Shown here: piece after piece, positions 1 to 64,000 of the stretch | How the letters are laid out: every line of letters starts with the position of its first letter | How positions within the stretch are numbered: the stretch's first letter is position 1 | NCBI GenBank assembly: GCA_964353775.1 | Contig: CAYGWB010000002.1 | Location: 69,185 to 133,184, forward strand | Reading direction: 5' to 3' | Source: an uncultured archaeon | GTDB taxonomy: Archaea; Aenigmatarchaeota; Aenigmatarchaeia; Aenigmatarchaeales; JAHLMS01 | Length of the DNA: 64,000 nucleotides | The notes under the pieces: generated by a model | Told to the model about the DNA's origin: nothing | The model's input: only the letters and a program-made list of their open reading frames with translations | Database searches by the model: none | Translations under genes and position numbers: made by a program

Positions 1-112
1 TAAAAATATACTTTATAGTCAGCAACATCAAAAAACACTATTGTCTGTTGAGCCACTAATCAATTGCATATCATTCTCAAATGAGAAAAAATCTCATTTT
101 CTTCCAAATTCC

Positions 113-126
113 CACTTTGGCGGGTG
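113..126. repeat. Left copy of a 14-15 bp direct repeat, CACTTTGGCGGGTG
   Basis: Near-identical copy at 841-855 (CACTTTTGGCGGGTG). The two copies bracket the AT-rich PIN-domain gene. Confidence 0.5.
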
Positions 127-175
127 AATAGGATGAAAACCACGCGAAACGGATGTTAACAGAAGAGATATCTGA

Positions 176-715
176 TTACAGTTCTATTTTACCTTCTCTA
201 ATCTTTACCATTAAGTCTCTTGGCGTTATCGATTCACAACCATGTTTTTTTAATATTTGTTGAACTTCGGGTTTCATAAAATGTTCAGTATTAGCTGTTA
301 CAAGAAATCTAATATCGTTCCTAACAACAAATTGAGCGATTTCGTAATCATCCTTTTTCAGATATAATCTAAAATTTTTCTCCTCGTTATTGCCTAATCT
401 ACTTAAATGTAAAATGCCATTAATGCGCTCACCTAAATTGAATGATGGATAAAATATCAAATCCGCACCTGCTAATGAGATCAGTTGCTTTGTCTGTTTG
501 GCTTTCACTATTTTTGTTTGGTCCTTTTCTAACATTCTATCTATTTCTTCTTCAACTTTTTTAGATAAAGCCAGGAATATTTTCCCTTCTTTTTTCAACG
601 TTATAATATCAAAAACTGCTGCAACATCTTCCTCTACAAATGGCTGCATGAAATATTGATCAGATGGTCTCATCCAAGATGACGTGTCAAAATAAATTCT
701 TAACATAGAACCCAC
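176..715 (-). CDS. PIN-domain-like protein (putative nuclease), hypothetical
   Basis: 179-aa ORF with an N-terminal IYFDTSSW motif resembling the first acidic strand of PIN domains. It lies in a visibly AT-rich region unlike the neighbouring sequence. Confidence 0.4.
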   Translation of the reverse strand: MGSMLRIYFDTSSWMRPSDQYFMQPFVEEDVAAVFDIITLKKEGKIFLALSKKVEEEIDRMLEKDQTKIVKAKQTKQLISLAGADLIFYPSFNLGERINGILHLSRLGNNEEKNFRLYLKKDDYEIAQFVVRNDIRFLVTANTEHFMKPEVQQILKKHGCESITPRDLMVKIREGKIEL

Positions 716-840
716 TACATTTATATTAGTATCATAAATTTATAAACCGTCGATATTGAATTCTACATGTGGGCCACCTTCCTGTCAGCCCCAACAAAAA
801 AATAAAAATCGTTTCTCCTTCACATTTTCTCACGAACTCT

Positions 841-855
841 CACTTTTGGCGGGTG
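841..855. repeat. Right copy of the CACTTT(T)GGCGGGTG direct repeat
   Basis: Matches 113-126 with one inserted T. Followed by GGACCCGGCCCATGGCCCACC, a GC-rich palindromic stretch. Confidence 0.5.
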
Positions 856-1268
856 GACCCGGCCCATGGCCCACCAAAATTATGTATTCTACACAATCTA
901 TTTTACAGCATATATTTAGTAATATATATAGCATAACAGATATTATTTAGCATACTCATTACGTAACATATATTTACTAATATGCTTTACAACATCACCT
1001 GTCTAACATATAAATCACGCTATACGCGATTTTGCCATTTTTCAGTGAAAACTCAGCGTTTCGGTCTTAGCAGATGATTCTCTTTGTCCACGACTTCTAT
1101 CTTGTGTTCCTCAATGAGCTTGGCCAACTCAATATAGAAGATAGCATAATGCCGTCAGTAGTTCTTCCATATATTGGAGCCCTTAGGGACCACCATATCA
1201 AGCAGGTGCTTATCGGTCAGCCTGCCTCTTTGTTCAAGCTTATCCAACATGGCATGCCTTAGGCCCAT

Positions 1269-1613
1269 TCAATCACTCTTAAGGCCGTCAGAGAACTCCT
1301 CGATCATCCGTGTCATGTAGCCGCTGAACGCGCCGGGATCAAGGAAGTAAACGGTCTGGTAAGTCTTCCTCTTATCGTCCACGTACACCCGCTTTTCCTT
1401 GATCAGGTGGACCTTCTTGAGCGGATTCACGACGAAATAGAACGTTCTTTTAGGCTTCTGGTACTTGTCGAAGCCTATGCCCAAAGCAGAGCAGAGCGCC
1501 TGGTGCTCCATCGAGCCCTTCTGCTTGAGCAGCCCGATCAGCTTCTCGGCCATCGCCCGTATGTGCGCATTCCTGGCAGACTTTCCGTACAGCCAGGTTA
1601 TTATTTCCTTCAT
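1269..1613 (-). CDS. hypothetical protein
   Basis: 114-aa ORF with a TATA-like TTTATATG about 30 bp upstream of the start on the minus strand. No recognisable domain. Confidence 0.4.
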   Translation of the reverse strand: MKEIITWLYGKSARNAHIRAMAEKLIGLLKQKGSMEHQALCSALGIGFDKYQKPKRTFYFVVNPLKKVHLIKEKRVYVDDKRKTYQTVYFLDPGAFSGYMTRMIEEFSDGLKSD

Positions 1614-1983
1614 ATTATCAGATTAACATTAAGTGTCCATACATATAAATCTGAGCAAAAGGCCGTGTACAGAGAGGTGTGTCATTCATATATCTGACCA
1701 AATGATACTGATGGCACGGGAGACGTGTTTTGATGCACCCATATGTAAGCATCAACTGTCCAGTCTGTTTTTGGCCCGTTTTTCGCTCTTTTGGATAGCC
1801 CCAATTTCTAACAACCCTGATAGTCAGTTTTCAGTGGATTATAGGAGTTCGTTATCAATATGTTCAGTACACGGGAACTGATTATGGGCCTAAGCACGAA
1901 CTCTCACAATCATTGGAGAATATCCGCATGTAGCCGGCGCAGAACATAAAATCTTCCGTCCGGGCTAGCCCAATAAGAACGAT

Positions 1984-2340
1984 TTACTTTACCTTCGTCA
2001 GCTTCAGGTCCTTCTCACTCGGAACGTCCTTCATCCCATTGGCGATCCGGCCGAACTTTCGACGCAGACCTTCGAAGTCGTGCGCGATCTCCTCGCCGTC
2101 CGAGGTCAACTTTATCATCTTTACCCTGCCTTTCTTGTCAAAAGTCACCAGTCCGAGCTTCTTGAACAGCTCCAGAACCTTCACCGTGTGCGAATAAGTG
2201 CAGTCAACGGTCTTAGAAACCTGGGTCGCGTACCGAACGCTGTCCGATCTGAGAGCTACGATCATCTTGACCGGCTTCGGATGTAAAAATAAGCCGTCTA
2301 TCGCCCCTTTAACCGCTTCTCTTTGCTTCATAACTCTCAC
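1984..2340 (-). CDS. winged-helix transcriptional regulator (MarR/ArsR-like)
   Basis: 118-aa ORF whose composition and length fit a wHTH regulator. It is divergent from the histone gene across an AT-rich promoter region. Confidence 0.5.
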   Translation of the reverse strand: MRVMKQREAVKGAIDGLFLHPKPVKMIVALRSDSVRYATQVSKTVDCTYSHTVKVLELFKKLGLVTFDKKGRVKMIKLTSDGEEIAHDFEGLRRKFGRIANGMKDVPSEKDLKLTKVK

Positions 2341-2455
2341 TTTTCTAATTAAAATTACCCGAACTGCTATTTAAGTCTTATGCAACCTTTACAAAACATG
2401 CTTTTTATACATCATTTTGTTAAATATGTTATGTAACTTATCTTTTATGCTAACT

Positions 2456-2481
2456 ATGTTATGTCACATGTAGCATAACAT
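2456..2481. promoter_or_regulatory. Inverted repeat ATGTTATG-N10-CATAACAT in the divergent promoter region
   Basis: Perfect 8-bp arms. A further direct copy of ATGTTATG lies at 2426-2433. Sits between the wHTH regulator and the histone gene. Confidence 0.4.
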
Positions 2482-2590
2482 ATAATTTGTAATATCTATT
2501 GTATAAGATATTCTTTACAAACATTGTTTTAAAACTCTCACAAGGCCCTTCAGCCAAAGGAATTTAAGGGAGAACGGACCATTCTGTTGC

Positions 2591-2794
2591 ATGGACCTAC
2601 CTTTAGCGCCGGTCGAACGGCTGTTAAGAAGGACGGCGATGCGCGTGAGCGACGACGCCGTCGAAGAGTTCGCCACGCTACTGGAGGAAATAGCTTCTGA
2701 TATAGCGGCCGAGGCTGCAGCGAACGCCAAGAAGTCCAAAAGGATGACCGTGAGCGTCGCGGACATAGAGGCGGCCAAGCGAAAGATTCTCTGA
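2591..2794 (+). CDS. archaeal histone (HMf family, histone-fold)
   Basis: 67 aa. The N-terminus (LPLAPVERLLRR) and overall layout match archaeal histone-fold proteins. Confidence 0.85.
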   Translation: MDLPLAPVERLLRRTAMRVSDDAVEEFATLLEEIASDIAAEAAANAKKSKRMTVSVADIEAAKRKIL

Positions 2795-3508
2795 TTAGGC
2801 CAGAACTGCGCCCATAATTGCGCCTATTCCATATCCTGCAAGCGCGGCCAGCATTCCTATGGCCGCCATCTCGATGCCGCCCTTGATCGGGTTGCCGACC
2901 GTCGTCTTCGTCTTGTACACGCCGACAAAGAAGAGGACGACGAGCGAGATTGTGAGAGCAACGTATACGGCCGTCTGGACGGGCAGAAGGAAGAAAGGAA
3001 CGGTCGGTATGAAAGAGCCGATGAAGGCGGATCCTCCGACGACAAGGGCGATGTTGACGGGGCTGAACTTGGCGGGCGTGAGCTTGAGCTCGTTCTCCAT
3101 CATGAAGTAGAGCCAGCGCTTCTTGTTCGAAGTGACGTGCCTTACAGCGCCCTTCAGCAACGAGCCGGCGAAACCCATCCTGCTGAAGATCGAGCGGACC
3201 TCGGACCGTTCAGCGTCAGGCTTCTCGTGTATCTCTCTTATTTCCCTGTTCAGCTCAGAACGGTAGAAATCGGCCTCGGCCTTGAAAGAAGTGTAAGCGA
3301 CAGCCATCATTGAGATCGATTCGGCAAAAGTGGCGGCCATCGCAGAGATTATTATTAGCTTTGCGTTATTGGTCGCGGTCGCGACTCCAAGAATGACGCC
3401 GAGAACGTTGACAAGCCCGTCCTGCCAGCCGAGGATGAAGTCCCTCAGCCTGGTCGGCTTCTTGTGCGGCTCCTTGTGCTTTAGCCTGAAAAGCGGCTGA
3501 CGAACCAT
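2795..3508 (-). CDS. VIT1/CCC1 family iron/manganese transporter
   Basis: Has the GWQDGLVNVLGVILGV motif and a C-terminal block of transmembrane helices. Start chosen at the internal ATG giving MVRQ; the longer ORF to 3601 is unlikely to be real. Confidence 0.7.
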   Translation of the reverse strand: MVRQPLFRLKHKEPHKKPTRLRDFILGWQDGLVNVLGVILGVATATNNAKLIIISAMAATFAESISMMAVAYTSFKAEADFYRSELNREIREIHEKPDAERSEVRSIFSRMGFAGSLLKGAVRHVTSNKKRWLYFMMENELKLTPAKFSPVNIALVVGGSAFIGSFIPTVPFFLLPVQTAVYVALTISLVVLFFVGVYKTKTTVGNPIKGGIEMAAIGMLAALAGYGIGAIMGAVLA

Positions 3509-3609
3509 GAAAATAGAGCACATCCTGATTAAAAAAGCGTTTCTATTCACCACTTGCGGTCGGCAGATACAAATAAATCCTTTCTGCTGCAGTATAAGCA
3601 CGTGAGAAA

Positions 3610-4629
3610 ATGGAAGTTGACGCAGTTCTTGAACGCATAATCGCGACGACCGGGATGAATAATGAGGACCTGGAGAGGAAGATAGCCGATAAGCAGAGGG
3701 AGCTGTCCGGTCTTGTCAGCCGCGAGGGCGCGGCCTACATAATCGCGAAGGAACTTGGGCTGGAACTGTTCGAGAAGTCCAAGCGCAGGCTGGAAATAAA
3801 GAGCGTCATACCTGGACTGAAGAACGTGACGCTCACCGCACGGATAGTTCGGATGTTCGAGCCACGACAATTTGAGAAGGACGGACAGAAATCGTGCGTG
3901 GCGAACGTCATACTGGGCGACGGGAGCGGCTCGTTAAGGCTCTCGCTGTGGGACCTGCAGTGCGACCTGCTCAAGCAGCTGCAACCCGGACTAGCTGTCG
4001 AGGTGTACGGAGCGTACACGAAGGACGACAGCCGGGGCGGGACTGAAATAAGGCTGAGCAAACGCGGCGGGATGAGAGTTCTGCCGAAGAGCGATCTGCC
4101 GAGCATGGATCAGATAAGGACGGCCTCGACGGAGACGCCGACAAGGGTGGACCTATCGGCGCTGAAAGAGGGCGGACTTTTCGAGGTGCGCGCGGCAATC
4201 GTGCAGCTGTTCGACAGCAACATGTTCTACGAAGTGTGCCCGACTTGCGGGACGCGCGTGCATAAGGAGACCGTAACGGAAGGCGCGAGACAGTATATGG
4301 TGTACAAGTGCGGCCAGCACGGGGAAGTGCAGCCGACGCATGCGATGGTCGTGTCCGGCGTAATAGACGACGGAACGGCGAACACGCGTGCCGTGTGGTT
4401 CAGGGACGCGGCGCTGAGCCTGATTGGAATGACCTTAGAGGACGCGGTCACGCACAGGGACGGACTTCTGGATAGCATAGACGTTCTCGGAAAGGAGTTC
4501 ATAATGGTCGGACGCGTTAAGAGGAACAAGATGTTCAATCGCATCGAATTCATAGTAAACAGCGTCAAGCCGGTCGAGCCGAAAAACGAGACTGAGGCGC
4601 TAATAAACGAATTGCGCAAGGGAAGTTAA
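3610..4629 (+). CDS. rpa: replication protein A (ssDNA-binding protein, OB folds plus zinc finger)
   Basis: OB-fold repeats and a CPTCGTRVH...YKCGQH zinc ribbon. The N-terminus is typical of archaeal RPA. Confidence 0.8.
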   Translation: MEVDAVLERIIATTGMNNEDLERKIADKQRELSGLVSREGAAYIIAKELGLELFEKSKRRLEIKSVIPGLKNVTLTARIVRMFEPRQFEKDGQKSCVANVILGDGSGSLRLSLWDLQCDLLKQLQPGLAVEVYGAYTKDDSRGGTEIRLSKRGGMRVLPKSDLPSMDQIRTASTETPTRVDLSALKEGGLFEVRAAIVQLFDSNMFYEVCPTCGTRVHKETVTEGARQYMVYKCGQHGEVQPTHAMVVSGVIDDGTANTRAVWFRDAALSLIGMTLEDAVTHRDGLLDSIDVLGKEFIMVGRVKRNKMFNRIEFIVNSVKPVEPKNETEALINELRKGS

Positions 4630-4671
4630 AGGATAAATAGTTTGCGGTCAATTGTTATAGGTCTGATTTTT

Positions 4672-5655
4672 ATGGCTGAGAAAGAGAAAGTGAAGGCTGT
4701 CGCGGATCTGCCGGGCGTCGGTGAGAAGATTGCGGAGAAACTGCACGACTCCGGATACGAGGACATGATGGCTGTTGCGGCCGCCAGTCCAGCCGAAATG
4801 GCCGAGGCGGCCGAGCTCGGGGAAGCGACCGCAGCAAAGATAATTTCTGCCGCGCGTGACGCGCTTGAGATGGGATTCGAGACCGCAACGAAAGTGCTGG
4901 AAAAAAGAGCGAAGGTCGGACACATCTCAACCGCCAGCAAGAACCTGGACAATTTGCTCGGCGGGAAGGGAATCGAGACCGGAGCGACCACGGAGTTCCA
5001 CGGTGCGTTCGGCTCGAGCAAGACACAGATTGCGCACCAACTGTCCGTTATGGTACAAATGCCAGTTGACAAAGGCGGGCTCAACGGAGCCGCCCTCTAC
5101 ATCGATACAGAGGCCACGTTCCGACCTGAAAGAATAAAGCAGATGGCCGAGGCCCTGAAGCTGGACCCGAAGAAGGTGCTGGAGAACATCTACGTCGCAC
5201 GTGCATATAATTCCGATCACCAGACGCTTTTGGCCGTGAAGGCGGGCGACCTGATCAAGGAGAAGAACGTCAAGCTGATTATAGTCGACTCCGTGACAGC
5301 GCTGTTCCGCTCAGATTTCTCAGGTCGAGGCGAACTAGCGCCAAGGCAGCAGAAACTCAACCGCCACCTGCACACATTGCAGAGGCTGGCGGACGTCTAT
5401 AATATTGCGATATATCTGACCAACCAGGTGATGTCCAGGCCGGACGTAATGTACGGCGACCCGACGACGCCGATAGGCGGCCACATCATGGGGCATTTCT
5501 CGACCTTCCGCGTGTACGTGAGAAAGTCGAAGGGCGACACGCGCATAGGCAGGATGATAGACAGCCCGAACCTGCCCGAGGCCGAATGCGTGTTCTGCAT
5601 AAAGCCCGAGGGCGTCCGTGACCCGGAAGAAGACGAGAAGAGAAAGCGAGAGTAG
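4672..5655 (+). CDS. radA: DNA repair and recombination protein RadA
   Basis: N-terminal HhH (LPGVGEKIAEKL), Walker A GAFGSSKTQ and RecA-fold motifs. Start moved to the ATG giving MAEKEK. Confidence 0.93.
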   Translation: MAEKEKVKAVADLPGVGEKIAEKLHDSGYEDMMAVAAASPAEMAEAAELGEATAAKIISAARDALEMGFETATKVLEKRAKVGHISTASKNLDNLLGGKGIETGATTEFHGAFGSSKTQIAHQLSVMVQMPVDKGGLNGAALYIDTEATFRPERIKQMAEALKLDPKKVLENIYVARAYNSDHQTLLAVKAGDLIKEKNVKLIIVDSVTALFRSDFSGRGELAPRQQKLNRHLHTLQRLADVYNIAIYLTNQVMSRPDVMYGDPTTPIGGHIMGHFSTFRVYVRKSKGDTRIGRMIDSPNLPEAECVFCIKPEGVRDPEEDEKRKRE

Positions 5656-5694
5656 CTACAGCTAACCATTTCTAAAACAGAAAAAAAGTGAAAT

Positions 5695-6273
5695 TTATTT
5701 GCGTCCGACCCAGCGCATAGGTTTGATTGTTATATCGGGCGAGTTCTTTGTGTCCGGCCGCTCCTGTGCATCGACATGCTCGCGCCTGACCGTGCCCTTG
5801 CGCGTGTAGACTGTGTATAGCATGTCCATTATGTTGCTTGCAGTAGAACCTATCGTACCTGATATATTGCGAAGGTTTTCAGCTGTGGTCAGAACAGGCC
5901 GCACAGTATCGATATCGATGGCCACACCGTCATCATAATGGACTTCGTCTATCTTTAACCGTAAATCGCCTTCTCCCTTGTAGTAGGAAGGCCGTATGAA
6001 AGAACTTCGGGCTATGTCGTCGAAATCCCAGTTGTTGCGCGGCTGGCCGAGCTCATCCATCCGGGTCGATATCGAAGCCCAGGAAAAGAACTTGTCCTTG
6101 CTCCGCTTTGCCACTGAATATTCGAAGCTTCTCAGCGGTGGCTTGAGTTCCTGGATGTAGAGGGCCTGCCAGGCGCCATGTGCTTCATCATAGCAGGGCG
6201 TCTTTGGATCGTTGAGTTTCACAATAGCCTTGTCGAGCTGTCTTGGTGTCAAAGGCTCGATTGTGATTGGCAT
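5695..6273 (-). CDS. hypothetical protein
   Basis: 192-aa ORF with protein-like composition, probably co-transcribed with the two upstream small genes. Confidence 0.5.
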   Translation of the reverse strand: MPITIEPLTPRQLDKAIVKLNDPKTPCYDEAHGAWQALYIQELKPPLRSFEYSVAKRSKDKFFSWASISTRMDELGQPRNNWDFDDIARSSFIRPSYYKGEGDLRLKIDEVHYDDGVAIDIDTVRPVLTTAENLRNISGTIGSTASNIMDMLYTVYTRKGTVRREHVDAQERPDTKNSPDITIKPMRWVGRK

Positions 6274-6319
6274 GCCCAGTGATGGAAATTAATCTTTAAA
6301 AAGTCGACGACGGCCAGAA

Positions 6320-6505
6320 CTATTCCACTGGTTGCACGGTCTGCGTCAGTCTTATTTTATTCGGCTTGCCCAGTTCCCTGTACTCCGTCTTTGACAGGGC
6401 GTAACTGTCGCCGCCCATCTTGTTGTACTCTACGACACCGTCGCGGCCTTTTTCTATAGTTTCGAGCGGCAAAGTAGACGTATGTGTGATCTTCTTGATA
6501 GCCAA
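6320..6505 (-). CDS. small hypothetical protein (61 aa)
   Basis: Tightly spaced between the PRC-barrel gene and the 192-aa ORF on the same strand. Confidence 0.35.
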   Translation of the reverse strand: MAIKKITHTSTLPLETIEKGRDGVVEYNKMGGDSYALSKTEYRELGKPNKIRLTQTVQPVE

Positions 6506-6516
6506 AAAAATCCACC

Positions 6517-6780
6517 TTAAACGATGTCTTTCTCGGCGATTATGATGAAGTCGCCAACGCTCTTCACTGCGCTGAAAGGTATCAGAAGACGGCCCTTGTC
6601 ATCCTCGCTGAGACCTAGATCCTGGGCGCCCTTCGTCGGCTCTGTAACAACAAGGTTCATGAGCTCGCCGCTCTCTGTAATGAATGCGACATCGCCAACG
6701 ACGCCGAACTTGCGGCCGCTCTCTTCGCTGACTATGACTTTGCCAAGGACTTCCTTACCGCGCACTCTTTCATCAGGCAT
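6517..6780 (-). CDS. PRC-barrel domain protein
   Basis: 87 aa with a typical PRC-barrel layout (GKEVLGKVIVSEESGRKFGVVGDVAF...). Confidence 0.6.
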   Translation of the reverse strand: MPDERVRGKEVLGKVIVSEESGRKFGVVGDVAFITESGELMNLVVTEPTKGAQDLGLSEDDKGRLLIPFSAVKSVGDFIIIAEKDIV

Positions 6781-6917
6781 AATAGCACCTCCAAATGATG
6801 TCTATACATCGAATAGCGAATATTTATACTTTTGCTTGTCGTGTTTTGAAATTGAGAATAATTATATTTCTGCTTATAATAACCGCAGGCGTGAATTTTG
6901 CATCCGGCAACTCGCAA

Positions 6918-7847
6918 TCACAAATATTTCAATTTTCCTTTCACGTCCCGGACCGATTCGTAGCCTTTTCTTTTTAGAATATCTTCCAACTCTTTGTCTA
7001 TTCTCTCGAAACTGGCCGGCCCCTCCTTCTCGAAGGCCGTTGCTATCTGAACGGCGTCCGCGCCGGCGAGCAGGAACTCGAAGGCGTCCGTGCCTGTTCT
7101 GACCCCGCCGACCCCGAATATCGAGACATCGTCCTTCAGGAGCTCGTAGAACGTCCGTACGTTCGCCAGGGCTATCGGTTTGATGTAATCGCCGCAAAGA
7201 CCGCCGAACCCTTTCTTAGGTTTTATGATCGGCCTTTCGGTTTCCGGGTCGATTATCAGCGTGTTCCCGACGGAGTTTATGCAGCTGATGAAGGAGACGT
7301 CGTATTTTCTGATCAGGCCGGCCATCTGCTTCTGGTGGACAGAGTCGAAATAGGGCGGCAGCTTCAGCCCGATCGGTTTTTTGCCCAAATGTGAGACTTC
7401 TCTCAAGACCTCTTCGGTATGTTCGAAGTCGTAAGCGACCTGCGGCTTTCCCTCAATGTTCGGGCAGGACAGATTGACCTCGATCAGGTCGGCATCGCTC
7501 TCCTGGAAGGCGCCGACCATTGTCCGGTAGTCTTCAGTGCACAGTCCGGCAACGCTCGCCACAACGGGTTTGCCGTATTTTCTCAGTTCTGAAGCGAACC
7601 TGACGTATTCTTTGTAGCCCAGATTCGGCAGCCCCATGCTTTGAATCGAACCCAACGGCAGCCTCACATATCTCGGCTCGTCGTTACCCTTTCTCGGCTC
7701 TATCGTGCTGGACTTCATCACGGTCGCGGCTGAACGTGATCTTGCGATAACTTCGAGCTCCTCGAGCGTAGAGTCATTCGGACCGGAAGCGTTCAGAACA
7801 TAGGAGCCGAGTTCTACCCCGGCTATTTTCGTATTTGTAGTCGTCAA
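6918..7847 (-). CDS. pyrD: dihydroorotate dehydrogenase (class 1 catalytic subunit)
   Basis: Carries the NASGP, LSCPN and FGVGGVRTGTDAFEFLLAGA...QIATA motifs. Confidence 0.85.
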   Translation of the reverse strand: MTTTNTKIAGVELGSYVLNASGPNDSTLEELEVIARSRSAATVMKSSTIEPRKGNDEPRYVRLPLGSIQSMGLPNLGYKEYVRFASELRKYGKPVVASVAGLCTEDYRTMVGAFQESDADLIEVNLSCPNIEGKPQVAYDFEHTEEVLREVSHLGKKPIGLKLPPYFDSVHQKQMAGLIRKYDVSFISCINSVGNTLIIDPETERPIIKPKKGFGGLCGDYIKPIALANVRTFYELLKDDVSIFGVGGVRTGTDAFEFLLAGADAVQIATAFEKEGPASFERIDKELEDILKRKGYESVRDVKGKLKYL

Positions 7848-7901
7848 AAACCTTCCTAAAATTCGTTTTGCGTATTTAAAAATTTATGTATCTTACAGCA
7901 A

Positions 7902-8465
7902 TCATACGTTTGTCTGTAGAAGTTCGGCCATCAACTTCGTCACCTTTTCTTCGAGTTCTTGCAGCGTGCCCTTGTTGCTTATTTTGTAATCGGCATTCTT
8001 GATCAGCCTGCCCTCGCCGTGGCTAAGCTCGAGCTTGTCGCGTTTTTTCAAGTAGGCCTCGGACTCGGTTTTTCCGAATCGGCCGCGTGCGTGCTCGCGG
8101 CTGTGCCGCAAACGGAAAGGCGCGGTTATCGCGATTATGACGGGTTTCTGGCCTGCCAGCTCGGCGAGATATTTTACGTGCTGCGGCGACCTGAAGCCCT
8201 CGATAATGATTATCGGCTTCCTGGCCAGTCTCACCTTATCCCAGACGCGCTGAGTGACCAGCTTCTCACGGCCGCCGGTGTGGAACCAGTGCGCGATAGC
8301 CATATCGGCCGTCGGAGAATACTCGAGACCGCGGTTATGTATCTCCTCGCGGATGATGTCGCCGCTATGAACTTCGGCTGCGTTGAATTTCTTGGTTATT
8401 ATATCTGCGGCGGCCGACTTTCCGGAACCGGCCATGCCGACTATAAGGAGCAGAAGCTTTGGCAT
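7902..8465 (-). CDS. P-loop nucleotide/nucleoside kinase-like protein (UPF0200 / dephospho-CoA-kinase-like)
   Basis: Walker A GMAGSGKS at the N-terminus; 187 aa. Confidence 0.6.
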   Translation of the reverse strand: MPKLLLLIVGMAGSGKSAAADIITKKFNAAEVHSGDIIREEIHNRGLEYSPTADMAIAHWFHTGGREKLVTQRVWDKVRLARKPIIIIEGFRSPQHVKYLAELAGQKPVIIAITAPFRLRHSREHARGRFGKTESEAYLKKRDKLELSHGEGRLIKNADYKISNKGTLQELEEKVTKLMAELLQTNV

Positions 8466-8490
8466 AACAAATGTGAGACTTTCTTATTAA

Positions 8491-9570
8491 TTAAGCTGTC
8501 ACGAAAAGCGTGCGCACCTTCGGCGTCAGAGCGTACATGAAGGCCTTGCCTTTCGACTCGCGCTGCACATAGCCTTCGAGCATGAGACGGTGAAGAATAT
8601 TGTTTATCGAGCGGATCGCATGACCCTTGGAGGCGTACGAGCCGCTGACCTGGTCGGCTAAAGCCGTTGGCGTCAGCCAATCGGTCTTGGCCAGCACTTC
8701 CAGGATCTGCCGCTGCTTCCTGGGCAGGTTGGCCACCTGGTTGTCCGTCGGCGGCTTCGGAGCGAACGTGACGACGGGCTCTTCCAGAACAGGCGCGGGC
8801 TCGAACTCGCGGTAGTCGGCCAGGTTCTGGGCGTCTATTTTCTCCAGGTTCTTCTCTATCGCATCGTTAACCAGCTTGTCGGCCAGCTTGAGCACCTCCC
8901 GCGGGAAGCCGCCTGTACGCTGGTAAATGGCTGAAATGGCCTCATCCGTGAACGGCTCGGTCCCTTTCCCGCCCGCGGCCGCTATCCGCTTGGCCATAAG
9001 GTCCTTACTCTCACTTTCCGAGAGTGCGGACAAGGTTATCCTGGTCGTTATTCGCTGGTCGAAGGTCTCCAAAGTGCTTTTGATGTTGCCCTCGAGCGCC
9101 GGCAGACCGGCCACTATAAGGCTCACATTATCAATCTGGTCAACGAGCACGCGCAGCCATTCCAGGACGTCCCGGCTGGTCTCGTGGGCCTCGTCTATAA
9201 GGAAAAGCAACTGAGTTCCGCTGAGCTTCCTGTTGACGTAATTTGGCAAAGTCCAGAGAGTCGGCTTTCCGGAAAACATCTTCTCGAAAAAGCCCAGTCC
9301 GTAAATATCGGTGAAAATCTGGATGAAATCGTCCGGCTTCTGAGGCGGTTTGCTTATGTAAAGCTTGGAGAGGTTCGGATTATTGGTCTCCAGGCGCTTA
9401 AGGAAGGTCGTTTTGCCGCTTCCTGTCGATCCTGTCAGAAGGGCTATCTTGTGCTTGCTCTCAATATGCCTCTTAGCGGCCGTCATCTGCTCATCATAGC
9501 CTGTAAAAAGAGTCGGGTCTATCTTCAAGGTGAACGGATTCTCTCTCCAGCCCCATTTTCCGAACGTCAT
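8491..9570 (-). CDS. ExeA/TniB-like AAA+ ATPase fused to a C-terminal winged-helix DNA-binding domain
   Basis: Has the NPF...P.LF...H....L opening, Walker A GSTGSGKTT, Walker B LLFLIDEAHE, QRIT.R and GGFPR motifs typical of ExeA/AAA_22 proteins. The last ~70 aa look like a MarR-type wHTH. The start codon abuts the repeat array. Confidence 0.75.
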   Translation of the reverse strand: MTFGKWGWRENPFTLKIDPTLFTGYDEQMTAAKRHIESKHKIALLTGSTGSGKTTFLKRLETNNPNLSKLYISKPPQKPDDFIQIFTDIYGLGFFEKMFSGKPTLWTLPNYVNRKLSGTQLLFLIDEAHETSRDVLEWLRVLVDQIDNVSLIVAGLPALEGNIKSTLETFDQRITTRITLSALSESESKDLMAKRIAAAGGKGTEPFTDEAISAIYQRTGGFPREVLKLADKLVNDAIEKNLEKIDAQNLADYREFEPAPVLEEPVVTFAPKPPTDNQVANLPRKQRQILEVLAKTDWLTPTALADQVSGSYASKGHAIRSINNILHRLMLEGYVQRESKGKAFMYALTPKVRTLFVTA

Positions 9571-9575
9571 GACAT

Positions 9576-10030
9576 CACGTGAACATTCACATTGCCTTCA
9601 CTTAGGCGATTTATATTCACGTGAACAAGTATTTAAGTATAAGTGAACTTCACGTGAACATAATGTGAAGATGAACATATATTTTCTAGGATATAAGTGA
9701 AGATTTCGTGAACCAAACGTGATTGTGAGAGTTCGCTTGGGAGTTTGGGCCGGTTTCGAGGGCAAATGTTAGGATCCGGCCGTTGACTGGAAATGAACGA
9801 AAAACTGCGCGTGAACAAAACGTGAAGTTCATTTCATGTTCACACGTTCACGCTATCTTCACGCTATCTTCACGTGAACATGCGTGAAGTTCACGTGAAC
9901 ATAGTTTCAATTGTTAATACAAAGTGAGGTAGAAGTGCGATGTTCACGTAATATTCACGTGAATATGGCGTGAACATCACGTGAAGATGTGAAGGCCGCG
10001 TGAACGATTCGTGAAGGTCTACGTGAATAC
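9576..10030. repeat. Dense array of about 25 CGTGAA(C/G)AT half-sites, including 5 or more perfect TTCACGTGAA palindromes
   Basis: Perfect palindromes counted at 9616-9625, 9649-9658, 9869-9878, 9888-9897 and 9954-9963. Many further CGTGAAC/CGTGAAG/GTGAAGAT units occur in both orientations with irregular spacing. No ORF of 60 aa or more looks protein-like here. Confidence 0.85.
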
Positions 10031-10070
10031 TTTGACCTTATTTGTCTCTCTCAAAATACTAAAACGATGA

Positions 10071-10087
10071 ATATAACACTGTTATAT
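10071..10087. repeat. 17-bp palindrome ATATAACA-C-TGTTATAT (copy 1 of the TATAACA-N-TGTTATA family)
   Basis: Perfect dyad, about 40 bp upstream of the ligT start and just right of the CGTGAA array. Confidence 0.7.
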
Positions 10088-10125
10088 TCCTTAAACTTTA
10101 AATAAAACCTAAGCCAAGAATCTAC

Positions 10126-10674
10126 ATGCGCACGTTCATTGCTGTCGAGGTCTCCGAAGCCTTGAAGCCCAAAATTCTGGCGATTCAGAAGAAAATCGAG
10201 GCTAGCGGAGCGGACATAAAGCTCGTCGAGCCTGAGAACATCCATTACAACCTCAAATTCATAGGCGAAATAGATGATCGGACAGTAGAAAAGACAAAAA
10301 AGGCACTCTCCGAAATATCCTTTCCTGCATTTGACGTCCATATAGCCGGCTTAGGAGCTTTCCCTAGCAAAACCTATATCCGCGTGGTCTGGCTAGGCTG
10401 TCGCCAAGGGACACAGGAACTGACTGCCCTGGCTTCCAGCGTAGAGGAGGCGCTTGCCGGGATAGTCCCGAAGGACGAAAGGCCTTTCACACCTCACCTA
10501 ACGCTCGGTCGTGTAAGCGGAGTAAAAGACAAAGAAGCACTGTCAAAGCTCATGCACGATCTTGAGAACGCTGACATTGGTAAATTCCGCGTTGACAAGC
10601 TCGTATTATTCCAGTCGCAGCTGTCTCCAAAAGGACCTGCGTACATGCCGATACTGACGGTCAACTTGAAGTAG
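10126..10674 (+). CDS. thpR: RNA 2',3'-cyclic phosphodiesterase / 2'-5' RNA ligase (LigT/ThpR, 2H family)
   Basis: Two H-x-(T/N)-x motifs (HYNLKF and HLTLGRV); 182 aa. Confidence 0.75.
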   Translation: MRTFIAVEVSEALKPKILAIQKKIEASGADIKLVEPENIHYNLKFIGEIDDRTVEKTKKALSEISFPAFDVHIAGLGAFPSKTYIRVVWLGCRQGTQELTALASSVEEALAGIVPKDERPFTPHLTLGRVSGVKDKEALSKLMHDLENADIGKFRVDKLVLFQSQLSPKGPAYMPILTVNLK

Positions 10675-11149
10675 AGCGTATTTTGCGTTTAACCTTTTCT
10701 TCCTTTAGGTCCATTAGCCATATTTCATCGGCTTTTTGCATAATACGCCCGATTTTAAGCGATTTATCATATTCTGCACAAATAATTATTCTTCCAAGCG
10801 ATTTTACGGCCTCAATATTCTTGTATATATGCTTCGATGAACTATTCCAACCATCATGATAGTGGCATTCTACAAAGATTGGCCGGCGCTTCCTAATAAC
10901 AATCACGTCTGGCCTGAATTTATGATGTTTGATCCTCTTCTCGATAAGAATCTGTTCTTTTTTGAAGCCCAATCTGTTGAATTCTTTTGCGGCTATCTCT
11001 TTCATCTTCTTGTGTCCGAAGGCCTCATTTTTTATTGTAAACGGTTTGAGAAGCGCCTGATCAGGAGCAAGACCTAATCTTTCATTCTTGATTCTATATA
11101 CCTCTTTTATCGCTTTAATCATCTGATTAAGCGTTTCGTCGTTATTCAT
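10661..11149 (-). CDS. hypothetical protein with a PD-(D/E)xK / Hjc-like nuclease-fold signature (possibly non-canonical)
   Basis: The layout LGF...RPDVIVIR...IFVECHYH resembles the Hjc/restriction-endonuclease core, but the lysine of E-x-K is replaced. The gene is markedly lower in GC than its surroundings. Confidence 0.45.
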   Translation of the reverse strand: MNNDETLNQMIKAIKEVYRIKNERLGLAPDQALLKPFTIKNEAFGHKKMKEIAAKEFNRLGFKKEQILIEKRIKHHKFRPDVIVIRKRRPIFVECHYHDGWNSSSKHIYKNIEAVKSLGRIIICAEYDKSLKIGRIMQKADEIWLMDLKEEKVKRKIRSTSS

Positions 11150-11487
11150 TTGTCCACCTCACGTGGGCTGAAAGCTGTCTGGATAGGCGTTTCCTTGACG
11201 TTTTTAATCAATTCCATGGCTTTCAGAAAACCGCTGAGCTTGATTCCTGGTTTTAGCTTTACCAAGCGTAGTCTGATGGACGGGTCGATATGCGTTTCCT
11301 CTATTGCTGCCGCCAAGTATTTGTCCAGATACCAGCGGACAGTTGCTTCATGAATACCGGTCTGGCGGGCTATGAAAGCTACATGGACCCAGTCATTTCT
11401 TGTAGCAAGAACTGCCCAAATTTTAGTTATTTTTGCGTGGTCCGGGCCTTTGAATGTTGTTCTATCCCGTTTTATTGCATTTTTCAT
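11146..11487 (-). CDS. winged-helix DNA-binding protein
   Basis: 113 aa. Overlaps the downstream nuclease-like gene by 4 bp (ATGA), so the two are probably co-transcribed. Low GC. Confidence 0.5.
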   Translation of the reverse strand: MKNAIKRDRTTFKGPDHAKITKIWAVLATRNDWVHVAFIARQTGIHEATVRWYLDKYLAAAIEETHIDPSIRLRLVKLKPGIKLSGFLKAMELIKNVKETPIQTAFSPREVDK

Positions 11488-11613
11488 TAGTCTATTACTA
11501 AGCTAGTAGTATTTATATCTTAATGTCATAGATGCTCTTTTTAGTCGCTTATAATCCAAAACAAGCAGTTTTGCAGGCTTTCAATATTTATCACACTCAC
11601 GTTGTGCGTGACT

Positions 11614-11628
11614 ATAACAGTGTTATAT
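11614..11628. repeat. 15-bp palindrome TATAACA-G-TGTTATA (copy 2)
   Basis: Perfect dyad. Immediately preceded by a TCACG-N5-CGTGA inverted repeat at 11597-11611. Confidence 0.7.
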
Positions 11629-12428
11629 CAGTGGCCGACGCTCGCGTAGTTCTTCATCCCGTATTTCCAAGAAGCGTAAGCTATGGCCAAAAGCACTACG
11701 CCGACAATCGGCGTCGCATAGGCGTAAGGCATCCACTGAGTGTTCTGGAAAAAGAACTGTGACGGGTAGAAACTGACAAATCCTATCGGCAATATGTATG
11801 TCAGTATCCAGATCATTGTCATGCTGTAGATATCTATGGGATATTCCGCGAAGCGTATCGCGCTCCAGAATAGTTCCATTAGAGAACGCACTGTCGTCAC
11901 CCAGAAGGCCATCGAACTGATGAAAAGCGTTATGGAAAAAATCACTAGCACGGAACCGGACATAAGAGCTACCAGTGCTAGTAACAGCTGCGGCGTCCAC
12001 ACGATACCGAGCTTGGCGGAAGAATAAATCAACAGCATGATGCCGGCGGCTATATCCCCAAACCCGTCATCGTCTATGTTCCGCATCATTACCAGCGCGA
12101 GCGTGTTCAACGGACGGAGCATGTACCTGTCCAGATCGCCCCTTCGGATAAGACGGTCCATCGAATTGGGCGAACAGCCCGTAAGAAAAACGTGCCATAT
12201 CCCTCCGGCCAGCGCGACAAATCCGAACATGAAAAGCAGCTGGTTGAAGCTCCAGCCGTTCAGCGAAGGTATGTGCTGGAACACAGCCCAGAAGAAAACT
12301 ATGGTTGTCACATTCGTCAGAAAAATGGCGACTATGCCTATTATGAAATCGAACCTTCCCTCGGCCCAGGTCTGGATGTTGAGCTTTATGAACTGAAGAT
12401 AGTTCCTTAGATAGAATCTCAGACGCAT
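11628..12428 (-). CDS. ABC-2 family transporter permease
   Basis: 266 aa, about 6 transmembrane helices, in an operon with a second permease and an ATPase. Confidence 0.75.
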   Translation of the reverse strand: MRLRFYLRNYLQFIKLNIQTWAEGRFDFIIGIVAIFLTNVTTIVFFWAVFQHIPSLNGWSFNQLLFMFGFVALAGGIWHVFLTGCSPNSMDRLIRRGDLDRYMLRPLNTLALVMMRNIDDDGFGDIAAGIMLLIYSSAKLGIVWTPQLLLALVALMSGSVLVIFSITLFISSMAFWVTTVRSLMELFWSAIRFAEYPIDIYSMTMIWILTYILPIGFVSFYPSQFFFQNTQWMPYAYATPIVGVVLLAIAYASWKYGMKNYASVGH

Positions 12429-13220
12429 TCAACCACCCTGAACCACTACCCTCTTTATCGATTTTTGCCACAAAACGTAAGCGATCACGAACATCGCCCC
12501 TATCCAGAAGAACTGTATAAGTATTCCGGACCACATCGCGGCTCCAGTGATCGTTCCGGTGTAAATCAGCAGGGGTGTGGAGAATATCGCCTGGAAGGGA
12601 AGCATGTTCAGTATGTTCTGCGACCACAGCGGAAAGAAGGCGATCGGAACGATCGCGCCCGATGCCAGTTCGGCTATTATAATCCTGGAGAGCCGCATGC
12701 CCCAGATGTAACCGGCTGTCCAGAAGGCCCACATGGCCGTGATGAAGACCATCAGATAGTTGATCACGTAGCCGAGCAGCAGGCTGAAGAAGAACACTGC
12801 TGATGCCGGACCGGCTATGCTCATGAAAATGAATGCGAAAAGAACGACGGGCGCTTTCGTAACAAGCCAGCTAAGGACGTCGCCTGTATCCCTGGCGAAG
12901 CAGAGGAGCGGATAGCTGAGCGGCTTTATCAGCGCACTGGCTATCGAGCCCGTCTTGACCTCTTCCTCGACCCAATACTCGGTGTTCGGGTTGATGAAGG
13001 AACGCATGATGACCGAGATCGCGGTATATGTGATCATCATCGTGAACGTGAAGCCGCCTATTGCCGGTTCGGGCGACGATTTGTAGACTGCAGCCCAGAT
13101 GAACCAGAGAACGGCCAGCTGGATGAAAGGATTCACGACCCCGACCAGGAAATCGAGGCGATAGGTGAGCTGCTCCTTAAGACGGACCATGGCTATGGCT
13201 GCATAAGGGCCGATCCTCAT
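12429..13220 (-). CDS. ABC-2 family transporter permease
   Basis: 263 aa, hydrophobic. Its start overlaps the stop of the ATPase gene. Confidence 0.75.
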   Translation of the reverse strand: MRIGPYAAIAMVRLKEQLTYRLDFLVGVVNPFIQLAVLWFIWAAVYKSSPEPAIGGFTFTMMITYTAISVIMRSFINPNTEYWVEEEVKTGSIASALIKPLSYPLLCFARDTGDVLSWLVTKAPVVLFAFIFMSIAGPASAVFFFSLLLGYVINYLMVFITAMWAFWTAGYIWGMRLSRIIIAELASGAIVPIAFFPLWSQNILNMLPFQAIFSTPLLIYTGTITGAAMWSGILIQFFWIGAMFVIAYVLWQKSIKRVVVQGG

Positions 13221-14209
13221 CAGACACCCTCTCTGTAGATCTTCCTTATGGTCTCCTCTATCGAAGGTTCTTCGGTCGCGATGTCATCGACCTTGTACTT
13301 GCCCAGGACGTGCCTTATCACGTCGGCCACGCTGGTCTTCTTGATATTTATGTTGATAACGGCACGGTCGCCTTCCCTGCTCACGATCTTGGCTCCGCTA
13401 GGCAGGGATATTCGCCCGGGCGATGGCTCCTTGAAATCGACTACCAGGGCGCGCTGCGTTGCCACACGCTGCCTGAACTTGGACGTAAGTCCGTCGTAGA
13501 TTATGCCGCCCTTGTCGATTATGATCGTGCGCGGACAGAGCTCCTCGATGTCGCCCATGTCGTGCGTCGTGAGGATGATTGTCATTCCCTTCTTGTTCTG
13601 CTCCTTCAGGAACTCGCGGATGCGGAACTTCGCCTCGACGTCCAGGCCGATGGTCGGCTCGTCAAGGAATACTATCTTCGGGTTGTGCAGCAACGAGGCC
13701 GCCAGGTCGCAGCGCATGCGCTCGCCTAGCGAGAGCTTCCGAACAGGCTGGTCCAGGTACTTGCCCAGGTCCAGGACTTCCGAAAAGCGTCGCATGTTCT
13801 CGTTGTATGTCTTAAGCGGAACGGAGTAGATGTGCCTGAGCAGGTCGAAGGTGTCCTTCACTGGCAGGTCCCACCAGAGCTGCGTGCGCTGGCCGAAGAC
13901 CACGCCGACGTTCTGCGCGTACTCCTGCCTGCTCTCGTACGGAACGACGCCCATGGCCGTTACCTTGCCTGAAGACGGCGTCAATATCCCGGTCATTATC
14001 TTTATCATCGTCGATTTACCAGCGCCGTTCGGTCCGATCATCCCGACGAACTCGCCTTCCTTGATCTCGAAGGAGACGCCGTTCAAGGCGCGGATCACCT
14101 TATACTTGCGGCTGAGGAGAGTCGCCAGGCTAGCCTTGAGCCCGGCCTTCTTCTTCAGCGTCCGGAACTCCTTTTTCACGTTTTTTACTTCGATTATGTT
14201 TTCGGGCAT
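13220..14209 (-). CDS. ABC transporter ATP-binding protein
   Basis: Walker A GPNGAGKST, signature LSLGERMR, Walker B IVFLDEPT. Confidence 0.9.
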   Translation of the reverse strand: MPENIIEVKNVKKEFRTLKKKAGLKASLATLLSRKYKVIRALNGVSFEIKEGEFVGMIGPNGAGKSTMIKIMTGILTPSSGKVTAMGVVPYESRQEYAQNVGVVFGQRTQLWWDLPVKDTFDLLRHIYSVPLKTYNENMRRFSEVLDLGKYLDQPVRKLSLGERMRCDLAASLLHNPKIVFLDEPTIGLDVEAKFRIREFLKEQNKKGMTIILTTHDMGDIEELCPRTIIIDKGGIIYDGLTSKFRQRVATQRALVVDFKEPSPGRISLPSGAKIVSREGDRAVININIKKTSVADVIRHVLGKYKVDDIATEEPSIEETIRKIYREGV

Positions 14210-14472
14210 TCACTCGCCTCTTTTAGTTCATTTTTCGTGGGTCTGATTTATAAGGTTGCCAGACCAAATTTTTTTATGGCGCTCGTCTGCTGCCACTGTA
14301 AGAGCACAAACCTCAGATTCGTACGCTCGTTCTCCGACATCGAAAACGGCGATATGTCGGCGCTATGTCTTGATTGTGGTGCAGAATTCTAGGGTCTAGC
14401 CAAATCTCCTATGCAAACATGGGTTTACTCATACTAGACACCGATAGAAATGGGTTTTCAAGGTATTTATTT

Positions 14473-15786
14473 CTACGTTTTGTAGCGATTGAAGAAGTCT
14501 GACAAAAGACCGATCCTCTCGTCAACCTTGTTCCAGCGTTCGATGAGCTTTCCTGTCTTCTTATGCAGCTCATTGTACTTGTCTATCGTACTTTTGTCTT
14601 TCTCAAATGTTTCGAGCGCTGTCATGAACTCTGATACGCCCGGACCGTCGAGCTTGAGGCCGGCGTGCTTCAGTCCTGAAGCGAGAATGAACTCGTTTCC
14701 TTTCGCGTAATTAACCATGCAGTCGCGGAAGTATCTTATGTTTTCCTGCGTTATCTCGCGCATCATCTGCATAATTTTCAGGTGTGCCCTTGCGTTCTTG
14801 TCGCCGTTCAGATGATCGTAGATGCTCGATATCTGATCGAGCGGCCTGTACTTTTCGCTCCTTAGCTCGTCATCGATTTCAACGGTCTGTTTTTCGACAT
14901 CCCTTTTCTCTTTTTCAGCCCGTTCCAGCTGATTCCTGTTCCTAGCGGTGAGATGATTGAGGACCACGATGGTGTCGCGGGCCGCTGCTGGCAGCATGTT
15001 CTGATAATTCAGCTTCAATTTAGATGTCATCTCGTCCTTGGCCTGACGTTCGTGCAGCGCATTGACGCCCTTTATTTGTTTAGAAACTTCCGCGCATTCC
15101 GCTTCAAGCATTTTGTATTCCGCCTCGACCGTGCCGTAATGTTTCGGGAATTTCGACACTTTATTTGCGATGTCGTTATACGTTTCGTATTTTTCTTTTG
15201 CGCTTCTGAAAAGCGATTCCACATACTCTTTCTCTTCGTCGGGTATGACGTCCGCCATCTTCGAACGCATGCTCTCCATCACAGAACCGGTGAAATCACC
15301 AAAATTTACGGCTGCTACGGCGGCGCTGTTCTCGATGGCTCTCACCTGGTTTCGGCCGAAGCCTTTCATGGCCTTGCCCGGTGCTTTTGCGATGCCCTTT
15401 CTGGTCCTGCGGCTCCAGTAAAGTATCTCTTTTAAAATTCTCACCGATTCCTGTTTGCTTGATACCATGCCGCGCGGGTTCCCTGATGCCATAAAGACCC
15501 TTGCGCCGACTTCCGTGTAACTCTTGTGGACTAACCCTTCGAAGTCAACATTGTTCTTGTTTGCGACACCATTGAATTTCTCATACGCTGACCGATAGAA
15601 ATTGATCATATCATGGTAAACGGCGGACTGGCGTTCCATATATTCGTCGTTGACAGCCTTCAGGACAACCATAGTCTTGCGTTTTTGTTCCTTCTTTCCA
15701 TTGAGCTCCGAGAGCATATTCTCAAGCTGTGCGATTTCAGGCGTTCCATTGGCCTGAATTTCAGGATGTTCTGCGTCGGAAGACAT
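14473..15786 (-). CDS. coiled-coil-rich hypothetical protein (437 aa)
   Basis: Very K/E/R-rich with long predicted helices and no recognisable catalytic motif. It sits upstream of, and on the same strand as, the ABC-2 exporter. Confidence 0.55.
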   Translation of the reverse strand: MSSDAEHPEIQANGTPEIAQLENMLSELNGKKEQKRKTMVVLKAVNDEYMERQSAVYHDMINFYRSAYEKFNGVANKNNVDFEGLVHKSYTEVGARVFMASGNPRGMVSSKQESVRILKEILYWSRRTRKGIAKAPGKAMKGFGRNQVRAIENSAAVAAVNFGDFTGSVMESMRSKMADVIPDEEKEYVESLFRSAKEKYETYNDIANKVSKFPKHYGTVEAEYKMLEAECAEVSKQIKGVNALHERQAKDEMTSKLKLNYQNMLPAAARDTIVVLNHLTARNRNQLERAEKEKRDVEKQTVEIDDELRSEKYRPLDQISSIYDHLNGDKNARAHLKIMQMMREITQENIRYFRDCMVNYAKGNEFILASGLKHAGLKLDGPGVSEFMTALETFEKDKSTIDKYNELHKKTGKLIERWNKVDERIGLLSDFFNRYKT

Positions 15787-15811
15787 GAGTTCAGATTCGA
15801 AGCAAAAGGAT

Positions 15812-17518
15812 TTAAGCTCTTGCGATGACGGCCATGCCGCGCTTGAACTGCTTCATCTCTTCGGAGTTCAGCAGCGCTTGGCCGACAGAAATGACGTTCT
15901 TCTTGCTAGTGACGGCGACCTCTTCGCCCGGAAATATTTGGTCCTTGGTGCCCACGAACTTGACGAAAACGGAGCCGCCCTTCGCGACTATCTTTGCGAC
16001 ATCAGGGTCGGCTATCGCGACGTGTTTCATCTTATTTCCCAGCATCTTTGCGCCATCGACCGTCGGCAGGAAGAAACCGTCGGATGGTCGGATTGTTCCG
16101 AGCAAGGACTTGCGACCGGTTGTCCAGACGCGGCGGATCCTGCCCGTGCGTTTGGATATCTCCAGTTCGGCCTTTGCAAATTTCTTGGCCGAACCCTTGC
16201 CGAACTCGTAGTCCAATGTGGCAGCGAGTATGTCCTTCGTCTTCGCTTTGACCTTCGGCTCGGGCAGACCAGGAAGGATTGACTGACCGAAGGGATAGAC
16301 AGATTTCAGCCCGACTGGAATCTTTCCGAACGGCGGTTTTGTGAAATATTTTTTTGACTTTACGCGCTTCCTCCATTCGAGAGCTCGGAAAATCTCCGGC
16401 CTGTGGCCGCTCTCCTCGCCTGACCAGAGCAGAGCGGACTTCTTGCACACCCTGTCGAAGTTCGCCAGCCACTTTCCGTGGCGTGCGAGCGACCAGTGAA
16501 GCCCGGCCAGCAGGGCTGGGTGGCTGCGTGCGCGTTCCTGCACGAGTTCCCACAGCCACTGGCCGCGGATTGCCGTGCGAATCGTTCTCAACTCTTGGAA
16601 CGTAACATACAGATTATGTTTTGCTAAGAACTTGACGCGTTCAGGCTCTGCAAGCTTCTTTATCTCTGCTGGGTCCGCCTTCGAGCAGACCGGGCAGGAA
16701 CATGGGAACTCGACGAGGTCGAAAAGGTTGAGCGTACCGCTGGTTGTCAGGTAGCCGTCACGATAGGCGGCGAGCGAGTACATCGCGGAGTCGAACATGT
16801 CGCAGCCGAGAGCTGTCAGAAACGCGAACGCCATCGGGTGCCCAGCGCCGAAGGCGTGGACCGGCGTTGCGAACGGCAGGTTCTTCTTGCATGTGATTAT
16901 GATTTCCGCGAGCTCATCGAAGCGGTAAGCTTCCATCAGCGGAACTATGCCGCCGATGGCAAAGATGTCAGGCTTGATTTTGGCGATCTGCTTGCATGCG
17001 GTCGCGCGCTGGTCGAGATACATGCCACCCTGGATCGGGCCGACAAGACAGCGGTCCGGAACGGCCTTCCTGGCGGCTGCTGTCCTGCGGACGGTCTCGG
17101 CCAGTTTCTTCTTCGCGACCGAAGCCGGATCGTCCGGCAACGTGAACAGGTCGAGCGGCGTGATCACGTCCGAGCCGATCGCATGCTGGAACTTCACAAT
17201 TTCCTTCGGGTCGATGTCTGACACGCCCTGGCTGAACATCTGGAACGTCCCGGAGTCCGTGTAGATCGGCCCGGGCCAGTTCAGAAGCTTGTGCAGGCCC
17301 TGTTCGAGCGCCTTCTTCCTGAGCTCCTCATGCTTGTTGATGATGTAAGAATTGGTGATGATTATCTCGGCGCCGAACTCCTTGCGGAGCTCAGAAGGGG
17401 TAACGGGCATCTTGTTGGGGTTTATGACAATCGCGATGTTGGGCGTGCGGACGATATGTTTGCCGACCGACCATTTGCAGATACGCCCGCCTGCGTCGCG
17501 GTCGATAAGTTCGAGCAT
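15812..17518 (-). CDS. tgtA: archaeosine tRNA-guanine transglycosylase (TgtA) with C-terminal PUA domain
   Basis: Catalytic YTDSGTFQ and PLDLF motifs, zinc site CSCPVC...H, and a 568-aa length with a C-terminal PUA-like segment. Confidence 0.9.
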   Translation of the reverse strand: MLELIDRDAGGRICKWSVGKHIVRTPNIAIVINPNKMPVTPSELRKEFGAEIIITNSYIINKHEELRKKALEQGLHKLLNWPGPIYTDSGTFQMFSQGVSDIDPKEIVKFQHAIGSDVITPLDLFTLPDDPASVAKKKLAETVRRTAAARKAVPDRCLVGPIQGGMYLDQRATACKQIAKIKPDIFAIGGIVPLMEAYRFDELAEIIITCKKNLPFATPVHAFGAGHPMAFAFLTALGCDMFDSAMYSLAAYRDGYLTTSGTLNLFDLVEFPCSCPVCSKADPAEIKKLAEPERVKFLAKHNLYVTFQELRTIRTAIRGQWLWELVQERARSHPALLAGLHWSLARHGKWLANFDRVCKKSALLWSGEESGHRPEIFRALEWRKRVKSKKYFTKPPFGKIPVGLKSVYPFGQSILPGLPEPKVKAKTKDILAATLDYEFGKGSAKKFAKAELEISKRTGRIRRVWTTGRKSLLGTIRPSDGFFLPTVDGAKMLGNKMKHVAIADPDVAKIVAKGGSVFVKFVGTKDQIFPGEEVAVTSKKNVISVGQALLNSEEMKQFKRGMAVIARA

Positions 17519-17543
17519 AATCAGTATCTTGTTCGGCCGTATT

Positions 17544-18266
17544 TCAAACTATGCCATCTTTTGAATCGGCAAGAATTTTCTTCAGTTCCGATATCTCCTT
17601 GACCTTATAGTCGAACTTTTCCACAGGTTTAGGGTATTTGAAATTCGGATAGGTCAGCACCCAACAGACATCGATGCCGAGCTTCTTTGCATAGGCATCC
17701 TCGTCCAGCCTGTCGCCGACCATCAGGCACTCCGACGGTTTCAGCTTCATCTTTCGCATGGCGATCCTGAACGGCGTCAGGTCGGACTTCTTCGAGCCTA
17801 TGTCACCTGACACCAGAATCAGGTCGAAGTATTTGCATATGCCGAACTTCTTCATCTTGCGCGGCATGACGTTCGCCCAGCCGTTCGATATCAATACAAT
17901 CTTCATCCCTTTGCGTTTGATGTACGCGAGCACTTCCTTGGAATGCGGATAGAGCTTGACATTCTTCAGGTAAAATTTGATGTAGTCATCAAAGTCCTGC
18001 AGTGCCTGCTTCTTTGAAATTCTTATCCCGAGCCCGCGGCCGATCAACATCGGGCGCAGTTCCGGACGCCCTCTTGCTGACGCCCTGTAGTTGTCCATCA
18101 TCTTTTCCACCTTACGGACGACTACAAGGAAGTCCTTGTACGAACCTATGTACCCTCTGGAGCGCCACATCGGAAGGTTGAACTTGTGATGGATGTCCCT
18201 CTCGACCGGAGTGGTGTCGGCCAACGTACCGCCGAAGTCAAAGAACACCGCCTTGTATTTTTGCAT
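17544..18266 (-). CDS. HAD-superfamily hydrolase
   Basis: Motif I FFDFGGTL, then ISNG and a motif IV reading MVGDRLDEDAYAKKLGI. Start trimmed to the ATG giving MQKYKAV. Probably an operon with tgtA, with a 25-bp gap. Confidence 0.75.
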   Translation of the reverse strand: MQKYKAVFFDFGGTLADTTPVERDIHHKFNLPMWRSRGYIGSYKDFLVVVRKVEKMMDNYRASARGRPELRPMLIGRGLGIRISKKQALQDFDDYIKFYLKNVKLYPHSKEVLAYIKRKGMKIVLISNGWANVMPRKMKKFGICKYFDLILVSGDIGSKKSDLTPFRIAMRKMKLKPSECLMVGDRLDEDAYAKKLGIDVCWVLTYPNFKYPKPVEKFDYKVKEISELKKILADSKDGIV

Positions 18267-18302
18267 AATAGCTATTCGGTTCTGTGATTTAAGTTTAAAT
18301 AC

Positions 18303-18953
18303 TTGGCACTTCTCGTTCTTCTTATGCAAGAAGTCCGATATTTTGGTGACAATACAATCGAGTACGACGACGCAGGAATCAGGCATCCGGTGCTCGGAAA
18401 GCTGAGGCACAACGACAACTCCGTGAAGCGGATGGAACTGATATACGTCATGATGAACGCCCAGCGACTCCTCGAAGGCGAATTCCGGTATGTTGACATT
18501 GAAAAATGGAAGAGGAAGAGGCGGGTCACGGCCTGCGAGGATTCGATAGACAACAGACGTTTATTTCCCATTACCATGGTGCCTATGAAATGCAAACTGC
18601 TTGAAAGGGAGACGTGGGAGCACACGTATGATGCGAGGTTCGAGGTCGACTATCCTGGCGAACGGGTCTTCATGAAGGACGTTGACGTTGGCTACTACAA
18701 GCACGGTTACGCCCCGATCGAGAACAAAAGACTGCACACGTTCCTGAATGTGATAAGCCTAAATATTAGGGAGCTGCCAGACTATGAGTATGGAAAAAAC
18801 GATGCTGATGTCGAGCGGCAAGTGCGCGTGGGGGGAGTGCTTCGCGTGCGGATGGGGCAGGATGACGGGGCCGCCGCCGTCCATGCACAGGCTGAAAGAT
18901 ATCATAGACGAGAAGTTCCGAGAGCTCAGAAAGGAAAAGATTTCCAGGCTTAA
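18303..18953 (+). CDS. hypothetical ORF, possibly the N-terminal segment of the downstream radical SAM gene joined by a frameshift
   Basis: Protein-like through about 18800, then GC-rich nonsense. Overlaps the next ORF by 170 nt in another frame. An A6 run at 18794-18799 lies at the junction. Confidence 0.3.
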   Translation: MALLVLLMQEVRYFGDNTIEYDDAGIRHPVLGKLRHNDNSVKRMELIYVMMNAQRLLEGEFRYVDIEKWKRKRRVTACEDSIDNRRLFPITMVPMKCKLLERETWEHTYDARFEVDYPGERVFMKDVDVGYYKHGYAPIENKRLHTFLNVISLNIRELPDYEYGKNDADVERQVRVGGVLRVRMGQDDGAAAVHAQAERYHRREVPRAQKGKDFQA

Positions 18954-20079
18954 GATTTTCGCTTCCGGCTCTTTCTTGGACGACAAGCAGTTCCCGGCAA
19001 CGATCAGAAGGTATATTGCCAAAAAGTGCCTGGAGCAGGACATACACGAGCTGACGGTCGAGTCGAGGCCGGAGTTCGTCACGGCCGAACGGTTGGCCGA
19101 TTTCAAGAACATCAATCTTACGGTCGCGATCGGGCTGGAGGTCGCTGATAACGAGCTTCTGAAAAAATATCGCAAGGGGTTCACGACAGAAGACTTTGCG
19201 AAGGCAGCTGAGACCTTGCATGCCGCCGGCTGCAAGGCACGTACGTACCTGATGGTGGGCATTCCGTTCGCGGCCGACCAGGCGGCTACGACGAAAAGAT
19301 CGGTGGAGTTCGCGCGCAAGTACTCGGACAGCATCGTCCTGATAAACACGTTCCCGCATTCTGCCGCTCCGATATTCGACCTGTGGGTCAGCGGAAAGTG
19401 GAGACCGCTCGATAAAAGACAGTTCGCGGATATCATCAAGAACTATCCGGACTGCGAAACGGAATTCAACAATTTCGCGTTCGTGCCGAAGTTCCACAGG
19501 GAGAAGCAGGAAAAAATAAAGGGCGCGACCGAGAAGGAACTCCTGCACCCGCACTTCGAGCTGTGGCAGGACTACTTCGCCAGGTTCTACGAGCCTCCGG
19601 CCGGGCTGGAGGTCGCATTGTTCGTCCCGTGCGCGTTCAGGAAGCCCTACCGTTTCAGCCAGCTGCACAAGGCGATATTCGGTGTGCTGGAGAAGCTGAA
19701 GGTTTTCAGTCGGCTGCACGTAATAGTCATCAGCTCGCCCGGTGTGATACCGTACGAGTTCTCCAATCACTATCCGTTCACGAGCTACGACTGGCCTGAG
19801 TGGGAGGAGACGCCCGAGATAAAGAAAAGATATATCGAAGTGACGCAAGCACGCATTGAGAAATATTTCCATGCTCATGGAAAGCACTATAAGAAGTTCT
19901 ACAACTTCTTCAAGCCTGATTCAGAAAGCTACACTGCCTTGGCATCCGCATGCAAGAAACTGGATATAGAACTGATCGACTGTCTGGGTGAAAAAACTTA
20001 CGAGAGCATAAAGGACCAGAAGAACCCGCTGACGAACGAACAGGCGCTCGCCGACCTGAAGAACGCGCTCGATCAGTGA
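18784..20079 (+). CDS. radical SAM-like protein with non-canonical CX4CX2C cluster motif (candidate archaeosine-pathway enzyme)
   Basis: CAWGECFACGW sits at residues 14-24, followed by TIM-barrel-like radical SAM blocks (TVAIGLEV...TYLMVGIPF). The gene is divergent from the HAD-tgtA operon. Confidence 0.6.
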   Translation: MSMEKTMLMSSGKCAWGECFACGWGRMTGPPPSMHRLKDIIDEKFRELRKEKISRLKIFASGSFLDDKQFPATIRRYIAKKCLEQDIHELTVESRPEFVTAERLADFKNINLTVAIGLEVADNELLKKYRKGFTTEDFAKAAETLHAAGCKARTYLMVGIPFAADQAATTKRSVEFARKYSDSIVLINTFPHSAAPIFDLWVSGKWRPLDKRQFADIIKNYPDCETEFNNFAFVPKFHREKQEKIKGATEKELLHPHFELWQDYFARFYEPPAGLEVALFVPCAFRKPYRFSQLHKAIFGVLEKLKVFSRLHVIVISSPGVIPYEFSNHYPFTSYDWPEWEETPEIKKRYIEVTQARIEKYFHAHGKHYKKFYNFFKPDSESYTALASACKKLDIELIDCLGEKTYESIKDQKNPLTNEQALADLKNALDQ

Positions 20080-20083
20080 TAAG

Positions 20084-20296
20084 CTACAATTTGTAAAGCA
20101 AATCGAAGGTTAAATCCACGGTGTCTTCGCTGAAGCCGCAGTACAGCGGCCGTTTGCGCTCCTTCAACCGATTGTAGACGTTTCTGCACGCAGATGCAGT
20201 ATAGAAAACTGTGAAGCCCGGCCCGAATAATGGATGTATGATCAGCGTCGGCGTTGCTGCGACTGCCTTCATCTCTTTTATGGCTTTTGTTGTCAT
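20084..20296 (-). CDS. small hypothetical protein (70 aa)
   Basis: Own TATA-like TTAAATA about 27 bp upstream of the ATG. Confidence 0.3.
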   Translation of the reverse strand: MTTKAIKEMKAVAATPTLIIHPLFGPGFTVFYTASACRNVYNRLKERKRPLYCGFSEDTVDLTFDLLYKL

Positions 20297-20322
20297 GTCT
20301 GAGAAAGGGGATAATTATGTAT

Positions 20323-20547
20323 TTAAGCTTTTGTCGACGGGACGGCGCCGTGTATTTTTTCCCTGAGATGCTCGCGCACCTGGTCGCTGTTGAGGTTCTT
20401 CTGCTCACAAAAGAAGTCGTACATGATGCCGGACGAGTGGCATTTCATGTTGTCTATCTCGCATCTGTGTGGGTGGTAAGCCGGACACAGTGACACGTTC
20501 TGAGCCGTCTGTTCTGGTCGCAGCCTATACTCGTCCGTGTTTCCCAT
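20323..20547 (-). CDS. small Cys/His-rich hypothetical protein (about 74 aa)
   Basis: Possible metal-binding spacing C-x3-H-x-H-x-C...C-H...C. Has a TATA-like TTTTTTATA and GAGG upstream. Confidence 0.35.
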   Translation of the reverse strand: MGNTDEYRLRPEQTAQNVSLCPAYHPHRCEIDNMKCHSSGIMYDFFCEQKNLNSDQVREHLREKIHGAVPSTKA

Positions 20548-20623
20548 CAATCCGCCTCAGAAATAATTGGTATAAAAAACTTATATTTAGATACTTTCTG
20601 CCATTGAAAGTGTTTAAATCCTT

Positions 20624-21562
20624 TTGTGTTCAACTGCCTTAATGCGTCTCGACAAAAACGAGCAATATGGTTTTATCAGAAGACTCTATAAGGAGCACCA
20701 TGATGCGCCGAGAGACTATATTTTGGGCCATTTCGAAATTGGTAAGGGTGTGATGAAAAACTGGAGACGCGCGTGGAGGGAAAAGAGAGACTATATTGAT
20801 TTTCAGAAAAGCAAACCGATGGAAAAGGACAGGTATGATGAGCTGAAGCCTGAATTCGTTTATGAGTACACGCTTGACGTTATGCCGAAAATAATGGCCA
20901 TCGATATCATCAAAAGGCACCGTGAGCGCGGCCTGAACAAGAAAATATACGCCAACGACATAAACGAAGCGTTGTCCGCGCATTTCAACAAGAATATAGA
21001 ACTACCAGGGCGCACCCTGTGGGACTGGTCGAACGGATGCCAGCCCGATGACGTAAAAAGAAAGCTCATAAATGAAGAGCTTTGCAAAACAGAATTCTCG
21101 ATACTTGAGACGGAACTGACAGCGACGCATTGGCGCTATCATTACGTGCGCGAGGCAGTGGAAAGGAACGGCGCGGCCAGCGGAATATACCGCACACTCA
21201 TGATGCAACTAGGCGAGCCTTACGACAGGTTGCGCGGCTGGGTGTACAAGGGAAACGGACATTGTATGGCAAAATCTTTCCGAGATAATGAACTGGTCGA
21301 TGAAATATACGCAATTGCGTGCGAAGACGCTGACAAGACAGAGGCGGCCATGCGAGAAACTGCCGGACTCGGACGGAAGGTGTACAGCACCGTCGCCTAC
21401 GCCTTCAATCTCAAATATTCCAGGTTGGACAATACATTATCTGCTGATCTGGAAAATTTTGTTGGCCATGAATGTGCAAATATGAGCGAGAACGCGCAAA
21501 AAAGGATATTAAATTACTCAATCGATCAATTGAAAGCGTCGAACCTGGGATTCAAGATTTAA
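20624..21562 (+). CDS. hypothetical protein
   Basis: 312-aa ORF with balanced composition and no recognisable motif. The true start may be the internal Met at 20642. Confidence 0.5.
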   Translation: MCSTALMRLDKNEQYGFIRRLYKEHHDAPRDYILGHFEIGKGVMKNWRRAWREKRDYIDFQKSKPMEKDRYDELKPEFVYEYTLDVMPKIMAIDIIKRHRERGLNKKIYANDINEALSAHFNKNIELPGRTLWDWSNGCQPDDVKRKLINEELCKTEFSILETELTATHWRYHYVREAVERNGAASGIYRTLMMQLGEPYDRLRGWVYKGNGHCMAKSFRDNELVDEIYAIACEDADKTEAAMRETAGLGRKVYSTVAYAFNLKYSRLDNTLSADLENFVGHECANMSENAQKRILNYSIDQLKASNLGFKI

Positions 21563-22850
21563 TCGGCATGCCGTTCTTCATTACAAGTCTTCGGTCCGCC
21601 CACATGTTGCCGTTCCTTCCTTTCATGATCTTGATCATATCGAGGTGTGAGCTGGCGATGTTCTTTCCGTGGTAGGCGCCGGTGTTGTTTCCGATGGCGA
21701 TGTGAATCGAGCCGAATATCTTCTCGTCGACGATCGTCTCGCCGATGAAGGCGGCCGCCGGGTTCGTTCCGATGCCCAGTTCTGCTATGCGGTCCTTCTC
21801 GCCGGTGTTGCTGTCCAAGAACTTCTTGAACTTTTTCGCTCCGTCTCCGGGAGCTGAGTACTTGACAACTTTGCCGTCCTTGAACGTGATCTTAAGCTTC
21901 TTTACGAATCCGTAGCCATGCGTCACGACGTAATCGAATACTATCGTTCCGTTGGCGGAATACTCGAGCGGAGCAAGAAAGACCTCGCCGTCCGGGATGT
22001 TGAGACCGATGTCTCCGTTGCGCAGATCGTGCGCATCAATCACTCCGTCCGCCAGAAGCACAGGTCTGCCCTTGATAGAAAACGTCAGGTTTGTGCCGTC
22101 ATCGGATTTAATTGTTATTTTGTCCGTGTTCGCAAGCGCCTTTTTGTAATATTTGCACAGTTGCCTGACCTTCGGAGTGAACGTCTCGGCTATCGAGTCC
22201 AAGAAGACCTTCCTGTATTTTGCCGGGCTCACGAGGTATTCCTTCTTGTGGACGGGCCAGCCGAAGAGGCACCAACGCATCTTTCGCTTGTCCATTATCT
22301 GGTGCAGTTTGCTCGAGCCTGGCGCTCCGAGCTTCTCCTTCACCTCAAGACCGCGCACCCAGTTGTCGTCCTCATCACCGCCAAGGAAAATTCTGGCGTC
22401 GAACGTCTGGGCCGTGAGCTTTGCGGAAAGCGGCAGTTCTGCCGCGGTATCCCACGGCATCAGTTTCAGGTGCGCCCTGCTGTCGGCCGAACTATACGGT
22501 ATTGTCGCTATGTGAACGCCCCTTTTCCACGCCTCCTGTTTTATCAGGCGGGCCAGCTCGACGCATTCCGGCTCATTATCACTATATGTCATCCGGACGA
22601 GCTCGCCTACGGTCTTCTTGACGAAATATTTCTTCCCGCGCTTCACGAGCAGAGGGCCGTAGTCCGTGTCAGCCAGCTTTTGGAGCAGCTTCTTGTTCTT
22701 AAATCTGGTCGGGTCGATGTATTTTTTGGAAACTATCTTATCGACCGCCTTGCCGTACCGTTTGCGTGCCAGTGCAATCCCAGGATTCGGCTTGCGACCG
22801 ACAGGTATTGACTTGGCGAGAAGGTCGTGCGCGACTGTTTTCAAATTCAT
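21552..22850 (-). CDS. aminopeptidase, M29 (AmpS/PepS) family
   Basis: 432 aa. The C-terminal IAELGIGTNP...DEKIFGSIHIAIGNN...HLD block is typical of thermophilic M29 aminopeptidases. Confidence 0.7.
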   Translation of the reverse strand: MNLKTVAHDLLAKSIPVGRKPNPGIALARKRYGKAVDKIVSKKYIDPTRFKNKKLLQKLADTDYGPLLVKRGKKYFVKKTVGELVRMTYSDNEPECVELARLIKQEAWKRGVHIATIPYSSADSRAHLKLMPWDTAAELPLSAKLTAQTFDARIFLGGDEDDNWVRGLEVKEKLGAPGSSKLHQIMDKRKMRWCLFGWPVHKKEYLVSPAKYRKVFLDSIAETFTPKVRQLCKYYKKALANTDKITIKSDDGTNLTFSIKGRPVLLADGVIDAHDLRNGDIGLNIPDGEVFLAPLEYSANGTIVFDYVVTHGYGFVKKLKITFKDGKVVKYSAPGDGAKKFKKFLDSNTGEKDRIAELGIGTNPAAAFIGETIVDEKIFGSIHIAIGNNTGAYHGKNIASSHLDMIKIMKGRNGNMWADRRLVMKNGMPIKS

Positions 22851-23887
22851 GGAATCAACCTACGGGGATAGTTCGTTAGTAGTTTGAGGCCTTTCCTTGT
22901 TAATAAAAACATGTCCTCTACGCGTATACCGCCCCAGCCGCTGAAATAGAGGCCCGGCTCGACGGTGAAAATCATGCCAGACTTCAGCCTGTCCTTGGAC
23001 CGCTTGGAAAGGGACGGACTCTCGTGAATCTCAACACCCGTGCCGTGCCCAAGGCTGTGCGTGAACGCCTTGCCCAGACCGAGCTTGCGCGCGACGTCAC
23101 GTGCTGCGCGGTCGACCGCGGCAGCCTGCGCTCCGACCTTCACTTTCTTCAGCGCGGCCGCCCGCATGGCTAGAACAGTGTTGTAGACCTTTCTTTCCTT
23201 CTGGCCGGGCTTCAGACAGAACGTTCTCGTCATGTCAGAACAGAGCCCTTCGACCTGCGCGCCGATGTCGATTATCACCAGGTCCTTCTGTCCGATCTTC
23301 CGGTCGCTGACACCCATATGAGGGCTCGCGCATCTGTCGCCCGAGGCGACTATGCTGTCGAAAGAATATCGGTCGGCTCCGGCGCGGCGCATCGTCGATT
23401 CTGCGACCGCCGCCAGCTGGCGCTCCGTGACGCCAGGTCTGATCGCCTTGGCGACCGCCTTCATACCGGAAACAACTATGTTCGCGGCCTTGATCGTCTT
23501 TTTGATCTCGCCGCATGTTTTCACGCTCCGCATGCGTGTGAAGATGTCTGACGCTGGAACGAGCTTTCCTTTTATAATTTTTTGTATTCTTTTCATCATG
23601 CTGACAGAAATCTCATCATCCTCATAGCCTATGCGGCTCCTGCCGGTCATCTTTGCGACCGTGCGCCACCATTTGTGGCTTATTTTCAATAAGAAAGTTT
23701 TAGGTATCCTGGCATGCTCGAACTCCGTGCTGATTATGGTCGGCTCTCCTCTTGCAGGGATGACCAGGAGCGCCCCCAGCTCCCATTCGCCGGTGAGCCA
23801 CAGGAGATTCGGTTTGCTGCTCACAATAAGAAAATCGAGCTTGCGGGCTCGCAGCGCGCGCTGCAGCTCGGAAATGCGGTTGTCCAT
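22847..23887 (-). CDS. Xaa-Pro aminopeptidase / M24 family metallopeptidase
   Basis: Metal ligand blocks DIGAQVEG, HSLGHGTGVEIHE and VEPGLY. Confidence 0.85.
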   Translation of the reverse strand: MDNRISELQRALRARKLDFLIVSSKPNLLWLTGEWELGALLVIPARGEPTIISTEFEHARIPKTFLLKISHKWWRTVAKMTGRSRIGYEDDEISVSMMKRIQKIIKGKLVPASDIFTRMRSVKTCGEIKKTIKAANIVVSGMKAVAKAIRPGVTERQLAAVAESTMRRAGADRYSFDSIVASGDRCASPHMGVSDRKIGQKDLVIIDIGAQVEGLCSDMTRTFCLKPGQKERKVYNTVLAMRAAALKKVKVGAQAAAVDRAARDVARKLGLGKAFTHSLGHGTGVEIHESPSLSKRSKDRLKSGMIFTVEPGLYFSGWGGIRVEDMFLLTRKGLKLLTNYPRRLIP

Positions 23888-23892
23888 GCTGA

Positions 23893-23920
23893 TTTAATCT
23901 AGTGGCCAAAAGAAAAAGGC
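23893..23920 (-). terminator. Perfect 6-bp-stem hairpin GTGGCC-A(6)GA(5)-GGCCAC between the dnaG stop and the M24 start
   Basis: Stem-loop followed by a T/A-rich run. Could terminate or attenuate dnaG readthrough. Confidence 0.3.
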
Positions 23921-23925
23921 CACCG

Positions 23926-25137
23926 TCAGCTCAAATCAGCCGCCGTAACGACCTGGGTGTTCTCAGGCACGCTGCGTACGCTGCTCTTCATCGCGGCTAT
24001 CAGCTTGACTCCTCGCTGCGCGGCAAAGTTGACCAACCGTTGGTCGGCCTCACCATCCAGCACGAGTATGTCCGCTTGCAGCTCGCGCAAAGCGTTGAAG
24101 ACCTCGCGGAGCGGAACCTTGCCGATTATGTCTCCGCCTTCCTTCATCAGGTAGGCAGCTCGCGTTCCGGTCAGCTCCTCCAAGGTGCTTCTCAGCAGCT
24201 CGGCCTTGCCAGGTTCGAACTTACGGGTAGGCCTGCGCTCCTCGCGCCTTTCCGAACGTTCAGCGCGTTCCGGCCTCTCAGGGCGTTCGGGACGCTCGCC
24301 GTTCTCGGAAATCATCTTCGCCTGATCGAGCGGAACATGGTCGCGCAGGGACTTGAAGAGCTCCTTCTTGGTCAGCTCCTCGACCTCCTTGCCGCGCGGC
24401 GCGCGTGCAACGAAATCTATCTCCGAAGTGGCCATCAGCTCTTTCAAGATAAGGTCCCCGCCTCGGTCGCCGTCCAGGAAGACTGTCACTTCTTTCTGCT
24501 TGGTCAGCTCCGCAACAGCCGGCGGCACGGACGTGCCCTCGATGGCTACGACGTTCTTGATTCCGTGCTTGAGCAGATGGATGACATCTGCGCGCCCCTC
24601 GACTATGACTATGCTGTCATAGTTCTCTATTGCCGGGCCGGCCGGCAGCCCTTGCCAGCTCGTTATCTCCGCTCCACGCACGGACTCCTTCAGTTCTTCA
24701 GCAAGCTGAGCGACCTCCGGAATGCCCTCTTCGAATATCTTCGCAAGCAGTTCCTTCGCCCTTGTGACCACGTACTGTCTCTTCACCGAACGGACGTCCT
24801 CGATCTTGTCTATCAACAATCGTGAGTTCGCCGGTCCGATCCGTTCGATGGTCTCTATGCAAGCGGCTATCAGAGCCGTTTCCGTGCTGTCCAAAGAACT
24901 CGGTATCATTATCGTTCCTGAAGTCTTCCCGCCTTTCGTGTTCAACTCGACGTCTATTCGGCCTATTCGGCCGGTCCTTTGCAGTTCGCGCAGGTCCATG
25001 TCCGGTCCGAGCAGACCTTCGGTCTGTCCGAAGACGGCGCCGATCACGTCCGGCTTCTCAACCGTTCCGTCGGCCTCGAACTTCGCGAATATCGTGTATT
25101 TTGAAGCAGCCTGTGCTAGCTTCGCCATATTGATCAT
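23926..25137 (-). CDS. dnaG: DNA primase DnaG (archaeal Toprim-type)
   Basis: The archaeal DnaG N-terminus FAKFEADGTVEKPDVIGAVFGQTEGLLG plus Toprim motifs (VVIVEGRADV...DGDRGG). Confidence 0.85.
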   Translation of the reverse strand: MINMAKLAQAASKYTIFAKFEADGTVEKPDVIGAVFGQTEGLLGPDMDLRELQRTGRIGRIDVELNTKGGKTSGTIMIPSSLDSTETALIAACIETIERIGPANSRLLIDKIEDVRSVKRQYVVTRAKELLAKIFEEGIPEVAQLAEELKESVRGAEITSWQGLPAGPAIENYDSIVIVEGRADVIHLLKHGIKNVVAIEGTSVPPAVAELTKQKEVTVFLDGDRGGDLILKELMATSEIDFVARAPRGKEVEELTKKELFKSLRDHVPLDQAKMISENGERPERPERPERAERSERREERRPTRKFEPGKAELLRSTLEELTGTRAAYLMKEGGDIIGKVPLREVFNALRELQADILVLDGEADQRLVNFAAQRGVKLIAAMKSSVRSVPENTQVVTAADLS

Positions 25138-25369
25138 CTCCTTTGATTATCGTTTTCATTTTTTCACTGTCTATTTTCTTAGAAAGAGGCCCAGTCCTTA
25201 ACGCATCTGGCGTCTATATCGTATTTAGGACGCCGTACGCCCTTGCTTGCGGAATAACCCGCTTGATTATGATATGAGACTGAAAGGACCGAGCGTTCGT
25301 TGATGTAAAGGGCTCGTTCCGTACCTCTTTCTACAGATAGTTGCTTTTCACGTTATTTAAACGTATCTT

Positions 25370-25765
25370 TTAGAACTTGACGCACGTGAGCGCCATCGTG
25401 TTTATGACGCCGGGCACTTCGCGGAGAACGTCAGAAATGTAGGTGCCCACCGCACGAAAGTCCTTACCGCTGACCTTGACTACCAGATCGTACTCTCCGA
25501 ATAGCGGGGTCAACTCCTCTATATGGGCCTCCACTCCCTTAAGCGCCAAATATTCGCCGTAAAGGTTATCTCCCACAGTTTTCCGCAAAGCTTCCATACG
25601 TGTCGGATCCTTCTCCAGTTTCTGTATATTTTCCAATATTTGATAAGCCTCATGCTCTTTGGCCGGAGCAGAGGAAATGAGCACAAATGACAATGTATCG
25701 TACATCGTGGGTTCTCCGTTTTTTTCCTGTGTCTCGGGCTTCTTCGGGGTGCTTTCATTTGGCAT
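25370..25765 (-). CDS. Lrp/AsnC ligand-binding (RAM) domain protein
   Basis: C-terminal RAM-domain pattern (FVLI...YDLVVKV...PGV..T) with no N-terminal HTH. Confidence 0.55.
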   Translation of the reverse strand: MPNESTPKKPETQEKNGEPTMYDTLSFVLISSAPAKEHEAYQILENIQKLEKDPTRMEALRKTVGDNLYGEYLALKGVEAHIEELTPLFGEYDLVVKVSGKDFRAVGTYISDVLREVPGVINTMALTCVKF

Positions 25766-25810
25766 GAAAAATAACCGAGAGAAAAGGATTTAAAGGTTTA
25801 AAATCTGTTA

Positions 25811-26053
25811 TTGGCTATGGAGCGCAATGAATGGGCATCGAACGCGATTTCGTCCGTAAAGGACGTCCTGAAGGATGAGCATGACATACTCGCCAGCTAT
25901 CTCTTCCCTGTGGTATCTCCGTTGTTTCTTTGCATGGGACTATTTTCAGCCTATCGCGGAGATATGGAGAATGCGAAAATGGGGTTTGAGGTAGGCGCGG
26001 GCGCCGGTGGCTATTCTCTGATATCCAAATTGTACGGAAAAATGAGCAGATGA
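25811..26053 (+). CDS. small hypothetical (possibly membrane) protein
   Basis: 80 aa with a TATA-like TTTAAAGGTTTAAAA upstream. Confidence 0.25.
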   Translation: MAMERNEWASNAISSVKDVLKDEHDILASYLFPVVSPLFLCMGLFSAYRGDMENAKMGFEVGAGAGGYSLISKLYGKMSR

Positions 26054-26057
26054 TACT

Positions 26058-26606
26058 CTAGAGCTCGGCTGCCTCGTTCTTGCAGGCATCACAGACCCAT
26101 CGGTCGTTGATGTAATGCAGGTTCTCAGAATAGTTAGCGCACAGTTCGCAGTCGCCGGAATTGAACTCCTCTATCCCAGAACCGGGCTCTACCAAGGTTA
26201 GACGCTCGCGCAGGATCTCTATGCAAGCGGGGGCGACCCTCGCTATCTCCCGGTCGGACAGAATGCCGACCAGCTTGCCCATCTGAACGACAGGTAGACG
26301 CTCGAAGCCGTGCTTGGCCATCACTCTCGCAGCATCGGCCATGTCGTCGTCCGGCGAGCAGGTTATGACGTCGTAGGACATTATCTCCTTGATCATCATT
26401 TTGGACGCTGTCTTGTCGTCCGCCACGACCTTGTTGACTATGTCTTCCCTGGTCACGATTCCGACCGGCCTGCTGCCTTCGCAGACGACCACCATGCCGA
26501 CATCCTCGTCGCGCATGGCCTTGCTGGCCATCGTAACAGTGTCGCTCGGCTTGGCCGAAACGACCGTGCTTATCATGGCTTCCGACACTTTGATTCCAGT
26601 TGGCAT
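26058..26606 (-). CDS. CBS-domain pair protein with C-terminal zinc ribbon
   Basis: Two CBS repeats (VIT..PDD, VVQMGKLVGILSDREI) followed by CELC...CDAC. Confidence 0.8.
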   Translation of the reverse strand: MPTGIKVSEAMISTVVSAKPSDTVTMASKAMRDEDVGMVVVCEGSRPVGIVTREDIVNKVVADDKTASKMMIKEIMSYDVITCSPDDDMADAARVMAKHGFERLPVVQMGKLVGILSDREIARVAPACIEILRERLTLVEPGSGIEEFNSGDCELCANYSENLHYINDRWVCDACKNEAAEL

Positions 26607-26648
26607 GGTGAGAATATGTCACATGATTATTTAAAGGTTTTGCGCGGT

Positions 26649-27530
26649 TTACTGTTGGTCTATGATCTTTTTCGCAAGTTCTTCTTCCATTTTTTTATAG
26701 TTTTTATTGCGAAAGTATGCGTAGTCGAGCTCGGTTGACACTTCTCTTATTGTTTGGCCTTTGAATGATGTCGCTTGTGAGATATCAATCTGTTTTAAAG
26801 GCTTTTTGCATTCAATAGATGCCCTGTGAACGGCTCCGGCCGCAATTATATCTGGGGTGTGATTCTTTATCTGGGCCTCTCTTATAATCTCGCATGCCTT
26901 GTTCTGGATGTCTATTGCATCTGGCATGCCCAGTTTGATCATAATTTTAGGAACGAATGATTCTGGCGTTATCGTTCTCTGAACAGGTTTGACCAACGTT
27001 ATTATCTTTTTGTAGGCATTGAAGACGCTGCCCTTCCAAACACCCACCCCATCTCCTATTTCCCTGCCAGACATCGGCATTCCATATTCCCTGTAGGCCG
27101 CAAGGATGCTGCCGGCATAAACTTCTTTCATTCCAAGCCCGCTGCATCCTCTTTTTCTTTCGTTTTTAAATTTATTGAATATTCCTATTGCAGTCTCGAC
27201 TATGTAGTCCGGCGCATCCATTGCCGAGCATATCGATTCTATCTCGTCAGCATCTTTCTTGTGATAACCAATATCCTCATTGGCAATTTCTTCATGCATC
27301 GTCTTATGCCGCTTTTTAAGAACAGTGACATTTTTCCAATCGCTCGGCCCTACACCGTCGATAACCGAGCCCAACGGCTCCTTGTTTCCAGATTGTGGCC
27401 TTACTGCCTTATCATAGACCAAACCGCAATCCTCGCAGATGTGCTCGTCTTTGTGGTAAACTATCCTTCCGTTGCATTCACCGCACTTTTCCGATTCTGC
27501 AACGTCATCCTCGTACGTGTCCGGTGCCAT
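26649..27530 (-). CDS. tfb: transcription initiation factor IIB (TFB)
   Basis: N-terminal zinc ribbon CGEC...CEDCG and two cyclin-fold repeats, one with a GR helix. Confidence 0.9.
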   Translation of the reverse strand: MAPDTYEDDVAESEKCGECNGRIVYHKDEHICEDCGLVYDKAVRPQSGNKEPLGSVIDGVGPSDWKNVTVLKKRHKTMHEEIANEDIGYHKKDADEIESICSAMDAPDYIVETAIGIFNKFKNERKRGCSGLGMKEVYAGSILAAYREYGMPMSGREIGDGVGVWKGSVFNAYKKIITLVKPVQRTITPESFVPKIMIKLGMPDAIDIQNKACEIIREAQIKNHTPDIIAAGAVHRASIECKKPLKQIDISQATSFKGQTIREVSTELDYAYFRNKNYKKMEEELAKKIIDQQ

Positions 27531-27581
27531 GTTATTAGTAGCATGTAAAGGTTTATATACTTATCAGTAGTAATAATTATT

Positions 27582-27905
27582 ATGGCAAAATATAGCCCGC
27601 CCAACGGGGGCGACATAAAGGAGATCGACGTCGACAAGAACGAAGGCAACCTGAAAGTTGTCGTGGACGGCAGGACCATCATATATCGTAAGGACGGCGT
27701 AGAGGAAAAGACGTTCGAGGACGGGCTCCTGCGCAGCAGCCGTTTTATAGGCTACAGGGCCAGCGGTTATTCCGAAGCTTATGACAAGTACATAAGCGTT
27801 GTTGAGTCTGCCATGAAAGACTTCAGCGAAGAGGACAAGAAATTAACAGAATACGTGCTGGCGATAGTAAGAAATAAGGGCGAAATCGGCGTAAAGCTAC
27901 AATAA
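27582..27905 (+). CDS. hypothetical protein (107 aa)
   Basis: TTTATATA box about 30 bp upstream of the ATG. Confidence 0.45.
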   Translation: MAKYSPPNGGDIKEIDVDKNEGNLKVVVDGRTIIYRKDGVEEKTFEDGLLRSSRFIGYRASGYSEAYDKYISVVESAMKDFSEEDKKLTEYVLAIVRNKGEIGVKLQ

Positions 27906-27922
27906 CTTGAAGGGGTTTTGAT

Positions 27923-28204
27923 ATGGGTATCGGTAAAATGCTGTTCGGTGAAAAATTTATTGATCGCACGCCGGAAATGGAACGCCAGCAGACCGTCGAG
28001 TTCTATGAACGCGATGTTGACATGAACAATTCGGTCGTTGAGGAACTCGAAGTACTAAAACAAATTGAAAAGAAGCCTTCTTGGCATTACAGGCAGCTTG
28101 TCGATCAGTACCGTGACTTGCAGGAAGACATAAGCATAACTCGGGAAAACGCCGCAAAACAAGGCATAATTTTGCCTGATATGGAAATTCTGACTTACAG
28201 CTAA
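27923..28204 (+). CDS. hypothetical protein (93 aa)
   Basis: GAAGGGG Shine-Dalgarno upstream; probably co-transcribed with 27582..27905. Confidence 0.45.
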   Translation: MGIGKMLFGEKFIDRTPEMERQQTVEFYERDVDMNNSVVEELEVLKQIEKKPSWHYRQLVDQYRDLQEDISITRENAAKQGIILPDMEILTYS

Positions 28205-28251
28205 ATCAACACATATTTATATATTGATATTCGACAATAGATAGACTCATT

Positions 28252-28977
28252 ATGATAGACCAACAGGCGCTGGCGCGCGAGACGCTCGCCAAGCGGATCG
28301 CGGGTGAGATCGTTCTGGGTGATGATGCCGGCAAAGTGATCCAGAAGTGGAGAAACATCTTCAAGATACCGCAGCGGCGTTTGGCCGACGAGATGGGCGT
28401 AATGCCTTCGGTGATAAGCGACTATGAGAACGGCAGGCGCAAGAGCCCTGGAATAAAGGTCGTAAAGAAGATGGTTTCTGCGATGCTGAGCATGGACGAA
28501 AAGATCGGCGGAAAGGTGATAAAGGAGTTCAGCGAGTGGCCGAGCAAATTCGGCCTGTCGGAGGCCGTGCTGGACCTGAAGGAATTTTCCACACCTGTTA
28601 CTGTTAGGGACTTCTGCAAGGCCATGGACGCTGCCGTGGTCGCCAGAGAGGACCTGGCGGATAACAAACTGCACGGATACACAGTCATAGACAGCATGAA
28701 GGCGATAACCGGCATTCCGCCACTAGAGCTGGTCAAGCTGTACGGGCTGACGACAGAAAGGGCGTTAATATTTACAGGCGCACATAGCGGAAAATCCTCG
28801 ATGGTGGCAATAAAGGTGACAAACCTCAGGCCGGGCCTGGTTATACTGCACGGTGCGGAAGGGGTGGACGATTTGGCTAAAAGAATAGCGGAAATAGAAG
28901 AAATACCGCTGGCTGTCACAAGGATCAGGAACGTCGAGGACATTCTGAACGCATTAAAGAAGAGTTTCAGCGGCTAG
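28252..28977 (+). CDS. HTH (XRE-like) transcriptional regulator with C-terminal domain
   Basis: The RRLADEMGVMPSVISDYENGRR segment is a helix-turn-helix of the XRE type. Confidence 0.6.
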   Translation: MIDQQALARETLAKRIAGEIVLGDDAGKVIQKWRNIFKIPQRRLADEMGVMPSVISDYENGRRKSPGIKVVKKMVSAMLSMDEKIGGKVIKEFSEWPSKFGLSEAVLDLKEFSTPVTVRDFCKAMDAAVVAREDLADNKLHGYTVIDSMKAITGIPPLELVKLYGLTTERALIFTGAHSGKSSMVAIKVTNLRPGLVILHGAEGVDDLAKRIAEIEEIPLAVTRIRNVEDILNALKKSFSG

Positions 28978-29038
28978 CCTCCCCATCACTTCTTATAGAA
29001 CATCACTACAACAGAAAAAATACAGTTATTATTATTAT

Positions 29039-29055
29039 TTATAACATTGTTATAA
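29039..29055. repeat. 17-bp palindrome TTATAACA-T-TGTTATAA (copy 3)
   Basis: Perfect dyad in the AT-rich region upstream of orc1/cdc6. Confidence 0.7.
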
Positions 29056-29135
29056 GAAGTAAAGGTATGTTTGCTTTATTTTTCTAAAAATGTTTGCATT
29101 AGAAACATGCGGGTGTCTGCTTCCGATGGAGGGTA

Positions 29136-29152
29136 TTATAACAGTGTTATAA
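29136..29152. repeat. 17-bp palindrome TTATAACA-G-TGTTATAA (copy 4)
   Basis: Perfect dyad, 97 bp centre-to-centre from copy 3, flanking a very AT-rich stretch. Confidence 0.7.
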
Positions 29153-29232
29153 AGGTCATTTTTTCAAAAATGAAGGGTAAAATGAAGGTTTCTAAGGGAT
29201 GTTAACTTTCCACAGGAAGTCATGGGGTTAAC

Positions 29233-29258
29233 GTGAAGATAGAAATATATATCTTCAC
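29233..29258. promoter_or_regulatory. Inverted repeat GTGAAGAT-N10-ATCTTCAC about 40 bp upstream of cdc6
   Basis: Its half-site CGTGAAGAT is identical to units of the 9.6-10.0 kb array. The centre is AGAAATATAT. Confidence 0.5.
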
Positions 29259-29298
29259 GATAGTAAGATGGCTATTCGAAAGGAAACAGAGGTAGCAA

Positions 29299-30501
29299 GT
29301 GACGTACATGACACAAAAACTACAGGAAATATTCACACAGTTCATGGAGAACAAGCCGATTTTCACCAACCGTTCTGCCCTTACAATAGCCTTTACGCCG
29401 GAGACGATACCGCACAGGGAGAAGCAGATAGCCGATCTTGGCAGGATACTGGCGCCGGTCCTCAGGGGAGGCAGGCCGTCCAACATTTTCATCTATGGAC
29501 GGACCGGCACGGGCAAATCGCTTGTCGCCAGGTTCGTCGGTTCCGAGCTCTGCAAGGCGGCAAACGGACAGAACGTAAAACTGGTCTATATTAATTGCAA
29601 GATGAAGAAGGCGGCTGACACCGAATACAGGCTGCTGGCCGGTCTGCTCAAGGAGCTTGGCAGGAGCGTCCCTTTCACCGGTCTTCCTACAGACCAGCTC
29701 TATCACACGCTTTTTGAGGTGCTCGATGCAAAGGAGCAGACCGTGATTCTGATCATAGATGAGATTGATGCGCTGGTCGCCAAGACTGGGGACGAGATAC
29801 TCTATAACCTGACAAGGGCGAACGGCGAGCTGAAGAAGGCAAAGCTGGCCATGATAGGAATAACGAACGACCTCGGGTTTGTGGAAAGGCTCGACCCAAG
29901 GGTAAAATCCAGCCTTTCGGAAGAGGAGATGATATTCCCGCCTTACAATGCCGTTCAGTTGCAGGACATACTCAAGCAGAGGGCCGTGATGGCCTTTGCG
30001 CCCGGCGTGCTCGGTGACGGCGTCATCGAGAAGGCGGCCGCGTTGGCTGCGCAGGAGCATGGCGACGCCAGACGGGCACTGGACCTGCTAAGGGTATCCG
30101 GCGAGCTGGCCGAGCGGGTCGCAGAAGCTTCTGTCACTGTCGTACAGGTGGATGTCGCCCAGGACAAGATCGACCAGGACCGCGTGCTGGAGATAGTAAA
30201 GTCGCAACCAAGGCAGAGCCAGGCCGTTCTCTGGGCTGTGCTGCAATCATCCGAGAACACTCGAAATATCGAGAGCGGTGCGGTCTTCGACCTGTACAAC
30301 AATATATGCAATAATCATGGGCTGAAGCCTTTGACACAGAGGCGTGTCAGCGACCTGGTCGCTGAGCTGGATATGTTCGGAATCATATCAGCGAAGGTCA
30401 TTTCAAGGGGCAGAGGAGGCAGAACAAGGATTATAAACATTAATTTGTCAGATTTCACGCTTAAAAAGCTCAAAAGCACTATGCTTGAGATATTTCTATG
30501 A
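29299..30501 (+). CDS. cdc6: Orc1/Cdc6 replication initiator
   Basis: Walker A GRTGTGKS, Walker B ILIIDEIDAL, sensor TND, and a C-terminal winged helix. GTG at 29299, with a possible ATG start at 29308. Confidence 0.92.
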   Translation: MTYMTQKLQEIFTQFMENKPIFTNRSALTIAFTPETIPHREKQIADLGRILAPVLRGGRPSNIFIYGRTGTGKSLVARFVGSELCKAANGQNVKLVYINCKMKKAADTEYRLLAGLLKELGRSVPFTGLPTDQLYHTLFEVLDAKEQTVILIIDEIDALVAKTGDEILYNLTRANGELKKAKLAMIGITNDLGFVERLDPRVKSSLSEEEMIFPPYNAVQLQDILKQRAVMAFAPGVLGDGVIEKAAALAAQEHGDARRALDLLRVSGELAERVAEASVTVVQVDVAQDKIDQDRVLEIVKSQPRQSQAVLWAVLQSSENTRNIESGAVFDLYNNICNNHGLKPLTQRRVSDLVAELDMFGIISAKVISRGRGGRTRIININLSDFTLKKLKSTMLEIFL

Positions 30502-30515
30502 TTAATGGGTGATAA

Positions 30516-31499
30516 CATATCAACCAAAGGATACAACAATTAGTCGCTTCAGGACTGATTATAGAGGAAAATGCGGTTAAAAAGCTGTCTAATTTAGATG
30601 AAACCTTATTAAACAAGGTATTAGATAAAATAAAAACAGATAAGGTTAGTGTTTTAACAGAATCGTTCCTTTTCAATCTTTTGTACCCGCCAGTTAGAGT
30701 CATAAGACAATATGAAAATAAAAGCATAAACAACATACAAGAATGGACAAACACGCTCAATTTTAAATATAACGCATTACAAAGCATACTAATTGAAAAA
30801 AGTGACATAAAGAACACTATTTCAATCAAAAACTTAAGCTCAGAATACTCTACCATAATAGGCTTAGTAAAACAGGTTAAGGAAGGTCCAGAAAGAGTTA
30901 TAATAGATATGGAGGATATGACTGCCCATGTTTCTGTTTCTATGTCAAAAAGCGCCTTTAATGGTAAAATAATGGCAGATGATGTCGTAGCTGTTACGGG
31001 AAGGCTTGTTGGAAACATATTCGAGGCCGATACTCTGGTCTGGCCGGACATTCCTCTGAGAACAGCCACCAAGGGCTACGGGAAGATAGCACTGCTTGCG
31101 AATTGCCAAATAGACGATAAAATCGCCCAGAGCATACAAACGGCAGATTATGTGCTCGCTCATAATTGCACCGGGTGGGAGCCTGTTGCGGCAAAGGGCG
31201 GTGCGCAATGGGTAGTCACGGACGCGAACGCTTCCGGCGATCCGAACATGGTCAGCACCAAGATGCCATGTCTGCTAGAGGTAGACGGGCTCGTCGTACT
31301 AGTCTACTTCGGTCCTGAACAGGCGGCCGACATACTTCGCAGACGATATATTGTCGTCAATGGTTCCGACTTCCTGATAGACACCGTTCCGGACCTGGTA
31401 TTCACATCAACGAACGATGCCTACAATTACAAAGGCATTACGATAGTCGGAAAAGGAACGGTCGATGCGGCCACATGTGATGTCAAACCGTTCGATTAA
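30516..31499 (+). CDS. uncharacterised protein between cdc6 and polB (OB-fold-like segment plus C-terminal domain), start unresolved
   Basis: An open frame begins 14 nt after the cdc6 stop but holds no ATG, GTG or TTG before the TTG at 30681. The N-terminus is AT-rich and the remainder is GC-normal. Ends 50 bp before polB. Confidence 0.5.
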   Translation, partial: HINQRIQQLVASGLIIEENAVKKLSNLDETLLNKVLDKIKTDKVSVLTESFLFNLLYPPVRVIRQYENKSINNIQEWTNTLNFKYNALQSILIEKSDIKNTISIKNLSSEYSTIIGLVKQVKEGPERVIIDMEDMTAHVSVSMSKSAFNGKIMADDVVAVTGRLVGNIFEADTLVWPDIPLRTATKGYGKIALLANCQIDDKIAQSIQTADYVLAHNCTGWEPVAAKGGAQWVVTDANASGDPNMVSTKMPCLLEVDGLVVLVYFGPEQAADILRRRYIVVNGSDFLIDTVPDLVFTSTNDAYNYKGITIVGKGTVDAATCDVKPFD

Positions 31500-31548
31500 A
31501 CACAGAAAACGTTAAATGCTTACTTGACGAAGGAATGATGCTGATAAA

Positions 31549-34221
31549 ATGCAACTCCAACTTCTCGATTCGGACTACGTGCTCGTGAACGGCAGGCCGA
31601 TCGTCCGCCTGTTCGGAAAGACGGAATCGGGCGAGTCCGCATGCGCGATGGTCGAAGGCTACCAGCCTTATTTCTATCTGCATCCCAATCCGGAACTTGA
31701 TATCAAGGACGTGCAGTACGAGCTCGAGAAGAGCGGCATGATATACGAGGTAGTCGAACGCTTCCTGCCGATCGGCTGGTCGCCGAAACCGGCACAGGTT
31801 CTCAAAATCACCGGTCGCGACCCGTCGAAGATACCGGAGATGCGGGCGTGGGTTAGCAAGTTCGGCACGCCGTACGAGGCCGATGTGCTTTTCAAGTATC
31901 GTTACATGGTGGACAACGGACTGCGCGGCATGTCTTGGTTCGATGTTTCAGGAAAGATTGTGCAGACGAACACGGTGAAGTGCAAGACGATACGCGCCGA
32001 TGAGATACGGCCGATCGAGCTCCTGAACAACGCGCCGCTGAGATACATGGCGCTGGACATCGAGTGCGCGCCGACGCATGGCGGTCTTCCTGATCCGGAG
32101 GACGAGCCGATAATAATGATAGGCCTGTCGTTCTGGCCCGCTTGGAAAAACAAGACGTCGGTTGTTATTTTGTCAAAGAAGTCGAACCTTGCAGACAGCA
32201 TCGGCTGCCAGAACGAAGAGGAGATGATGCGAAAGTTCAAGGACATAATCGACGACTACGATCCGGACGTCATCACCGGCTACAACATCACGAACTTCGA
32301 TATGCCATACATACTGAAACGATTGGAGATGCTGAACCTTCCGAGGGACCTCGGGCGTTCGGACAAGTCCGCTTGGGCGCGCAAGCTCGCGCTAACGCAT
32401 GCGATAACGGTCACAGGCAGGGTGGTCGTCGATCCGTACGACATAATCAAGCGCGACCCGTGGGTCAAACTGAAACGATACGACCTGCGCACGGTCGCCA
32501 AAAACCTGCTGAACACGGAAAAGCACGACATGTCAGGCTCGGCCGAGATAACGAGATTGTGGAAGGGCAGCCCGGAAGACCTGAAACGGCTGGTCGACTA
32601 CAACCGCAAGGACTCCGAGCTCGCGATGCGGTTGGTGATCGAAAGAGGAATGCTGGACAAGTTCTTCGAGATAGCGAAGATTTCCGGCCTTGTGCTGCAG
32701 GACGCGCTCGGCGGCCAGTCCGCAAGGCACGAGTTCAAGCTGCTGCAGGAATTCAGGAAAAGAAAGTTCATCATGCCGTGCAAGCCTGAAGGCAACGAGA
32801 TAATAAAACGCAAGGAGGAACGTGAGGCGTCCGGGCTGAAAGGCGCTTTGGTCCTCGAGCCGGAGACAGGCCTGCATTCGGCCGGCTGCACGATAGTGCT
32901 GGACTTCACTTCACTATATCCGTCGATCATCAAGACGTTCAACGTCTGCCCGACGACCTGGATAAAGGAAGGAACGGAGAACCCGCCAGAACATCTGACT
33001 TCCCCATTCAACACACGTTTCGTACTTCCGTCTGTCCGCGAGGGCGTGCTGCCTTCGATAGTTCATGAACTGATAAGCACGCGCTCGGTAGTCCGCAAGC
33101 AGGCCAGGACAGAACCCGATATAGAAAAGAAAAGAATACTGAACGCGAAGCAGCTGGCGCTCAAGGACATGGCCAACTCGCTGTACGGCTACACGGGCTT
33201 CGCGCACGGCCGGATATATGTGATGGACATCGCGAACACGATAACGGCGTACGGCAGGGACATAATCACGACAGCGAGAAAGACCATAGAGGAGAACTTC
33301 CCTTACAAGGTCATCTATGCGGACACCGACTCAACGTTCATCAAGACGGACATCAAGGACCTGGAAGAAGCGCAGGCGATGGGCGAAAGGATTTCCAAGT
33401 TCGTCACAGAACGCCTGCCCGGGCTTGAGCTGAAGTTCGAAAAACTTTTCAAGACGTTCCTGATAGAGACGAAGAAAAGATATGCCGCACTTTCCATGGA
33501 GAAGGACAAGGACGGGAACTGGACGAGCAAGATGGAGATGAAAGGAATAGAGACCGTTCGCAGGGACTGGTGCACGCTGACAACGGAAACGATGAACCAC
33601 GTCCTGCAGGTTATCCTGAAAGAGGGCGACATAAAGAAGGCTTCGAAGTACGTCCGCGAGATCATAGCCGACCTGGCCGCAGGAAAGGTCCCGATAGAGA
33701 AGCTGACAGTGGTCAAAGGAATAACGAAAGAAATAGACGCATACGACGGCATACAGCCGCACGTCGAGCTCGCCAAGAAGATCATCGCGCGCGACGCATC
33801 GAAGCGCAACATGGTCGGCGAACGGCTGGAGTACGTGATAATCAAAGGGAACGCTATGCTCTCCAAACGTGCGGAGGACCCGCAGTTCGTGAAGGACAAC
33901 GGCCTGGAGATAGATTCGCACTACTACATCGATAACCAGATACTGCCGCCGCTGGAGAGGATATTCGAGGCCTGCGGCGTCACGAAGACCGAACTCATAC
34001 ACGGAACGAAGCAGATGTCGCTGCTGGCTGCGTTGAACGGGCAGAAGCCCGTGCTCGCGCCCGAGAAGACCGTGCTTAAAAACTATGAGGCGATCGTCTG
34101 CAGGAAATGCGACTGGACCTTCAGGCGCCCGACGCTGACAGGAATGTGCCCCTCATGCAGCGGCCAACTGTTCTTCTCGTCCGGCGGCTCGATCGGAAAG
34201 TTCATCGGCGCAGAATCTTAG
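31549..34221 (+). CDS. polB: DNA polymerase, family B
   Basis: Exo I LDIECA, SLYPSII, K-x3-NSxYG, polymerase motif C YADTDS, and C-terminal cysteine zinc fingers. Confidence 0.95.
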   Translation: MQLQLLDSDYVLVNGRPIVRLFGKTESGESACAMVEGYQPYFYLHPNPELDIKDVQYELEKSGMIYEVVERFLPIGWSPKPAQVLKITGRDPSKIPEMRAWVSKFGTPYEADVLFKYRYMVDNGLRGMSWFDVSGKIVQTNTVKCKTIRADEIRPIELLNNAPLRYMALDIECAPTHGGLPDPEDEPIIMIGLSFWPAWKNKTSVVILSKKSNLADSIGCQNEEEMMRKFKDIIDDYDPDVITGYNITNFDMPYILKRLEMLNLPRDLGRSDKSAWARKLALTHAITVTGRVVVDPYDIIKRDPWVKLKRYDLRTVAKNLLNTEKHDMSGSAEITRLWKGSPEDLKRLVDYNRKDSELAMRLVIERGMLDKFFEIAKISGLVLQDALGGQSARHEFKLLQEFRKRKFIMPCKPEGNEIIKRKEEREASGLKGALVLEPETGLHSAGCTIVLDFTSLYPSIIKTFNVCPTTWIKEGTENPPEHLTSPFNTRFVLPSVREGVLPSIVHELISTRSVVRKQARTEPDIEKKRILNAKQLALKDMANSLYGYTGFAHGRIYVMDIANTITAYGRDIITTARKTIEENFPYKVIYADTDSTFIKTDIKDLEEAQAMGERISKFVTERLPGLELKFEKLFKTFLIETKKRYAALSMEKDKDGNWTSKMEMKGIETVRRDWCTLTTETMNHVLQVILKEGDIKKASKYVREIIADLAAGKVPIEKLTVVKGITKEIDAYDGIQPHVELAKKIIARDASKRNMVGERLEYVIIKGNAMLSKRAEDPQFVKDNGLEIDSHYYIDNQILPPLERIFEACGVTKTELIHGTKQMSLLAALNGQKPVLAPEKTVLKNYEAIVCRKCDWTFRRPTLTGMCPSCSGQLFFSSGGSIGKFIGAES

Positions 34222-35111
34222 GAAAAGAAGCCGAGAAAGATGCTCGCGCCCAATGCGATGGCCGCGCCCAGATATTGATGCGCCCCTATCTTCTCATGAT
34301 TTATCATCAGCCCCAGGAATATCGCTATCACCGGATAGCTCTCGGTTATCGCAATCGTTATCGACAGCTCTTCACCGAACACTGCTAGCGAGAAGCACAG
34401 CCATGCAAGCGTGTCGAATATTCCCATCGCCAGAATCATGTACTTGAACTTTGACACGTTGCTTGCGAGCTTTTTGACGCCCTCACGTTTGCCTATGAAG
34501 GCCAGCGATATCATCGCACAGACTACCCAAGGAACCCATATTGCCATCAACGGAGATATATTTTTTGAGGAGAACGCGGTCAGGAAATTGACGAAAGACA
34601 TCCCGACAGCCGCAACTATCGCTATTAGCACGCCCTTTTCAAATTTGCTGAACATGTGCTTCAGTGAGTGCGGCCTCAGAGATATCAGAATTATTCCTAG
34701 GAACGCGACAAATATAGCGATTACTTGCTGCGCCGTTAAAATTTCACCGAAAAACAACAGGCCCAAGACGACGGTAATCGGCAGTTCGATCTCAAGAACC
34801 ACGTCGACTACGCACAGCTTTCCGCGTTTCAACGCCTCGAAATCGGCCATTGCGACAAAAAATGTGATTGTGCCTAGCGCCAACAGGATAAAAAGATTTA
34901 TCGGCGAGGAAAGCAACGACAGGCTGCTCATTACGAAAGGGAAGAGCCCGATCGTCCCGATAATTCCGATCATGGCAAGCGATTCGACATCTCCTATCTT
35001 CCTGGTAGTTCGTTGGATGAAGAAGTCACCGAAACCCCAGCAGAGCATCGCGCCGAAGGCCGCGAGCATAGCAAACTCGAACGTCATGAGAATTTCAAAG
35101 AACGGGAACAT
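34218..35111 (-). CDS. EamA/DMT family transporter
   Basis: About 10 transmembrane helices as two EamA-like halves. Confidence 0.8.
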   Translation of the reverse strand: MFPFFEILMTFEFAMLAAFGAMLCWGFGDFFIQRTTRKIGDVESLAMIGIIGTIGLFPFVMSSLSLLSSPINLFILLALGTITFFVAMADFEALKRGKLCVVDVVLEIELPITVVLGLLFFGEILTAQQVIAIFVAFLGIILISLRPHSLKHMFSKFEKGVLIAIVAAVGMSFVNFLTAFSSKNISPLMAIWVPWVVCAMISLAFIGKREGVKKLASNVSKFKYMILAMGIFDTLAWLCFSLAVFGEELSITIAITESYPVIAIFLGLMINHEKIGAHQYLGAAIALGASIFLGFFS

Positions 35112-35172
35112 ATAAACCTTTATTGAACGCGAAGAATTTCTGGTATAAATACTTTTTCATCGCAGTCTAACC

Positions 35173-36537
35173 ATGCAAAAGAACGTTCTCATGTCCGCAT
35201 ACGTTCCAGAGCTCGAGTTCGTACTAGGAATGAAATACGAGCCGGGCAAGGTGCGCGAGAACTATTCGGCTGGCGACAAGCGCATCATGATAACAACAGA
35301 CCGTATTTCTGCTTTTGATGTCGTGATGCGACAGGGCATACCAAGCAAGGGTGCGGCGCTTAACGGCATATCGCTCTACTGGTTCAATAACACGAAGGAC
35401 ATCGTTCAGAACCACATCAACGACGTAATAGACCCGGTGGTATGGTCCGTGAAGCAGTGCGATCCGCTTCCGATTGAGGTCATAGTGCGCGGATATTTGG
35501 CCGGCAGCATGGCGGCCGATTATGAGAAGGGAAAGCGGGAAAAGTCCGGGGTGAAACTGCCGGACGGGCTCGTACGCAACCAGAAGCTCGACGAACCGAT
35601 TATCACGCCGACAACAAAGGCCGCTCTAGGGCAGCACGATATGGACATATCGCGCGAATACATAATTGATAAGGGACTTGTTACGGCCGAAACATACAAA
35701 CAGATAGAGGAAGTGGCGCTTCGTCTTTTCAGCCGCGGTAAAAACATCACCGATGGCCAGAAACTGATAATTGTCGATACCAAATACGAGTTCGGACTGA
35801 AAGACGGCGAACTGGTGCTCACAGACGAGATACACACGCCGGACTCTTCGCGCTATTGGGAGCATGCCGAATACGACAAGGCGATGGAAGAGGGCCGCGA
35901 TCCGAAGCAGCTCTCGAAAGAGTTCTTGCGCGATGAGCTGCGCGCGATGGGCTTCAGCGGCCAGAATCAGCATCCGCCAGACCTTCCAGACGAGCTCGTC
36001 AAAAATATATCGGAACGTTACACGGAACTTTACACGCGCGTTACTGGCCTGAAACTTGAGAAAGAAACCGTCAATGCCGGCCAGCGCGTGATCAACGCGC
36101 TCCGTGAACACGGTTACATCAAGGGCAGTTTCGTGTCGATAATCGCCGGTAGCGAAAAGGACAGCGACCACTACAATAAAATAACGGAGCGCCTGCCGAA
36201 AACAAGGGCGGCGCACGTGTTCCACTATTCCGCTCATAAGGACGCCGAACAACTGCTGCCGCTGCTCAAGAAGCTGGAGAACTCGCTTGAGCCGCTTGCC
36301 ATAATCACCGTTGCCGGCAGGAGCAATGCGTTGGGCGGTTTTGTCGCGGGCAACATGAAGAACAAGCGACCTGTTATAAACTGCCCGGCATTTGCGGATA
36401 TGACAGCTTATTCAGTGGACATACACTCCAGTATGCGGATGCCCAGCAATGTTCCAGTTGCGACCGTAGTTGACCCGGCCAATGCGGCCTATTACGCCGA
36501 CGTCTTACTTTCTGAGGTCGAACGGCTGACGGCATAG
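35173..36537 (+). CDS. purC-purE: bifunctional SAICAR synthetase (PurC) - AIR carboxylase/mutase (PurE) fusion
   Basis: N-terminal GKVRENY and TDRISAFD (PurC); C-terminal VSIIAGSEKDSDH, SAHKDA and a glycine-rich PurE loop. Confidence 0.85.
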   Translation: MQKNVLMSAYVPELEFVLGMKYEPGKVRENYSAGDKRIMITTDRISAFDVVMRQGIPSKGAALNGISLYWFNNTKDIVQNHINDVIDPVVWSVKQCDPLPIEVIVRGYLAGSMAADYEKGKREKSGVKLPDGLVRNQKLDEPIITPTTKAALGQHDMDISREYIIDKGLVTAETYKQIEEVALRLFSRGKNITDGQKLIIVDTKYEFGLKDGELVLTDEIHTPDSSRYWEHAEYDKAMEEGRDPKQLSKEFLRDELRAMGFSGQNQHPPDLPDELVKNISERYTELYTRVTGLKLEKETVNAGQRVINALREHGYIKGSFVSIIAGSEKDSDHYNKITERLPKTRAAHVFHYSAHKDAEQLLPLLKKLENSLEPLAIITVAGRSNALGGFVAGNMKNKRPVINCPAFADMTAYSVDIHSSMRMPSNVPVATVVDPANAAYYADVLLSEVERLTA

Positions 36538-36539
36538 TT

Positions 36540-37736
36540 CTACGCAATACTGAAAAAGAAAATAACCGTCGGTACGATCAGACAACCCATTGCCCAGCTT
36601 CTGCGCACGCCGAGTTTTGTGGTCAGCAGGCCGATTGCTGTTGAGACGGCTAGTATGCAGAGCCCGGCAACGCCGGACAAGAGCGCTACGACCGACACTA
36701 TCCCGAACAGCACCCATGTGCACAATTTCTGATAATCTATGCGTCGCAACCATCGCAACGTCAGGTGCGCGAGCCGCAAAGTCAGAAAAGCGCCCACGCC
36801 AGCAGCGGCCAGACCTACAATGCAGAAAATCAATATCTCAGTCGGTCCGACCTTCATCAGTTGTCCGACAGCCACGGCTATGCCAGAACGCGGGTTGCCT
36901 ATCAGCCAGAGCGCGAACAGCGAGTAGATGACGTCGGCGGCGGAGATGCCGCCGAGCGCCACGAGGAATCGGCAGCCTCCATCGTCCGTGTCCTTGCCTT
37001 GAACGAGCATCGCTGCCTGCGAGGAGCCGATGCCGGGCAAGAGACCTGCCAGCAGGCCGGCCACTACCCCGGTAAAAATTCCCGGCAGATGTTTCGAGAG
37101 CTTCTCGCCGCCGGTCTCGCCGACAGTTTCTGGCAAGTGCGGTTTTTCTGAGAGGGCCACGATCAACGTAGGCACGCCGAAGAGACCGGAAAGCAGAGGT
37201 AGCAGTCCGTCCTGAATGACGAAATAGTCAAGCGCGGCGTAGCCAAGGATGCCAGCTAGAGCGAACACCAGCATCGCATACGCCATCTTCTTCGCGCCAT
37301 GTTCGCAGAACAGCAGATAGGACACGGTGGCTATCAGCAGCCAGTGCGTGTTCGGCCGGATGAAACTGTAGACGGGCGGTATGATCAGCCAGACCAGCGG
37401 CAGAACGGCTATGCCGAGAATTATTGTGCCCAGCCCGCCGAACACCGTGAGCCGTATGGCCTCCAGTCCGCGGCCCTGCATCAGCATGCGATGGCCAGGC
37501 AGGACGCCCATCGCTTCGGCGTCGTCCGGCGCGCCCAGGAATATGGACGGAATGAAAGCGATGAAGCTGTTCACGATGCCTGCGGTGATCAGAACTATCG
37601 AGGCGGCCAACGGTTGGAAGAAACTTGAAAGCGCCAGCACGAGCGGTATCGTGTTGTTCGGGTGTATGCCCGGTAGCAGTCCGGCGGCCACGCCTATTAC
37701 GACGCCAAGGACGAAACAGATAAAAAATTCGATCAT
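36540..37736 (-). CDS. TctA-family (DUF112) tripartite tricarboxylate-type membrane transporter
   Basis: 398 aa with repeated GLLPGI motifs and many transmembrane helices. Confidence 0.75.
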   Translation of the reverse strand: MIEFFICFVLGVVIGVAAGLLPGIHPNNTIPLVLALSSFFQPLAASIVLITAGIVNSFIAFIPSIFLGAPDDAEAMGVLPGHRMLMQGRGLEAIRLTVFGGLGTIILGIAVLPLVWLIIPPVYSFIRPNTHWLLIATVSYLLFCEHGAKKMAYAMLVFALAGILGYAALDYFVIQDGLLPLLSGLFGVPTLIVALSEKPHLPETVGETGGEKLSKHLPGIFTGVVAGLLAGLLPGIGSSQAAMLVQGKDTDDGGCRFLVALGGISAADVIYSLFALWLIGNPRSGIAVAVGQLMKVGPTEILIFCIVGLAAAGVGAFLTLRLAHLTLRWLRRIDYQKLCTWVLFGIVSVVALLSGVAGLCILAVSTAIGLLTTKLGVRRSWAMGCLIVPTVIFFFSIA

Positions 37737-37822
37737 AATCTCTGAGCGGGTGCAATCGGCTTATACGCTCTTCACCACGACTAGTAGTGAACTTTTTAAC
37801 CTTCACCGGACCATCAGAATGT

Positions 37823-38149
37823 ATGTTCAATCTAGGAAGCAAGCAGATGGAGAAGATGGCGAAGCAGTTAGGGATATCGACAGAGGAAGTCCCTGCGGAC
37901 CAGGTCATAATCAGGGGTCCGAACAAAGAGATTGTAATTGACAAGCCGCACGTCACCAAGGTGAAGATTTCAGGTCAGGATACGTTCCAGATAATGGGCG
38001 ACGTGTCCGAACGAACGAAGGAGAAGTTCTCGGACGAGGACGTCAAGATGGTCGCTGATTCGACAGGCGCCAACGAGGCCGACGCAAAGAAAGTCCTGCA
38101 GGAGACGGGCGACATCGCGGCCGCAATAATGAGGCTGAAAAAGGACTAG
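37823..38149 (+). CDS. nac: nascent polypeptide-associated complex protein (alpha-NAC) with UBA domain
   Basis: MFNLGSKQMEKMAKQLGI start, then the NAC domain, then a C-terminal UBA segment (EADAKKVLQETGDIAAAI). Confidence 0.8.
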   Translation: MFNLGSKQMEKMAKQLGISTEEVPADQVIIRGPNKEIVIDKPHVTKVKISGQDTFQIMGDVSERTKEKFSDEDVKMVADSTGANEADAKKVLQETGDIAAAIMRLKKD

Positions 38150-38532
38150 GGCCTCACGAAGCTTGCGCCCTCGAATTTTTTCAGTTCCTCGCCAATTTTC
38201 CAAACATATTCGCTTTTCAATCTTTGTGCCATGTAGTCATTGAAGGTCAATTCGACCGATAATGAGCAGTGCGTGTTCCTTCTGATGGAAACACTTTTCA
38301 TGGTCGGGAAGACGCCGTCCTTCATCCTGTTCCTGGAAAATTCCTCGCTTATTTTTGAAACAATAGCTTGGAGCTTGCTCTCATAATTCCTTTTAGCATT
38401 TTCATAGTCGGTGCTCAGTGGTTTGTATAGGGAGCAATCTTCGCACTTGTCGCTCTCGCAAATATAATGGAAGTCGAACGATGTAGAACCGCCGTTCATA
38501 CAGAATTTTGGAGAACAAAAACTTAAATACAC
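38146..38532 (-). CDS. Cys-rich hypothetical protein
   Basis: 128 aa with CESDKCEDC near the N-terminus; lower GC than neighbours. Confidence 0.35.
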   Translation of the reverse strand: MYLSFCSPKFCMNGGSTSFDFHYICESDKCEDCSLYKPLSTDYENAKRNYESKLQAIVSKISEEFSRNRMKDGVFPTMKSVSIRRNTHCSLSVELTFNDYMAQRLKSEYVWKIGEELKKFEGASFVRP

Positions 38533-40220
38533 TATGCTTCTTCCGCGCCGAGTATCTTCTCAGCCACGTGTCCGAAGGCCGGTCGCGTGATGAACACACC
38601 TATCAGTACGCCGAGCGTCGTCGTTATGGCGAAGCCGCGCATCACTCCGATACCGATGAACAATAGCGGCAGCATGGCCGCGACTATCGTGCCTGCGGCA
38701 CCGAACACTATGAACAGCGCGCGCTTCAGACGCTGGCGTATCGTGTAAACGCTCTTTTCACCTGTTCGGCCGAGCAGTATCTCGTCAATCATCATTATCT
38801 GGTCGTTCGTGCCCGTGCCGATGGCGGCGATAAGGCCCGCTATGCTCGAGATATCGAGCGTCCAGCCGATGGCAGCGGCGGCACCCAACGTCAGAACGGT
38901 CTCCGACACGGACCAGATCATCATCGGTATCAGTATCTTGATTCGGCGGTACCTGAAGTAGATTACGCCCATCACAGCGGCCGATGCGATCAGTGCGGCT
39001 AGCATGGCGGCTCGGACGAACTCCGCACCCAGCGATGCGCTGATGGCGTCAACTCGGGCTATCTCCAGCTGTATCGGCAGCTCGCCCGAGGACAGAACTG
39101 ACTGAAGCATGCGCCTTTCCTGGAGCGAGCCCTGCTGCGTGTCCCTGGCGCCTGTTATGGTGGCCGTTGTCATGGCCTTGCCTGCGAGATCGGACACTAT
39201 GTTCAGGTCGTTTATCACTTTTTCATCCAGGAAAAGTATTATCTTGCTTTCGAGGTAGCTGTCTCCGGTTCCAGGGTCGACGATAACTCGCATACCTTTC
39301 GTGACGTCTGCGAACCGCTGCGCACCTTCGTTGCTGACCTGTATGTCGAACGCGAACTGCCAGATGTCGCCGGCCTTCATCACGTTGGAACGACATATGC
39401 CCTGCTGTTCAACCATGCAGACCGTTTTTATGTCAGTTCCATTGAAGACGGTGGCGACCACGACCGCGCCAGCTGAAGTGGCATTTGCCAGTTGCCAGTG
39501 TATGCCTGCCAGATCGAAAGTGGAGTTCAGCGCTACGTTCTGTCCGTTTATCACGGTTACGTTGTCCGTTACTGTTACAGTGTAATTGCTGTTGCCTATG
39601 CGTAGGCTGCCAGTGTCGTTCGTGAGCGTCACTACTTTCGGTATCTTCGCTTCGAAGTGGCCCTGTCTGGCCAGCAGATTGTCTATCTCCTCACGGCTGC
39701 CGCCTGCCATCTCGATCTGGATATAAGAATTGCCGGCGACGTCCTTGATTGACTGGAACTTGGTCTCGCGGAGGCCGTACGTGTTTATTCGCGTCTCAAG
39801 CGTCGTAATGGTCTGGTCTATGAGTTCCTGGCTGACGTTCCCGACGGGCTTGAGCAGCACGCGCGTACCGCCGACCAGGTCCATTCCCAAATTGAGCTTT
39901 GATGCGGACTGCTTGCCGACGGTTATCTTTAGTCCGGGTTCCGAGACTTCTGCCAGATCCAGTTCTCCTTTGTGCATGAAACGGAACGTTCCGGTGAAGT
40001 TCTCGAACTGGAGCAGGTCCTCGGGCGTCTTGATGTCGACCTCATTGGCCCATGTCAGTATTTCGCCCGGATGCAGCTTGCCGACCAACGGGCTGTCCGC
40101 TGCTACGCTCTTGACGACAACACCGCTCTTCTGCCACGGGAACACCATGGCGACTGCGAGCAGAACGCAGACTATGACAAGCAGTATCCGCCAGTCCTTG
40201 AGAAGCTCTCTTATAATCAT
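38532..40220 (-). CDS. secD: protein-export membrane protein SecD
   Basis: Large periplasmic-type domain plus a 6-TM C-terminal block. Its start overlaps the secF stop. Confidence 0.85.
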   Translation of the reverse strand: MIIRELLKDWRILLVIVCVLLAVAMVFPWQKSGVVVKSVAADSPLVGKLHPGEILTWANEVDIKTPEDLLQFENFTGTFRFMHKGELDLAEVSEPGLKITVGKQSASKLNLGMDLVGGTRVLLKPVGNVSQELIDQTITTLETRINTYGLRETKFQSIKDVAGNSYIQIEMAGGSREEIDNLLARQGHFEAKIPKVVTLTNDTGSLRIGNSNYTVTVTDNVTVINGQNVALNSTFDLAGIHWQLANATSAGAVVVATVFNGTDIKTVCMVEQQGICRSNVMKAGDIWQFAFDIQVSNEGAQRFADVTKGMRVIVDPGTGDSYLESKIILFLDEKVINDLNIVSDLAGKAMTTATITGARDTQQGSLQERRMLQSVLSSGELPIQLEIARVDAISASLGAEFVRAAMLAALIASAAVMGVIYFRYRRIKILIPMMIWSVSETVLTLGAAAAIGWTLDISSIAGLIAAIGTGTNDQIMMIDEILLGRTGEKSVYTIRQRLKRALFIVFGAAGTIVAAMLPLLFIGIGVMRGFAITTTLGVLIGVFITRPAFGHVAEKILGAEEA

Positions 40221-41092
40221 TTACTCGCCTTCCTCTCGACGTACCATCTCAGAAGACCCGTGTTCATCAGCCATGTGTACGGAATGTCAGCCACCAAGCC
40301 GAGCAAGAGCACGGAAGCGATCTGGGTTATCACGGACGATGACGATATCATGTAAAGCGCAAGAAGTGCGGCCAACGCCGAACCGGTCATGGTCAGACCG
40401 GTGCGCATGGCGCCCCGCGACTTTGTCTTGAACGTGCCTTCTGGAGTCTTCAGCACTCGGGACGTCAACAGCACGTCCGTGTCGACCGAGTATCCGACCA
40501 ACATGAGCAGCGCGGCGAACGTGGCCAATGACAGCTTCACTCCCAGGAACTGGGAAGCGGCCAAGGCGGTTACTATGTCACCGAACGCGCAGAGGACGAC
40601 ATAGAAGCTGGGCATCGGTATGCGGAAGACGATGAAGATGGTGATAGCCATGAAGATGAACGCGACGATTAGTGCGATCTGTGCCTGCTGGAAGAAAGAC
40701 GCTCCGAGCGTCGGGCCGATGGTCTGGGATGCGACGTTCGAGAAGTCCCATCCGGACGATTTTAAAGTGGACATGACGGCGTCCGTGTCCGCATCAGCTG
40801 GCAGCTCGATTATTACGGTCCAGCCAGTAATGCCACGGGCCGTACGGACTGTTGCCTCATAGCTCTTCAGGGCGCCCTCTATCGCAGCGGCGTCCGGAGC
40901 GATTTTCGTGTCGGCCGTTATCTGCGTCCCGCCCTTGAAGTCTATGTCCAAGGCGAGGCCAGGTCCGACGGACAGCCAGACGACGTAGCTGGCCGCCACT
41001 ATCATCATCACAATCGGGATTAGCATCAAAAGCTTGTAGTTTACCTCAGGAAGGCTGAATTTGGCCTTTTGAGCGGTCTGCTGCGGCTCCAT
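40217..41092 (-). CDS. secF: protein-export membrane protein SecF
   Basis: Only the C-terminal 292 aa of the 627-aa track ORF looks real. The upstream extension is antisense to the GGR gene. Confidence 0.85.
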   Translation of the reverse strand: MEPQQTAQKAKFSLPEVNYKLLMLIPIVMMIVAASYVVWLSVGPGLALDIDFKGGTQITADTKIAPDAAAIEGALKSYEATVRTARGITGWTVIIELPADADTDAVMSTLKSSGWDFSNVASQTIGPTLGASFFQQAQIALIVAFIFMAITIFIVFRIPMPSFYVVLCAFGDIVTALAASQFLGVKLSLATFAALLMLVGYSVDTDVLLTSRVLKTPEGTFKTKSRGAMRTGLTMTGSALAALLALYMISSSSVITQIASVLLLGLVADIPYTWLMNTGLLRWYVERKASK

Positions 41093-41146
41093 AATCTCAC
41101 ATTCAATTCGATAAACTATATAAAGTAAGCGGGCTTTTAACTGTCT

Positions 41147-42157
41147 ATGCGAGTCGGCATTGTCGGAGCTGGAATAAACGGTCTGTGGCTGGCATGGCAG
41201 CTGGCCAAGCGCGGGCACGACGTGTCTGTTTTTGAGGCCAAGCACACGATAGGCAAGGAGGTCTGCTCCGGCATGGTATCGGAACGCATATGGAAGTTCG
41301 TGCCGAAGAAGCCCGAGCTCGTCAAGAACATCATTCACGGAGCGAGAATACACTTCCCAGAGAAGACCGTCAAGCTGATGTTCGAGCCGAAGATGCTCGT
41401 GCTCGACCATGCCGAGCTGGACAGGTACGTGGCCGAGCTCGCGACAGCGGCCGGCGCGAAGATATTGCTCGGTCACTCGTTCACTAAATTGTTCTTCCAA
41501 AAAAGCAAGAGGCCGCAGATAGCGGTTGCGGCGGATATGACAACAGAATCCGTGCCGGCGAAGCACAGCCACGTCTATGAGTTCGACCAGCTGATAGGGG
41601 CGGACGGTCCGCACTCGCTTCTGCGAAAGCAGCTGGGGCAGCCGGACCCCGATTTCATGCTTGGCCTGTTCTGCTACGTGGACAAGAAGTCCACTTCGGA
41701 CTTCGTCGACGTATATCCGCACAAGCGCGGCTTCAGCTGGATAATACCGAGGGGCGACAGCATAGAGTACGGAACGCTTGAGAGGCCGAAGGTGGCGAAG
41801 AAGCAGTTCGGCATATTCTGCGCTGCGCACAGGGTAAAGCCGAAAAATATTCTGTCGGCAACGATACCGCACGGCCTGGTCCATGCGAGCGCCGGCAGCA
41901 TAGCGCTTGTCGGCGATGCGATCGGACTTACGAAGAGCTGGTCGTTCGGCGGAATAGTCTGGGGGCTGACAGCGAGCGGGCTGCTCGTGAAAAGCTTCCC
42001 TAACTTCGGACGGTACAACCGGCAGCTGGAGCAGCACTTCGGTCCGCGCACGTTCTTCTCGGATATCGGCACGCGCGTTGCGGTCTGGACGGGCTTCCAT
42101 TTGCCCGGTCTTCTGCCGAGGCAGATGGTCATAGACAGCGACTGGGTGTTCGAGTGA
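41147..42157 (+). CDS. geranylgeranyl reductase family FAD-dependent oxidoreductase
   Basis: Rossmann GxGxxG at VGAGINGLWLA... and overall GGR-like layout. Confidence 0.8.
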   Translation: MRVGIVGAGINGLWLAWQLAKRGHDVSVFEAKHTIGKEVCSGMVSERIWKFVPKKPELVKNIIHGARIHFPEKTVKLMFEPKMLVLDHAELDRYVAELATAAGAKILLGHSFTKLFFQKSKRPQIAVAADMTTESVPAKHSHVYEFDQLIGADGPHSLLRKQLGQPDPDFMLGLFCYVDKKSTSDFVDVYPHKRGFSWIIPRGDSIEYGTLERPKVAKKQFGIFCAAHRVKPKNILSATIPHGLVHASAGSIALVGDAIGLTKSWSFGGIVWGLTASGLLVKSFPNFGRYNRQLEQHFGPRTFFSDIGTRVAVWTGFHLPGLLPRQMVIDSDWVFE

Positions 42158-43647
42158 CTGACGGAAAGAAGATAATCTCCAACATATTCTATTATTTTCT
42201 AGACTTGCTAACGGTCACGGTAGCGGGCTACATATTCTGGATGCTCATGGGAAAGATGCTTCCGCCCGAGCAGTACGGAGTGCTCACGGCCGTTGTCGCG
42301 TTGTTCTATGTAGTTAGCACGATAACGATGCTCGGGTTCACGGAGGCCCTGCCAAAGCTGTTGCCCGAGCTACTCTCAAGGGGCAGGCGAGAGGCGCTTG
42401 GCGGAATGATTAAATACGCTTTGAAAATCGCGACAGTTTTCGGCGTTTTCGTTTCTCTGGCCATATGGTTCGGTGCTGGCAAACTGTCACAGATGTTCTA
42501 CGGCAACACAGGGATGGCGATGCCGCTCCAGGCGCTCGCCGCGATGTTGTTTATAGCGAACATAGGAAACGTCGCAAAGGCGGCTTTGCAAGGAATGCAG
42601 AATTTCAGGGCCATGTTCGCCTCGGACCTTGTCGGCAGCGTCGGCAGGCTTTTTGTGGCCGCCGGGCTGGTCACGCTCGGTTGGGCGGCAATCGGAGGTC
42701 TGGCCGCATGGGTGTTCTATTTTGCCGTGCTGGCTGTGATATGCGGGGCTCTTGCGCTGAAGGCCCATCCGGCAGGCCAGTTCGATAGGCGAGAGTTGTG
42801 GCGATTCAGCTCCCCAAGCATGTTCTCGCTGCTAGGATACTATCTGATACTACAGGGCGGGGTGCTCGTTCTGGCGGCCCTTACGAACGCGCAGACCGTG
42901 GCGTATTTCGGTGTGGCCGTTCTGTTCGGGCAGGTGTTGATTTTCATTCCGACCGTCATCGCTGGTGCGCTTTTGCCTAGCATCTCCGAGCTCTGGGTTG
43001 GGCACAAGGAAAAGGTTCAGAAGCTGCTATCGGCTTCAATAAAGCTGACGTTCCTGACCGTATTGCCGTTCACGATATTGTTCATTCTCGGAAGCAGGCT
43101 GCTTGTGCAGTTGGTCTATAGCTCGCAGTATATATCAGCCGCAACGCTTTTCCCTGCGTATATGGCGGCCTCGTTCCTGTACGGGCCAGTCATACTACTG
43201 CTAATAACCCTGTATGCGATCGGGAAACCGATGACTAGGCTCGCGATAATCGCCGCTGGGGCGATAATCAACATCGGAGCGTGCTTCGTTCTCGTTCCAG
43301 CTATCGGCCTGACAGGCGCGGCGTTCGCATTCATGACCAGCCAGGTCGTGATGCTGCTGGCCTCGCTCGTTGTGGTCACTCGCAGTGCGCGTCTGCATTT
43401 CTCCAAGCGCAGCCTGATGGTGATTCCGGCCGCAATCGTGTTCGGAGCAATATTGTGGACGCACAATTTTGTCAGTTCGGTTTGGCTGAAGGTGCTGATA
43501 GCTCTTGTTGCACTAGCAGTCTATGGTCTCGTGCTTCTTGCTACAAAGGTTGTTGGTAAGAAAGAGCTGATACTGCTGGACTATTTTCCGGACAGCTTCG
43601 GGCCAGTGAAAAAGTTAGCTAATGCCATGGCTGGCATGTTTGCATAA
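42154..43647 (+). CDS. polysaccharide biosynthesis flippase (Wzx/MOP family)
   Basis: 497 aa with about 14 transmembrane helices. Confidence 0.8.
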   Translation: MTDGKKIISNIFYYFLDLLTVTVAGYIFWMLMGKMLPPEQYGVLTAVVALFYVVSTITMLGFTEALPKLLPELLSRGRREALGGMIKYALKIATVFGVFVSLAIWFGAGKLSQMFYGNTGMAMPLQALAAMLFIANIGNVAKAALQGMQNFRAMFASDLVGSVGRLFVAAGLVTLGWAAIGGLAAWVFYFAVLAVICGALALKAHPAGQFDRRELWRFSSPSMFSLLGYYLILQGGVLVLAALTNAQTVAYFGVAVLFGQVLIFIPTVIAGALLPSISELWVGHKEKVQKLLSASIKLTFLTVLPFTILFILGSRLLVQLVYSSQYISAATLFPAYMAASFLYGPVILLLITLYAIGKPMTRLAIIAAGAIINIGACFVLVPAIGLTGAAFAFMTSQVVMLLASLVVVTRSARLHFSKRSLMVIPAAIVFGAILWTHNFVSSVWLKVLIALVALAVYGLVLLATKVVGKKELILLDYFPDSFGPVKKLANAMAGMFA

Positions 43648-43685
43648 AATAATGCTTTTAAATGGTTTGACAAAAAATACTCGTT

Positions 43686-44345
43686 ATGAAAGTATATGCC
43701 GTAATACCGGCTTACAATGAGGCCGCTACCGTTGGCCAAATAGTTAAAATTGCCAAAAAATATTGCACTGTTCTGGTAGTAGATGACGGCAGTAAGGACG
43801 AAACTGCAGCGGTTGCCAAAAAGTCCGGGGCCGAGGTCGTGAGGCATGCTACAAACATGGGCTATGGCCGCGGACTTCGGGACGGAATTTCGGCTGCGCT
43901 TGAACGTGGTGCCGATGCAATAATAACATTGGATGCGGACGGGCAACACGATCCTAATGATATACCGAAGTTCATTGACGCGCTCAATAAAGGTTCAGCT
44001 GGTGTGGTCGGATCAAGATTCTTGACAGGTAATAGTTGGGGCACATGGAAACGCATGCTCGCATTACGTCTACTTGCCATACAGCTACGAGTTTTTACTG
44101 GTATAGAAATGACAGATGTGCAATCCGGGTTTAGGGCGTATTCGGCAGAAATGCTGAGAAGCATCAAGTTATCAGAAGAGGGCATGGCGTTTTCCGTTGA
44201 GCTGCCGATAAAAGCAAAGAGATTGGAATATCAATTTACAGAAGTTCCTATTCAAATAAAACAACCGCACAGAATAAAGACCTTTTGGAGCGCCATGAAA
44301 CAGGGGATAGAAGTCGGGAAGGCCATCATACGATATGCGTTGTAA
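43686..44345 (+). CDS. glycosyltransferase family 2 (dolichyl-phosphate sugar synthase-like)
   Basis: VIPAYNEA...VVDDGSKDET...DADGQHDP. Confidence 0.8.
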   Translation: MKVYAVIPAYNEAATVGQIVKIAKKYCTVLVVDDGSKDETAAVAKKSGAEVVRHATNMGYGRGLRDGISAALERGADAIITLDADGQHDPNDIPKFIDALNKGSAGVVGSRFLTGNSWGTWKRMLALRLLAIQLRVFTGIEMTDVQSGFRAYSAEMLRSIKLSEEGMAFSVELPIKAKRLEYQFTEVPIQIKQPHRIKTFWSAMKQGIEVGKAIIRYAL

Positions 44346-44365
44346 AATTGATGTTTCTCAGTCGT

Positions 44366-45751
44366 TCAACGATTAACGACATCCGTCAGCATCTTCAGCC
44401 CATTGATGTTGATGCGTATGTCGCCAAGGTTGCGTATAGACAACAGCTTTTTGAGCAGATATCTGGGGCGCAGATAAAATTCCTTATAGGCTTTGTTGTA
44501 CCAGACAACAAGCTGCTCGGGGGTTACGCTTTCTGCCAGTGAAACTGGTCGTGCCCCTGAGGTGACGTAGCTCATTCTGTCCCAGTCCGGTAATTCAATG
44601 CCGCGTTTCTTTGCCATGTCTGCCAGCTCTGTTCCTGGGAAGGCCGTACAAATTGAAAACTGGGCGAAATCTGGGTCAATCTTCTTTGCGAAGTCAATGG
44701 TCATCCTCATGGTAGTTTCATCATCGCCCGGAGAACCAAGCATGAAATAGGCAACAGTAAGAATTTTTGCGTCATGGGTAAGTGCAAATGCCGTTTCTAC
44801 CTGCTCAATGGTTATATCCTTTTTTAGGTTATTCAGGATTTGTTGGTTGCCGCTTTCTACACCATAGCTGATGATGTAGCATTTGGCAGCTGCCATATTT
44901 TTCAATAGTTCCTTGTCTACAAGGTTTACCCTGGTTTCACAGCTCCAAAGAATATTCATTCTCTTTTTTATCATCTGATCACAGAGCTCAACTACTCTTT
45001 TTCGATCAACAGTAAAACTGTCGTCGTAGAAAAGTAGTTCCTTGATACCGAATTTGTTATGAAGATATTCTATCTCTGCAATTATGGCATTCGGACTCTT
45101 CGCCAAAAATTTCCTACCATGGACGGGTTTGCTACAGAATGCGCATCGATATGGGCAACCTCGGCTTGTCATTATTGCCATATAGGGTAATCGCTTGCCG
45201 TGTGGTGGATATGGTCGATACTTATTGATCGGCAGTAGATGATATGCTGGCATCGGCAGACCGTCAAGGTCGGTCAGATGGGGTCGCGGCGGATTCATCA
45301 CAATGTTTTTATCATCTCGCCAGGCTATCCCGAGAATATCCTTGAAATCACGCTTTTTAATCGCAGCCACCAGTTCTGGTGCTGTTATCTCACCCTCGCC
45401 AAAAACAACTGAATCCAGTTCAGGCACGACCTCCAATAACTGTTGCGGCAGTAATGTTGCATGCGGGCCGCCCATGAAAATGAACAGGTTTGGATTAGCT
45501 GCCTTCAAAGCCTTTACGGTTGCTATAGCAGAGCTGACTGTGGGCGTCATGACAGTGATACCGACAGCATCGACACCCCCAGCTATGACCCTTTGATTAA
45601 TCTGCTCAATAGTCAGTCGTTCAGCAGGTGCGTCGATTATGTCAACCGTATGCCCAGCCTTTTCCAGCACAGCCGCCACATAGGCCAGACCCAATGGTGG
45701 CTGTGGGAATCTTGTTTTTTTTGGTGGATTGATTAATGAGATATGCATCAA
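44366..45751 (-). CDS. B12-binding domain radical SAM protein (class B radical SAM, putative methyltransferase)
   Basis: N-terminal B12-binding fold (PPLGLAYVAAVLEKAGH) and SRGCPYRCAFC. Confidence 0.85.
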   Translation of the reverse strand: MMHISLINPPKKTRFPQPPLGLAYVAAVLEKAGHTVDIIDAPAERLTIEQINQRVIAGGVDAVGITVMTPTVSSAIATVKALKAANPNLFIFMGGPHATLLPQQLLEVVPELDSVVFGEGEITAPELVAAIKKRDFKDILGIAWRDDKNIVMNPPRPHLTDLDGLPMPAYHLLPINKYRPYPPHGKRLPYMAIMTSRGCPYRCAFCSKPVHGRKFLAKSPNAIIAEIEYLHNKFGIKELLFYDDSFTVDRKRVVELCDQMIKKRMNILWSCETRVNLVDKELLKNMAAAKCYIISYGVESGNQQILNNLKKDITIEQVETAFALTHDAKILTVAYFMLGSPGDDETTMRMTIDFAKKIDPDFAQFSICTAFPGTELADMAKKRGIELPDWDRMSYVTSGARPVSLAESVTPEQLVVWYNKAYKEFYLRPRYLLKKLLSIRNLGDIRININGLKMLTDVVNR

Positions 45752-45870
45752 ATCACATCATAATCTAAAATATCATATATTTAAGTGCTTTATTAAAAGT
45801 CTAAATATTCAGACAATTTTAAGTGTTAAGAATGAAGGCCGTATCTGTTTTGCATTCACGATATTAGATT

Positions 45871-46842
45871 CTACCGAATAAATACTTCGTTCGTCTGATA
45901 TTTTTTAATATCACTCTTTTTGCTGTAAGCAGATTTATTTGTTAGAATCATTTTCAAGACCTTTATCATTTTTTGTCGATAGTAATGGCAGTTCCAGCAT
46001 AGTTCGTTCTTACCGATAGTTCCTGTTAGCAGACGCTCACGTAAAGCCTTCCATTTCGGGCTTGTCCATGCCTCCTTAATGCTCATGTCGTTTACATTGC
46101 CTACGCAGTTCTTTTGATAATAGTCAAAACAGCACGGAATAATTGAGCCGTCAGCGAATACGAAACAATGCCTGAAAGGCATCTTACATGGAGTTTTCAA
46201 TATGCCACCTGCTCGATTTATTAAATGCGGGTAATTCGTCTGCCCTGCCCAATCATGTGTTTCAAAATATGCGAACCTTGAATTGTCATGCATGTGTGGT
46301 CGAATAAAATCAATATATTCCTTTTGATCGTTATTTGAGAAAAACAACACACCGATATCTACCTGAATGTTCTTTCCTTTTGTTTGGTCAAGAAAGTCAG
46401 CTATTTTTTGCCATGTTTGCTTGTTCTGTTGCTTTTCAAATAGTGATATGAAGGTCATACCCGAATCGATAATCTTTTTTCCAATTTCTTTTGTGAGCAG
46501 AGAACCATTGCTCGAGAAATCTATTTTTGTGTTAGGCATCTTTTTTCTGACTATTCTTATGAAGTCGAATATTTCAGAATTCAAAAGAGGTTCACCAAAC
46601 TGGTGTAGTGCGATCTCCTTGATGTGTGGATTTTCTTTCTTTACCTCATCTATTATTTTGTTGAACATCTCTTTGTTCATCCATATTTCTGGTCGTCTGT
46701 CAGGGTTGTTGTTCGGACAGAACGGGCAGGACAGATTGCACTTGCTGTTGAGTTCTATTCCAATATATTCTGGGAAAGGTATATCTGAGAACTGTTGCTT
46801 GCCTATGCTCGTAGCCATTATTAGTTTTTTTCTTAGGGACAT
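45871..46842 (-). CDS. radical SAM / SPASM-domain protein
   Basis: CNLSCPFCPN cluster motif and a Cys-rich C-terminal SPASM region. Markedly AT-rich. Confidence 0.8.
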   Translation of the reverse strand: MSLRKKLIMATSIGKQQFSDIPFPEYIGIELNSKCNLSCPFCPNNNPDRRPEIWMNKEMFNKIIDEVKKENPHIKEIALHQFGEPLLNSEIFDFIRIVRKKMPNTKIDFSSNGSLLTKEIGKKIIDSGMTFISLFEKQQNKQTWQKIADFLDQTKGKNIQVDIGVLFFSNNDQKEYIDFIRPHMHDNSRFAYFETHDWAGQTNYPHLINRAGGILKTPCKMPFRHCFVFADGSIIPCCFDYYQKNCVGNVNDMSIKEAWTSPKWKALRERLLTGTIGKNELCWNCHYYRQKMIKVLKMILTNKSAYSKKSDIKKYQTNEVFIR

Positions 46843-46939
46843 TTTATTCGCTCCATTATAATTATATGTTGTTATAAGTTATAGCTTATCAGCTAGTTAA
46901 TATTTAAAAAGCTAGCGACAAACATATTAGGCGAGCTAT

Positions 46940-48457
46940 ATGGACGTCAAAACTATTGAAAAAAATATAGAGATGCTTTTCATAGTATTCCTGCTATTGT
47001 TAGGAACCTACTATGTAGTGTTGGCATACAGTACCCAGATGCTAGGTGAGGACGAGGCTGTTTATTACGGAGCATCGAACGAGTTTGCACAAGGAACCTA
47101 CAGGGCATTTTTACCGGCTGATAAACCATTCGTGAGTCCGGTTCTTATGTCGCTTACTGCCACACCGTTCTTTCTAATTTTTGGTTCGTCCTTAGGAGCA
47201 TTGAAGGCAGTGTCTGCATTATTCGGAATACTGTCATTATTCATAGTTTTTTTGATAGGGAAAAAAATTAATGTATATTACGGAATTTTCGCGGCAATCC
47301 TTCTGCTGTCAATTCAGATGTTTACACAATTCATGATGCTGGCATATGTCGAAACACCAATAACGTTCTTTTCCGCACTGTTAATATATTGTTATCTGAC
47401 TTTGGACAATACAAAAAAAGCGGTTCTCACAGGAGCGATACTGAGCTTGGCTTTTTATACAAAGGCCAGTGCCTTGGTGCTGGTTGCCGTGCCATTTGTT
47501 TACGGAGTTTTCCTATGGCTCTATGAAAAAAACAAGCAGTATGTCAAATTTGCCGTAGTATCGATATTGACGTTTGTAGCGTTAGTAGCACCATTCGCTA
47601 TTAGAAACATTTTATTGTATCATTATCCCTTTGTCGAAGGATTGAATGTACTTTTCGGAGCTTCACCTCTTCAATGGCCAACATGGTTATCTGATGTATT
47701 CAAAACGGTTTCTCCGGTGCGGCCTGGTATGGAAATGTATATATCCTCATTTGGATGGTTGGCCATAGTGCTCGGCATATTTGGTTTTGGATGGTTGGCC
47801 ACAAACTGGAAACATGAAAAAAAGGAACGTGATCTTCTCATCATGCAACTTTTGACAATATTTTTCTTCATAGCAGTCTTCAACATTGTATATTTTTTTG
47901 GAACCTTTCCACTTGAATCTCGATACCTATCTATTATATTTCCATCAATTGTGCTACTCGGTGGTTTCTTCATCTGGAAAATTAATCAATGGAACAAATG
48001 GCTGATACTATTAATAGTACCAATTTTGCTATTTAGTACCTATGTCAGTGCCACAACGGTGTTTTCAACACATGGTTCGCAACGATATCCAGCAGACTAC
48101 ATAGATGCGTTGCATTGGATAAAGGCCAATACGACCTCTGACGCTTTGCTTTTCACGACATATGGCGGCAGTACGAAATACTTCGGTGAACGAGAGAGCA
48201 TATGGACATGGGAGGTTAAGGAGTTTCCTGAACTCATGAACTCAAACAACGGAACCTACATTGCAGATACGTTAAAACATTATAATATTAGCTACATCTT
48301 GATATGGCGTGCGACTGTGGCACAGAATTATATCATTCCCGAGAGCAACCTTTGGGGCGTCTTTACATATAATTTTGTAGATGTTGTCAGCAAGGATACC
48401 GAAGACTTTGAAACAGTTTACTCCAACCAGGACAACTGGATACTTAAGCTGAAGTGA
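46940..48457 (+). CDS. GT-C fold membrane glycosyltransferase (ArnT/PMT-like)
   Basis: About 11 N-terminal transmembrane helices plus a soluble C-terminal domain. Lacks the WWDYG motif, so not AglB. Confidence 0.55.
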   Translation: MDVKTIEKNIEMLFIVFLLLLGTYYVVLAYSTQMLGEDEAVYYGASNEFAQGTYRAFLPADKPFVSPVLMSLTATPFFLIFGSSLGALKAVSALFGILSLFIVFLIGKKINVYYGIFAAILLLSIQMFTQFMMLAYVETPITFFSALLIYCYLTLDNTKKAVLTGAILSLAFYTKASALVLVAVPFVYGVFLWLYEKNKQYVKFAVVSILTFVALVAPFAIRNILLYHYPFVEGLNVLFGASPLQWPTWLSDVFKTVSPVRPGMEMYISSFGWLAIVLGIFGFGWLATNWKHEKKERDLLIMQLLTIFFFIAVFNIVYFFGTFPLESRYLSIIFPSIVLLGGFFIWKINQWNKWLILLIVPILLFSTYVSATTVFSTHGSQRYPADYIDALHWIKANTTSDALLFTTYGGSTKYFGERESIWTWEVKEFPELMNSNNGTYIADTLKHYNISYILIWRATVAQNYIIPESNLWGVFTYNFVDVVSKDTEDFETVYSNQDNWILKLK

Positions 48458-48519
48458 ACATCCTACACGTTTAAATAGTTCAAACCGACGTTTTGATAAT
48501 TATAGGGCTAGTGATTTGG

Positions 48520-49461
48520 ATGAAACAGGAAAAGATACTGATAACAGGCGGAGCGGGCTATCTGGGATCGATAGTAACAGAGTATTTCCTATCGAAAGGT
48601 TATGATGTCACGGTATATGACAATCTACTTTATAATCAAACCTCCCTATTCAACCTGTGTTATCATAAAAATTTTCACTTTGTATACGGGGATGTAAGGA
48701 ATCACGATCTGCTTGGAAAGATGATTGAAAAGGCTGATATCATATTCCCGCTTGCTGCGATAGTCGGGGCACCGGCATGTGAAAAGGCGCCGGACGTGAC
48801 GATTGCAGTAAATCAAAAGTCCATAGAGTGGTTAGCCAAACAAATAAGGCCGAACCAGAAAGTAGTCTTTCCGACAACTAACAGCGGATATGGCATAGGG
48901 CAGAAAGATATACATTGCACCGAGGAGACTCCACTAAAACCAATATCATTGTATGGTGTAACCAAAGTTGCGGCTGAAAAAGCGCTATTAGACACTGGAA
49001 ATGCGGTTACATTTCGTCTCGCAACAGTGTTCGGTTTTTCGCCACGTATGCGTCTCGACCTGCTGGTCAATGATTTCGTCTACAAAGCATTCAAGGACAA
49101 ATATATAGTAATGTTCGAGAAAGATTTCAAGCGTAACTTCTTGCACATACGCGATGTGCCAAGGCTCTTCGAACACGCAATAAATAATTATGACAAAATG
49201 AAGGGACAGACATTCAATGCTGGACTACCAGATGCGAACCTATCGAAGGAGGAACTGACACTGCTCATAAAGAAGTTCGTACAGGACTTCTACATAACCT
49301 GCTCGGAAATAAACAAGGACCCTGACAAAAGGAACTACATAATTTCGAACGACAAACTACTCGAGACAGGCTTTAAGTTCCAACACGGTCTTGAAGATGG
49401 TATAGTAGAGCTGCTCAAAGGTTATGCGATTCTGCGTGACAACCAATACAAAAACATATAG
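48520..49461 (+). CDS. NAD-dependent sugar epimerase/dehydratase (SDR family)
   Basis: TGGAGYLGS Rossmann motif; start moved to the ATG giving MKQEKIL. Confidence 0.8.
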   Translation: MKQEKILITGGAGYLGSIVTEYFLSKGYDVTVYDNLLYNQTSLFNLCYHKNFHFVYGDVRNHDLLGKMIEKADIIFPLAAIVGAPACEKAPDVTIAVNQKSIEWLAKQIRPNQKVVFPTTNSGYGIGQKDIHCTEETPLKPISLYGVTKVAAEKALLDTGNAVTFRLATVFGFSPRMRLDLLVNDFVYKAFKDKYIVMFEKDFKRNFLHIRDVPRLFEHAINNYDKMKGQTFNAGLPDANLSKEELTLLIKKFVQDFYITCSEINKDPDKRNYIISNDKLLETGFKFQHGLEDGIVELLKGYAILRDNQYKNI

Positions 49462-49469
49462 GCGAGAAC

Positions 49470-50420
49470 ATGAATTATAAGACACCGTTGTTGATTACAG
49501 GAGCTACAGGATTCATCGGTACGAACCTACAGGAGTCGCTACGCGATCGTGGCATAACGGATTTCGTTGCGCTTGGTTCGGAGCACTTCGATCTGACGGA
49601 ACAGACGCAAGTTCGAGCAATGTTCAAGAAATACAACCCGGAGAAGGTCATACATTTGGCCGCCTATGTCGGCGGGATACTGGCAAACAAGAGCTATCCG
49701 GCAGATTTCTGCTATCAGAACTTGATAATAAACACGCTAACTATACACGAGGCCAAGAACGCAGACGTGAAAAAGTTCCTGACGCTCATGGGCGGTTGCA
49801 GCTATCCGACGCATGCGCCGAACCCCATCAAAGAAGAATACATGTGGGACGGCTATCCGCAGAAGGAGAGCGCGCCCTACTCGGTCGCCAAGAAGATGGC
49901 AATCGTCCAGCTGAACAGCTACAGGCAGCAGTACGGATTCAACGGAGTCATGCTAATACCCGGGAACGTCTACGGACCACATGACAATTATTCCCTAAAC
50001 AATTCTCATGTAATACCTGGCCTCATACACAAATACTACAACGCGAAGAAGAACAACGAACCGCAGGTTGTGGTTTGGGGAACCGGCAACCCCACTCGCG
50101 ATTTCATATATGTGAGAGACGCGACCGACTGTATAGCAAAGGCATTTGAGGATTATAACGGAGAACAACTGATAAACATCTCCACGGGTGTGCGCACGCC
50201 GATAAAGGAACTGGTGAACACGATAGCTAAACACACCAAATATCAAGGCAAGATAGTTTGGGACACCACGAAGCCGGACGGACAGATGGAAAAGATATTT
50301 GATGTCACGCGAATGAAAGAAATACTCAAATTCACACCGAAGACGACGCTTGATGAGGGCATCAAGAAGACAGTAGCTTGGTTCGAAAATAATATGTCAT
50401 TAGGAAAGGTACGCATTTAG
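49470..50420 (+). CDS. fcl: GDP-L-fucose synthase-like epimerase/reductase
   Basis: TGATGFIG, then HLAAYVGGI..N..YPADF and other blocks typical of GDP-4-keto-6-deoxymannose epimerase/reductase. Confidence 0.65.
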   Translation: MNYKTPLLITGATGFIGTNLQESLRDRGITDFVALGSEHFDLTEQTQVRAMFKKYNPEKVIHLAAYVGGILANKSYPADFCYQNLIINTLTIHEAKNADVKKFLTLMGGCSYPTHAPNPIKEEYMWDGYPQKESAPYSVAKKMAIVQLNSYRQQYGFNGVMLIPGNVYGPHDNYSLNNSHVIPGLIHKYYNAKKNNEPQVVVWGTGNPTRDFIYVRDATDCIAKAFEDYNGEQLINISTGVRTPIKELVNTIAKHTKYQGKIVWDTTKPDGQMEKIFDVTRMKEILKFTPKTTLDEGIKKTVAWFENNMSLGKVRI

Positions 50421-50429
50421 GTTCTTTAC

Positions 50430-51098
50430 ATGAAAAAGTATGAGCACGTTGTTGCATATCGCATACCATATTCAATAAGAAGAATGGGTTTATGGATTTC
50501 TCATCCCGGGTTTGAAAAAAACCTAAAAAAACAACTTAATGATTGTGAAACTGTTTTAGATTTGGGATGTGGTCCGTCGTCACCAATAAGACCTTTTTCA
50601 AAAAGGTTTTACTCTGTTGGTGTCGATGCCTTTAGTAATTATATAAAGATTAGTAAAAAACATCGGATACACAATTCGTATCAGCTTATGAATATAATGG
50701 ACATCGATAAAAAATTTAAACCAAAATCATTTGACGGAGTAATTCTTATAGATGTTTTAGAACATTTAGACAAAGAAAGTGGTAAAATTATATTAAAAAA
50801 GGCTGAGCGAATTGCAAAGAAAAAGATTATAATTTCAACTCCAAATGGATTCGCTGCACAAAGTTTATATGATAAAAATCCATTACAACTACATAGATCC
50901 GGTTGGACTCCTCAAGAGTTAAAAAATAGAGGATATTGTGTGAATGGGTTACTTGGTTTGAAATGGATGCGCGGTGAATATGGTACGATTCGTTGCAAAC
51001 CATGGGTTTTTTGGATTTTGGTATCCTTCGTATCAGAGTTTTATGTATGGAATAGACCAGAAAAGGCAAGACAATTATTTTGCGTTAAAAATATTTAG
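50430..51098 (+). CDS. class I SAM-dependent methyltransferase
   Basis: VLDLGCGPS motif I; AT-rich. Confidence 0.7.
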   Translation: MKKYEHVVAYRIPYSIRRMGLWISHPGFEKNLKKQLNDCETVLDLGCGPSSPIRPFSKRFYSVGVDAFSNYIKISKKHRIHNSYQLMNIMDIDKKFKPKSFDGVILIDVLEHLDKESGKIILKKAERIAKKKIIISTPNGFAAQSLYDKNPLQLHRSGWTPQELKNRGYCVNGLLGLKWMRGEYGTIRCKPWVFWILVSFVSEFYVWNRPEKARQLFCVKNI

Positions 51099-51210
51099 TG
51101 ATTTGATATGAAATTTATAAACGAGAGATTGATACTACGAATTAGATTTTTCGAAGAGAACCTCTCATTTTTTAAGATGTACGAGACTAGGTACAATATA
51201 GGCGGTCCTC

Positions 51211-51870
51211 TTGGCTAAAGAAATAAATATAATCAATAAAATAAAAAATATTGTCTTTCCAACTGAAAGGGTTGTTCCAGGCGTTGCTCCTAATGAGCTA
51301 TTTCAAGAGCACATAACCAAATACGAATGGGTAAGCAAATATGTCAATGGCAAGACGGTTCTAGACATCGCTTGTGGTACTGGCTACGGGTCTTCTCTAC
51401 TTCTTTTTCGAGGTGCCAAACGCATATATGGTGGTGATATATCTGAGGAGGCAATAAAATTTGCAAAAGAACACTATAGGAACATAGATTTTCGTGTCAT
51501 GAATGCCGAGCAGCTACCATTCGAGGATAATTTTTTTGATGTGATAGTTTCTCTAGAAACTCTAGAACATCTCTCTAACCCTGAAAAATTTGTTGGTGAA
51601 GCGAAACGTTTGTTGAAGACTGGAGGAGTTCTAATAATTTCTACACCAGCAATGCGTGTTCGTAATCCATTTCATGTTAAAGAATTCTTTACAAAGAATG
51701 AACTGGAAGAAATGTTATCATCCTTTTCAAATATAGAATTCTTCGGCCAGTTCAGAAAAATATCACGTATAAAAAGATTGTTGAGGCTATTAGGCCTTAT
51801 AAGTTTAGATTATAGCATATCACCATATTCACCAAACCATATGTTTATGATTGTTGTGTGCATAAAGTGA
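51211..51870 (+). CDS. class I SAM-dependent methyltransferase
   Basis: VLDIACGTGYGS motif I. Confidence 0.75.
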   Translation: MAKEINIINKIKNIVFPTERVVPGVAPNELFQEHITKYEWVSKYVNGKTVLDIACGTGYGSSLLLFRGAKRIYGGDISEEAIKFAKEHYRNIDFRVMNAEQLPFEDNFFDVIVSLETLEHLSNPEKFVGEAKRLLKTGGVLIISTPAMRVRNPFHVKEFFTKNELEEMLSSFSNIEFFGQFRKISRIKRLLRLLGLISLDYSISPYSPNHMFMIVVCIK

Positions 51871-51876
51871 TGATAT

Positions 51877-52635
51877 ATGAAAATATTCATATTGGGTCAT
51901 AAAGGGTTTGTCGGGAGCGGCATATCTGACTACTTCACATCCAAAGGCGTCGAGTTCGAAGGCATAGACAGAAGCAACTATGGTAGTCTTGTTGGTAAGG
52001 AATGTGACCTTTTCATAAACGTGGCTGGAAGCTCAAAGAAGAGGCTGGCGACCACTGATCCAAAGATAGATTTTGCGGCAAACGTTGTCGATACCGCAAA
52101 TTCCATATTCGATTTTAAGGCGAAAAAATACGTCTACCTATCGACGATAGACGTCTACAACAATGTATCATCGAAACCGAAGGAGATAACAATCATAGAG
52201 CCTTTGAAGCTCAGCAATTACGGCTTTGATAAATATTTTGCCGAGCAGATAGTTAGGAAATACTGCCCGAGTTGGATCATAGTCAGAGCGGCTGGAATGG
52301 TAGGCAGAAACATGAGCAAGAACGCTGTTTTCGATATTCTCAATTTCGGCAAGACGTTCGTGTCTCCGAAATCAGAATATCAGTACATGAACACTCTTGA
52401 TCTTGGCAGAATCTTACATCAACTTTCAGAAAAGACAGAAAATGACATTTTTAATGTTTGCGGGGACGGGGCAATAGCTGTCGAGGAGATAGCAAAAATA
52501 GCTGGCGTCACATTGCCAAAGGAGTGCTACAAACTTCCAGCCGAAAAATATGAAGTCGATGTATCAAAAGCATCAAAATACTGTAAAATACCTAAGACGC
52601 GAGACACAATTATTGACTTTATGAAAAACAGGTAA
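51877..52635 (+). CDS. NAD(P)-dependent sugar reductase/epimerase (RmlD-like SDR)
   Basis: N-terminal ILGHKGFVGS Rossmann motif. Confidence 0.6.
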   Translation: MKIFILGHKGFVGSGISDYFTSKGVEFEGIDRSNYGSLVGKECDLFINVAGSSKKRLATTDPKIDFAANVVDTANSIFDFKAKKYVYLSTIDVYNNVSSKPKEITIIEPLKLSNYGFDKYFAEQIVRKYCPSWIIVRAAGMVGRNMSKNAVFDILNFGKTFVSPKSEYQYMNTLDLGRILHQLSEKTENDIFNVCGDGAIAVEEIAKIAGVTLPKECYKLPAEKYEVDVSKASKYCKIPKTRDTIIDFMKNR

Positions 52636-52639
52636 TACG

Positions 52640-53980
52640 ATGAAAAACGTTGATCAGTCTTTTAATGTAGAGATAATTTCACCTCTCAAGAAACAGTCTG
52701 ACATATGCGTAGTGATAATAACCTTTGCCAGGGTCGATTATGTTATTGACATTGTGAACAGGCTACAGAACCAGACATACAAACCTGACATTCTAGTGAC
52801 AGACAACAGTCCGGACTCAAAAATAGCTATGGAACTTAAGAAAAAATTTCCAAACATAGGAATAATAGAGATAAAGGGCGGTAATGTAGGACCCGCAGGC
52901 ACATTTTTTGTTGGCGAAAAGTTCGCATATGACGCTGGTTACAAATACATAATCATAGCTGATGATGATGCTTTTCCGGAGTCAAAGAAACTTATAGAAG
53001 TTGCAGTCAAGACGCTTGAGAAAGATACCGCAGCCAGTGTCGTGATTTCATCTCAAATCAACAATACGAAAACATATGACATAGCCCAGCTCAGTGTCAT
53101 ACGACGCGAGGTGTTTGAAAAAATAGGGTTCACGTTTGCACCAATATTTAGGGTTGGTGAAGACGTAGACTTTACACGTCGAGTGAGACTTGCCGGATTT
53201 AAGATTGTACACAGCCCTGAACTTTATAGACATCCACCAATGTTTATTTCAGGTCTGTCTCCAAGACAGACATATTATCTTATTCGAAATCATTGTTTTG
53301 GTTCTTGTTCAAATATAAATAAGATAACAAGTCCAACAGTAATATTCCCATTACTACTTATTGGATATTTTTGGGTACATCTGTTAGAGAAACGAAGCGG
53401 TTTTAGGAGAGCAATACAGCTAGCGCTGTCAGATTTTATTCATCTTAATTTTGGGCCAGTATGCGCAGAAGCCAATGTCAGTCAGTCGCACTGCCTTAAT
53501 AGAACCATATCTGGCGAGCAGCTTGCTGAAGCGCCAGCAAACACCAATAATTATACATTGATTGCGCGTTCGGATACAATAATTAATATGATGAAGCCTG
53601 ACTCCCGCAAACGGATAACTGATGTCTGTAATTTAGATATTTCTGGTGCCTATGAGGCTAAAAAGAGAAAATATCTAAAGACGCTGAAACTTTTCAGATA
53701 CAGCGGTCGAAATGTAATTTTAAACGAGCACATACCGCCGCCATTGCTGTATCTCTTCAGGTCCGTCAGCATATACGATTTTAATAAAGATAGATTTATG
53801 TCACTTACGAAAGAAAGAGGGACATTTTCCAGAACACTATGTCTAATAATAACGTTGTTTGGTTCTATAGCCCTGTTGTCATTAATGTTGCCTATGATGT
53901 TCATCTGGCACATTTTATTCTTGCCATATGATTTCTTCGAAAGAAAGTCAAAAGAGCTTAAAATAATATACGAGAAATAA
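52640..53980 (+). CDS. glycosyltransferase family 2 with C-terminal membrane segment
   Basis: GT-A fold with a DDDA motif, followed by a C-terminal hydrophobic segment. Confidence 0.65.
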   Translation: MKNVDQSFNVEIISPLKKQSDICVVIITFARVDYVIDIVNRLQNQTYKPDILVTDNSPDSKIAMELKKKFPNIGIIEIKGGNVGPAGTFFVGEKFAYDAGYKYIIIADDDAFPESKKLIEVAVKTLEKDTAASVVISSQINNTKTYDIAQLSVIRREVFEKIGFTFAPIFRVGEDVDFTRRVRLAGFKIVHSPELYRHPPMFISGLSPRQTYYLIRNHCFGSCSNINKITSPTVIFPLLLIGYFWVHLLEKRSGFRRAIQLALSDFIHLNFGPVCAEANVSQSHCLNRTISGEQLAEAPANTNNYTLIARSDTIINMMKPDSRKRITDVCNLDISGAYEAKKRKYLKTLKLFRYSGRNVILNEHIPPPLLYLFRSVSIYDFNKDRFMSLTKERGTFSRTLCLIITLFGSIALLSLMLPMMFIWHILFLPYDFFERKSKELKIIYEK

Positions 53981-56062
53981 CTAAATCACTTCGAATATCT
54001 TGACTTCTTCGTTCCTGAACACTTCTTTGAAGTGCTCAAGACCCTGGCCTTCGAGCATGAACATCTTTGTGAAGACGGCTTCCCGCAGGGTCGGCGGAAT
54101 CATTACAATATAGCTGCCATCAGACGGCATCCAGATGGTGTACGGGGAAGTCTGGTTGACGAACTTGATCTTAAGCTGGCTTTCAAGCGGCTGTAGCTGT
54201 TCTGTGATGGCTGTGACATTATAATCAGAGAACTTTGCTGTGACCGGAGTCGTCCCGTTGTAGAATATGATTTCGTTGAATATGGCCGCGCTCCTGCCCT
54301 GTATCACTATAGGTATCGGCGGCGTACCTGACAAAACAATTATGTTTGAATAGTAGCGGGCCGCTATGCTGCCGTCCTGGCCGTAGGCATACTTCTCCAG
54401 ACCGATCATGCCATATAATGGACAACGGCTCTCGGTTCGAGCGTCACAGCCGGTGCCGAAGTACTGGACCCATTGAAACTTACCGATCAGGTCGTTCGAC
54501 GCAATCCAATAAGCCTTTTCAGACGTGCCCTGATATTTGTGGATGAGCTCCACTGACTCGTTCTCATCCGAAGTTGCCATGATCTTGCCAAGGTCCGTTA
54601 TACGGTCATTTATGTTCCACATACATTGATAACCGCAGTGAGCACCATCTCCGATATTTCTTCGTTCTGCAAGCGCGGCGATCATGTGACCGGGATCCCA
54701 CCACGTTCCGATTATCGAAGATTCCGGAGTGCTCGTTTTGATCCATAACCATGCGTTGTCCCAGTTCGGACTCACGTCCGGTCCCACTTGCTGGCCGACC
54801 TGAAGACCTATGCCGGCCGCAATCAACATAATTGTCAACCCCAGTCCCAGTGCGAACGACTGCAAGAACTTGTCACGTTTTGACCAGTTCATGAAGTATC
54901 CCCAACCGGCCGCGACAGCGATCAGTATCAATGCTGAGCTGAACTCAGTAAATCGGATTCCACGCAGCGTTGTTATAACAGCTATTCCCAATAGCGCAAT
55001 CAGGAAACTCGCATTAAGAGTGTTCTGACGCCAACTTTGCCAAAGACCAAATATCGCAAGCGCAATGAAAGTAATGAACAGCGTGATGTCGACCATGCCT
55101 TCGCCGGTCACAAACCGTCCGGCGGCCATCATCCACGTTCCGATGCTCGTGAGGTCTACCAATTGCAGTTCGGCTATGCTTATGTTGACTATCCATGATT
55201 CTGCCCTTGTTGCGAAGCCTGTCAGATACGAGAGTGCCGTCACCACATTTATGCTAAGTATCGATCCGGCTATGCCCATTGCAACAAAAAGCATTATAAT
55301 AACAGCAATCATTTTTGATGAACGCTTCCAAGCCATGACAGCGCGGGTCGCCATCTTTGGTTTTGACAACTCGTCTTTTGAGCTGTGCTCTCCCAAAACC
55401 GTAGTCATTAAAAAGTATATCATTATTCCTCCAATCAGGAAGAACCAGCTGTACAAAAACATCGCCCACGACATCATGAAGCCGATAAAGCAACCGGCCG
55501 CCAGGCAAAAACTGGCAGGCGTACGTTTCCTGATCGCGTATATGCCGGCCCATAATGTCAGCAGAATGAATAGCAATGCGATTTGGTCTGTGTCAAAACT
55601 GGCACCGAATGTTCGTATTAGAATCTGCGGAGCAGTCCCGACTAGTGCTGCTGAAAGAAGTCCGCCCCACTTGTTCGACAGCTCACGGCCAAGAAGAAAC
55701 GCAGGTATCACTATGGCCGCACCGAGCAATGCCGACACATAATTTGCAATCGCCATCAGGCTGAACCCCAGGCCTTTGAGTAGCCACCATCCAAAAACAG
55801 TCAGAAACCACAACAAAGGCGGACTAGTGTTGAACTCCACCGCCCGCCCCATGTAATATGTCAGTTCGTCCCATGCCGGTAATGTTCCCCAATCAGCGAG
55901 ATACCTCGTGAACCTGAATTGATATATTGGGTCATAACCGAGCAATCTGTCCGGAATAGTGTTAATACCGCGTATGTAATAGCTGAAGAGAAAGATTATA
56001 GCCAGCGCCGCGACGGGCCACCACTTCAGAGCGAACGCTTTCAGCTTCTCCTTGTCCATCAT
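53981..56062 (-). CDS. aglB: oligosaccharyltransferase AglB (STT3 homologue)
   Basis: 693 aa, about 13 transmembrane helices, and the WWDPGH variant of the WWDYG catalytic motif. Confidence 0.85.
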   Translation of the reverse strand: MMDKEKLKAFALKWWPVAALAIIFLFSYYIRGINTIPDRLLGYDPIYQFRFTRYLADWGTLPAWDELTYYMGRAVEFNTSPPLLWFLTVFGWWLLKGLGFSLMAIANYVSALLGAAIVIPAFLLGRELSNKWGGLLSAALVGTAPQILIRTFGASFDTDQIALLFILLTLWAGIYAIRKRTPASFCLAAGCFIGFMMSWAMFLYSWFFLIGGIMIYFLMTTVLGEHSSKDELSKPKMATRAVMAWKRSSKMIAVIIMLFVAMGIAGSILSINVVTALSYLTGFATRAESWIVNISIAELQLVDLTSIGTWMMAAGRFVTGEGMVDITLFITFIALAIFGLWQSWRQNTLNASFLIALLGIAVITTLRGIRFTEFSSALILIAVAAGWGYFMNWSKRDKFLQSFALGLGLTIMLIAAGIGLQVGQQVGPDVSPNWDNAWLWIKTSTPESSIIGTWWDPGHMIAALAERRNIGDGAHCGYQCMWNINDRITDLGKIMATSDENESVELIHKYQGTSEKAYWIASNDLIGKFQWVQYFGTGCDARTESRCPLYGMIGLEKYAYGQDGSIAARYYSNIIVLSGTPPIPIVIQGRSAAIFNEIIFYNGTTPVTAKFSDYNVTAITEQLQPLESQLKIKFVNQTSPYTIWMPSDGSYIVMIPPTLREAVFTKMFMLEGQGLEHFKEVFRNEEVKIFEVI

Positions 56063-56115
56063 ACCACGTGTGCTAATTAGAAATTGGAAAGTTTAAAAAG
56101 GTAGGATAAAGAAGC

Positions 56116-56240
56116 TACCATTCTTCTTCCTCTTCGTTGGTCTTCTCTTCCGGCGCCTCCTCAACAACGAACTCCTGTTCCGGGACTTCTTCCGTTTCAG
56201 GTACCACAGGCTTCTTCAGCATCTTTTTTGGCTTGATCAT
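56116..56240 (-). CDS. 41-aa highly acidic small protein, not in the ORF track
   Basis: Strong GGAGGTG Shine-Dalgarno 5 nt upstream of the ATG. Ends EEEEEW. Lies immediately upstream of aglB on the same strand. Confidence 0.4.
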
Positions 56241-56297
56241 TGCGACACCTCCAATAAACCCATGCTTATTTTAGCTTTGTCATAGCTATTTAAAGTT

Positions 56298-57281
56298 ATG
56301 CAAAATCCTTTCCGGTACGCCAGAGGTGCGGACGCCAAACAGCTGATGGAGGACAAGTTCAGGCAGGCTGGCGTAGCCGCGAAGCGGGCGAAGGTAGAAG
56401 GATATATTGCGGAGAAGGCGGCCCAGAAGGAGGGCGTCAGGATCAAGATGGTCGGTTCGTCCATCAGCGGCGAGCTGAAGGCCGTTGCGAAGTCCTGGCC
56501 GCATTTCTATAGGATGCCCGCGATATACAGGGAACTCTCAGAAGTGCTGGTCGGCTCGTACAAGATAAGGAAGTCGGCCGAGTTCTGCGTGTGGACGGCC
56601 AACCAGATAAAGGACCTGCAGATGATATCGCTGAAACGGCTGGAGCACATACGCACGACGTTCGATGCCAGGAACGTGCGGCAGTATTTCTACGGAAGGA
56701 CGTCCGCTTATCTTAGGCGCTGCAGCCGTGAGCTGAAAGTGTTGACAGATGCCTCGACGCTGCTGAGGGACATACCGGACATACAGGACCTGCCAAACAT
56801 CATCATAGTCGGGCTGCCGAACGTAGGAAAGACGAGCATGCTGAGGGCGCTCACAGGCAGTTCGCCTGAAATCTCGCCTTGGCCCTTCACGACAAAAGGT
56901 CTCATGCTTGGCTACACCGAATTCGGGTTCCACAAGGTCCAGTTCATCGATACGCCAGGCCTTTTGGACAGGCCGGCATCTAAGCGCAACCCCATAGAGA
57001 AGCAGGCCGTGACCGTGCTGAAGCTGCTGGCCAACTTGATAGTCTACATCTTCGACCCGAGCGAGACCTGCGGCTATTCGCTCGAGCAGCAGATCAGGCA
57101 GTATCATGACATAAAGAAGACGTTCGATAAGCCCATCATTGCCGTTGCGAACAAGATAGACATCGTCGGCAGCAGGCCTGTCTTGGAGATAGGGCTGCCA
57201 GCAATCCCGGTGTCCACCGATACAGGAGAGGGTATCGAACTGCTCAAGAAAACGATAAGGGAAAAAATCAAGCCCGAGTGA
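56298..57281 (+). CDS. NOG1-family GTP-binding protein
   Basis: G1 GLPNVGKTS, G3 DTPG, and an N-terminal NOG1-like helical domain. Confidence 0.85.
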   Translation: MQNPFRYARGADAKQLMEDKFRQAGVAAKRAKVEGYIAEKAAQKEGVRIKMVGSSISGELKAVAKSWPHFYRMPAIYRELSEVLVGSYKIRKSAEFCVWTANQIKDLQMISLKRLEHIRTTFDARNVRQYFYGRTSAYLRRCSRELKVLTDASTLLRDIPDIQDLPNIIIVGLPNVGKTSMLRALTGSSPEISPWPFTTKGLMLGYTEFGFHKVQFIDTPGLLDRPASKRNPIEKQAVTVLKLLANLIVYIFDPSETCGYSLEQQIRQYHDIKKTFDKPIIAVANKIDIVGSRPVLEIGLPAIPVSTDTGEGIELLKKTIREKIKPE

Positions 57282-58272
57282 CGGTTATTGTTCTAGGCCC
57301 GCCTTCGATCCTGAACCTTACTGGAAGGAAGCTCTCGATGACCGAGATGTTCGTCAGCATGTGCTGGGTTATCTGGCCGACCGCGATTGTTCCTGAGCCC
57401 ACAATCGCCATGTACGGGAGTAGCATGTCACCCACATGTCGGTCGACCGTACTGTCAATGTCTGCCAGTAGGTTCTTCACGGCCTCCTTGGCCACGTCCT
57501 CTGCAGACTTGCTGATTTCGCCGATTGCATCGCCACCGATGACGGAATTTTCAGTTTTGGCGACCAACAGCAGACCAGTGCCCGGAGAAATAGAATCGAC
57601 ATATACGATTTCTACTTTCGGCTTCAAGCCGAACTTTTCTGTCAACAGCCTGGCAGCAGTTTCCGCCTGCCGTTCGGCAACCTTTCTTTCCTTCAGCCGT
57701 TGCGAGGCAATGGACAGGCAGAATATTTCTTTCAGTTTTCCCGCGTTTGTCAGTTGCAGCTCTTTAGGCTTCAGCGGCGCGGTCGTGACTTCTACTAGCG
57801 CGCCGCCTTTCGGATAAAAGCCGTCACGGACGACATTTATTTTCGTGTCGTCGCCCAGCAGGGGAAACAGCACGTGCTGCAGATAGTAAGGCGAGGGCGC
57901 CCACTTGCCGAACGTTCCACCGCCTTCGAACTTTATATTGATAGACTTGGGCAGCTGAGAAGTTGGAATCAGCAGAGCCTGCAGCACGAGTCCGATGGAG
58001 CCGGCCGTGTTGATTTTTATTTTCAGGTCTTTGGCTTGGAGCTTCTTTGGGATGAACTCAAGCTCGGACGAGCCGACTGCCAGCCCTTTAACTTCTGCGT
58101 CACAGAGCTCGGCAAGCGACCTTATGCCTTCCATGTGCTGGACCTTCAGACCGGGCGGTTCTCGCGAGCCGCGGATGTTCTTGATACGGACAGGTTTGCC
58201 GGTCAGCGCAGAAAAGGCAACGGCAGTGCGTACGAACTGTCCGCCAGCCTCTGCGCCGTCCAGTTCTATCAT
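57268..58272 (-). CDS. rtcA: RNA 3'-terminal phosphate cyclase
   Basis: MIELDGAEAGGQFVRTAVAFSALTGKPVRIKNIR signature N-terminus; 334 aa. Confidence 0.9.
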   Translation of the reverse strand: MIELDGAEAGGQFVRTAVAFSALTGKPVRIKNIRGSREPPGLKVQHMEGIRSLAELCDAEVKGLAVGSSELEFIPKKLQAKDLKIKINTAGSIGLVLQALLIPTSQLPKSINIKFEGGGTFGKWAPSPYYLQHVLFPLLGDDTKINVVRDGFYPKGGALVEVTTAPLKPKELQLTNAGKLKEIFCLSIASQRLKERKVAERQAETAARLLTEKFGLKPKVEIVYVDSISPGTGLLLVAKTENSVIGGDAIGEISKSAEDVAKEAVKNLLADIDSTVDRHVGDMLLPYMAIVGSGTIAVGQITQHMLTNISVIESFLPVRFRIEGGPRTITVTRA

Positions 58273-58931
58273 ATCAGGCCGAACCTTCTTTTCAGGAGCC
58301 AGAAGAAGTTCTTGAACCCTCTGATCATCGCGCCCTTCGGGTGGAAAACAGGAACCTTTATTTTTATTTCAGCGATTTTGAACTTGTTTCTCCATGCTTC
58401 GTATGCAGCATCCATCTCACGCTCGTAGCGCATCCCTTTCAGTTTCATCTTCTTTGCCGCGTCCAATGTCATGGCCCTGAAGCCGCATTCAGTGTCGTGC
58501 AGGCCGGTCGGACATAGTATATTCGTAAGTAACGTAAGGCCCCAGTTCCCGATTTTTCGGTCTAACGGATAGTTCGAGAGATCGCGCCAACCAGCGACGT
58601 AATCATAGCCCGTACGGAGCTTCGATATGAACTCAGGAATATATTTTGGGTCTAGCTGGCCGTCCGCGTCGACGAAAATTATTGCGTCGGGCTTCAATGA
58701 GATGGCCTTCGCAAGCCCGAACCGAGACGCGGCGCCGACGCCCATGTTGTGCGGAAGCTTCAAAACAGAAGCGCCAGCCTTCTTTGAAACATCAGCGGTC
58801 CCGTCTTCCGAGCCGTCGTCGACGACAATTACTTTTTGAATTGACGGCAGCTTTTTCGTCCTCTTGATGACCATGCCGATCGTATCGGCCTCGTTGTAGG
58901 CCGGTATAACCACAACTACTTGCATGGACAA
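58269..58931 (-). CDS. glycosyltransferase family 2 (dolichol-phosphate mannosyltransferase-like)
   Basis: VIPAYNEA...VVDDGSEDGT...VDADGQ. Confidence 0.8.
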   Translation of the reverse strand: MSMQVVVVIPAYNEADTIGMVIKRTKKLPSIQKVIVVDDGSEDGTADVSKKAGASVLKLPHNMGVGAASRFGLAKAISLKPDAIIFVDADGQLDPKYIPEFISKLRTGYDYVAGWRDLSNYPLDRKIGNWGLTLLTNILCPTGLHDTECGFRAMTLDAAKKMKLKGMRYEREMDAAYEAWRNKFKIAEIKIKVPVFHPKGAMIRGFKNFFWLLKRRFGLI

Positions 58932-59213
58932 GAGTTTGTAGAAGGCTTTATAAATATTAACAAGTCACTCATGGGCATGGACGAACACGAAGCAAGACGC
59001 ATGGATTACCTGTTGGATTTGGCCGAATATGGACCCATGAGCTACGGAGCTTTCCTCGAATACATTCGGGATAAAAACGGAACACAGCTCGACGTGCTCA
59101 TGCTGGGCAGAATGGGCTGCATAGAAACGGACGGTCCTGAACTTTGCAGCGTGACTCCGGACGAAACGATGCTGGAGGTCACGGAAAAGGGCAGGTACAA
59201 ATTGAGTTCTTAG
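58920..59213 (+). CDS. hypothetical small protein
   Basis: 97-aa ORF (the internal Met at 58974 is a possible start), convergent with the beta-CASP gene. Confidence 0.3.
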   Translation: MHGQEFVEGFININKSLMGMDEHEARRMDYLLDLAEYGPMSYGAFLEYIRDKNGTQLDVLMLGRMGCIETDGPELCSVTPDETMLEVTEKGRYKLSS

Positions 59214-60457
59214 AGTTTTATCTCGTCGCCGATGTGCGGTGCGATGGCGTCGATGCCGAACCGGCTCTTCAGCTCGGTCGCGAAGCGATCGCAGTAGTCG
59301 CCGTGCATGCAAACCACCTGCTTCGGTCTAATGTTCTTCACGAAGTCAAGCAGCTGCGTTCGACCGGCATGCGCAGAGAAGTCGAAAGTCTGGATGTTCA
59401 TCTTGACCGCCAGGTCCACGTCCTCCATCACGAACCTGCCCGTGTCCAGCAGGTATCGTCCGGCCGTGCGAGGTATCTGGAAGCCCGTGAACAGAAGGCC
59501 GCACTCCGGCCGTCCGTACAGATGCCGCATGTACATCACACCCGGTCCACCGTCCAGGCAGCCGCCGGTCGTGACAATAGCGCACGGTTTCTTTATTGCG
59601 TCCCTGCGCTCATCGTCGCTGTACAGCGGTATGACCTTGTCCATGGCCCTTTTCAGTGCGGTCGGATCGCGGAGCAGCTCAGGATAGTGAAGGATTATGT
59701 CGGTCGCCTCCCTGGCCATGCCGTCTATGTAAATCGGATAATCGGGCTTCGCAGAATGCAGGACCATCAATATCTCGGCTGCGCGTCCGACAGCGAAGAC
59801 AGGGATAAGAGCGATCCCGCCGTTGCTGATGGTGTTCTGGACGGTCTCGATCAGCTTCTTCTCGGTCTCGTTACGAGGCGGGTGGTCGCGGTTGCTGTAA
59901 GTGTTCTCCATCATCAGGACATCGATGTCCTTAAGTCCGCTCACCTGCGCGCCGTTCAGCAGCCTGGTCGGCAGGGTGTTGAAGTCGCTCGTATAAAGTA
60001 TCCTTTTCCCTTCAGCCTCGACCAGCGCCATTATCGATCCGGGTATGTGGCCGGCGTCATGCACGTCGAGTCCGAACGGCCCGATTTCGAGCCGCTGGCC
60101 GTAGGTTATGCGGTTCTCCTGCTTGGCCATCAGGTCCAACTCGCGGAAGCTAAAAATCTCCGGTCGACCTTTTAGGCGGGCTATCTTTATGCTGTCCTTG
60201 AGCAGCAGACGACCTTGGTCGATCGTGGCGGCAGTGGCGTAGACGTCCATGCTCCCCTTTCGGAAAAGCGCGGGCAGAGAGCCGATATGGTCGAGGTGCG
60301 GATGGCATATCACGGCCGCATCGGCCGCGGTAGGAACGGGCGTTTCGCCTGTCTCAACTTTCAGTCCGTAGTCCAGCAGCAGGCGCCCCTGTCTGGTCTG
60401 CAGTAGAACTGCATTTCGTCCTACCTCTCTGAATCCACCGAAACATTTTATAATCAT
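59210..60457 (-). CDS. beta-CASP metallo-beta-lactamase-fold ribonuclease (aCPSF2-like)
   Basis: HPHLDHIG MBL motif plus beta-CASP blocks; 415 aa. Confidence 0.85.
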   Translation of the reverse strand: MIIKCFGGFREVGRNAVLLQTRQGRLLLDYGLKVETGETPVPTAADAAVICHPHLDHIGSLPALFRKGSMDVYATAATIDQGRLLLKDSIKIARLKGRPEIFSFRELDLMAKQENRITYGQRLEIGPFGLDVHDAGHIPGSIMALVEAEGKRILYTSDFNTLPTRLLNGAQVSGLKDIDVLMMENTYSNRDHPPRNETEKKLIETVQNTISNGGIALIPVFAVGRAAEILMVLHSAKPDYPIYIDGMAREATDIILHYPELLRDPTALKRAMDKVIPLYSDDERRDAIKKPCAIVTTGGCLDGGPGVMYMRHLYGRPECGLLFTGFQIPRTAGRYLLDTGRFVMEDVDLAVKMNIQTFDFSAHAGRTQLLDFVKNIRPKQVVCMHGDYCDRFATELKSRFGIDAIAPHIGDEIKL

Positions 60458-61818
60458 TTATTTTCCCTCATTAATTTCTTGAACAGGCTGAACAACGCAC
60501 CGAGATATGAATTCTTGGCCTTGTCGCAGCACGCTTCTATGTAGTCATTTGACATGACACGCTCTTTAAGCTCAGGGAGCTCGCACTTGGTCGTCGAGTG
60601 TATATAGAACGGTATGCCGAGCAGCATCACCATCACGGCGACGAGAAGAGGCGTCGGTGGCAGCTGGGTGAGCGTGACAAGGATAACAATGGTTATCACG
60701 ATCACCGAATATGCAGGCTTCGGCTTCTCATACGGCTTGCGAGTGTAGTAACGTAGCAACCGAGCGTATGCCAGGCAACCGGATATCAGCGATATCGCTA
60801 GCAGGCTGAACGAGAAGAATATCAGCCCACCGATGTCGTTGCTGAGACTGGCAGCAAACGCCACGACAGCCTGCGTTGCAAGCGGTATCAGCAATATGTC
60901 GCCTCGCCTGTATTTTGCGATTATCTTCGGCAGCATGCCGTCGGCGGTCATGGCCATTGCCGTTGTGCAAACTTGCGGAACCCTGGCCGCGTTCGGGCTG
61001 GCAAACGCCGTGATGGCCGCAAGAGCCGCTATGGCGATACCGATCATTCCGAGGCCAATAGCCGTAGACATTCCAGCGGCCGCGGCAGACACCGAAATTT
61101 CCGTCTGCCCTGAGGCTGCCTGTATAAACAAGCTGAAAAGAACAAATATCACGACAGCAGCGCCAAACGCGTAGGTAACCGCCTTCCGGATATCGCACTC
61201 ATTGGATATGACAGGCAACGGCGCTATCTCGAATCCGCTGAAGGCCCACATCGCGATCGCCAGCGCCGGAAGTATGCCAAGCAAGTCTGTCGTCAATGGG
61301 AAAAATAGTGTTCCTGGTCTTGCAGCGACAAATATCGCCCCCATTGCCATGAAAATGAACAATAACAGCAGCCTGAACATCGACCAGGCACGCGGGGTCT
61401 TTGAACCAAAGACGGTCGCGACAACGACTGCGGCAATAAATAATGCTTTCAGGCCGACGGAAGCGATGAACGGCAGCTGGATCAAAAGGCTGATGAACTC
61501 GGAGACCGCTATGGCCATCATTCCGAGGATGACGGACTCGGCCCACAACGTGGACCAGCCGGCAATGAAACCGTAGAAGTGGCCGTATGCCGTGCGCACG
61601 CAGGACGAGCCACCTGACACTTGCGGTCCGAACGACGCGCAACGCAGGATACAAAGTGCAGCCATAGCCATGACTGCAGCCCCGGCCAGCCAGATAAGCG
61701 GGGAGAACGCCCCCATACCGGCGGTCAGACCGGCCGAAAGCCATATCTGGGCTCCGCCTATGCTTCCCAGAAGCATGGCAGCCAGACACAATGTTTCTTT
61801 ATTGACCATCAAAAGCAC
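60454..61818 (-). CDS. APC-superfamily amino acid permease
   Basis: 454 aa with 12 transmembrane helices. Confidence 0.8.
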   Translation of the reverse strand: MLLMVNKETLCLAAMLLGSIGGAQIWLSAGLTAGMGAFSPLIWLAGAAVMAMAALCILRCASFGPQVSGGSSCVRTAYGHFYGFIAGWSTLWAESVILGMMAIAVSEFISLLIQLPFIASVGLKALFIAAVVVATVFGSKTPRAWSMFRLLLLFIFMAMGAIFVAARPGTLFFPLTTDLLGILPALAIAMWAFSGFEIAPLPVISNECDIRKAVTYAFGAAVVIFVLFSLFIQAASGQTEISVSAAAAGMSTAIGLGMIGIAIAALAAITAFASPNAARVPQVCTTAMAMTADGMLPKIIAKYRRGDILLIPLATQAVVAFAASLSNDIGGLIFFSFSLLAISLISGCLAYARLLRYYTRKPYEKPKPAYSVIVITIVILVTLTQLPPTPLLVAVMVMLLGIPFYIHSTTKCELPELKERVMSNDYIEACCDKAKNSYLGALFSLFKKLMRENK

Positions 61819-61879
61819 CTTGCTTGAAACAAGTATGCGATGTTCTATATTTAAAAGTGCGGATGCTGAAAATTAGGTC

Positions 61880-62914
61880 ATGGACATCGAGAAGAGGCTC
61901 GAGCTGATAACGAGGAACGCTGAGGAGATCGTGACAGAGGACGAGCTCAGGCAGCTGCTAAAGGAAAAGAAGGCGCCCGTGGCCTACATAGGCTATGCGC
62001 CGACCGGCAAGCTGCACATAGGCTATTTCGTGCCGTTGATGAAGCTGGCTGACCTGATCAGCGCAGGCTTTACTGTCAAGTTCTTGATAGCCGACATCCA
62101 CTCTCACTTGGACGACCTCAAATCGCCCTGGGAACTGCTGGACGCGCGTTCCGAATATTATAAGTGCGGGATAACTGCGATGCTCAAATCTATAGGTGCG
62201 GACGTCAATAAGGTCAAGTTCATACGCGGGTCGGAGTTCCAGTTCGAGAAGAAGTACGTGCAGGACGTGCTAAGGATGGCTTCCATGACCACGCTCGCCA
62301 GGTGCAAGCGCGCAGCTGCCGAGGTCGTGAGGTTCGGCGAAGAACCGAGGCTCGGCGGTTTCATCTATCCGCTCATGCAATCGGAGGACGTGCCCGCTCT
62401 GGAAGCGGATGTCGCGTTCGGAGGCATAGACCAACGAGGGCCGTACATGCTTTCAAGGGAGATTTTGCCAGAAATCGGCTACAAGAAAACCATATGCGTG
62501 TTCATGCCGCTCATTCCTGGCCTGGTCGGTTCTGGAAAGATGTCTGCATCCGTTCCGGAATCGAAGGTGGACATAGTGGATGACGAGGCGACAGTAAAGA
62601 AAAAGGTGGAGAACGCCTACTGCCCCGCGAAAGAAGCGGAAGGCAACGGCGTCCTGTCCTTCCTCAAGTACGTCGTCATGCCGCTCAAGCAGGACGACAA
62701 GAAGGAACTGATAGTCGAGAGGCCGGAGAAGTTCGGCGGGCCGATACGCTACAAGGACTACAAGACGATCGAGAGCGACTTTGTCAACGGCAAGGTACAC
62801 CCGATGGACCTGAAGGCGGCGCTCGCGAAAGAAGTGAACGTCTTGCTTTCAACGGTCAGGAAAGATCTTGCCGGAAAGGAAAAACTTATTAAGAGCGCAT
62901 ATCCAAGTGACTGA
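61880..62914 (+). CDS. tyrS: tyrosyl-tRNA synthetase (archaeal type)
   Basis: HIGY (HIGH) and KMSAS (KMSKS) motifs. Confidence 0.92.
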   Translation: MDIEKRLELITRNAEEIVTEDELRQLLKEKKAPVAYIGYAPTGKLHIGYFVPLMKLADLISAGFTVKFLIADIHSHLDDLKSPWELLDARSEYYKCGITAMLKSIGADVNKVKFIRGSEFQFEKKYVQDVLRMASMTTLARCKRAAAEVVRFGEEPRLGGFIYPLMQSEDVPALEADVAFGGIDQRGPYMLSREILPEIGYKKTICVFMPLIPGLVGSGKMSASVPESKVDIVDDEATVKKKVENAYCPAKEAEGNGVLSFLKYVVMPLKQDDKKELIVERPEKFGGPIRYKDYKTIESDFVNGKVHPMDLKAALAKEVNVLLSTVRKDLAGKEKLIKSAYPSD

Positions 62915-62916
62915 TT

Positions 62917-64000
62917 ATGTTAGATCTAAAACTCATACGGGAGAATACGCAGCTGGTGCGTGCGAACCTCGAACGCAGACAGGACCCGAACCTGCTGAAG
63001 ATGCTCGATGAGCTGTTGAACGTGGACAAGCAGCTCCGCGAACTGACGGGCAAGGTCAACGGTCTGAGAGCCAGGCGCAACGAGATTTCTCTAGCGATAT
63101 CGAAGGCGAAGAAGAGCGGCGCTGACATAAACGCGCTTCGAAAGGAGGCCGAGCTGCTGCCTGACCAGATAAAGGCGGCTGAAGATGAGCTGGTGAACTC
63201 TCAGAAGAAGATGGCGAACCTGCACATGCGTCTGCCCAATCTGTTACACGAGTCCGTGCCGTACGGAAAGGACGACACCGAGAACGTGGAAGTGAAGAAG
63301 TGGGGCAAGCCCCCAAAGTTCGCCTTCGAACCGAAAGGGCATCTTGAGCTCGCGCTGGCCAACGGCTGGATGGATGCCGACAGGGCGAACAAGGTAGCCG
63401 GTCACGGATTTCTATATCTTAAGGGGCCGTTAGCGAGGCTCGACTATGCAATAATGATGTACGGGCTCGACCTGCTGATTAAAAGGAAATATGTGCTCAT
63501 CGAGCCGCCGTTCATGCTTCACAGGAAGCCGTACGAGGGAGTCACGGACTTGGCGGACTTCGAGAACGTCATGTACAAGATAGACGGTGAGGATCTGTAC
63601 TTGATAGCAACGTCCGAGCATCCGATGGCAGCGATGTACATGGACGAGGTGCTGGACGTGAAAGACCTGCCGATTCGATTCGCCGGCATAAGTTCGTGCT
63701 TTAGAAAGGAAGTGGGCGCGCACGGCAAGTACACGAAGGGCCTGTTCCGCATGCACCAGTTCAACAAGATCGAACAGTTCATATTCTGCCGACCGGAAGA
63801 CTCGTGGAAGTTTCATGACGAGCTGCAGCAGAACGCCGAGAAGCTCTACCAGGGACTGGGGCTGCACCACAGGATCGTCAACATCTGCACAGGCGACATC
63901 GGCATAATCGCGGCGAAGAAATACGACACGGAGGTGTGGATGGCCGACGGCAAGTTCAGGGAGGTCGGCTCGAACTCCAACTGCACGGACTACCAGGCGA
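62917..64000 (+). CDS. serS: seryl-tRNA synthetase, 3' end beyond the window
   Basis: N-terminal coiled-coil (MLDLKLIRENTQLV...) and class II core motifs. The ATG overlaps the tyrS stop. Confidence 0.9.
   Translation, partial: MLDLKLIRENTQLVRANLERRQDPNLLKMLDELLNVDKQLRELTGKVNGLRARRNEISLAISKAKKSGADINALRKEAELLPDQIKAAEDELVNSQKKMANLHMRLPNLLHESVPYGKDDTENVEVKKWGKPPKFAFEPKGHLELALANGWMDADRANKVAGHGFLYLKGPLARLDYAIMMYGLDLLIKRKYVLIEPPFMLHRKPYEGVTDLADFENVMYKIDGEDLYLIATSEHPMAAMYMDEVLDVKDLPIRFAGISSCFRKEVGAHGKYTKGLFRMHQFNKIEQFIFCRPEDSWKFHDELQQNAEKLYQGLGLHHRIVNICTGDIGIIAAKKYDTEVWMADGKFREVGSNSNCTDYQA

Follow-up and report, generated by a model that had tools for sequence, protein, structure and literature searches.

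In E. coli oriC, low-affinity DnaA sites occur in clusters of four, 2 bp apart, and DnaA fills them cooperatively, starting at high-affinity sites (PMC6070618). At archaeal origins the initiator gene typically lies beside its site array (PMC3607249, PMC4010727), and an Orc1-fold AAA+/winged-helix protein of Sulfolobales is reported to regulate transcription (PMC9738581). We analyzed a 64-kb stretch of DNA (the window) from an Aenigmatarchaeota (DPANN) archaeon, in which a dense array of short boxes adjoins the gene of an AAA+ ATPase with a C-terminal winged helix. The module was not found in the literature on the Aenigmatarchaeota origin and GC skew, on Orc1/ORB in DPANN or on archaeal ExeA proteins with a winged helix.

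The likeness to the DnaA system (oriC, datA and the dnaA promoter) is mechanistic and not one of membership. It lies in opposed runs of boxes that follow each other every 11 bp and in the head-to-tail AAA+ contacts that we propose. However, the ATPase is not DnaA-family by sequence and has a winged helix where DnaA has domain IV, the archaeal host keeps an Orc1/ORB origin, and the array is larger (24-30 sites). The locus also differs from archaeal Orc1/Cdc6 with its origin recognition box (ORB): the true gene and ORB are at another place in the window, and the array box is not an ORB. Orc1-2, a DNA-damage regulator of Sulfolobales, is a non-initiator Orc1/Cdc6 paralogue. A profile search with the ATPase gave no match to Cdc6_lid (PF22703), Cdc6_C (PF09079) or TIGR02928.

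The nearest group by sequence consists of ExeA, GspA and MshM, the PEP-CTERM-associated ATPases (AAA_22, TIGR03015) and MuB, TniB and TnsC. In the presence of ATP, MuB and TnsC form polymers on DNA. The locus has no secretion, pilus or transposase partner, and that group lacks the presumed site-specific winged helix and the site array. Plasmid centromeres such as R1 parC/ParR, pBtoxis tubC/TubR (TubR being a winged-helix protein) and the pSM19035 omega heptads likewise have repeats phased at about 11 bp at the promoter of the binder operon. A ParA, ParM, TubZ or ParB partner was not found here, and the presumed binder has its own AAA+ ATPase. Set against these centromeres, the phased repeats over the promoter of the presumed binder operon are present and a cytomotive or ParA-type NTPase in the operon is absent.

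A phased array of GTGAA boxes

The array covers 455 bp upstream of the ATPase gene, and its cores were counted on both strands over 9560-10040 (Table 1). The initial annotation had proposed about 25 CGTGAA(C/G)AT half-sites, which holds for CGTGAA (23 counted) but not for the full 9-mer, with only nine matches. Across the 64 kb, exact CGTGAASAT was found 11 times (1.27 expected), nine times in 9578-9988 and twice at 29232 and 29251. The palindrome TTCACGTGAA was found five times (0.10 expected), at 9616, 9649, 9869, 9890 and 9954; these are the positions given earlier except for 9890, which had been placed at 9888. CGTGAA is about 40 times denser in the array than in the window background (21 copies in the 9500-10000 bin versus 0.49 per 500 bp on average). 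All seven window copies of TCACGTGA fall in the same bin. A PWM trained on other loci scored 22 sites within the array, and the box consensus is ttCACGTGAAsaT (13 bp).

Table 1 Features of the window, with positions counted from its first nucleotide.
Feature	Position	Strand	Details
Adenylate-kinase-like P-loop gene	7902-8465	-	AAA_33/AAA_17/AAA_18; 25 bp downstream of the ATPase gene
ExeA-like AAA+ ATPase with C-terminal winged helix, 359 aa	8491-9570	-	Presumed GTGAA-box binder
Whole array	9576-10030		30 GTGAA cores (23 CGTGAA, 5 TTCACGTGAA), phase 10.5 bp
Proximal block, 11 cores	9576-9715		Spans ATPase promoter and 5' leader (site list, 62-locus consensus)
Putative TATA box, CTTAAATA on gene strand	9630-9637	-	Between palindromes 9616-9625 and 9649-9658; predicted promoter element
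Core-free gap, ~90 bp, 50% GC	9716-9805		Holds conserved TCTCACAA element (gene strand)
Central block, 10 cores	9806-9905		Four leftward, then three rightward, around palindromes 9869 and 9890
Distal block	9941-10030		Palindrome 9954, then seven head-to-tail boxes
TATAACACTGTTATA palindrome	10072-10086		Distal edge of array; motif also twice upstream of orc1
LigT/ThpR 2',5' RNA ligase-type phosphoesterase, divergent	10126-10674	+	PF02834, 2.6e-30
Two TATAACAnTGTTATA palindromes	29040-29054, 29137-29151		AT-rich orc1 upstream region
Canonical ORB, TTCCACAGGAAGTCATGGGG	29208-29227	+	Unique in window at <=3 mismatches
Inverted pair CGTGAAGAT-N10-ATCTTCACG	29232-29259		Brackets orc1/cdc6 promoter TATATATA
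orc1/cdc6 initiator gene	29299-30501	+	Cdc6_C, Cdc6_lid, AAA_22; TIGR02928 1e-124

The spacing had been described as irregular, but the array is strictly phased. Steps between neighbors are mostly 11 bp, the periodogram of the 30 window sites peaks at 10.5 bp (power 22.3, maximum 30), and none of 5000 random placements matched this phasing. All array sites lie on one face of the helix, and divergent runs of boxes start from palindromes. Head-to-tail runs reach seven boxes in the window, and the steps in the distal block are 11, 11, 8, 11, 11 and 12 bp. The core-free gap is not AT-rich and so offers no obvious unwinding element.

Other identities of the block were tried and rejected. TRF found three short 11-bp runs only and no spacers, which speaks against a simple tandem repeat and agrees with the earlier dismissal of a CRISPR array. 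A structured RNA was discarded, as Rfam gave no family at the curated threshold and its sub-threshold miRNA-type hairpins are due to the inverted boxes; neither the window nor nine related loci contain a tRNA. The ORFs that cross the array have 48-61 aa and conservation follows the boxes, not a reading frame. This argues against a coding region, as the initial annotation had also concluded from the lack of a protein-like ORF.

The ATPase gene and its array across Aenigmatarchaeota

The ATPase matches AAA_22 (2.2e-14, 54.4 bits versus a Pfam cut-off of 27) and the ExeA-like ATPase model TIGR03015 (1.2e-25, residues 6-252, profile positions 6-261 of 269), the latter with 90.4 bits, below the equivalog cut-off of 324.5. 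Its N-terminal WGWxxNPF resembles what we take to be the FGLxxxPF start of ExeA-like proteins, and its best PDB sequence match is MuB (2.2e-4). In the AF2 model (pLDDT 80) residues 284-346 form the winged helix, for which the profile search gave a weak Penicillinase_R match (0.008). The closest folds to the model are Cdc6/Orc, MuB, TnsC and DnaA, and the predicted likeness to Cdc6/Orc1 covers three domains (the AAA+ base, the lid and the winged helix at the C terminus). These results sustain the assignment as an ExeA/TniB-type AAA+ ATPase with a winged helix; the winged helix itself had been called MarR-like, but its weak matches are to BlaI/MecI-type domains instead. HMM searches thus set the protein among ExeA-like ATPases (AAA_22, and TIGR03015 below its cut-off) and left the Orc1 models unmatched. 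An Orc1/Cdc6 paralogue was rejected by sequence, because no family model matched and the hhalign comparison of the ATPase family with the Orc1 family (71.6% probability) was limited to the AAA core. Walker A, DEAHE, R173/R177, GGFPRE and the helix HAIRSxNNIL are invariant in the ATPase, the last of these, the predicted recognition helix, wherever the motif is kept.

The 62-locus promoter consensus of the ATPase gene is TTCACGTGAAcATAGaAAAGCTTAAATATTTacTTCACGTGAA, with two palindromes flanking BRE/TATA. The adenylate-kinase-like gene follows the ATPase gene in 62 related loci and is probably co-transcribed with it, and the LigT gene lies upstream in 53 loci. The neighborhood further includes DHODH, RadA and RPA, the last two in the window, and PCNA, Topo VI-A and primase in relatives, and no secretion, pilus or exopolysaccharide genes were found among the neighbors. 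A transposon end with a TniB/MuB-type target selector was rejected, given that there is no transposase, that the housekeeping neighbors are stable phylum-wide and that there is a single array rather than two ends.

In 65 of the 69 related loci with enough upstream DNA, a comparable array of 15 or more boxes immediately precedes the same gene. As these loci were assembled independently and share the layout, we reject an assembly artefact of collapsed repeats, which had been named as a possible refutation. Box density upstream of the ATPase gene in relatives is 35 per kb versus 1.8 per kb elsewhere. The related arrays have a median of 24 sites over 413 bp (62 unique loci) and occur at GC contents of 28-54%. 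Periodograms of the 62 related arrays peak at 10.5 bp, same-orientation spacings peak at 11, 22, ~32, ~42 and ~53 bp, and pairs are oriented '<>' 282 times versus 85 times '><'. The TATAACACTGTTATA-type palindrome lies at the distal edge of the arrays in 29 of its 34 copies in related loci.

The motif is found with the ATPase gene throughout the phylum, including basal lineages L003-L005 (39-41% protein identity), which have four or five TTCAC(G)/GTGAA boxes at the ATPase TATA box. This makes the neighboring ATPase, which is assigned by linkage, the most plausible cognate binder of the array, as the initial annotation had suspected. Of the distant family members, L095 carries an array, but none was found in the divergent L096 and L097 or in the Nanopusillus-type L090; the core role of the protein therefore does not depend on the array.

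The basal boxes also bear on a plainer reading, in which the array is an ordinary autoregulatory operator expanded by local duplication. The ATPase would then act as a transcription factor on few genes, and the extra sites would only tighten repression. The basal lineages do have their boxes at the gene's own promoter, a coiled-coil/winged-helix gene has another small cluster at its promoter in L003 and L004, the repeat units of the L095 array were recently duplicated internally, and boxes flank the TATA boxes at both presumed targets, the ATPase gene and orc1. However, the arrays keep the same size, block layout and helical phase across lineages with 55-100% protein identity and 28-54% GC, which neutral expansion would not maintain, and the invariant ATPase residues of the AAA+ module imply that the protein does more than bind passively. 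We therefore regard simple operator expansion as improbable.

The orc1/cdc6 locus and the canonical origin

The orc1/cdc6 gene probably starts at the ATG at 29308. The initial annotation had noted the array half-site as an inverted repeat in its promoter, and we confirmed this pair, which scores 16.9 and 14.3 bits with the PWM; these are the sole strong sites outside the array in the 64 kb. An inverted GTGAAG pair surrounds the orc1 TATA box in all seven lineages examined. The half-sites are 25 bp apart from dyad to dyad and thus do not keep the phase of the array, so the mode of binding may not be the same there. Since the TATAACAnTGTTATA motif is common to both loci, another factor may also act at the array and at orc1.

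The element beside the pair, which we take to be an ORB from the commonly given consensus, is conserved in orc1 upstream regions. GC content is 0.225 over 29000-29110, and within the window the minimum of the cumulative GC skew and the gene-strand switch lie at ~27-28 kb, adjoining orc1. Judged by its sequence features (ORB, AT-rich stretch and gene-strand switch), the canonical origin is upstream of orc1/cdc6. Array and orc1 are 11-20 kb apart in the same relative orientation in three contigs (19, 11 and 12.5 kb), and 5 kb separate the boxes of the ATPase gene from the orc1 locus in the basal L005.

The orc1 boxes could also mean that another protein binds the motif and that the ATPase gene is merely one of its regulated targets. 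Candidates would be Orc1/Cdc6 itself, on mini-ORB-like boxes, a ParB-like protein from another locus or the HTH_3 protein upstream of orc1. The boxes adjoin the ORB at orc1, and TTCACGTGAA is identical to the parS core and bears a loose resemblance to the ORB dyad TTCCACAGGAA. However, the GTGAA box is missing upstream of orc1 in L005, where an ORB and TATAACA palindromes are present, and the L005 ATPase gene is still boxed, which indicates that the motif follows the ATPase gene and not orc1. The ATPase recognition helix is moreover invariant wherever the motif is kept, and a crude motif search found no ParB signature nearby. A different binder is thus very improbable.

The initial annotation had offered a second origin with unusually many ORB-like boxes as one explanation. 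The array boxes are not ORBs, the one ORB of the window is at orc1, and none was found in the 85 related array loci. GC skew, which had been suggested as a check, likewise has its minimum at orc1 within the window, together with the strand switch, and not at the array. A replicator of another kind would consist of the array and a dedicated non-Orc initiator, the adjacent AAA+/winged-helix protein, in the manner of Sulfolobus oriC3/WhiP or of the DnaA orisome. Consistent with this, the predicted fold of the ATPase is closest to Cdc6/Orc1 in all three domains, its gene adjoins its own site array as is usual at archaeal origins, the opposed phased runs resemble DnaA box arrays, and replication genes are nearby (in the window RPA and RadA; in relatives PCNA, Topo VI-A and primase). 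AT-rich stretches of ~60 bp (GC 0.20-0.27) border the array and coincide with promoters; the lowest 60-bp GC is 0.27 in the array, 0.20 in the LigT promoter and 0.17 upstream of orc1. Points against this reading are the complete canonical origin 11-20 kb away (ORB, 22% GC stretch, orc1, skew minimum and strand switch), the 50% GC of the internal gap, and a meta-profile of 26 loci, in which neither gene orientation nor skew switches divergently at the array. A fork that left the array rightward in the window would meet eight genes in a row head-on. In addition, the protein sequence is ExeA-like with an Orc1 match in the AAA core only, and the basal lineages have only ~5 boxes, confined to the 130-bp promoter region. 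A second origin therefore seems rather unlikely.

Possible roles of the array

As the initial annotation had proposed, the block has the features expected of an iterated protein-binding platform, being phased, conserved and linked to the ATPase gene. We consider it most likely that the array is a conserved platform on which protein assembles and which is linked to the control of replication, rather than a second origin, and we rank a control platform like that of DnaA and datA first among the readings. In its specific form, which we advance tentatively, the array would be the cognate, ATP-dependent assembly and titration platform of the ATPase, which would act in a DnaA-like manner, repress its own gene and be wired to orc1.

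In this mechanism the winged helix of the ATPase would read the box, with two protomers head-to-head on each TTCACGTGAA palindrome and further protomers added head-to-tail on the flanking boxes in 11-bp steps. Because the sites are on one face of the helix, the AAA+ modules could touch and ATP could drive cooperative filling, over ~24-30 sites and ~450 bp. The complex would cover the TATA box and leader of its own gene and so cause autorepression. The same protein would bind the inverted pair at the orc1/cdc6 TATA box, beside the canonical origin, which would make the locus a control element close to the origin. In it, the array would serve as a sink and a cooperative switch that sets the supply of ATPase to the orc1 promoter, a logic akin to that of DnaA with its box arrays and datA. 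Against this mechanism, autorepression would need no more than one or two operators, so the conserved size of 24 sites suggests a structural role for which titration may be an incomplete account.

The position near the origin would also suit a centromere-like partition site. In that case an origin-proximal segrosome would form on the array: the winged-helix ATPase would coat the phased repeats, sister origin regions would be held or moved apart, and the site would double as operator of its own operon, as at plasmid parC/ParR, tubC/TubR or the omega heptads. The repeats are short, phased at ~11 bp and present in both orientations, they begin directly upstream of the gene and extend over its promoter, the array is near oriC (11-20 kb in three contigs, 5 kb in L005), and the conserved size of ~24 sites suits a structural complex. 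The central 10 bp of the box, TTCACGTGAA, equal the core, TGTTTCACGTGAAACA, of parS in bacterial chromosomes (PMC7022226), and a literature search for TTCACGTGAA gave bacterial parS papers only. However, the full 16-bp parS palindrome TGTTNCACGTGAAACA is unmatched, and the box flanks differ from those of parS (s-a-T versus A-C-A, by PWM; PMC7022226). A crude motif test of the six-frame window and of 665 kb of related loci gave no ParB (GERRxRA) or ParA (KGGxGK[ST]) signature. The operon partner is adenylate-kinase-like and not a cytomotive NTPase, and the boxes that flank the TATA box of orc1 seem to be regulatory. We know of no centromere-binding protein like the predicted AAA+/winged-helix binder. 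Overall, we view a partition site as unlikely.

A bolder combination is conceivable but doubtful. It would be a DnaA-like system adjoining the Orc1 origin of Aenigmatarchaeota, in which an ExeA-derived, non-Orc AAA+/winged-helix protein forms a polymer on ~24 phased boxes with a parS-identical core. This system would be either a second, Orc-independent replicator or the first archaeal chromosomal centromere built on an AAA+ centromere-binding protein, with a direct coupling to orc1 expression.

Little is known of chromosome control and segregation in DPANN archaea, and archaeal replication control beyond Orc1 and ORB is poorly understood. The module described here is compact, defined by sequence and phylum-wide: a single protein, a 13-bp box in ~24 phased copies, and an operator that is conserved at the initiator gene. 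If the protein polymerises on the array with ATP, it would be an archaeal counterpart of DnaA/datA logic that evolved from another AAA+ lineage. Should it rather partition DNA or fire replication, archaea would have a new kind of centromere or replicator. The module is also a practical landmark for the origin region in Aenigmatarchaeota assemblies.

The phased array of GTGAA boxes

The block between the ATPase gene and the LigT-type gene contains 30 GTGAA cores with both strands counted, 23 of which read CGTGAA, and five perfect TTCACGTGAA palindromes (at 9616, 9649, 9869, 9890 and 9954). The coordinates and counts of the initial annotation were essentially right, except that one palindrome had been placed 2 bp off, at 9888. 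The dense clustering it noticed was borne out across the 64-kb window: 21 CGTGAA fall in one 500-bp bin against a mean of 0.49 per bin, and the CGTGAASAT 9-mer has 11 matches (1.27 expected), nine within the array and two as an inverted pair at 29232/29251.

Spacing that had been called irregular proved to be regular. Steps between adjoining sites are mostly 11 bp, and a periodogram of the 30 sites set to their dyads gave a sharp peak at 10.5 bp (power 22.3, maximum 30) that none of 5000 random placements equalled. With this phasing, all sites therefore lie on one helix face over ~43 turns, a 103-bp gap included. Palindromes are the centres from which same-orientation boxes run outward. For example, four leftward boxes (9839-9869) are followed by rightward boxes (9874-9895), and the palindrome at 9954 by seven head-to-tail boxes as far as 10023.

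The core-free gap and its equivalents in related loci carry a conserved TCTCACAA(A) element, joined in the window by a GC-rich inverted repeat (ggccgg...ccggcc); Rfam gave no match for the window's gap. Away from the array and the promoter of orc1, the window has two weak matches to the box, compared with ~7 at >=11 bits per shuffled 64 kb, a scarcity that may reflect motif avoidance. The low-GC islands (GC 0.37-0.44 vs 0.50-0.57 elsewhere) cover ~10 kb of plus-strand genes, which may have come in by horizontal transfer or may form a block of surface-polysaccharide genes.

Features of the window and their positions
Feature	Position	Strand	Remark
Low-GC islands	about 44000-54000 and 1-2000
RPA gene	3610-4629		convergent to ATPase operon
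RadA gene	4642-5655		convergent to ATPase operon
Operon partner	7902-8465	-	probably co-transcribed with ATPase gene
ATPase gene	8491-9570	-	presumed box binder
Array	9576-10030		intergenic
Core-free gap	9716-9805		within array
TATAACAnTGTTATA copy	10072-10086		distal edge of array
LigT-type gene	10126-10674	+
TATAACAnTGTTATA copy	11613-11627		promoter of 113-aa gene
HTH_3 gene	28252-28977		conserved, upstream of orc1
orc1 upstream region	28978-29298		looks like canonical origin
TATAACAnTGTTATA copies, two	29040-29054, 29137-29151		upstream of orc1; invariant in 7 lineages
Candidate second ORB-like element	near 29118-29133
ORB	29208-29227		upstream of orc1
orc1/cdc6	29299-30501		canonical; PolB next

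The ATPase and the conservation of its boxes

Classified by sequence, the ATPase is ExeA-like, as initially annotated. It matched AAA_22 at 2.2e-14 and TIGR03015 (the PEP-CTERM/ExeA-type model) at 1.2e-25 over nearly the full model length, with a score far under the cut-off, and its best PDB sequence match is MuB. The family shows no variation in the Walker A motif, DEAHE, arginines R173 and R177, GGFPRE or HAIRSxNNIL, the recognition helix of the winged helix. Sequence membership of Orc1/Cdc6 was rejected: the protein has neither Cdc6_lid nor Cdc6_C. A profile-profile comparison of the family with the window's Orc1 family matched in the AAA core only (71.6% probability). With clustering at 50%, the full-length architecture has ~45 representatives, and it reaches Nanopusillus, Nanobsidianus and Jingweiarchaeum.

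Relatives of the ATPase carry the annotation Candidatus Aenigmatarchaeota (a DPANN phylum), and we compared 5 genome loci and 80 metagenome loci encoding them, with related genomes ranging from 28% to 54% GC. Upstream sequence of 650 bp or more was available for 69 loci, and 65 of these had at least 15 boxes directly upstream of the ATPase gene, where box density was 35 per kb vs 1.8 per kb in the remainder of the loci. The median of 62 unique arrays has 24 sites, a 413-bp span and four palindromes; pooled, the arrays give the same 10.5-bp periodogram peak. Spacings between boxes of like orientation have maxima at 11, 22, ~32, ~42 and ~53 bp, divergent pairs ('<>', 282) are commoner than convergent ones ('><', 85), and the box consensus is ttCACGTGAAsaT. 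The blocks keep their order: direct repeats at the distal end, then a gap, a mixed central block, a second gap that contains TCTCACAAA, and the proximal block. In the proximal block the BRE/TATA of the ATPase gene lies between two palindromes (consensus TTCACGTGAAcATAGaAAAGCTTAAATATTTacTTCACGTGAA), with additional boxes downstream of TATA, ahead of the start codon; read from the sequence, this geometry is an operator arrangement.

The design recalls that of plasmid centromeres, where short phased repeats also precede the binder's operon (here putative) near an origin, and the central 10 bp of the box are the core of bacterial parS, TGTTTCACGTGAAACA (PMC7022226). However, the box flanks are unlike those of parS, a crude signature search of the window and related loci found no ParA/ParB signatures, and the operon partner is adenylate-kinase-like.

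Basal loci L003-L005 (39-41% protein identity) have an intergenic region of just ~130 bp, which contains three direct TTCAC boxes (CTTCACG for L003 and L004), a TATA stretch rich in AT, and inverted GTGAA once or twice. L003 and L004 also have a second cluster, of three to five boxes, at the promoter of a gene for a coiled-coil/winged-helix protein, a hint of a small regulon that may be related to cell division. This cluster lies at 8067-8115 in L004 and about 8072-8105 in L003; the target encodes a 222-aa coiled-coil protein whose C-terminal winged helix gives weak MarR and EAP30/Vps36 matches, and its gene adjoins a PRC-barrel gene and Kae1. L095, of intermediate divergence, has a large array of more regular units, which suggests that arrays may grow by internal duplication. 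The higher-order unit of that array (array at 1973-2470) is TTCACGTGAAcTTCAC ... attacc ..., and its blocks are set apart by GC-rich gaps containing short hairpin-like repeats. No array was found in the more divergent L096 and L097 or in the Nanopusillus-type homologue L090. From this presence and absence across lineages, the box therefore follows the ATPase gene, which supports the proposed reading of a binding platform beside its cognate gene. A small operator set probably came first and then the large array, kept stable in a big subclade.

Linkage to orc1 and the canonical origin

Upstream of orc1 are a stretch of 22% GC and the window's sole textbook origin recognition box (ORB), TTCCACAGGAAGTCATGGGG. 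Directly after it comes the inverted pair CGTGAAGAT-N10-ATCTTCACG around TATATATA, confirming that the orc1 promoter has the array's half-site as an inverted repeat. All these elements, the GTGAAG...CTTCAC pair around TATA included, are kept in an alignment of 7 lineages (Orc1 identity 65-100%). The gene order CBS / HTH_3 / orc1 / OB-fold / PolB is also conserved. A scan of the 64-kb window with a box PWM derived exclusively from other loci returned 22 sites in the array, and the sole other strong sites were the orc1 pair (16.9 and 14.3 bits). Array and orc1 are 19 kb apart in the window and 11 and 12.5 kb apart in two long contigs, in identical relative orientation. In basal L005 the ATPase gene and orc1 are 5 kb apart, and the orc1 upstream region has an ORB and TATAACA palindromes and is without a GTGAA box, which argues from sequence against Orc1 as the box reader.

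The evidence is mostly against the array itself being a second replication origin, as the initial annotation had considered. Three features would fit an origin: the ATPase has a Cdc6-like predicted fold, its gene adjoins its own candidate sites, and the neighbourhood is rich in replication genes (RPA and RadA in the window; PCNA, Topo VI-A and primase in relatives). However, ORB is absent from every array locus examined, and a meta-profile of 26 loci showed neither divergent gene orientation nor a skew switch at the array. In the window, the cumulative GC skew reaches its minimum and the predominant gene strand switches at ~27-28 kb (more closely, about 27.5-28.2 kb), next to orc1. Furthermore, eight consecutive genes right of the array would be head-on to a fork leaving it, its internal gap is 50% GC, and a complete canonical origin is just 11-20 kb away. 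RPA keeps its place in 43 related loci and RadA in 56, and the more divergent homologues (L095-L097) adjoin PCNA, Topo VI-A, Toprim primase, RadA and RPA.

The TATAACA palindrome TATAACAnTGTTATA has four perfect copies in 64 kb (0.09 expected). Related loci, 665 kb in all, contain 34 copies, 29 of them at the arrays' distal edge, at -750 to -250 relative to the ATPase gene start. In the large-array subclade, both loci therefore have two different motifs in common. The HTH_3 gene product is a candidate binder of TATAACAnTGTTATA.

A cooperative-filling proposal

Head-to-tail 11-bp boxes on one face suit an AAA+ oligomer, because the arginine finger must reach the neighbouring protomer's ATP site. 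The same rule is described for E. coli oriC, where low-affinity DnaA sites lie 2 bp apart in clusters of four that fill from high-affinity anchors (PMC6070618). From this geometry and precedent we propose that the winged helix of the ATPase would dock on the boxes, that two opposed runs would nucleate at palindromes and that the array would fill cooperatively, powered by ATP. The complex would cover the ATPase gene's own promoter, and the free protein pool would occupy the operator at the orc1 TATA box (binder, ATP dependence and sign of regulation are all putative). With most of the strong sites and replication soon after initiation, the array could be a dosage-sensitive sink, like datA for DnaA. 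Orc1-2 of Sulfolobales, an Orc-fold AAA+/winged-helix transcription regulator, is a precedent (PMC9738581).

We found the module described nowhere in the searchable literature. In general terms it is of a known kind, in which a DNA-binding ATPase of the initiator type is paired with an array of cognate boxes. Three things are new: the ExeA-like lineage of the winged-helix protein, its occurrence in DPANN archaea that have Orc1/ORB as well, and a design of ~24 phased boxes whose core is identical to that of parS and which are cross-wired to the orc1 promoter.

Follow-up and report, generated by a model that had tools for sequence, protein, structure and literature searches.

The palindrome TATAACA-N-TGTTATA lies between inverted ORBs, the Orc1/Cdc6 sites of archaea, upstream of the initiator gene cdc6, and Aenigmatarchaeota and Nanohaloarchaeota share this conserved ORB-palindrome-ORB layout. 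We lean towards reading the palindrome as an auxiliary element that acts in cis at the chromosomal replication origin and is distinct from the Orc1/Cdc6 boxes. A literature search found no published description of it.

The palindrome occurs four times in the window

We analysed a stretch of 64 kb, hereafter the window. The motif TATAACA-N-TGTTATA occurred in it exactly four times, versus ~0.01 expected. A window scan placed the exact 15-nt core TATAACANTGTTATA at 10072–10086 (copy 1), 11613–11627 (copy 2), 29040–29054 (copy 3) and 29137–29151 (copy 4); the initial annotation had put copy 2 at 11614–11628, one base too high. It had called all four sites intergenic and they are, the stop codon of an ABC-2 gene at 11628 directly abutting copy 2. 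Allowing up to three mismatches in the core gave 8 matches in the window versus 1.49 expected, and none of 100 shuffles got to four matches of the 17-mer at up to two mismatches (mean 0.01). The dyads of 15–17 bp described at first are real, but the full 17-mer TTATAACA-N-TGTTATAA is limited to copies 3 and 4. Copy 1 (ATATAACACTGTTATAT) has other outer bases and is still a perfect dyad over 17 bp, and copy 2 is a 15-bp dyad. A/T accounts for 11–13 of the 15 palindrome bases.

Copies 3 and 4 lie in the predicted origin next to cdc6

The cdc6-adjacent region has the sequence features of a classical archaeal origin. Copies 3 and 4 had been assigned to an oriC beside orc1/cdc6, and the region indeed holds canonical ORBs, an AT-rich core and a GC-skew minimum, the cumulative skew (G−C) being lowest at 27.5 kb of the window. 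The left canonical ORB (CCCCATCACTTCTTATAGAAC, 28981–29001, minus strand) was caught by an inverted ORB pattern and was aligned and conserved in four relatives (L001, L004, L005, L003). It starts 4 bp past the upstream gene's stop codon, and its G-string, read as CCCC, faces outward. Copy 3 (TATAACATTGTTATA), invariant in the alignment with relatives, occupies the middle of the AT-richest stretch (29010–29059, the AT-richest 50 bp at 87%). Its distance is 39 bp to the left ORB and 38 bp to the next ORB-like box. It is followed by a spacer of 76% AT (29055–29092), a candidate unwinding and helicase-loading zone. The AT-rich stretch that the initial annotation had seen flanked by copies 3 and 4 is present, as is the distance of 97 bp between them, measured start to start.

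Beyond the spacer we read an ORB-like box whose G-string is degenerate (TTTGCATTAGAAACATGCGGGTG, 29093–29115, plus strand), at which an ORB is conserved in the aligned L001, L004 and L003, and a mini-ORB (GCTTCCGATGGAG, 29119–29131, plus strand), whose counterpart in L001 is GTTTCCGATGGAA. The mini-ORB ends 5 bp before copy 4 (TATAACAGTGTTATA, a match to the core), and L001 has a palindrome at the same offset from cdc6, −162. The canonical cdc6-proximal ORB with its G-string (TTTCCACAGGAAGTCATGGGGTT, 29207–29229, plus strand) was conserved in 5/5 aligned relatives and was the sole match to the strict ORB and G-string pattern in the 64 kb. This direct ORB and the inverted ORB at 28981–29001 enclose copies 3 and 4. 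A CGTGAAG...CTTCACG inverted repeat (29232–29259) brackets a TATA-like box (ATATATAT) and probably represents the promoter of cdc6 together with an operator. The orc1/cdc6 gene itself (29299–30501, plus strand) carries the Pfam domains Cdc6_C, Cdc6_lid and AAA_22, and its product scored 492 bits against the NCBIfam ORC1-type equivalog model, slightly below the cutoff of 501.

The initial annotation took the palindrome for an ORB-like element. Its sequence and position indicate instead an element separate from the ORBs and located between them. In the window, as in every palindrome-bearing lineage inspected, it is adjoined by true ORBs (TTTCCA-N3-GAAA-N4-GGGGT), and the two share no sequence. 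Like an ORB or mini-ORB, the palindrome is a dyad-containing repeat in an oriC by cdc6 and is conserved across lineages. Unlike them, it has neither a TTCCA-N3-GGAAA match nor a G-string, and its place is inside the inverted ORB pair, not at the flanks of the unwinding region; the ORBs, by contrast, flank the AT-rich core.

The ORB-palindrome-ORB layout is conserved in relatives

We scanned ~1.3 Mb around the cdc6 genes of relatives from Aenigmatarchaeota and Nanohaloarchaeota. Enough sequence upstream of cdc6 was available at 76 loci, with Cdc6 proteins 51–81% identical to that of the window. Conservation upstream of cdc6, the check proposed with the initial annotation, was found: the palindrome was present at 70/76 loci with up to two mismatches, and as the exact 15-mer at 41. 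Across 108 palindrome sites each specified position was at least 90% conserved and the flanks were not. In L201 and at several nanohaloarchaeal sites ACA-N-TGT is replaced by ACG-N-CGT, a symmetric double change that preserves the dyad.

Both ORBs, inverted and direct, were caught by the strict pattern at 16 loci, and the palindrome lay between them in all 16. The distance from its end to the start of the direct, cdc6-proximal ORB was 23–27 bp in 37 of 55 cases. One to four copies lie between the origin ORBs; Nanohaloarchaea have up to three in tandem at ~19-bp spacing, the outermost ~25 bp from the ORB on each side. The architecture is not rigid, because the window's own clade has spacings of 39, 38 and 55 bp rather than the common 25 bp, with extra ORBs interleaved. 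In five lineages without the palindrome (L030, L041, L051, L052 and L060), ORB-type boxes are nevertheless present upstream of cdc6, and in the three of them where both ORBs were caught (L030, L051, L060) these are ~250–320 bp apart.

Copies 1 and 2 lie beside a GTGAA array

Upstream of an AAA+/winged-helix gene is a conserved GTGAA iteron array (9570–10020), and copy 1 sits at its edge. The array is made up of GTGAA[C/G] hexamers, which face both ways and are often spaced by 11 bp; 20 of them have the CGTGAA[C/G] form. Relatives whose AAA+ gene is 61–80% identical have 14–23 GTGAA motifs at the same place. At the distal edge of the array, copy 1 precedes the TATA-like box of ligT (2',5' RNA ligase/phosphoesterase, 10126–10674, plus strand; Pfam LigT_PEase, E = 2.6e-30) by 9 bp and the ligT ATG by 54 bp. 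Its position is kept in ~12 relatives (L203–L213, L224, L214 and, as a symmetric variant, L201). Copy 2 lies 140 bp upstream of a small winged-HTH gene (113 aa, 11146–11487, minus strand), and the TCACG-N5-CGTGA repeat reported to precede it is present at 11597–11611. A copy corresponding to it lies beyond ligT in L201.

The AAA+/winged-helix gene (8491–9570, minus strand; Pfam AAA_22; AF2 pLDDT 81.5) encodes an AAA+-lid-winged-helix ATPase of initiator-like architecture. Its best Foldseek PDB matches were S. solfataricus Orc1/Cdc6 (2qby_A) and A. pernix ORC2, followed by RuvB and MuB. hhalign against Cdc6 returned a probability of only 22.6%, and the C-terminus gave a weak AspA-like match (E ~0.8). 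In distant relatives the gene accompanies GTGAA repeats rather than the palindrome. The initial annotation had taken the two loci as a hint of either two origins or a shared regulator. The strict pattern found no canonical ORB near copies 1 and 2 in the 64 kb, and the window showed no GC-skew inflection there. The cdc6 TATA-like box is also bracketed by a GTGAAG motif and the palindrome occurs at both loci; both motif families are therefore common to the two loci.

Extra copies and candidate binding proteins

In the same ~1.3 Mb, extra copies in relatives are intergenic or promoter-proximal. They occur at PolB (L010, L023), NAC (L034, L036, L070), Hjc/HTH_3 (L019) and metallophosphoesterase (L039) genes; one in L023 lies between a divergent 216-aa gene and NAC. 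Non-origin copies are found at offsets of 0.8 to 19 kb, with no clustering around the origin. They are not generally conserved at orthologous promoters (PolB 3/45, HTH_3 1/21, Hjc and NAC mostly without), and a coherent regulon is not supported.

Two proteins are weak candidates for binding the palindrome. One combines an XRE-type HTH with a DRTGG-like domain (28252–28977, plus strand; Pfam HTH_3; AF2 pLDDT 82.2); its gene is directly upstream of the origin and syntenic with cdc6 in 21 loci. Foldseek matched it to a DRTGG protein (AF1212) and to dimeric XRE repressors, with E values of only ~0.01–0.1 throughout. The region upstream of its own gene contains the palindrome in only 1/21 loci, and the nanohaloarchaeal loci examined yielded no homologue. 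The other candidate is the small winged-HTH protein, with the palindrome 77–92 bp upstream of its homologues in L204, L209, L212 and L225.

Discussion

The 14 near-invariant specified bases, the perfect dyad and the symmetric variants lead us to infer a homodimeric, sequence-specific binder other than Orc1/Cdc6. The closest precedent for the palindrome is ucm of Sulfolobus and Aeropyrum. In Sulfolobus, ucm is present in all three origins, lies midway between ORB2 and ORB3, is bound by UBP and is essential for firing: its mutation abolishes origin firing and leaves Cdc6 levels unchanged (Dhanaraju et al. 2025, PMC12141716). UBP contacts MCM's N-terminal domains, has 329 other sites, mostly intergenic, and is reported from Sulfolobales and Desulfurococcales only (PMC12141716). 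Both ucm and the palindrome are short conserved motifs between inverted ORBs, placed in the unwinding/helicase-loading zone and distinct from the initiator boxes, and both also occur at other, mostly intergenic, sites and at more than one initiator-linked locus. They differ in sequence, the ucm probe ATTATACAAAAG having only TTATA..CA in common with the half-site of TATAACA-N-TGTTATA. They also differ in symmetry, ucm being asymmetric and bound by a UBP monomer whereas the palindrome is a perfect dyad, and in abundance: UBP with its 329 sites behaves as a nucleoid protein, whereas extra copies of the palindrome come at ~1 per 100 kb. In bacteria, IHF and Fis have accessory sites at E. coli oriC, and Caulobacter Cori has CtrA boxes. 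From general knowledge and the discussion in PMC12141716, these resemble the palindrome as sites of a second sequence-specific protein among initiator boxes, the factor also being active at promoters elsewhere, but the proteins and the replication machinery are unrelated.

It is rather unlikely that the palindrome is an ordinary operator through which a dimeric repressor or activator, possibly the XRE-DRTGG protein or the small winged-HTH protein, controls cdc6 and a few replication and repair genes, its origin position being incidental. Non-origin copies directly adjoin TATA-like boxes, among them those of ligT and PolB, and in L209 and four relatives a second palindrome-like box lies between the TATA-like box and the ATG. 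The copies upstream of the small winged-HTH gene, the weak resemblance of the XRE-DRTGG protein to dimeric operator-binding repressors and its origin synteny point the same way. At cdc6, however, the proximal ORB separates the palindrome from the TATA-like box, which is at least ~60 bp downstream, and the tight 23–27 bp distance is held to the ORB and not to the promoter. The rarity of the palindrome at orthologous promoters and upstream of the XRE-DRTGG gene, and the lack of an XRE-DRTGG homologue in the nanohaloarchaeal loci examined, also speak against an operator.

We give little credence to a lineage-specific ORB bound by a head-to-head initiator pair or by a second Orc paralogue. The palindrome does lie in an origin beside cdc6 with dyad symmetry as in the ORB core, TTCC...GAAG flanks enclose it in some lineages, and the window encodes a second AAA+/winged-helix protein. 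Sulfolobus oriC1, also an ORB-containing origin, has additional palindromic sites, C2 and C3, bound by Cdc6 paralogues (PMC3718332); here, no clear second Orc1/Cdc6 came to light. The second AAA+ protein is not a demonstrable family member by hhalign, and its gene tracks GTGAA repeats, not the palindrome. Moreover, the same origins hold canonical ORBs that carry G-strings and fit the pan-archaeal consensus, Cdc6 itself scores as ORC1-type (just under the cutoff), and palindrome and ORB show no sequence similarity.

A protein-independent role, in which the AT-rich dyad is selected for duplex melting or cruciform extrusion, is very improbable. It would suit the A/T content of the palindrome in the AT-richest part of the origin, the GC-richer nanohaloarchaeal origins that get most of their inter-ORB AT-rich sequence from palindromes, and the longer inter-ORB spacers of lineages without it. 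But the C/G positions are as invariant as the A/T positions, for which melting alone has no need, and conserved copies also lie outside origins. With a 7-bp stem and a 1-nt loop, the dyad is too short to form a stable cruciform. Least likely of all is a centromere-like site where a segregation protein loads: although the palindrome resembles parS as a perfect dyad of ~16 bp, conserved across phyla, with few copies and the best ones at the origin, and although the AAA+ protein has its AspA-like match, fixed ORB spacing inside the origin core is unexpected for a centromere, the non-origin copies show no clustering near the origin, and the part of the window genes examined included no ParA/ParB or SegAB genes.

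We return to the palindrome as an auxiliary origin element. By analogy with ucm and UBP, a putative homodimeric factor would bind it where the helicase loads between ORB-bound initiators. Once bound, this factor may help to activate or release MCM, or may gate firing, and it could have a second, local regulatory role at the few sites it has elsewhere. For these archaea, the palindrome is probably the docking site of a putative helper protein of replication initiation.

Four copies of a palindrome

We located the palindrome TATAACA-N-TGTTATA in the window. The initial annotation had placed a recurring palindrome at four sites, and we recovered the exact 15-bp core at each of them: copy 1 at 10072-10086, copy 2 at 11613-11627 (one base lower than first stated), copy 3 at 29040-29054 and copy 4 at 29137-29151. 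The 17-nt form TTATAACA-N-TGTTATAA applies to copies 3 and 4 but not to copies 1 and 2: copy 1 is a perfect 17-bp dyad but has different outer bases (ATATAACACTGTTATAT), and copy 2 is a dyad of 15 bp. When dinucleotide-preserving shuffles were searched with the 17-mer at up to two mismatches, the mean number of matches was 0.01 and four were reached in 0 of 100. Copies 3 and 4 do start 97 bp apart with AT-rich sequence in between, and the inverted repeat TCACG-N5-CGTGA does precede copy 2. Copy 1 lies between a gene for an AAA+-lid-winged-helix (wH) protein (8491-9570, minus strand) and ligT (10126-10674); copy 2 is flanked by an ABC-2 permease gene on one side and by a cassette of two genes, for a 113-aa wHTH protein and a 162-aa protein, on the other. 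We dropped an RNA-gene explanation of the palindrome because Rfam and tRNA scans of the window returned no matches.

Elsewhere in the window, positions 1-1000 and 44000-54000 are low in GC (33-44% versus ∼52% elsewhere), the second stretch ending beside an STT3 oligosaccharyltransferase gene (53981-56062). They could represent an island devoted to surface glycosylation or gained by horizontal transfer.

A predicted origin upstream of cdc6

We tested the region 28981-29298 as an archaeal oriC. It adjoins orc1/cdc6 (29299-30501), a typical ORC1-type initiator gene. Origin recognition boxes (ORBs) were read from an alignment of the cdc6 intergenic region of the window with those of four relatives, which revealed an inverted left ORB (28981-29001), an ORB-like box (29093-29115), a mini-ORB (29119-29131) and a direct cdc6-proximal ORB, TTTCCACAGGAAGTCATGGGGTT (29207-29229). 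The region thus holds at least two G-string ORBs in inverted orientation, and the G-strings of the outer pair are directed outward. A strict ORB-plus-G-string pattern had a single match in the 64 kb, the ORB at 29207-29229. An AT-rich candidate unwinding region lies between the ORBs: AT content is 87% at 29010-29059 versus 50% for the whole window, and copy 3 sits at the centre of these AT-richest 50 bp, with the left ORB 39 bp away and the next ORB-like box 38 bp away. The cumulative G-C curve has its minimum at 27.5 kb, the switch in strand composition looked for at an oriC. Gene-strand bias is modest (72% minus strand on the left, 54% plus strand on the right). Together, the ORBs, the AT-rich core and the G-C minimum make the prediction of a canonical archaeal origin upstream of cdc6 well supported, in agreement with the oriC layout proposed in the initial annotation. 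The same annotation took the palindrome itself for an ORB-like element, and this we could not uphold: the palindrome shares no sequence with the ORB consensus TTCCA-N3-GGAAA (with or without a G-string), and ordinary ORBs coexist with it. Judged by sequence, the palindromes appear to be separate elements among ordinary ORB initiator boxes.

Downstream of orc1/cdc6 are a degenerate PolD-small-subunit-like OB-fold gene (30681-31499) and a family B DNA polymerase gene (PolB; 31549-34221). The OB-fold protein (272 aa) matches just the N-terminal part of the PolD small subunit (DP1), and the synteny of the cdc6/DP1-like/PolB cluster (window 30681-34221) is kept in many Aenigmatarchaeota loci. Upstream of the origin are an XRE-type HTH gene (28252-28977) and, from a reading of the translations alone, a TFB-like and a DnaG-like gene. 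Cdc6 relatives placed the organism in the Aenigmatarchaeota (DPANN), the nearest genome having 81% Cdc6 identity.

Conservation and spacing of the palindrome in relatives

We compared the window with 80 related loci from Aenigmatarchaeota, Nanohaloarchaeota and a few otherwise-labelled MAGs, with Cdc6 proteins 51-81% identical to that of the window. Of the 80, 42 carried the exact 15-mer a short way upstream of cdc6. When only the 76 loci with 250 bp or more of sequence upstream of cdc6 were counted, 41 carried an exact copy; the number rose to 64 when one mismatch was allowed and to 70 when two were, so the expected conservation upstream of cdc6 was borne out. Each specified position was conserved in at least 90% of 108 palindrome sites; the central base was free and the flanks were merely AT-rich.

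The position of the palindrome was also constrained. Wherever the strict pattern caught both an inverted and a direct ORB (16 loci), the palindrome lay between the two, and the distance from the nearest palindrome end to the start of the cdc6-proximal ORB was 23-27 bp in 37 of 55 cases. Nanohaloarchaea carried up to three tandem palindromes spaced by ∼19 bp, the outermost ∼25 bp from an ORB on each side, in a nearly mirror-symmetric layout. Five lineages (L030, L041, L051, L052 and L060) had no palindrome, yet they had ORB-type boxes upstream of cdc6; three of them (L030, L051 and L060) had two ORBs ∼250-320 bp apart. Because palindrome-free lineages keep ORB-type boxes, the palindrome appears to be a clade-specific addition to the standard origin.

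A symmetric variant, TATAACG-N-CGTTATA, in which both half-sites change together, occurs in both phyla (L201 3348; L002 7147; L040 6728 and 8044; L047 5887; L067 6729 and 8117; L080, upstream of cdc6). Relaxed specificity may account for it, or a factor paralogous to the first. In the origins of one Aenigmatarchaeota subgroup (L027, L048, L068, L042, L031 and L033), the right half-site is degenerate, for example TATAACAGTCTTATA, and the palindrome is framed by TTCC...GAAG, like an ORB dyad whose spacer has been lengthened.

A second conserved locus at copies 1 and 2

We scanned metagenome contigs with the AAA+ protein for relatives of the second locus. An array of GTGAA[C/G] hexamers (window 9570-10020) was kept upstream of the AAA+ gene in all 61-80% identical relatives, with 14-23 motifs per 700 bp, and relatives at 37-40% identity, in which the intergenic regions are short, still had GTGAA motifs beside the gene. 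The palindrome, with 0-1 mismatches, marked the distal edge of the array at -463 to -493 in relatives and at -502 in the window. In L201, the closest relative, the symmetric variant TATAACGCCGTTATA takes the place of copy 1 before the same ligT TATA-like box, and a second palindrome beyond ligT is the counterpart of copy 2; in L214 (44% identical), a palindrome lies between ligT and the AAA+ gene. Gene order differs among the relatives, with the ligT-wHTH block inverted and the palindrome still at the array edge. This retention argues that copy 1 is under selection, and copies 1 and 2 do not appear to be chance repeats.

In the window (8491-10020), the array has hexamers in both orientations, often at 11-bp spacing, 20 of them as CGTGAA[C/G], and includes GTTCACGTGAAC palindromes. 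It is directly upstream of the AAA+-lid-wH gene, and the two together look like an initiator-plus-iteron or autoregulatory module. The ligT/PD-(D/E)xK-like/wHTH block between copies 1 and 2 (10072-11627) is inverted relative to several relatives (loci compared: L201, L204, L209, L212 and L225), and L204 and L207 encode the nuclease-like domain and the wHTH as a single fusion protein (226-229 aa). The 162-aa protein of the window (10661-11149) gave a weak PD-(D/E)xK hint (E = 0.021); BLASTP was insignificant for a divergent Hjc, and we discarded that assignment.

We wondered whether the AAA+-wH protein (8491-9570) belongs to the Orc1/Cdc6 family. Its confident AF2 model (pLDDT 81.5) consists of an AAA+ base, a lid and a C-terminal winged helix. 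The best PDB matches were S. solfataricus Orc1/Cdc6 (2qby_A) and A. pernix ORC2 (1w5t), with RuvB, yeast ORC/Cdc6 and MuB close behind. The modelled three-domain fold thus seems to be present but unspecific to Orc1/Cdc6, because RuvB and MuB score similarly. An hhalign comparison with Cdc6 reached 22.6% probability over the AAA+ core only, and Pfam ORC-CDC6-like gave E = 0.007, below cutoff. Given this weak profile match, we rejected family membership and regard the protein, as modelled, as initiator-like in architecture and outside the established Orc1/Cdc6 family.

The two loci are also linked by the array motif. A GTGAAG inverted repeat surrounds a TATA-like box between the proximal ORB and cdc6 and is kept in the clade of the window; with this repeat at cdc6 and the palindrome at the array, the loci have both motif families in common, as the initial annotation had noted. 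The repeat suggests that a putative GTGAA-binding factor controls cdc6 transcription. In the window, CGTGAAG...CTTCACG (29232-29259) brackets the TATA-like box ATATATAT, an arrangement kept in L001-L005. The shared motifs had also been read as a hint of either two origins or a shared regulator. We rejected a second canonical origin at copies 1 and 2, since the strict ORB pattern matches the cdc6 locus alone. Against a second chromosomal origin at the array locus stand the absence there of a canonical ORB and of a skew inflection, and the distance of just 4-5 kb between the module and the cdc6 origin in other genomes.

Copies outside the origin

Across ∼1.3 Mb of cdc6-centred loci, we counted about 12 independent copies in intergenic sequence, each with no more than one mismatch. 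The non-origin copies adjoin TATA-like boxes or gene starts: at PolB (L010 and L023), NAC (L034, L036 and L070), a divergent 216-aa gene/NAC intergenic region (L023), Hjc/HTH_3 (L019), a metallophosphoesterase (L039) and ligT (window). In the 80 loci, the regions upstream of PolB, the DP1-like gene, NAC, Hjc, metallophosphoesterase, LigT and HTH_3 were mostly without a palindrome, and matches upstream of Hjc and metallophosphoesterase were usually the origin copies themselves. With orthologous promoters mostly palindrome-free, a regulon cannot be defined, and we rejected a coherent replication-gene regulon.

TATAACACCGTTATA also occurs inside large nanohaloarchaeal ORFs upstream of cdc6 (622-1427 aa, without informative Pfam domains; L063 1830, L065 3270, L073 1292 and, in a two-mismatch form, L074 2133), where it may be a conserved coding motif (Y-N-T-V-I).

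More than 120 IMG/VR contigs contained the 17-mer, some of them 6-7 times. In several small ones (L082, L099, L109, L122 and L156; ∼41-44% GC), the 17-bp palindrome occurs 6-7 times with a central A or T. These contigs have no replication or candidate-binder genes in common with the window; the sole tblastn match was that of an unannotated window ORF (49470-50420), 22% identical, in the viral contig L195. We set the viral link aside for lack of such shared genes, which argues that the palindrome in viral contigs is probably an unrelated phage operator.

Candidate binders

The XRE-HTH protein encoded just upstream of the origin is a weak candidate for a palindrome binder. Its C-terminal domain is DRTGG-like, and weak Foldseek matches (E ∼0.01-0.1) liken its HTH to dimeric repressors that bind operators. 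Its homologues show 64-88% identity among 25 aligned, and the gene is syntenic with cdc6 in 21 loci. An autoregulatory palindrome was absent from its own upstream regions except in L019, and no homologue was found in the nanohaloarchaeal loci searched. The small wHTH family is a second weak candidate: a palindrome lies 77-92 bp upstream of the gene in one subclade only. Distant homologues have no upstream palindrome, and we rejected autoregulation of this family. In one homologue (L217, ∼10253-10267), the TATA-like box is overlapped by another perfect dyad, TTGAACACTGTTCAA, which is distinct from the palindrome and shares its core. Two small ORFs upstream of the XRE gene (27582-27905 and 27923-28204) were discarded as binders, having no homologues in the loci of relatives.

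Discussion

The Sulfolobus mid-origin motif ucm lies midway between ORB2 and ORB3 and is needed for firing; its binding protein UBP (111 aa) contacts the MCM N-terminal domains (PMC12141716). The motif is present in all three Sulfolobus origins, each with a different initiator, and UBP has 329 other sites, mostly intergenic (PMC12141716). UBP is reported only from Sulfolobales and Desulfurococcales, and the authors ask about analogous proteins in other archaeal lineages (PMC12141716). The palindrome is likewise positioned between inverted ORBs, is independent of the initiator boxes and has extra, mostly intergenic sites. However, the ucm probe ATTATACAAAAG and the palindrome TATAACANTGTTATA have only TTATA..CA in common, UBP binds ucm as a monomer whereas the DPANN palindrome is a dyad, and the copy numbers differ. 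The match in layout, these differences and the range of UBP suggest that the palindrome is ucm-like in layout and outside the ucm family.

Taken together, these results lead us to favour, by a modest preference, the palindrome as a predicted accessory element of the origin, at which a dimeric DNA-binding protein other than Orc1 would dock in the helicase-loading zone, and which would be reused at a few other loci. The likeliest alternative is a transcriptional operator: the copies beside TATA-like boxes and gene starts speak for it, the mostly palindrome-free orthologous upstream regions against it. A site for Orc1 or a paralogue comes next; the palindrome keeps company with ORBs and has none of their consensus. 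Less likely is a structural unwinding element: the place of copy 3 in the AT-rich core speaks for it, the conservation of every specified base of the dyad against it. Least likely is a centromere-like site of the parS type. Among the window genes scanned, which cover part of the genome, no ParB or partition ATPase genes were seen.

Beyond the accessory-site reading, we tentatively raise a bolder possibility, on which we would not yet bet: an undescribed origin-activating factor common to Aenigmatarchaeota and Nanohaloarchaeota, functionally analogous to UBP and unrelated to it. In this view, the dyad would sit at the centre of symmetry of the origin, between the two facing MCM hexamers that ORB-bound Orc1 has loaded. 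The combination of palindrome, initiator-specific repeats and AAA+-wH gene would serve again at a second replicator-like locus of a non-Orc1 kind.

We found no description of the palindrome or of DPANN origin motifs in the searchable literature, and to our knowledge nothing is known of origin factors other than Orc1/Cdc6 outside the Sulfolobales. The palindrome is a sharply defined 15-bp element, present in two phyla at a nearly fixed distance from an initiator box. It could serve as bait for its factor from cultivated nanohaloarchaeal co-cultures or for testing recombinant candidates, and, as a guide to the place and direction of origins in DPANN metagenome-assembled genomes, it improves on ORBs used by themselves. 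The analysis also exposes a second conserved module, the iteron array with its AAA+-wH gene. If the proposal of a shared origin-activating factor is true, archaeal origins in general would be built from a common "centre" element together with initiator boxes that can be exchanged.

Follow-up and report, generated by a model that had tools for sequence, protein, structure and literature searches.

A predicted PD-(D/E)xK-fold gene with an ExH signature accompanies a conserved HTH-like gene at one chromosomal position in Aenigmatarchaeota-type archaea

Mrr-type (type IV) restriction endonucleases hold a winged-helix DNA-binding domain and an Mrr_cat domain in one chain. Type II toxin–antitoxin modules and the C-protein/endonuclease pairs of restriction–modification (R–M) systems share with the locus described here a small HTH gene in first position, its overlap with the start of a nuclease gene and a palindromic candidate operator, while cyanobacterial XisH/XisI resembles it in that a small PD-(D/E)xK-fold protein is encoded beside a small partner gene. 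In the canonical layout of the PD-(D/E)xK superfamily, one acidic residue is found at the N-terminus of strand 2 and another within strand 3, and active enzymes whose signature Lys has been substituted or has migrated are documented (PMC3424549). The literature consulted on the Aenigmatarchaeota replication origin or on a wHTH–ECH pair, as the two genes are called here, contained nothing relevant.

The pair lies in a stretch of 64 kb (64,000 nucleotides, here called the window) from an uncultured archaeon. A sequence-only reading of the window had described it as a low-GC cassette, suggested to be horizontally acquired and bracketed by palindromes, in which a winged-helix gene overlaps a gene for a PD-(D/E)xK/Hjc-like protein, and had compared it to a toxin–antitoxin or defence-type module. 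The features of the locus are as follows.

10072..10086, unstranded: second copy of the TATAAC palindrome, ~40 nt upstream of ligT
10126..10674, plus strand: ligT (2'-5' RNA ligase / cyclic phosphodiesterase family; Pfam LigT_PEase, E 2.6e-30)
10661..11149, minus strand: ECH nuclease-fold gene, second of the operon, 162 aa, unannotated family (ORF and homologues)
11146..11487, minus strand: wHTH gene, first of the operon, 113 aa, HTH/winged-helix-like (ORF and orthologues)
11146..11149, minus strand: ATGA, stop/start overlap of the wHTH and ECH genes (sequence)
11155..11160, minus strand: GAGGTG, Shine-Dalgarno-like, within the 3' end of wHTH and 6 nt ahead of the ECH start codon
11495..11509, unstranded: palindrome CTACTA-GCT-TAGTAA (minus reading), candidate operator, placed after the TATA-like box and before the wHTH start
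11511..11518, minus strand: TATA-box-like ATATAAAT, putative archaeal promoter, ~25-30 nt ahead of the wHTH start
11613..11627, unstranded: TATAAC palindrome TATAACAGTGTTATA, abutting the ABC-2 permease stop and 126 nt ahead of the wHTH start

The coordinates of the two minus-strand ORFs and their ATGA overlap are confirmed from the sequence, and on comparative evidence both ORFs are real genes, since homologues of each display conserved columns. The translational coupling proposed earlier from the overlap is also consistent with the GAGGTG placed 6 nt before the ECH start; in the relatives, the ECH start overlaps the wHTH end by 1-26 bp or follows it after a 10-bp gap, and GGAGGTG or AGAGGT is found at the equivalent spot before the ECH gene in L009, L012, L013 and L016. 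The ECH gene would then be translated by coupling, through both the ATGA overlap and the internal GAGGTG. On one side, ligT, a conserved syntenic neighbour of the pair among relatives, is convergent with the ECH gene and overlaps its 3' end by 14 bp; the other flank is an ABC-2 permease gene (Pfam, E 6.8e-46). An Rfam scan of the window gave no match.

The ECH protein contains the stretches RPDVIVIR (residues 79-86) and IFVECHYH (residues 91-98), in which a nuclease core with His in place of the canonical Lys had been recognized, and H96 is indeed invariant in 11 sequences. A word-indexed homologue search with this protein returned the query itself only; the family members, identified by an exhaustive HMMER scan, are P0009-P0020. 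The 11-sequence alignment, in which homologues share only about 32-43% identity with the window protein, keeps D81, E94, C95, H96, D99, W101, Y109, C124, E142 and W144 invariant. AF2 modelling of the 162-aa protein as a single sequence was unusable (pLDDT 40), and the model based on the 11-sequence alignment (pLDDT 78.9) was used instead. It predicts an alpha-beta-beta-beta-alpha-beta core composed of helix 44-59, strands 67-69, 82-84 and 91-96, helix 108-116 and strand 120-126, with D81 directly before strand 82-84 and E94-C95-H96 inside strand 91-96. D81 and E94 are thus found at the canonical acidic positions of the PD-(D/E)xK layout, and the Lys of the (D/E)xK motif is replaced by the invariant His96. 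Foldseek neighbours with a description (PDB and BFVD) are almost all PD-(D/E)xK-fold proteins, among them XisH 2inb, the R2 restriction-like endonuclease, BspD6I, AF1548, Bax1, Hjc/Hje, RecU, VRR-NUC and Can2. E-values range from 3e-3 to 0.1 in PDB and go down to 2e-4 in BFVD, for matches that are fold-level only (TM-scores 0.3-0.55, no PDB match with E <= 1e-3). The predicted core, these neighbours and the D...ExH residues at canonical positions together support, at fold level, the earlier assignment of the downstream protein to the PD-(D/E)xK fold.

The canonical (D/E)xK motif is absent; the family can still be catalytic, because substitution or migration of the Lys is documented in active enzymes (PMC3424549). 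His96 at the Lys position could reflect a different chemistry or a non-catalytic role, as in a ligand-binding or dimerisation domain. The earlier suggestion that the protein is possibly inactive fits the alignment poorly, since His96 and its neighbours are invariant across homologues of roughly 31-45% identity, which argues for a maintained site. In the proposed mechanism, Asp81 and Glu94 would occupy metal-binding positions, with the invariant His96 standing for the catalytic Lys.

No Pfam family reaches its cut-off for the ECH family. PDDEXK_11 (PF20472) matches 1/11 members at 15 bits against a gathering threshold of 23.7 (E 0.021), and the Hjc profile (PF01870) also matches 1/11 (E 0.12), the Hjc/Hje structural matches having TM 0.31-0.36 on the query. 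Mrr_cat (PF04471, cut-off 21 bits) does not match the window ECH protein, XisH (PF08814) has no Pfam match in the family, the family profile found nothing significant among PDB sequences and NCBIfam provided no family assignment for the pair. The link to XisH is a fold match to 2inb only, which is the top PDB fold match (E 3.2e-3, TM 0.46/0.55), and the two systems also differ in that the partner here is an upstream HTH gene and not a downstream XisI, and in taxon and context. Compared with the minimal members of the superfamily (Hjc/Hje, XisH, VRR-NUC, the small subunit of R.BspD6I), the ECH protein is alike in its predicted core of ~120 aa but has an extra N-terminal helix and a conserved LGLxxDQ segment. 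Likeness to the superfamily as a whole lies in the Asp at the start of strand 2 and the Glu-x-basic residue in strand 3, whereas the invariant His replaces the signature Lys and the invariant C95, D99, W101, Y109, C124, E142 and W144 belong to no family motif yet described. As far as the model allows, ECH is an unannotated, fast-evolving family that combines the PD-(D/E)xK fold with an ExH signature present in every member aligned.

The product of the first gene is HTH/wHTH-like at a weak profile level, which agrees with its earlier description as a winged-helix protein: HTH_IclR matches 8/10 family members (best E 0.0014, weak and sub-threshold), HTH_29 matches 5/10 and HTH_24 4/10, all sub-threshold. 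The family profile found nothing significant among PDB sequences, and the similarity to PADLOC mad1 is at HTH level only, over 25 residues (E 4e-4 to 7e-4). Orthologues with 45-66% identity occur in Aenigmatarchaeota MAGs and metagenomes, and the family alignment has 28 invariant columns, TVRWYLD included. Conservation between lineages amounts to 41-88% identity for wHTH versus 34-69% for ECH; by these comparisons the wHTH family, likewise unannotated, is strongly conserved and far better so than the ECH family.

Both families are seen only in Aenigmatarchaeota-type DPANN archaea. The wHTH gene is followed immediately by the ECH gene in nine lineages (the window, L009, L010, L012, L013, L016, L018, L023 and L027), so that the neighbourhood proposed from a single sequence is conserved wherever an intact ECH gene occurs, usually with an overlap. 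The order common to all nine is AAA_22 ATPase, repeat array, wHTH, ECH, OB-fold gene and ligT, and every ECH gene has a wHTH gene directly upstream, which it overlaps or follows at <=10 bp. The wHTH gene occurs without ECH in L001, L004 and L006, with 54-60% identity to the window wHTH, and in the window's closest relative, L007/L008, it stands beside what is left of an ECH gene, frameshifted and truncated. Because L007 carries this decayed remnant, an ECH gene was present in the common ancestor of L007 and the window. The wHTH protein probably has a function of its own, since it is conserved even without any nuclease.

Two lineages, L022 and L024/L025, encode Mrr_cat-wHTH fusions. In the L022 fusion, Mrr_cat is recognized at 24.1 bits (cut-off 21; E 4.2e-5) and E...D...EVK is intact; L022 has no ECH gene, and that of L024/L025 is frameshifted. 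Comparison by hhalign of the ECH family with the Mrr_cat domains of L022 and L024 revealed no homology (probability below 1%), which points to non-orthologous replacement. The likeness to Mrr is one of combination, a wHTH with a PD-(D/E)xK nuclease, and extends to the fusion of this same wHTH to Mrr_cat; the window pair differs in being two polypeptides with a nuclease that is not Mrr_cat, and the fusions differ from classical Mrr in their reverse order, Mrr_cat then wHTH.

The best explanation, to which we give about even odds, is a clade-specific bicistronic operon of Aenigmatarchaeota-like archaea in which an autorepressing wHTH and its PD-(D/E)xK partner act as one unit. The notion of one unit is based on the fusion of wHTH to Mrr_cat in the two lineages where ECH is absent or frameshifted; from these two fusion lineages only, we infer that the wHTH and ECH proteins may cooperate physically. 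The wHTH would probably provide DNA binding and control and ECH phosphodiester cleavage, in the manner of an Mrr-type nuclease split into two chains. The nuclease partner would be accessory, as several lineages have lost it or carry it in decayed form, and the leading guess for its role is that it acts against foreign or modified DNA much as a restriction enzyme does.

The two genes can also be understood differently, with wHTH as a plain conserved transcription factor and ECH as a dispensable passenger in a variable slot, the two having no physical joint action. Such a passenger might be, for example, a structure-specific nuclease like Hjc, Hje or Bax1 that serves DNA repair or recombination, or a fold that has become inactive and plays a non-catalytic part. 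The wHTH is conserved with or without the ECH gene, the wHTH-ligT interval holds different small genes depending on the lineage (OB-fold, FHA-like and PIN-like genes and unknowns), the structural neighbours of ECH include Hjc, Hje, RecU and Bax1, and replication and repair genes (RadA, RPA-like, RNR) surround the pair, all of which agree with this view. It is nonetheless unlikely, given the strict position of ECH behind wHTH with the internal Shine-Dalgarno-like element and the failure of Hjc membership at the sequence level, and because two independent wHTH-nuclease fusions coincide with ECH loss or decay, a pattern difficult to account for if the two proteins had no functional connection.

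Upstream of the wHTH gene, CTACTA-GCT-TAGTAA is the sole such site in the 64 kb window, and an element of the TTACTA-N3-TAGTAA type is found ~22 nt before the wHTH start, in the same register, in 14/14 lineages, TAGTAATA being invariant in 11 aligned sequences. The relatives have TTTAAATA or TTATATA at the register of the TATA-like box, and the transcript would be near-leaderless. Its location between this box and the start codon, seen in 14/14 lineages, makes the palindrome a likely operator, and the wHTH protein most likely represses its own promoter through TTACTA-N3-TAGTAA. The invariant right arm and TAGA could instead belong to a core promoter, an initiator, a 5'-UTR element or the site of another factor. 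A reading of the palindrome as an RNA hairpin is not supported: folding predictions give weak hairpins (-2.5 to -7.8 kcal/mol) and compensatory changes are absent, so that the conservation is at the sequence level.

A promoter palindrome of this kind, in front of a small DNA-binding gene that overlaps by 4 bp a gene of ~160 aa with a nuclease fold, is also what a type II toxin–antitoxin-like module would look like, here chromosomally fixed (domesticated), with ECH as nuclease toxin and wHTH as antitoxin and autorepressor. The AT-richness of both genes and the patchy, fast-evolving character of ECH relative to wHTH are in keeping with it, as is an ORF with a weak, sub-threshold PIN-like match (E 0.0023) in the slot between the wHTH and OB-fold genes of L001. 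However, the mobility expected of such modules is not seen, as 9/9 contexts are the same locus, and searches of plasmids, phages and IMG/VR brought up no copies of the pair. The protein cast as antitoxin is the more conserved of the two, and it is under clear constraint in three lineages without a nuclease gene. Its fusion to a catalytically intact Mrr_cat in two lineages suits a DNA-targeting partner over an inhibitor. R–M C-protein pairs differ from the wHTH-ECH pair in the same respects of fixed locus and persisting HTH partner, and no methyltransferase was found in the window neighbourhood or in related loci. A toxin–antitoxin role thus appears disfavoured, because wHTH is better conserved, survives without the nuclease and is fused to another one, and is rather unlikely.

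The composition of the pair was the starting point of the cassette proposal, and the contrast is genuine: GC/GC3 is 0.37/0.40 for the ECH gene and 0.45/0.46 for the wHTH gene, compared with 0.50/0.57 for ligT; the three ABC genes have GC 0.50-0.57 and GC3 0.66-0.80, and GC3 is typically ~0.70 across the window. The contrast recurs in the GC-richer lineages L018 and L007; most relatives have genomes of 30-37% GC, in which the composition of the pair equals that of its surroundings. Vertical descent alone is insufficient as an explanation of the low GC3. These values would fit a horizontally acquired low-GC cassette or, as a variant, homologous replacement at the same locus from an AT-rich relative. 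Against horizontal acquisition, gene order and chromosomal position are kept in all relatives, L007 is, congruently, the nearest to the window for both wHTH (63%) and ligT (69%) and there the ECH remnant has decayed in place, and no mobile-element genes were found near the pair. Nor are there pair-specific flanking repeats. Such an acquisition is very improbable, and the operon appears to have been vertically inherited, fixed at one chromosomal position and not recently imported.

The TATAAC palindromes do exist on both sides, as had been noticed, and enclose ligT plus the pair rather than the pair alone. TATAACACTGTTATA has 9 strand-matches in the 64 kb window, where 0.05 are expected. Similar palindromes lie upstream of wHTH in L004, L009, L010, L018 and L024, and the same element precedes ligT in L007 and L022. 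Their interpretation as insertion or cassette borders was rejected, the same element being found upstream of ligT or wHTH regardless of the ECH gene. The label of defence-type module does not hold either: no PADLOC system matches, PADLOC-DB v2 gave no match with the ECH family, and the neighbours in the related loci (RadA, RPA, ligT, RNR) are not those of a defence island.

The conserved setting allows one more reading, in which wHTH is a clade-wide factor located by a candidate origin that recruits, for some chromosome-linked task, interchangeable PD-(D/E)xK nucleases (ECH acting in trans, Mrr_cat in cis), the ECH active site being a new Asp/Glu/His (+ Cys) variant; it is quite improbable. 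The candidate origin concerned is an array of CGTGAAG repeats phased at 11 nt, next to the gene for the AAA_22-wHTH ATPase, and the tasks considered include origin-proximal DNA processing or self/non-self discrimination. Identification of the AAA_22 neighbour as Orc1/Cdc6 was rejected, its best matches being ExeA-like TIGR03015 and MuB, and GC skew is uninformative as origin evidence at the scale of a 64-kb window.

The low GC of the wHTH-ECH pair is thus not a sign of a mobile defence cassette, and the first reading is corrected on this point. The pair is a modest new family that opens no long-standing question. Its interest lies in the definition of two unannotated families, one predicted to have a PD-(D/E)xK fold with an invariant ExH and the other an HTH family with an unusually conserved candidate operator, in DPANN archaea of the Aenigmatarchaeota type, most of whose gene content has yet to be characterised. 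The exchange of a nuclease partner in trans for a fused Mrr_cat constitutes a clean natural experiment, which would tie the functions of wHTH and ECH together.

Both ORFs of the low-GC cassette marked out by the sequence-only reading were recovered with identical coordinates, sharing 4 bases (ATGA), and the downstream protein carries the motifs it had quoted, RPDVIVIR (residues 79–86) and IFVECHYH (residues 91–98):

11146..11487, minus strand: upstream ORF, 113 aa, HTH/winged-helix-like protein (wHTH)
10661..11149, minus strand: downstream ORF, 162 aa, predicted PD-(D/E)xK-fold protein (ECH, after E94-C95-H96)

The ligT gene (LigT_PEase, E 2.6e-30) is convergent to the ECH gene, with a 14-bp overlap at the 3′ end, and an ABC-2 permease operon forms the other flank. 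The pair is indeed AT-richer than these flanks, with GC/GC3 of 0.37/0.40 and 0.45/0.46 versus 0.50/0.57 for ligT and 0.50–0.57/0.66–0.80 for the ABC genes; GC3 is ~0.70 in most long ORFs of the window.

For the ECH protein, a Pfam scan gave PDDEXK_11 alone, below threshold (15 bits, E 0.021), NCBIfam and PADLOC scans gave no match, and a word-indexed homologue search returned the query alone. Scanning 1.8 billion representatives exhaustively with HMMER defined a family of nine members including the query at E ≤ 1e-10 (the eight homologues being 33–45% identical to it), to which a profile search added three. In the alignment, D81, E94, C95, H96, D99, W101, Y109, C124, E142 and W144 are invariant, and H46, K50 and P80 nearly so. 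The single-sequence AF2 model was unusable (pLDDT 40); with an 11-sequence alignment, pLDDT reached 78.9 and pTM 0.65. The latter model comprises a helix (44–59), three strands (67–69, 82–84 and 91–96), a helix (108–116) and a strand (120–126), which is, as modelled, the alpha-beta-beta-beta-alpha-beta topology of a restriction-endonuclease-like core. Foldseek matches in the PDB are XisH (2inb), the R2 retrotransposon restriction-like endonuclease, R.BspD6I, AF1548, AF2093, Bax1, Hjc/Hje, RecU, VRR-NUC and Can2, and those in BFVD are phage endonuclease-like, VRR-NUC and resolvase-like proteins. Scores are modest (best PDB E-value 3e-3, TM-scores 0.3–0.55) and the fold-level matches uniform; together with the model, they bear out at fold level the proposed nuclease-like fold with His in place of Lys.

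In this model, D81 lies at the N-terminus of strand 2 and E94-x-H96 within strand 3, matching the canonical PD-(D/E)xK catalytic positions (PMC3424549), and the side chains of D81, E94 and H96 probably cluster. His96 occupies the position of the signature Lys; active superfamily enzymes in which this Lys is replaced or has migrated are on record (PMC3424549). Since H96 and its adjoining residues are unchanged among sequences otherwise only about 31–45% identical, the predicted active site looks maintained rather than decayed, which disfavours the suggestion that it is inactive. At the sequence level the protein belongs to none of Hjc, XisH, Mrr_cat, PDDEXK_11 and the PADLOC systems; its predicted membership of the superfamily is at fold level only, without the signature Lys.

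Orthologues of the wHTH protein are 45–66% identical, several of them in MAGs labelled Candidatus Aenigmatarchaeota, and their alignment has 28 invariant columns, among them I-x-E-x-TVRWYLD. Profile matches are sub-threshold yet consistent (HTH_IclR in 8 of 10 members; also HTH_24 and HTH_29), and a PDB sequence search gave no match; a predicted HTH or winged-helix DNA-binding protein is a reasonable reading. JBHIEE010000119.1 (loci L003/L021), 8 kb long and assigned to 'Candidatus Aminicenantia bacterium', shares the identical wHTH protein (P0006) and its gene order with the Aenigmatarchaeota contig JBHIDO010000001.1, and the label is probably a binning error in a public MAG.

The pairing recurs as adjacency in nine lineages, contrary to the outcome that the sequence-only reading had named as refuting it: the wHTH gene, orthologous in all cases, lies directly upstream in every ECH context retrieved, namely the window and the related loci L009, L010/L011/L026, L012, L013–L015, L016/L017, L018/L019, L023 and L027–L029 (where the contig begins within the wHTH 3′ end). 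The genes overlap by 1–26 bp or are separated by a 10-bp gap, and in most lineages an SD-like element (GAGGTG, GGAGGTG or AGAGGT) stands ahead of the ECH start codon. Gene order is constant (AAA_22 ATPase, intergenic repeat array, wHTH, ECH, OB-fold gene, ligT, ribonucleotide reductase); RadA and an RPA-like gene are also close by.

Three related loci (L001, L004 and L006) have a well-conserved wHTH gene but, by tblastn, no trace of an ECH gene, so that the wHTH protein has a nuclease-independent function. A transcription factor accompanied by an unrelated passenger nuclease, or by a non-catalytic fold, is nevertheless an unlikely account, as the fusions suggest. At locus L022, which lacks an ECH gene, a 209-aa protein joins a canonical Mrr_cat domain (PF04471, E 4.2e-5, 24.1 bits, cut-off 21; E...GVDF...VEVK intact) as its N-terminal half to wHTH as its C-terminal half. 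The same fusion occurs at L024 and L025, two contigs from different samples, followed by a frameshifted ECH gene. The break, at 940–975 of L024 and in the same region of L025, is a +1 frameshift within the ATAATAATAAT ATA-rich run, and may reflect a true pseudogene, an artefact at a slippery site or a switch for phase variation. As Mrr_cat and ECH show no detectable sequence homology, the same wHTH has been tied to a PD-(D/E)xK nuclease twice, in trans and in cis, with decay of the trans partner in lineages that have the cis one. This pattern is the strongest evidence for joint action of the two window proteins. A domesticated toxin–antitoxin module, akin to one of the module types that the sequence-only reading named, is rather improbable, since 'DNA-binding subunit plus catalytic subunit' suits the pattern better than 'inhibitor plus toxin'.

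Horizontal acquisition, suggested earlier from base composition, is not borne out and appears very improbable. The locus keeps one position in every lineage; the family was not found in IMG/VR, plasmids or phages; L007 is the nearest relative of the window by both wHTH (63%) and ligT (69%); and L007/L008 retain a frameshifted, truncated ECH remnant between wHTH and ligT, so that the gene was present in the common ancestor of the window and L007 lineages. All this argues against a mobile cassette. Most relatives have genomes of 30–37% GC in which the pair resembles its surroundings, and in the GC-richer lineages (window, L018 and L007) it is still AT-rich. This suggests that GC-ward pressure on the two genes is weak rather than that they were imported recently, which explains their composition in part only. 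More promising than the pair as foreign or surface-structure islands are other low-GC stretches of the window, an 8-kb block (45871–53980) and the ORFs 176–706 and 30479–31051 (GC 0.32–0.42, GC3 0.24–0.48 versus ~0.70 elsewhere).

Two palindromes occur around the pair, the second of them also elsewhere in the window:

11495–11509: wHTH-promoter palindrome, the sole such site in the 64-kb window
10072–10086 (upstream of ligT) and 11613–11627: palindrome TATAACACTGTTATA (TATAAC-N3-GTTATA)
29040–29054 and 29137–29151: further copies, 97 nt apart, intergenic between ORFs 28252–28977 and 29308–30501; a weaker one at 23171

The promoter palindrome, (T/C)TACTA-N3-TAGTAA followed by TAGA, directly precedes the start codon of wHTH or the fusion in 14/14 lineages, with a TATA-like box ~10 nt upstream of it and 4–9 nt between its end and the ATG; its right arm TAGTAATA is invariant in 11 aligned lineages. 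No compensatory changes were found in it and predicted RNA hairpins are weak, so it is conserved at the sequence level, as expected of a candidate protein-binding DNA site overlapping the transcription start. The obvious hypothesis is that wHTH represses its own expression. The TATAACACTGTTATA palindrome is far commoner in the window than chance predicts. The two copies said to bracket the pair were confirmed, but they enclose three genes, not the pair alone. In several relatives it lies upstream of wHTH or ligT, with or without an ECH gene; a role as insertion border was rejected, the element being conserved and intergenic irrespective of that gene. A regulator common to the clade may bind there.

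A dense TTCACGTGAA/CGTGAAG repeat array, with many repeats at 11-nt spacing, occupies 9570–10020 of the window, upstream of the gene for an AAA_22 ATPase with a C-terminal wHTH (8491–9570, minus strand). It recurs at L001 (4570–4850), L006 (6360–6715), L010 (5160–5575) and L012 (3890–4230), its sequence and position being conserved in all relatives examined, and is a possible replication origin or centromere-like binding array. The ATPase is closer to ExeA and MuB than to Orc1/Cdc6, and GC skew in the window is uninformative on an origin. Selfish or variable elements surround the locus in relatives (L001 3805–4557 and 5635–6078; L011 11511–12335; L013 2788–6063): a free-standing LAGLIDADG gene separating the AAA_22 gene from the array, an ORF with weak PIN similarity (E 0.0023) that fills the slot after wHTH, and a LAGLIDADG intein in the ribonucleotide reductase gene. 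An Rfam scan of window 1–64000 found no family at gathering score, not even tRNA.

The best explanation, with about an even chance of being right, is an operon of a wHTH DNA-binding protein and a partner ECH nuclease-fold protein. It would be vertically inherited, autoregulated and translationally coupled; the conserved wHTH protein would partner an accessory PD-(D/E)xK-fold nuclease of a new family with an ExH signature, and the pair would resemble, by function, a split Mrr-like enzyme. Current understanding is not challenged. What is new is the ECH family and its active-site variant, inside a very well known superfamily, and the HTH family paired with it, both seen solely in an archaeal clade that has been little studied, where the natural fusion-and-replacement pattern and an ultra-conserved candidate operator make a cleanly testable system.
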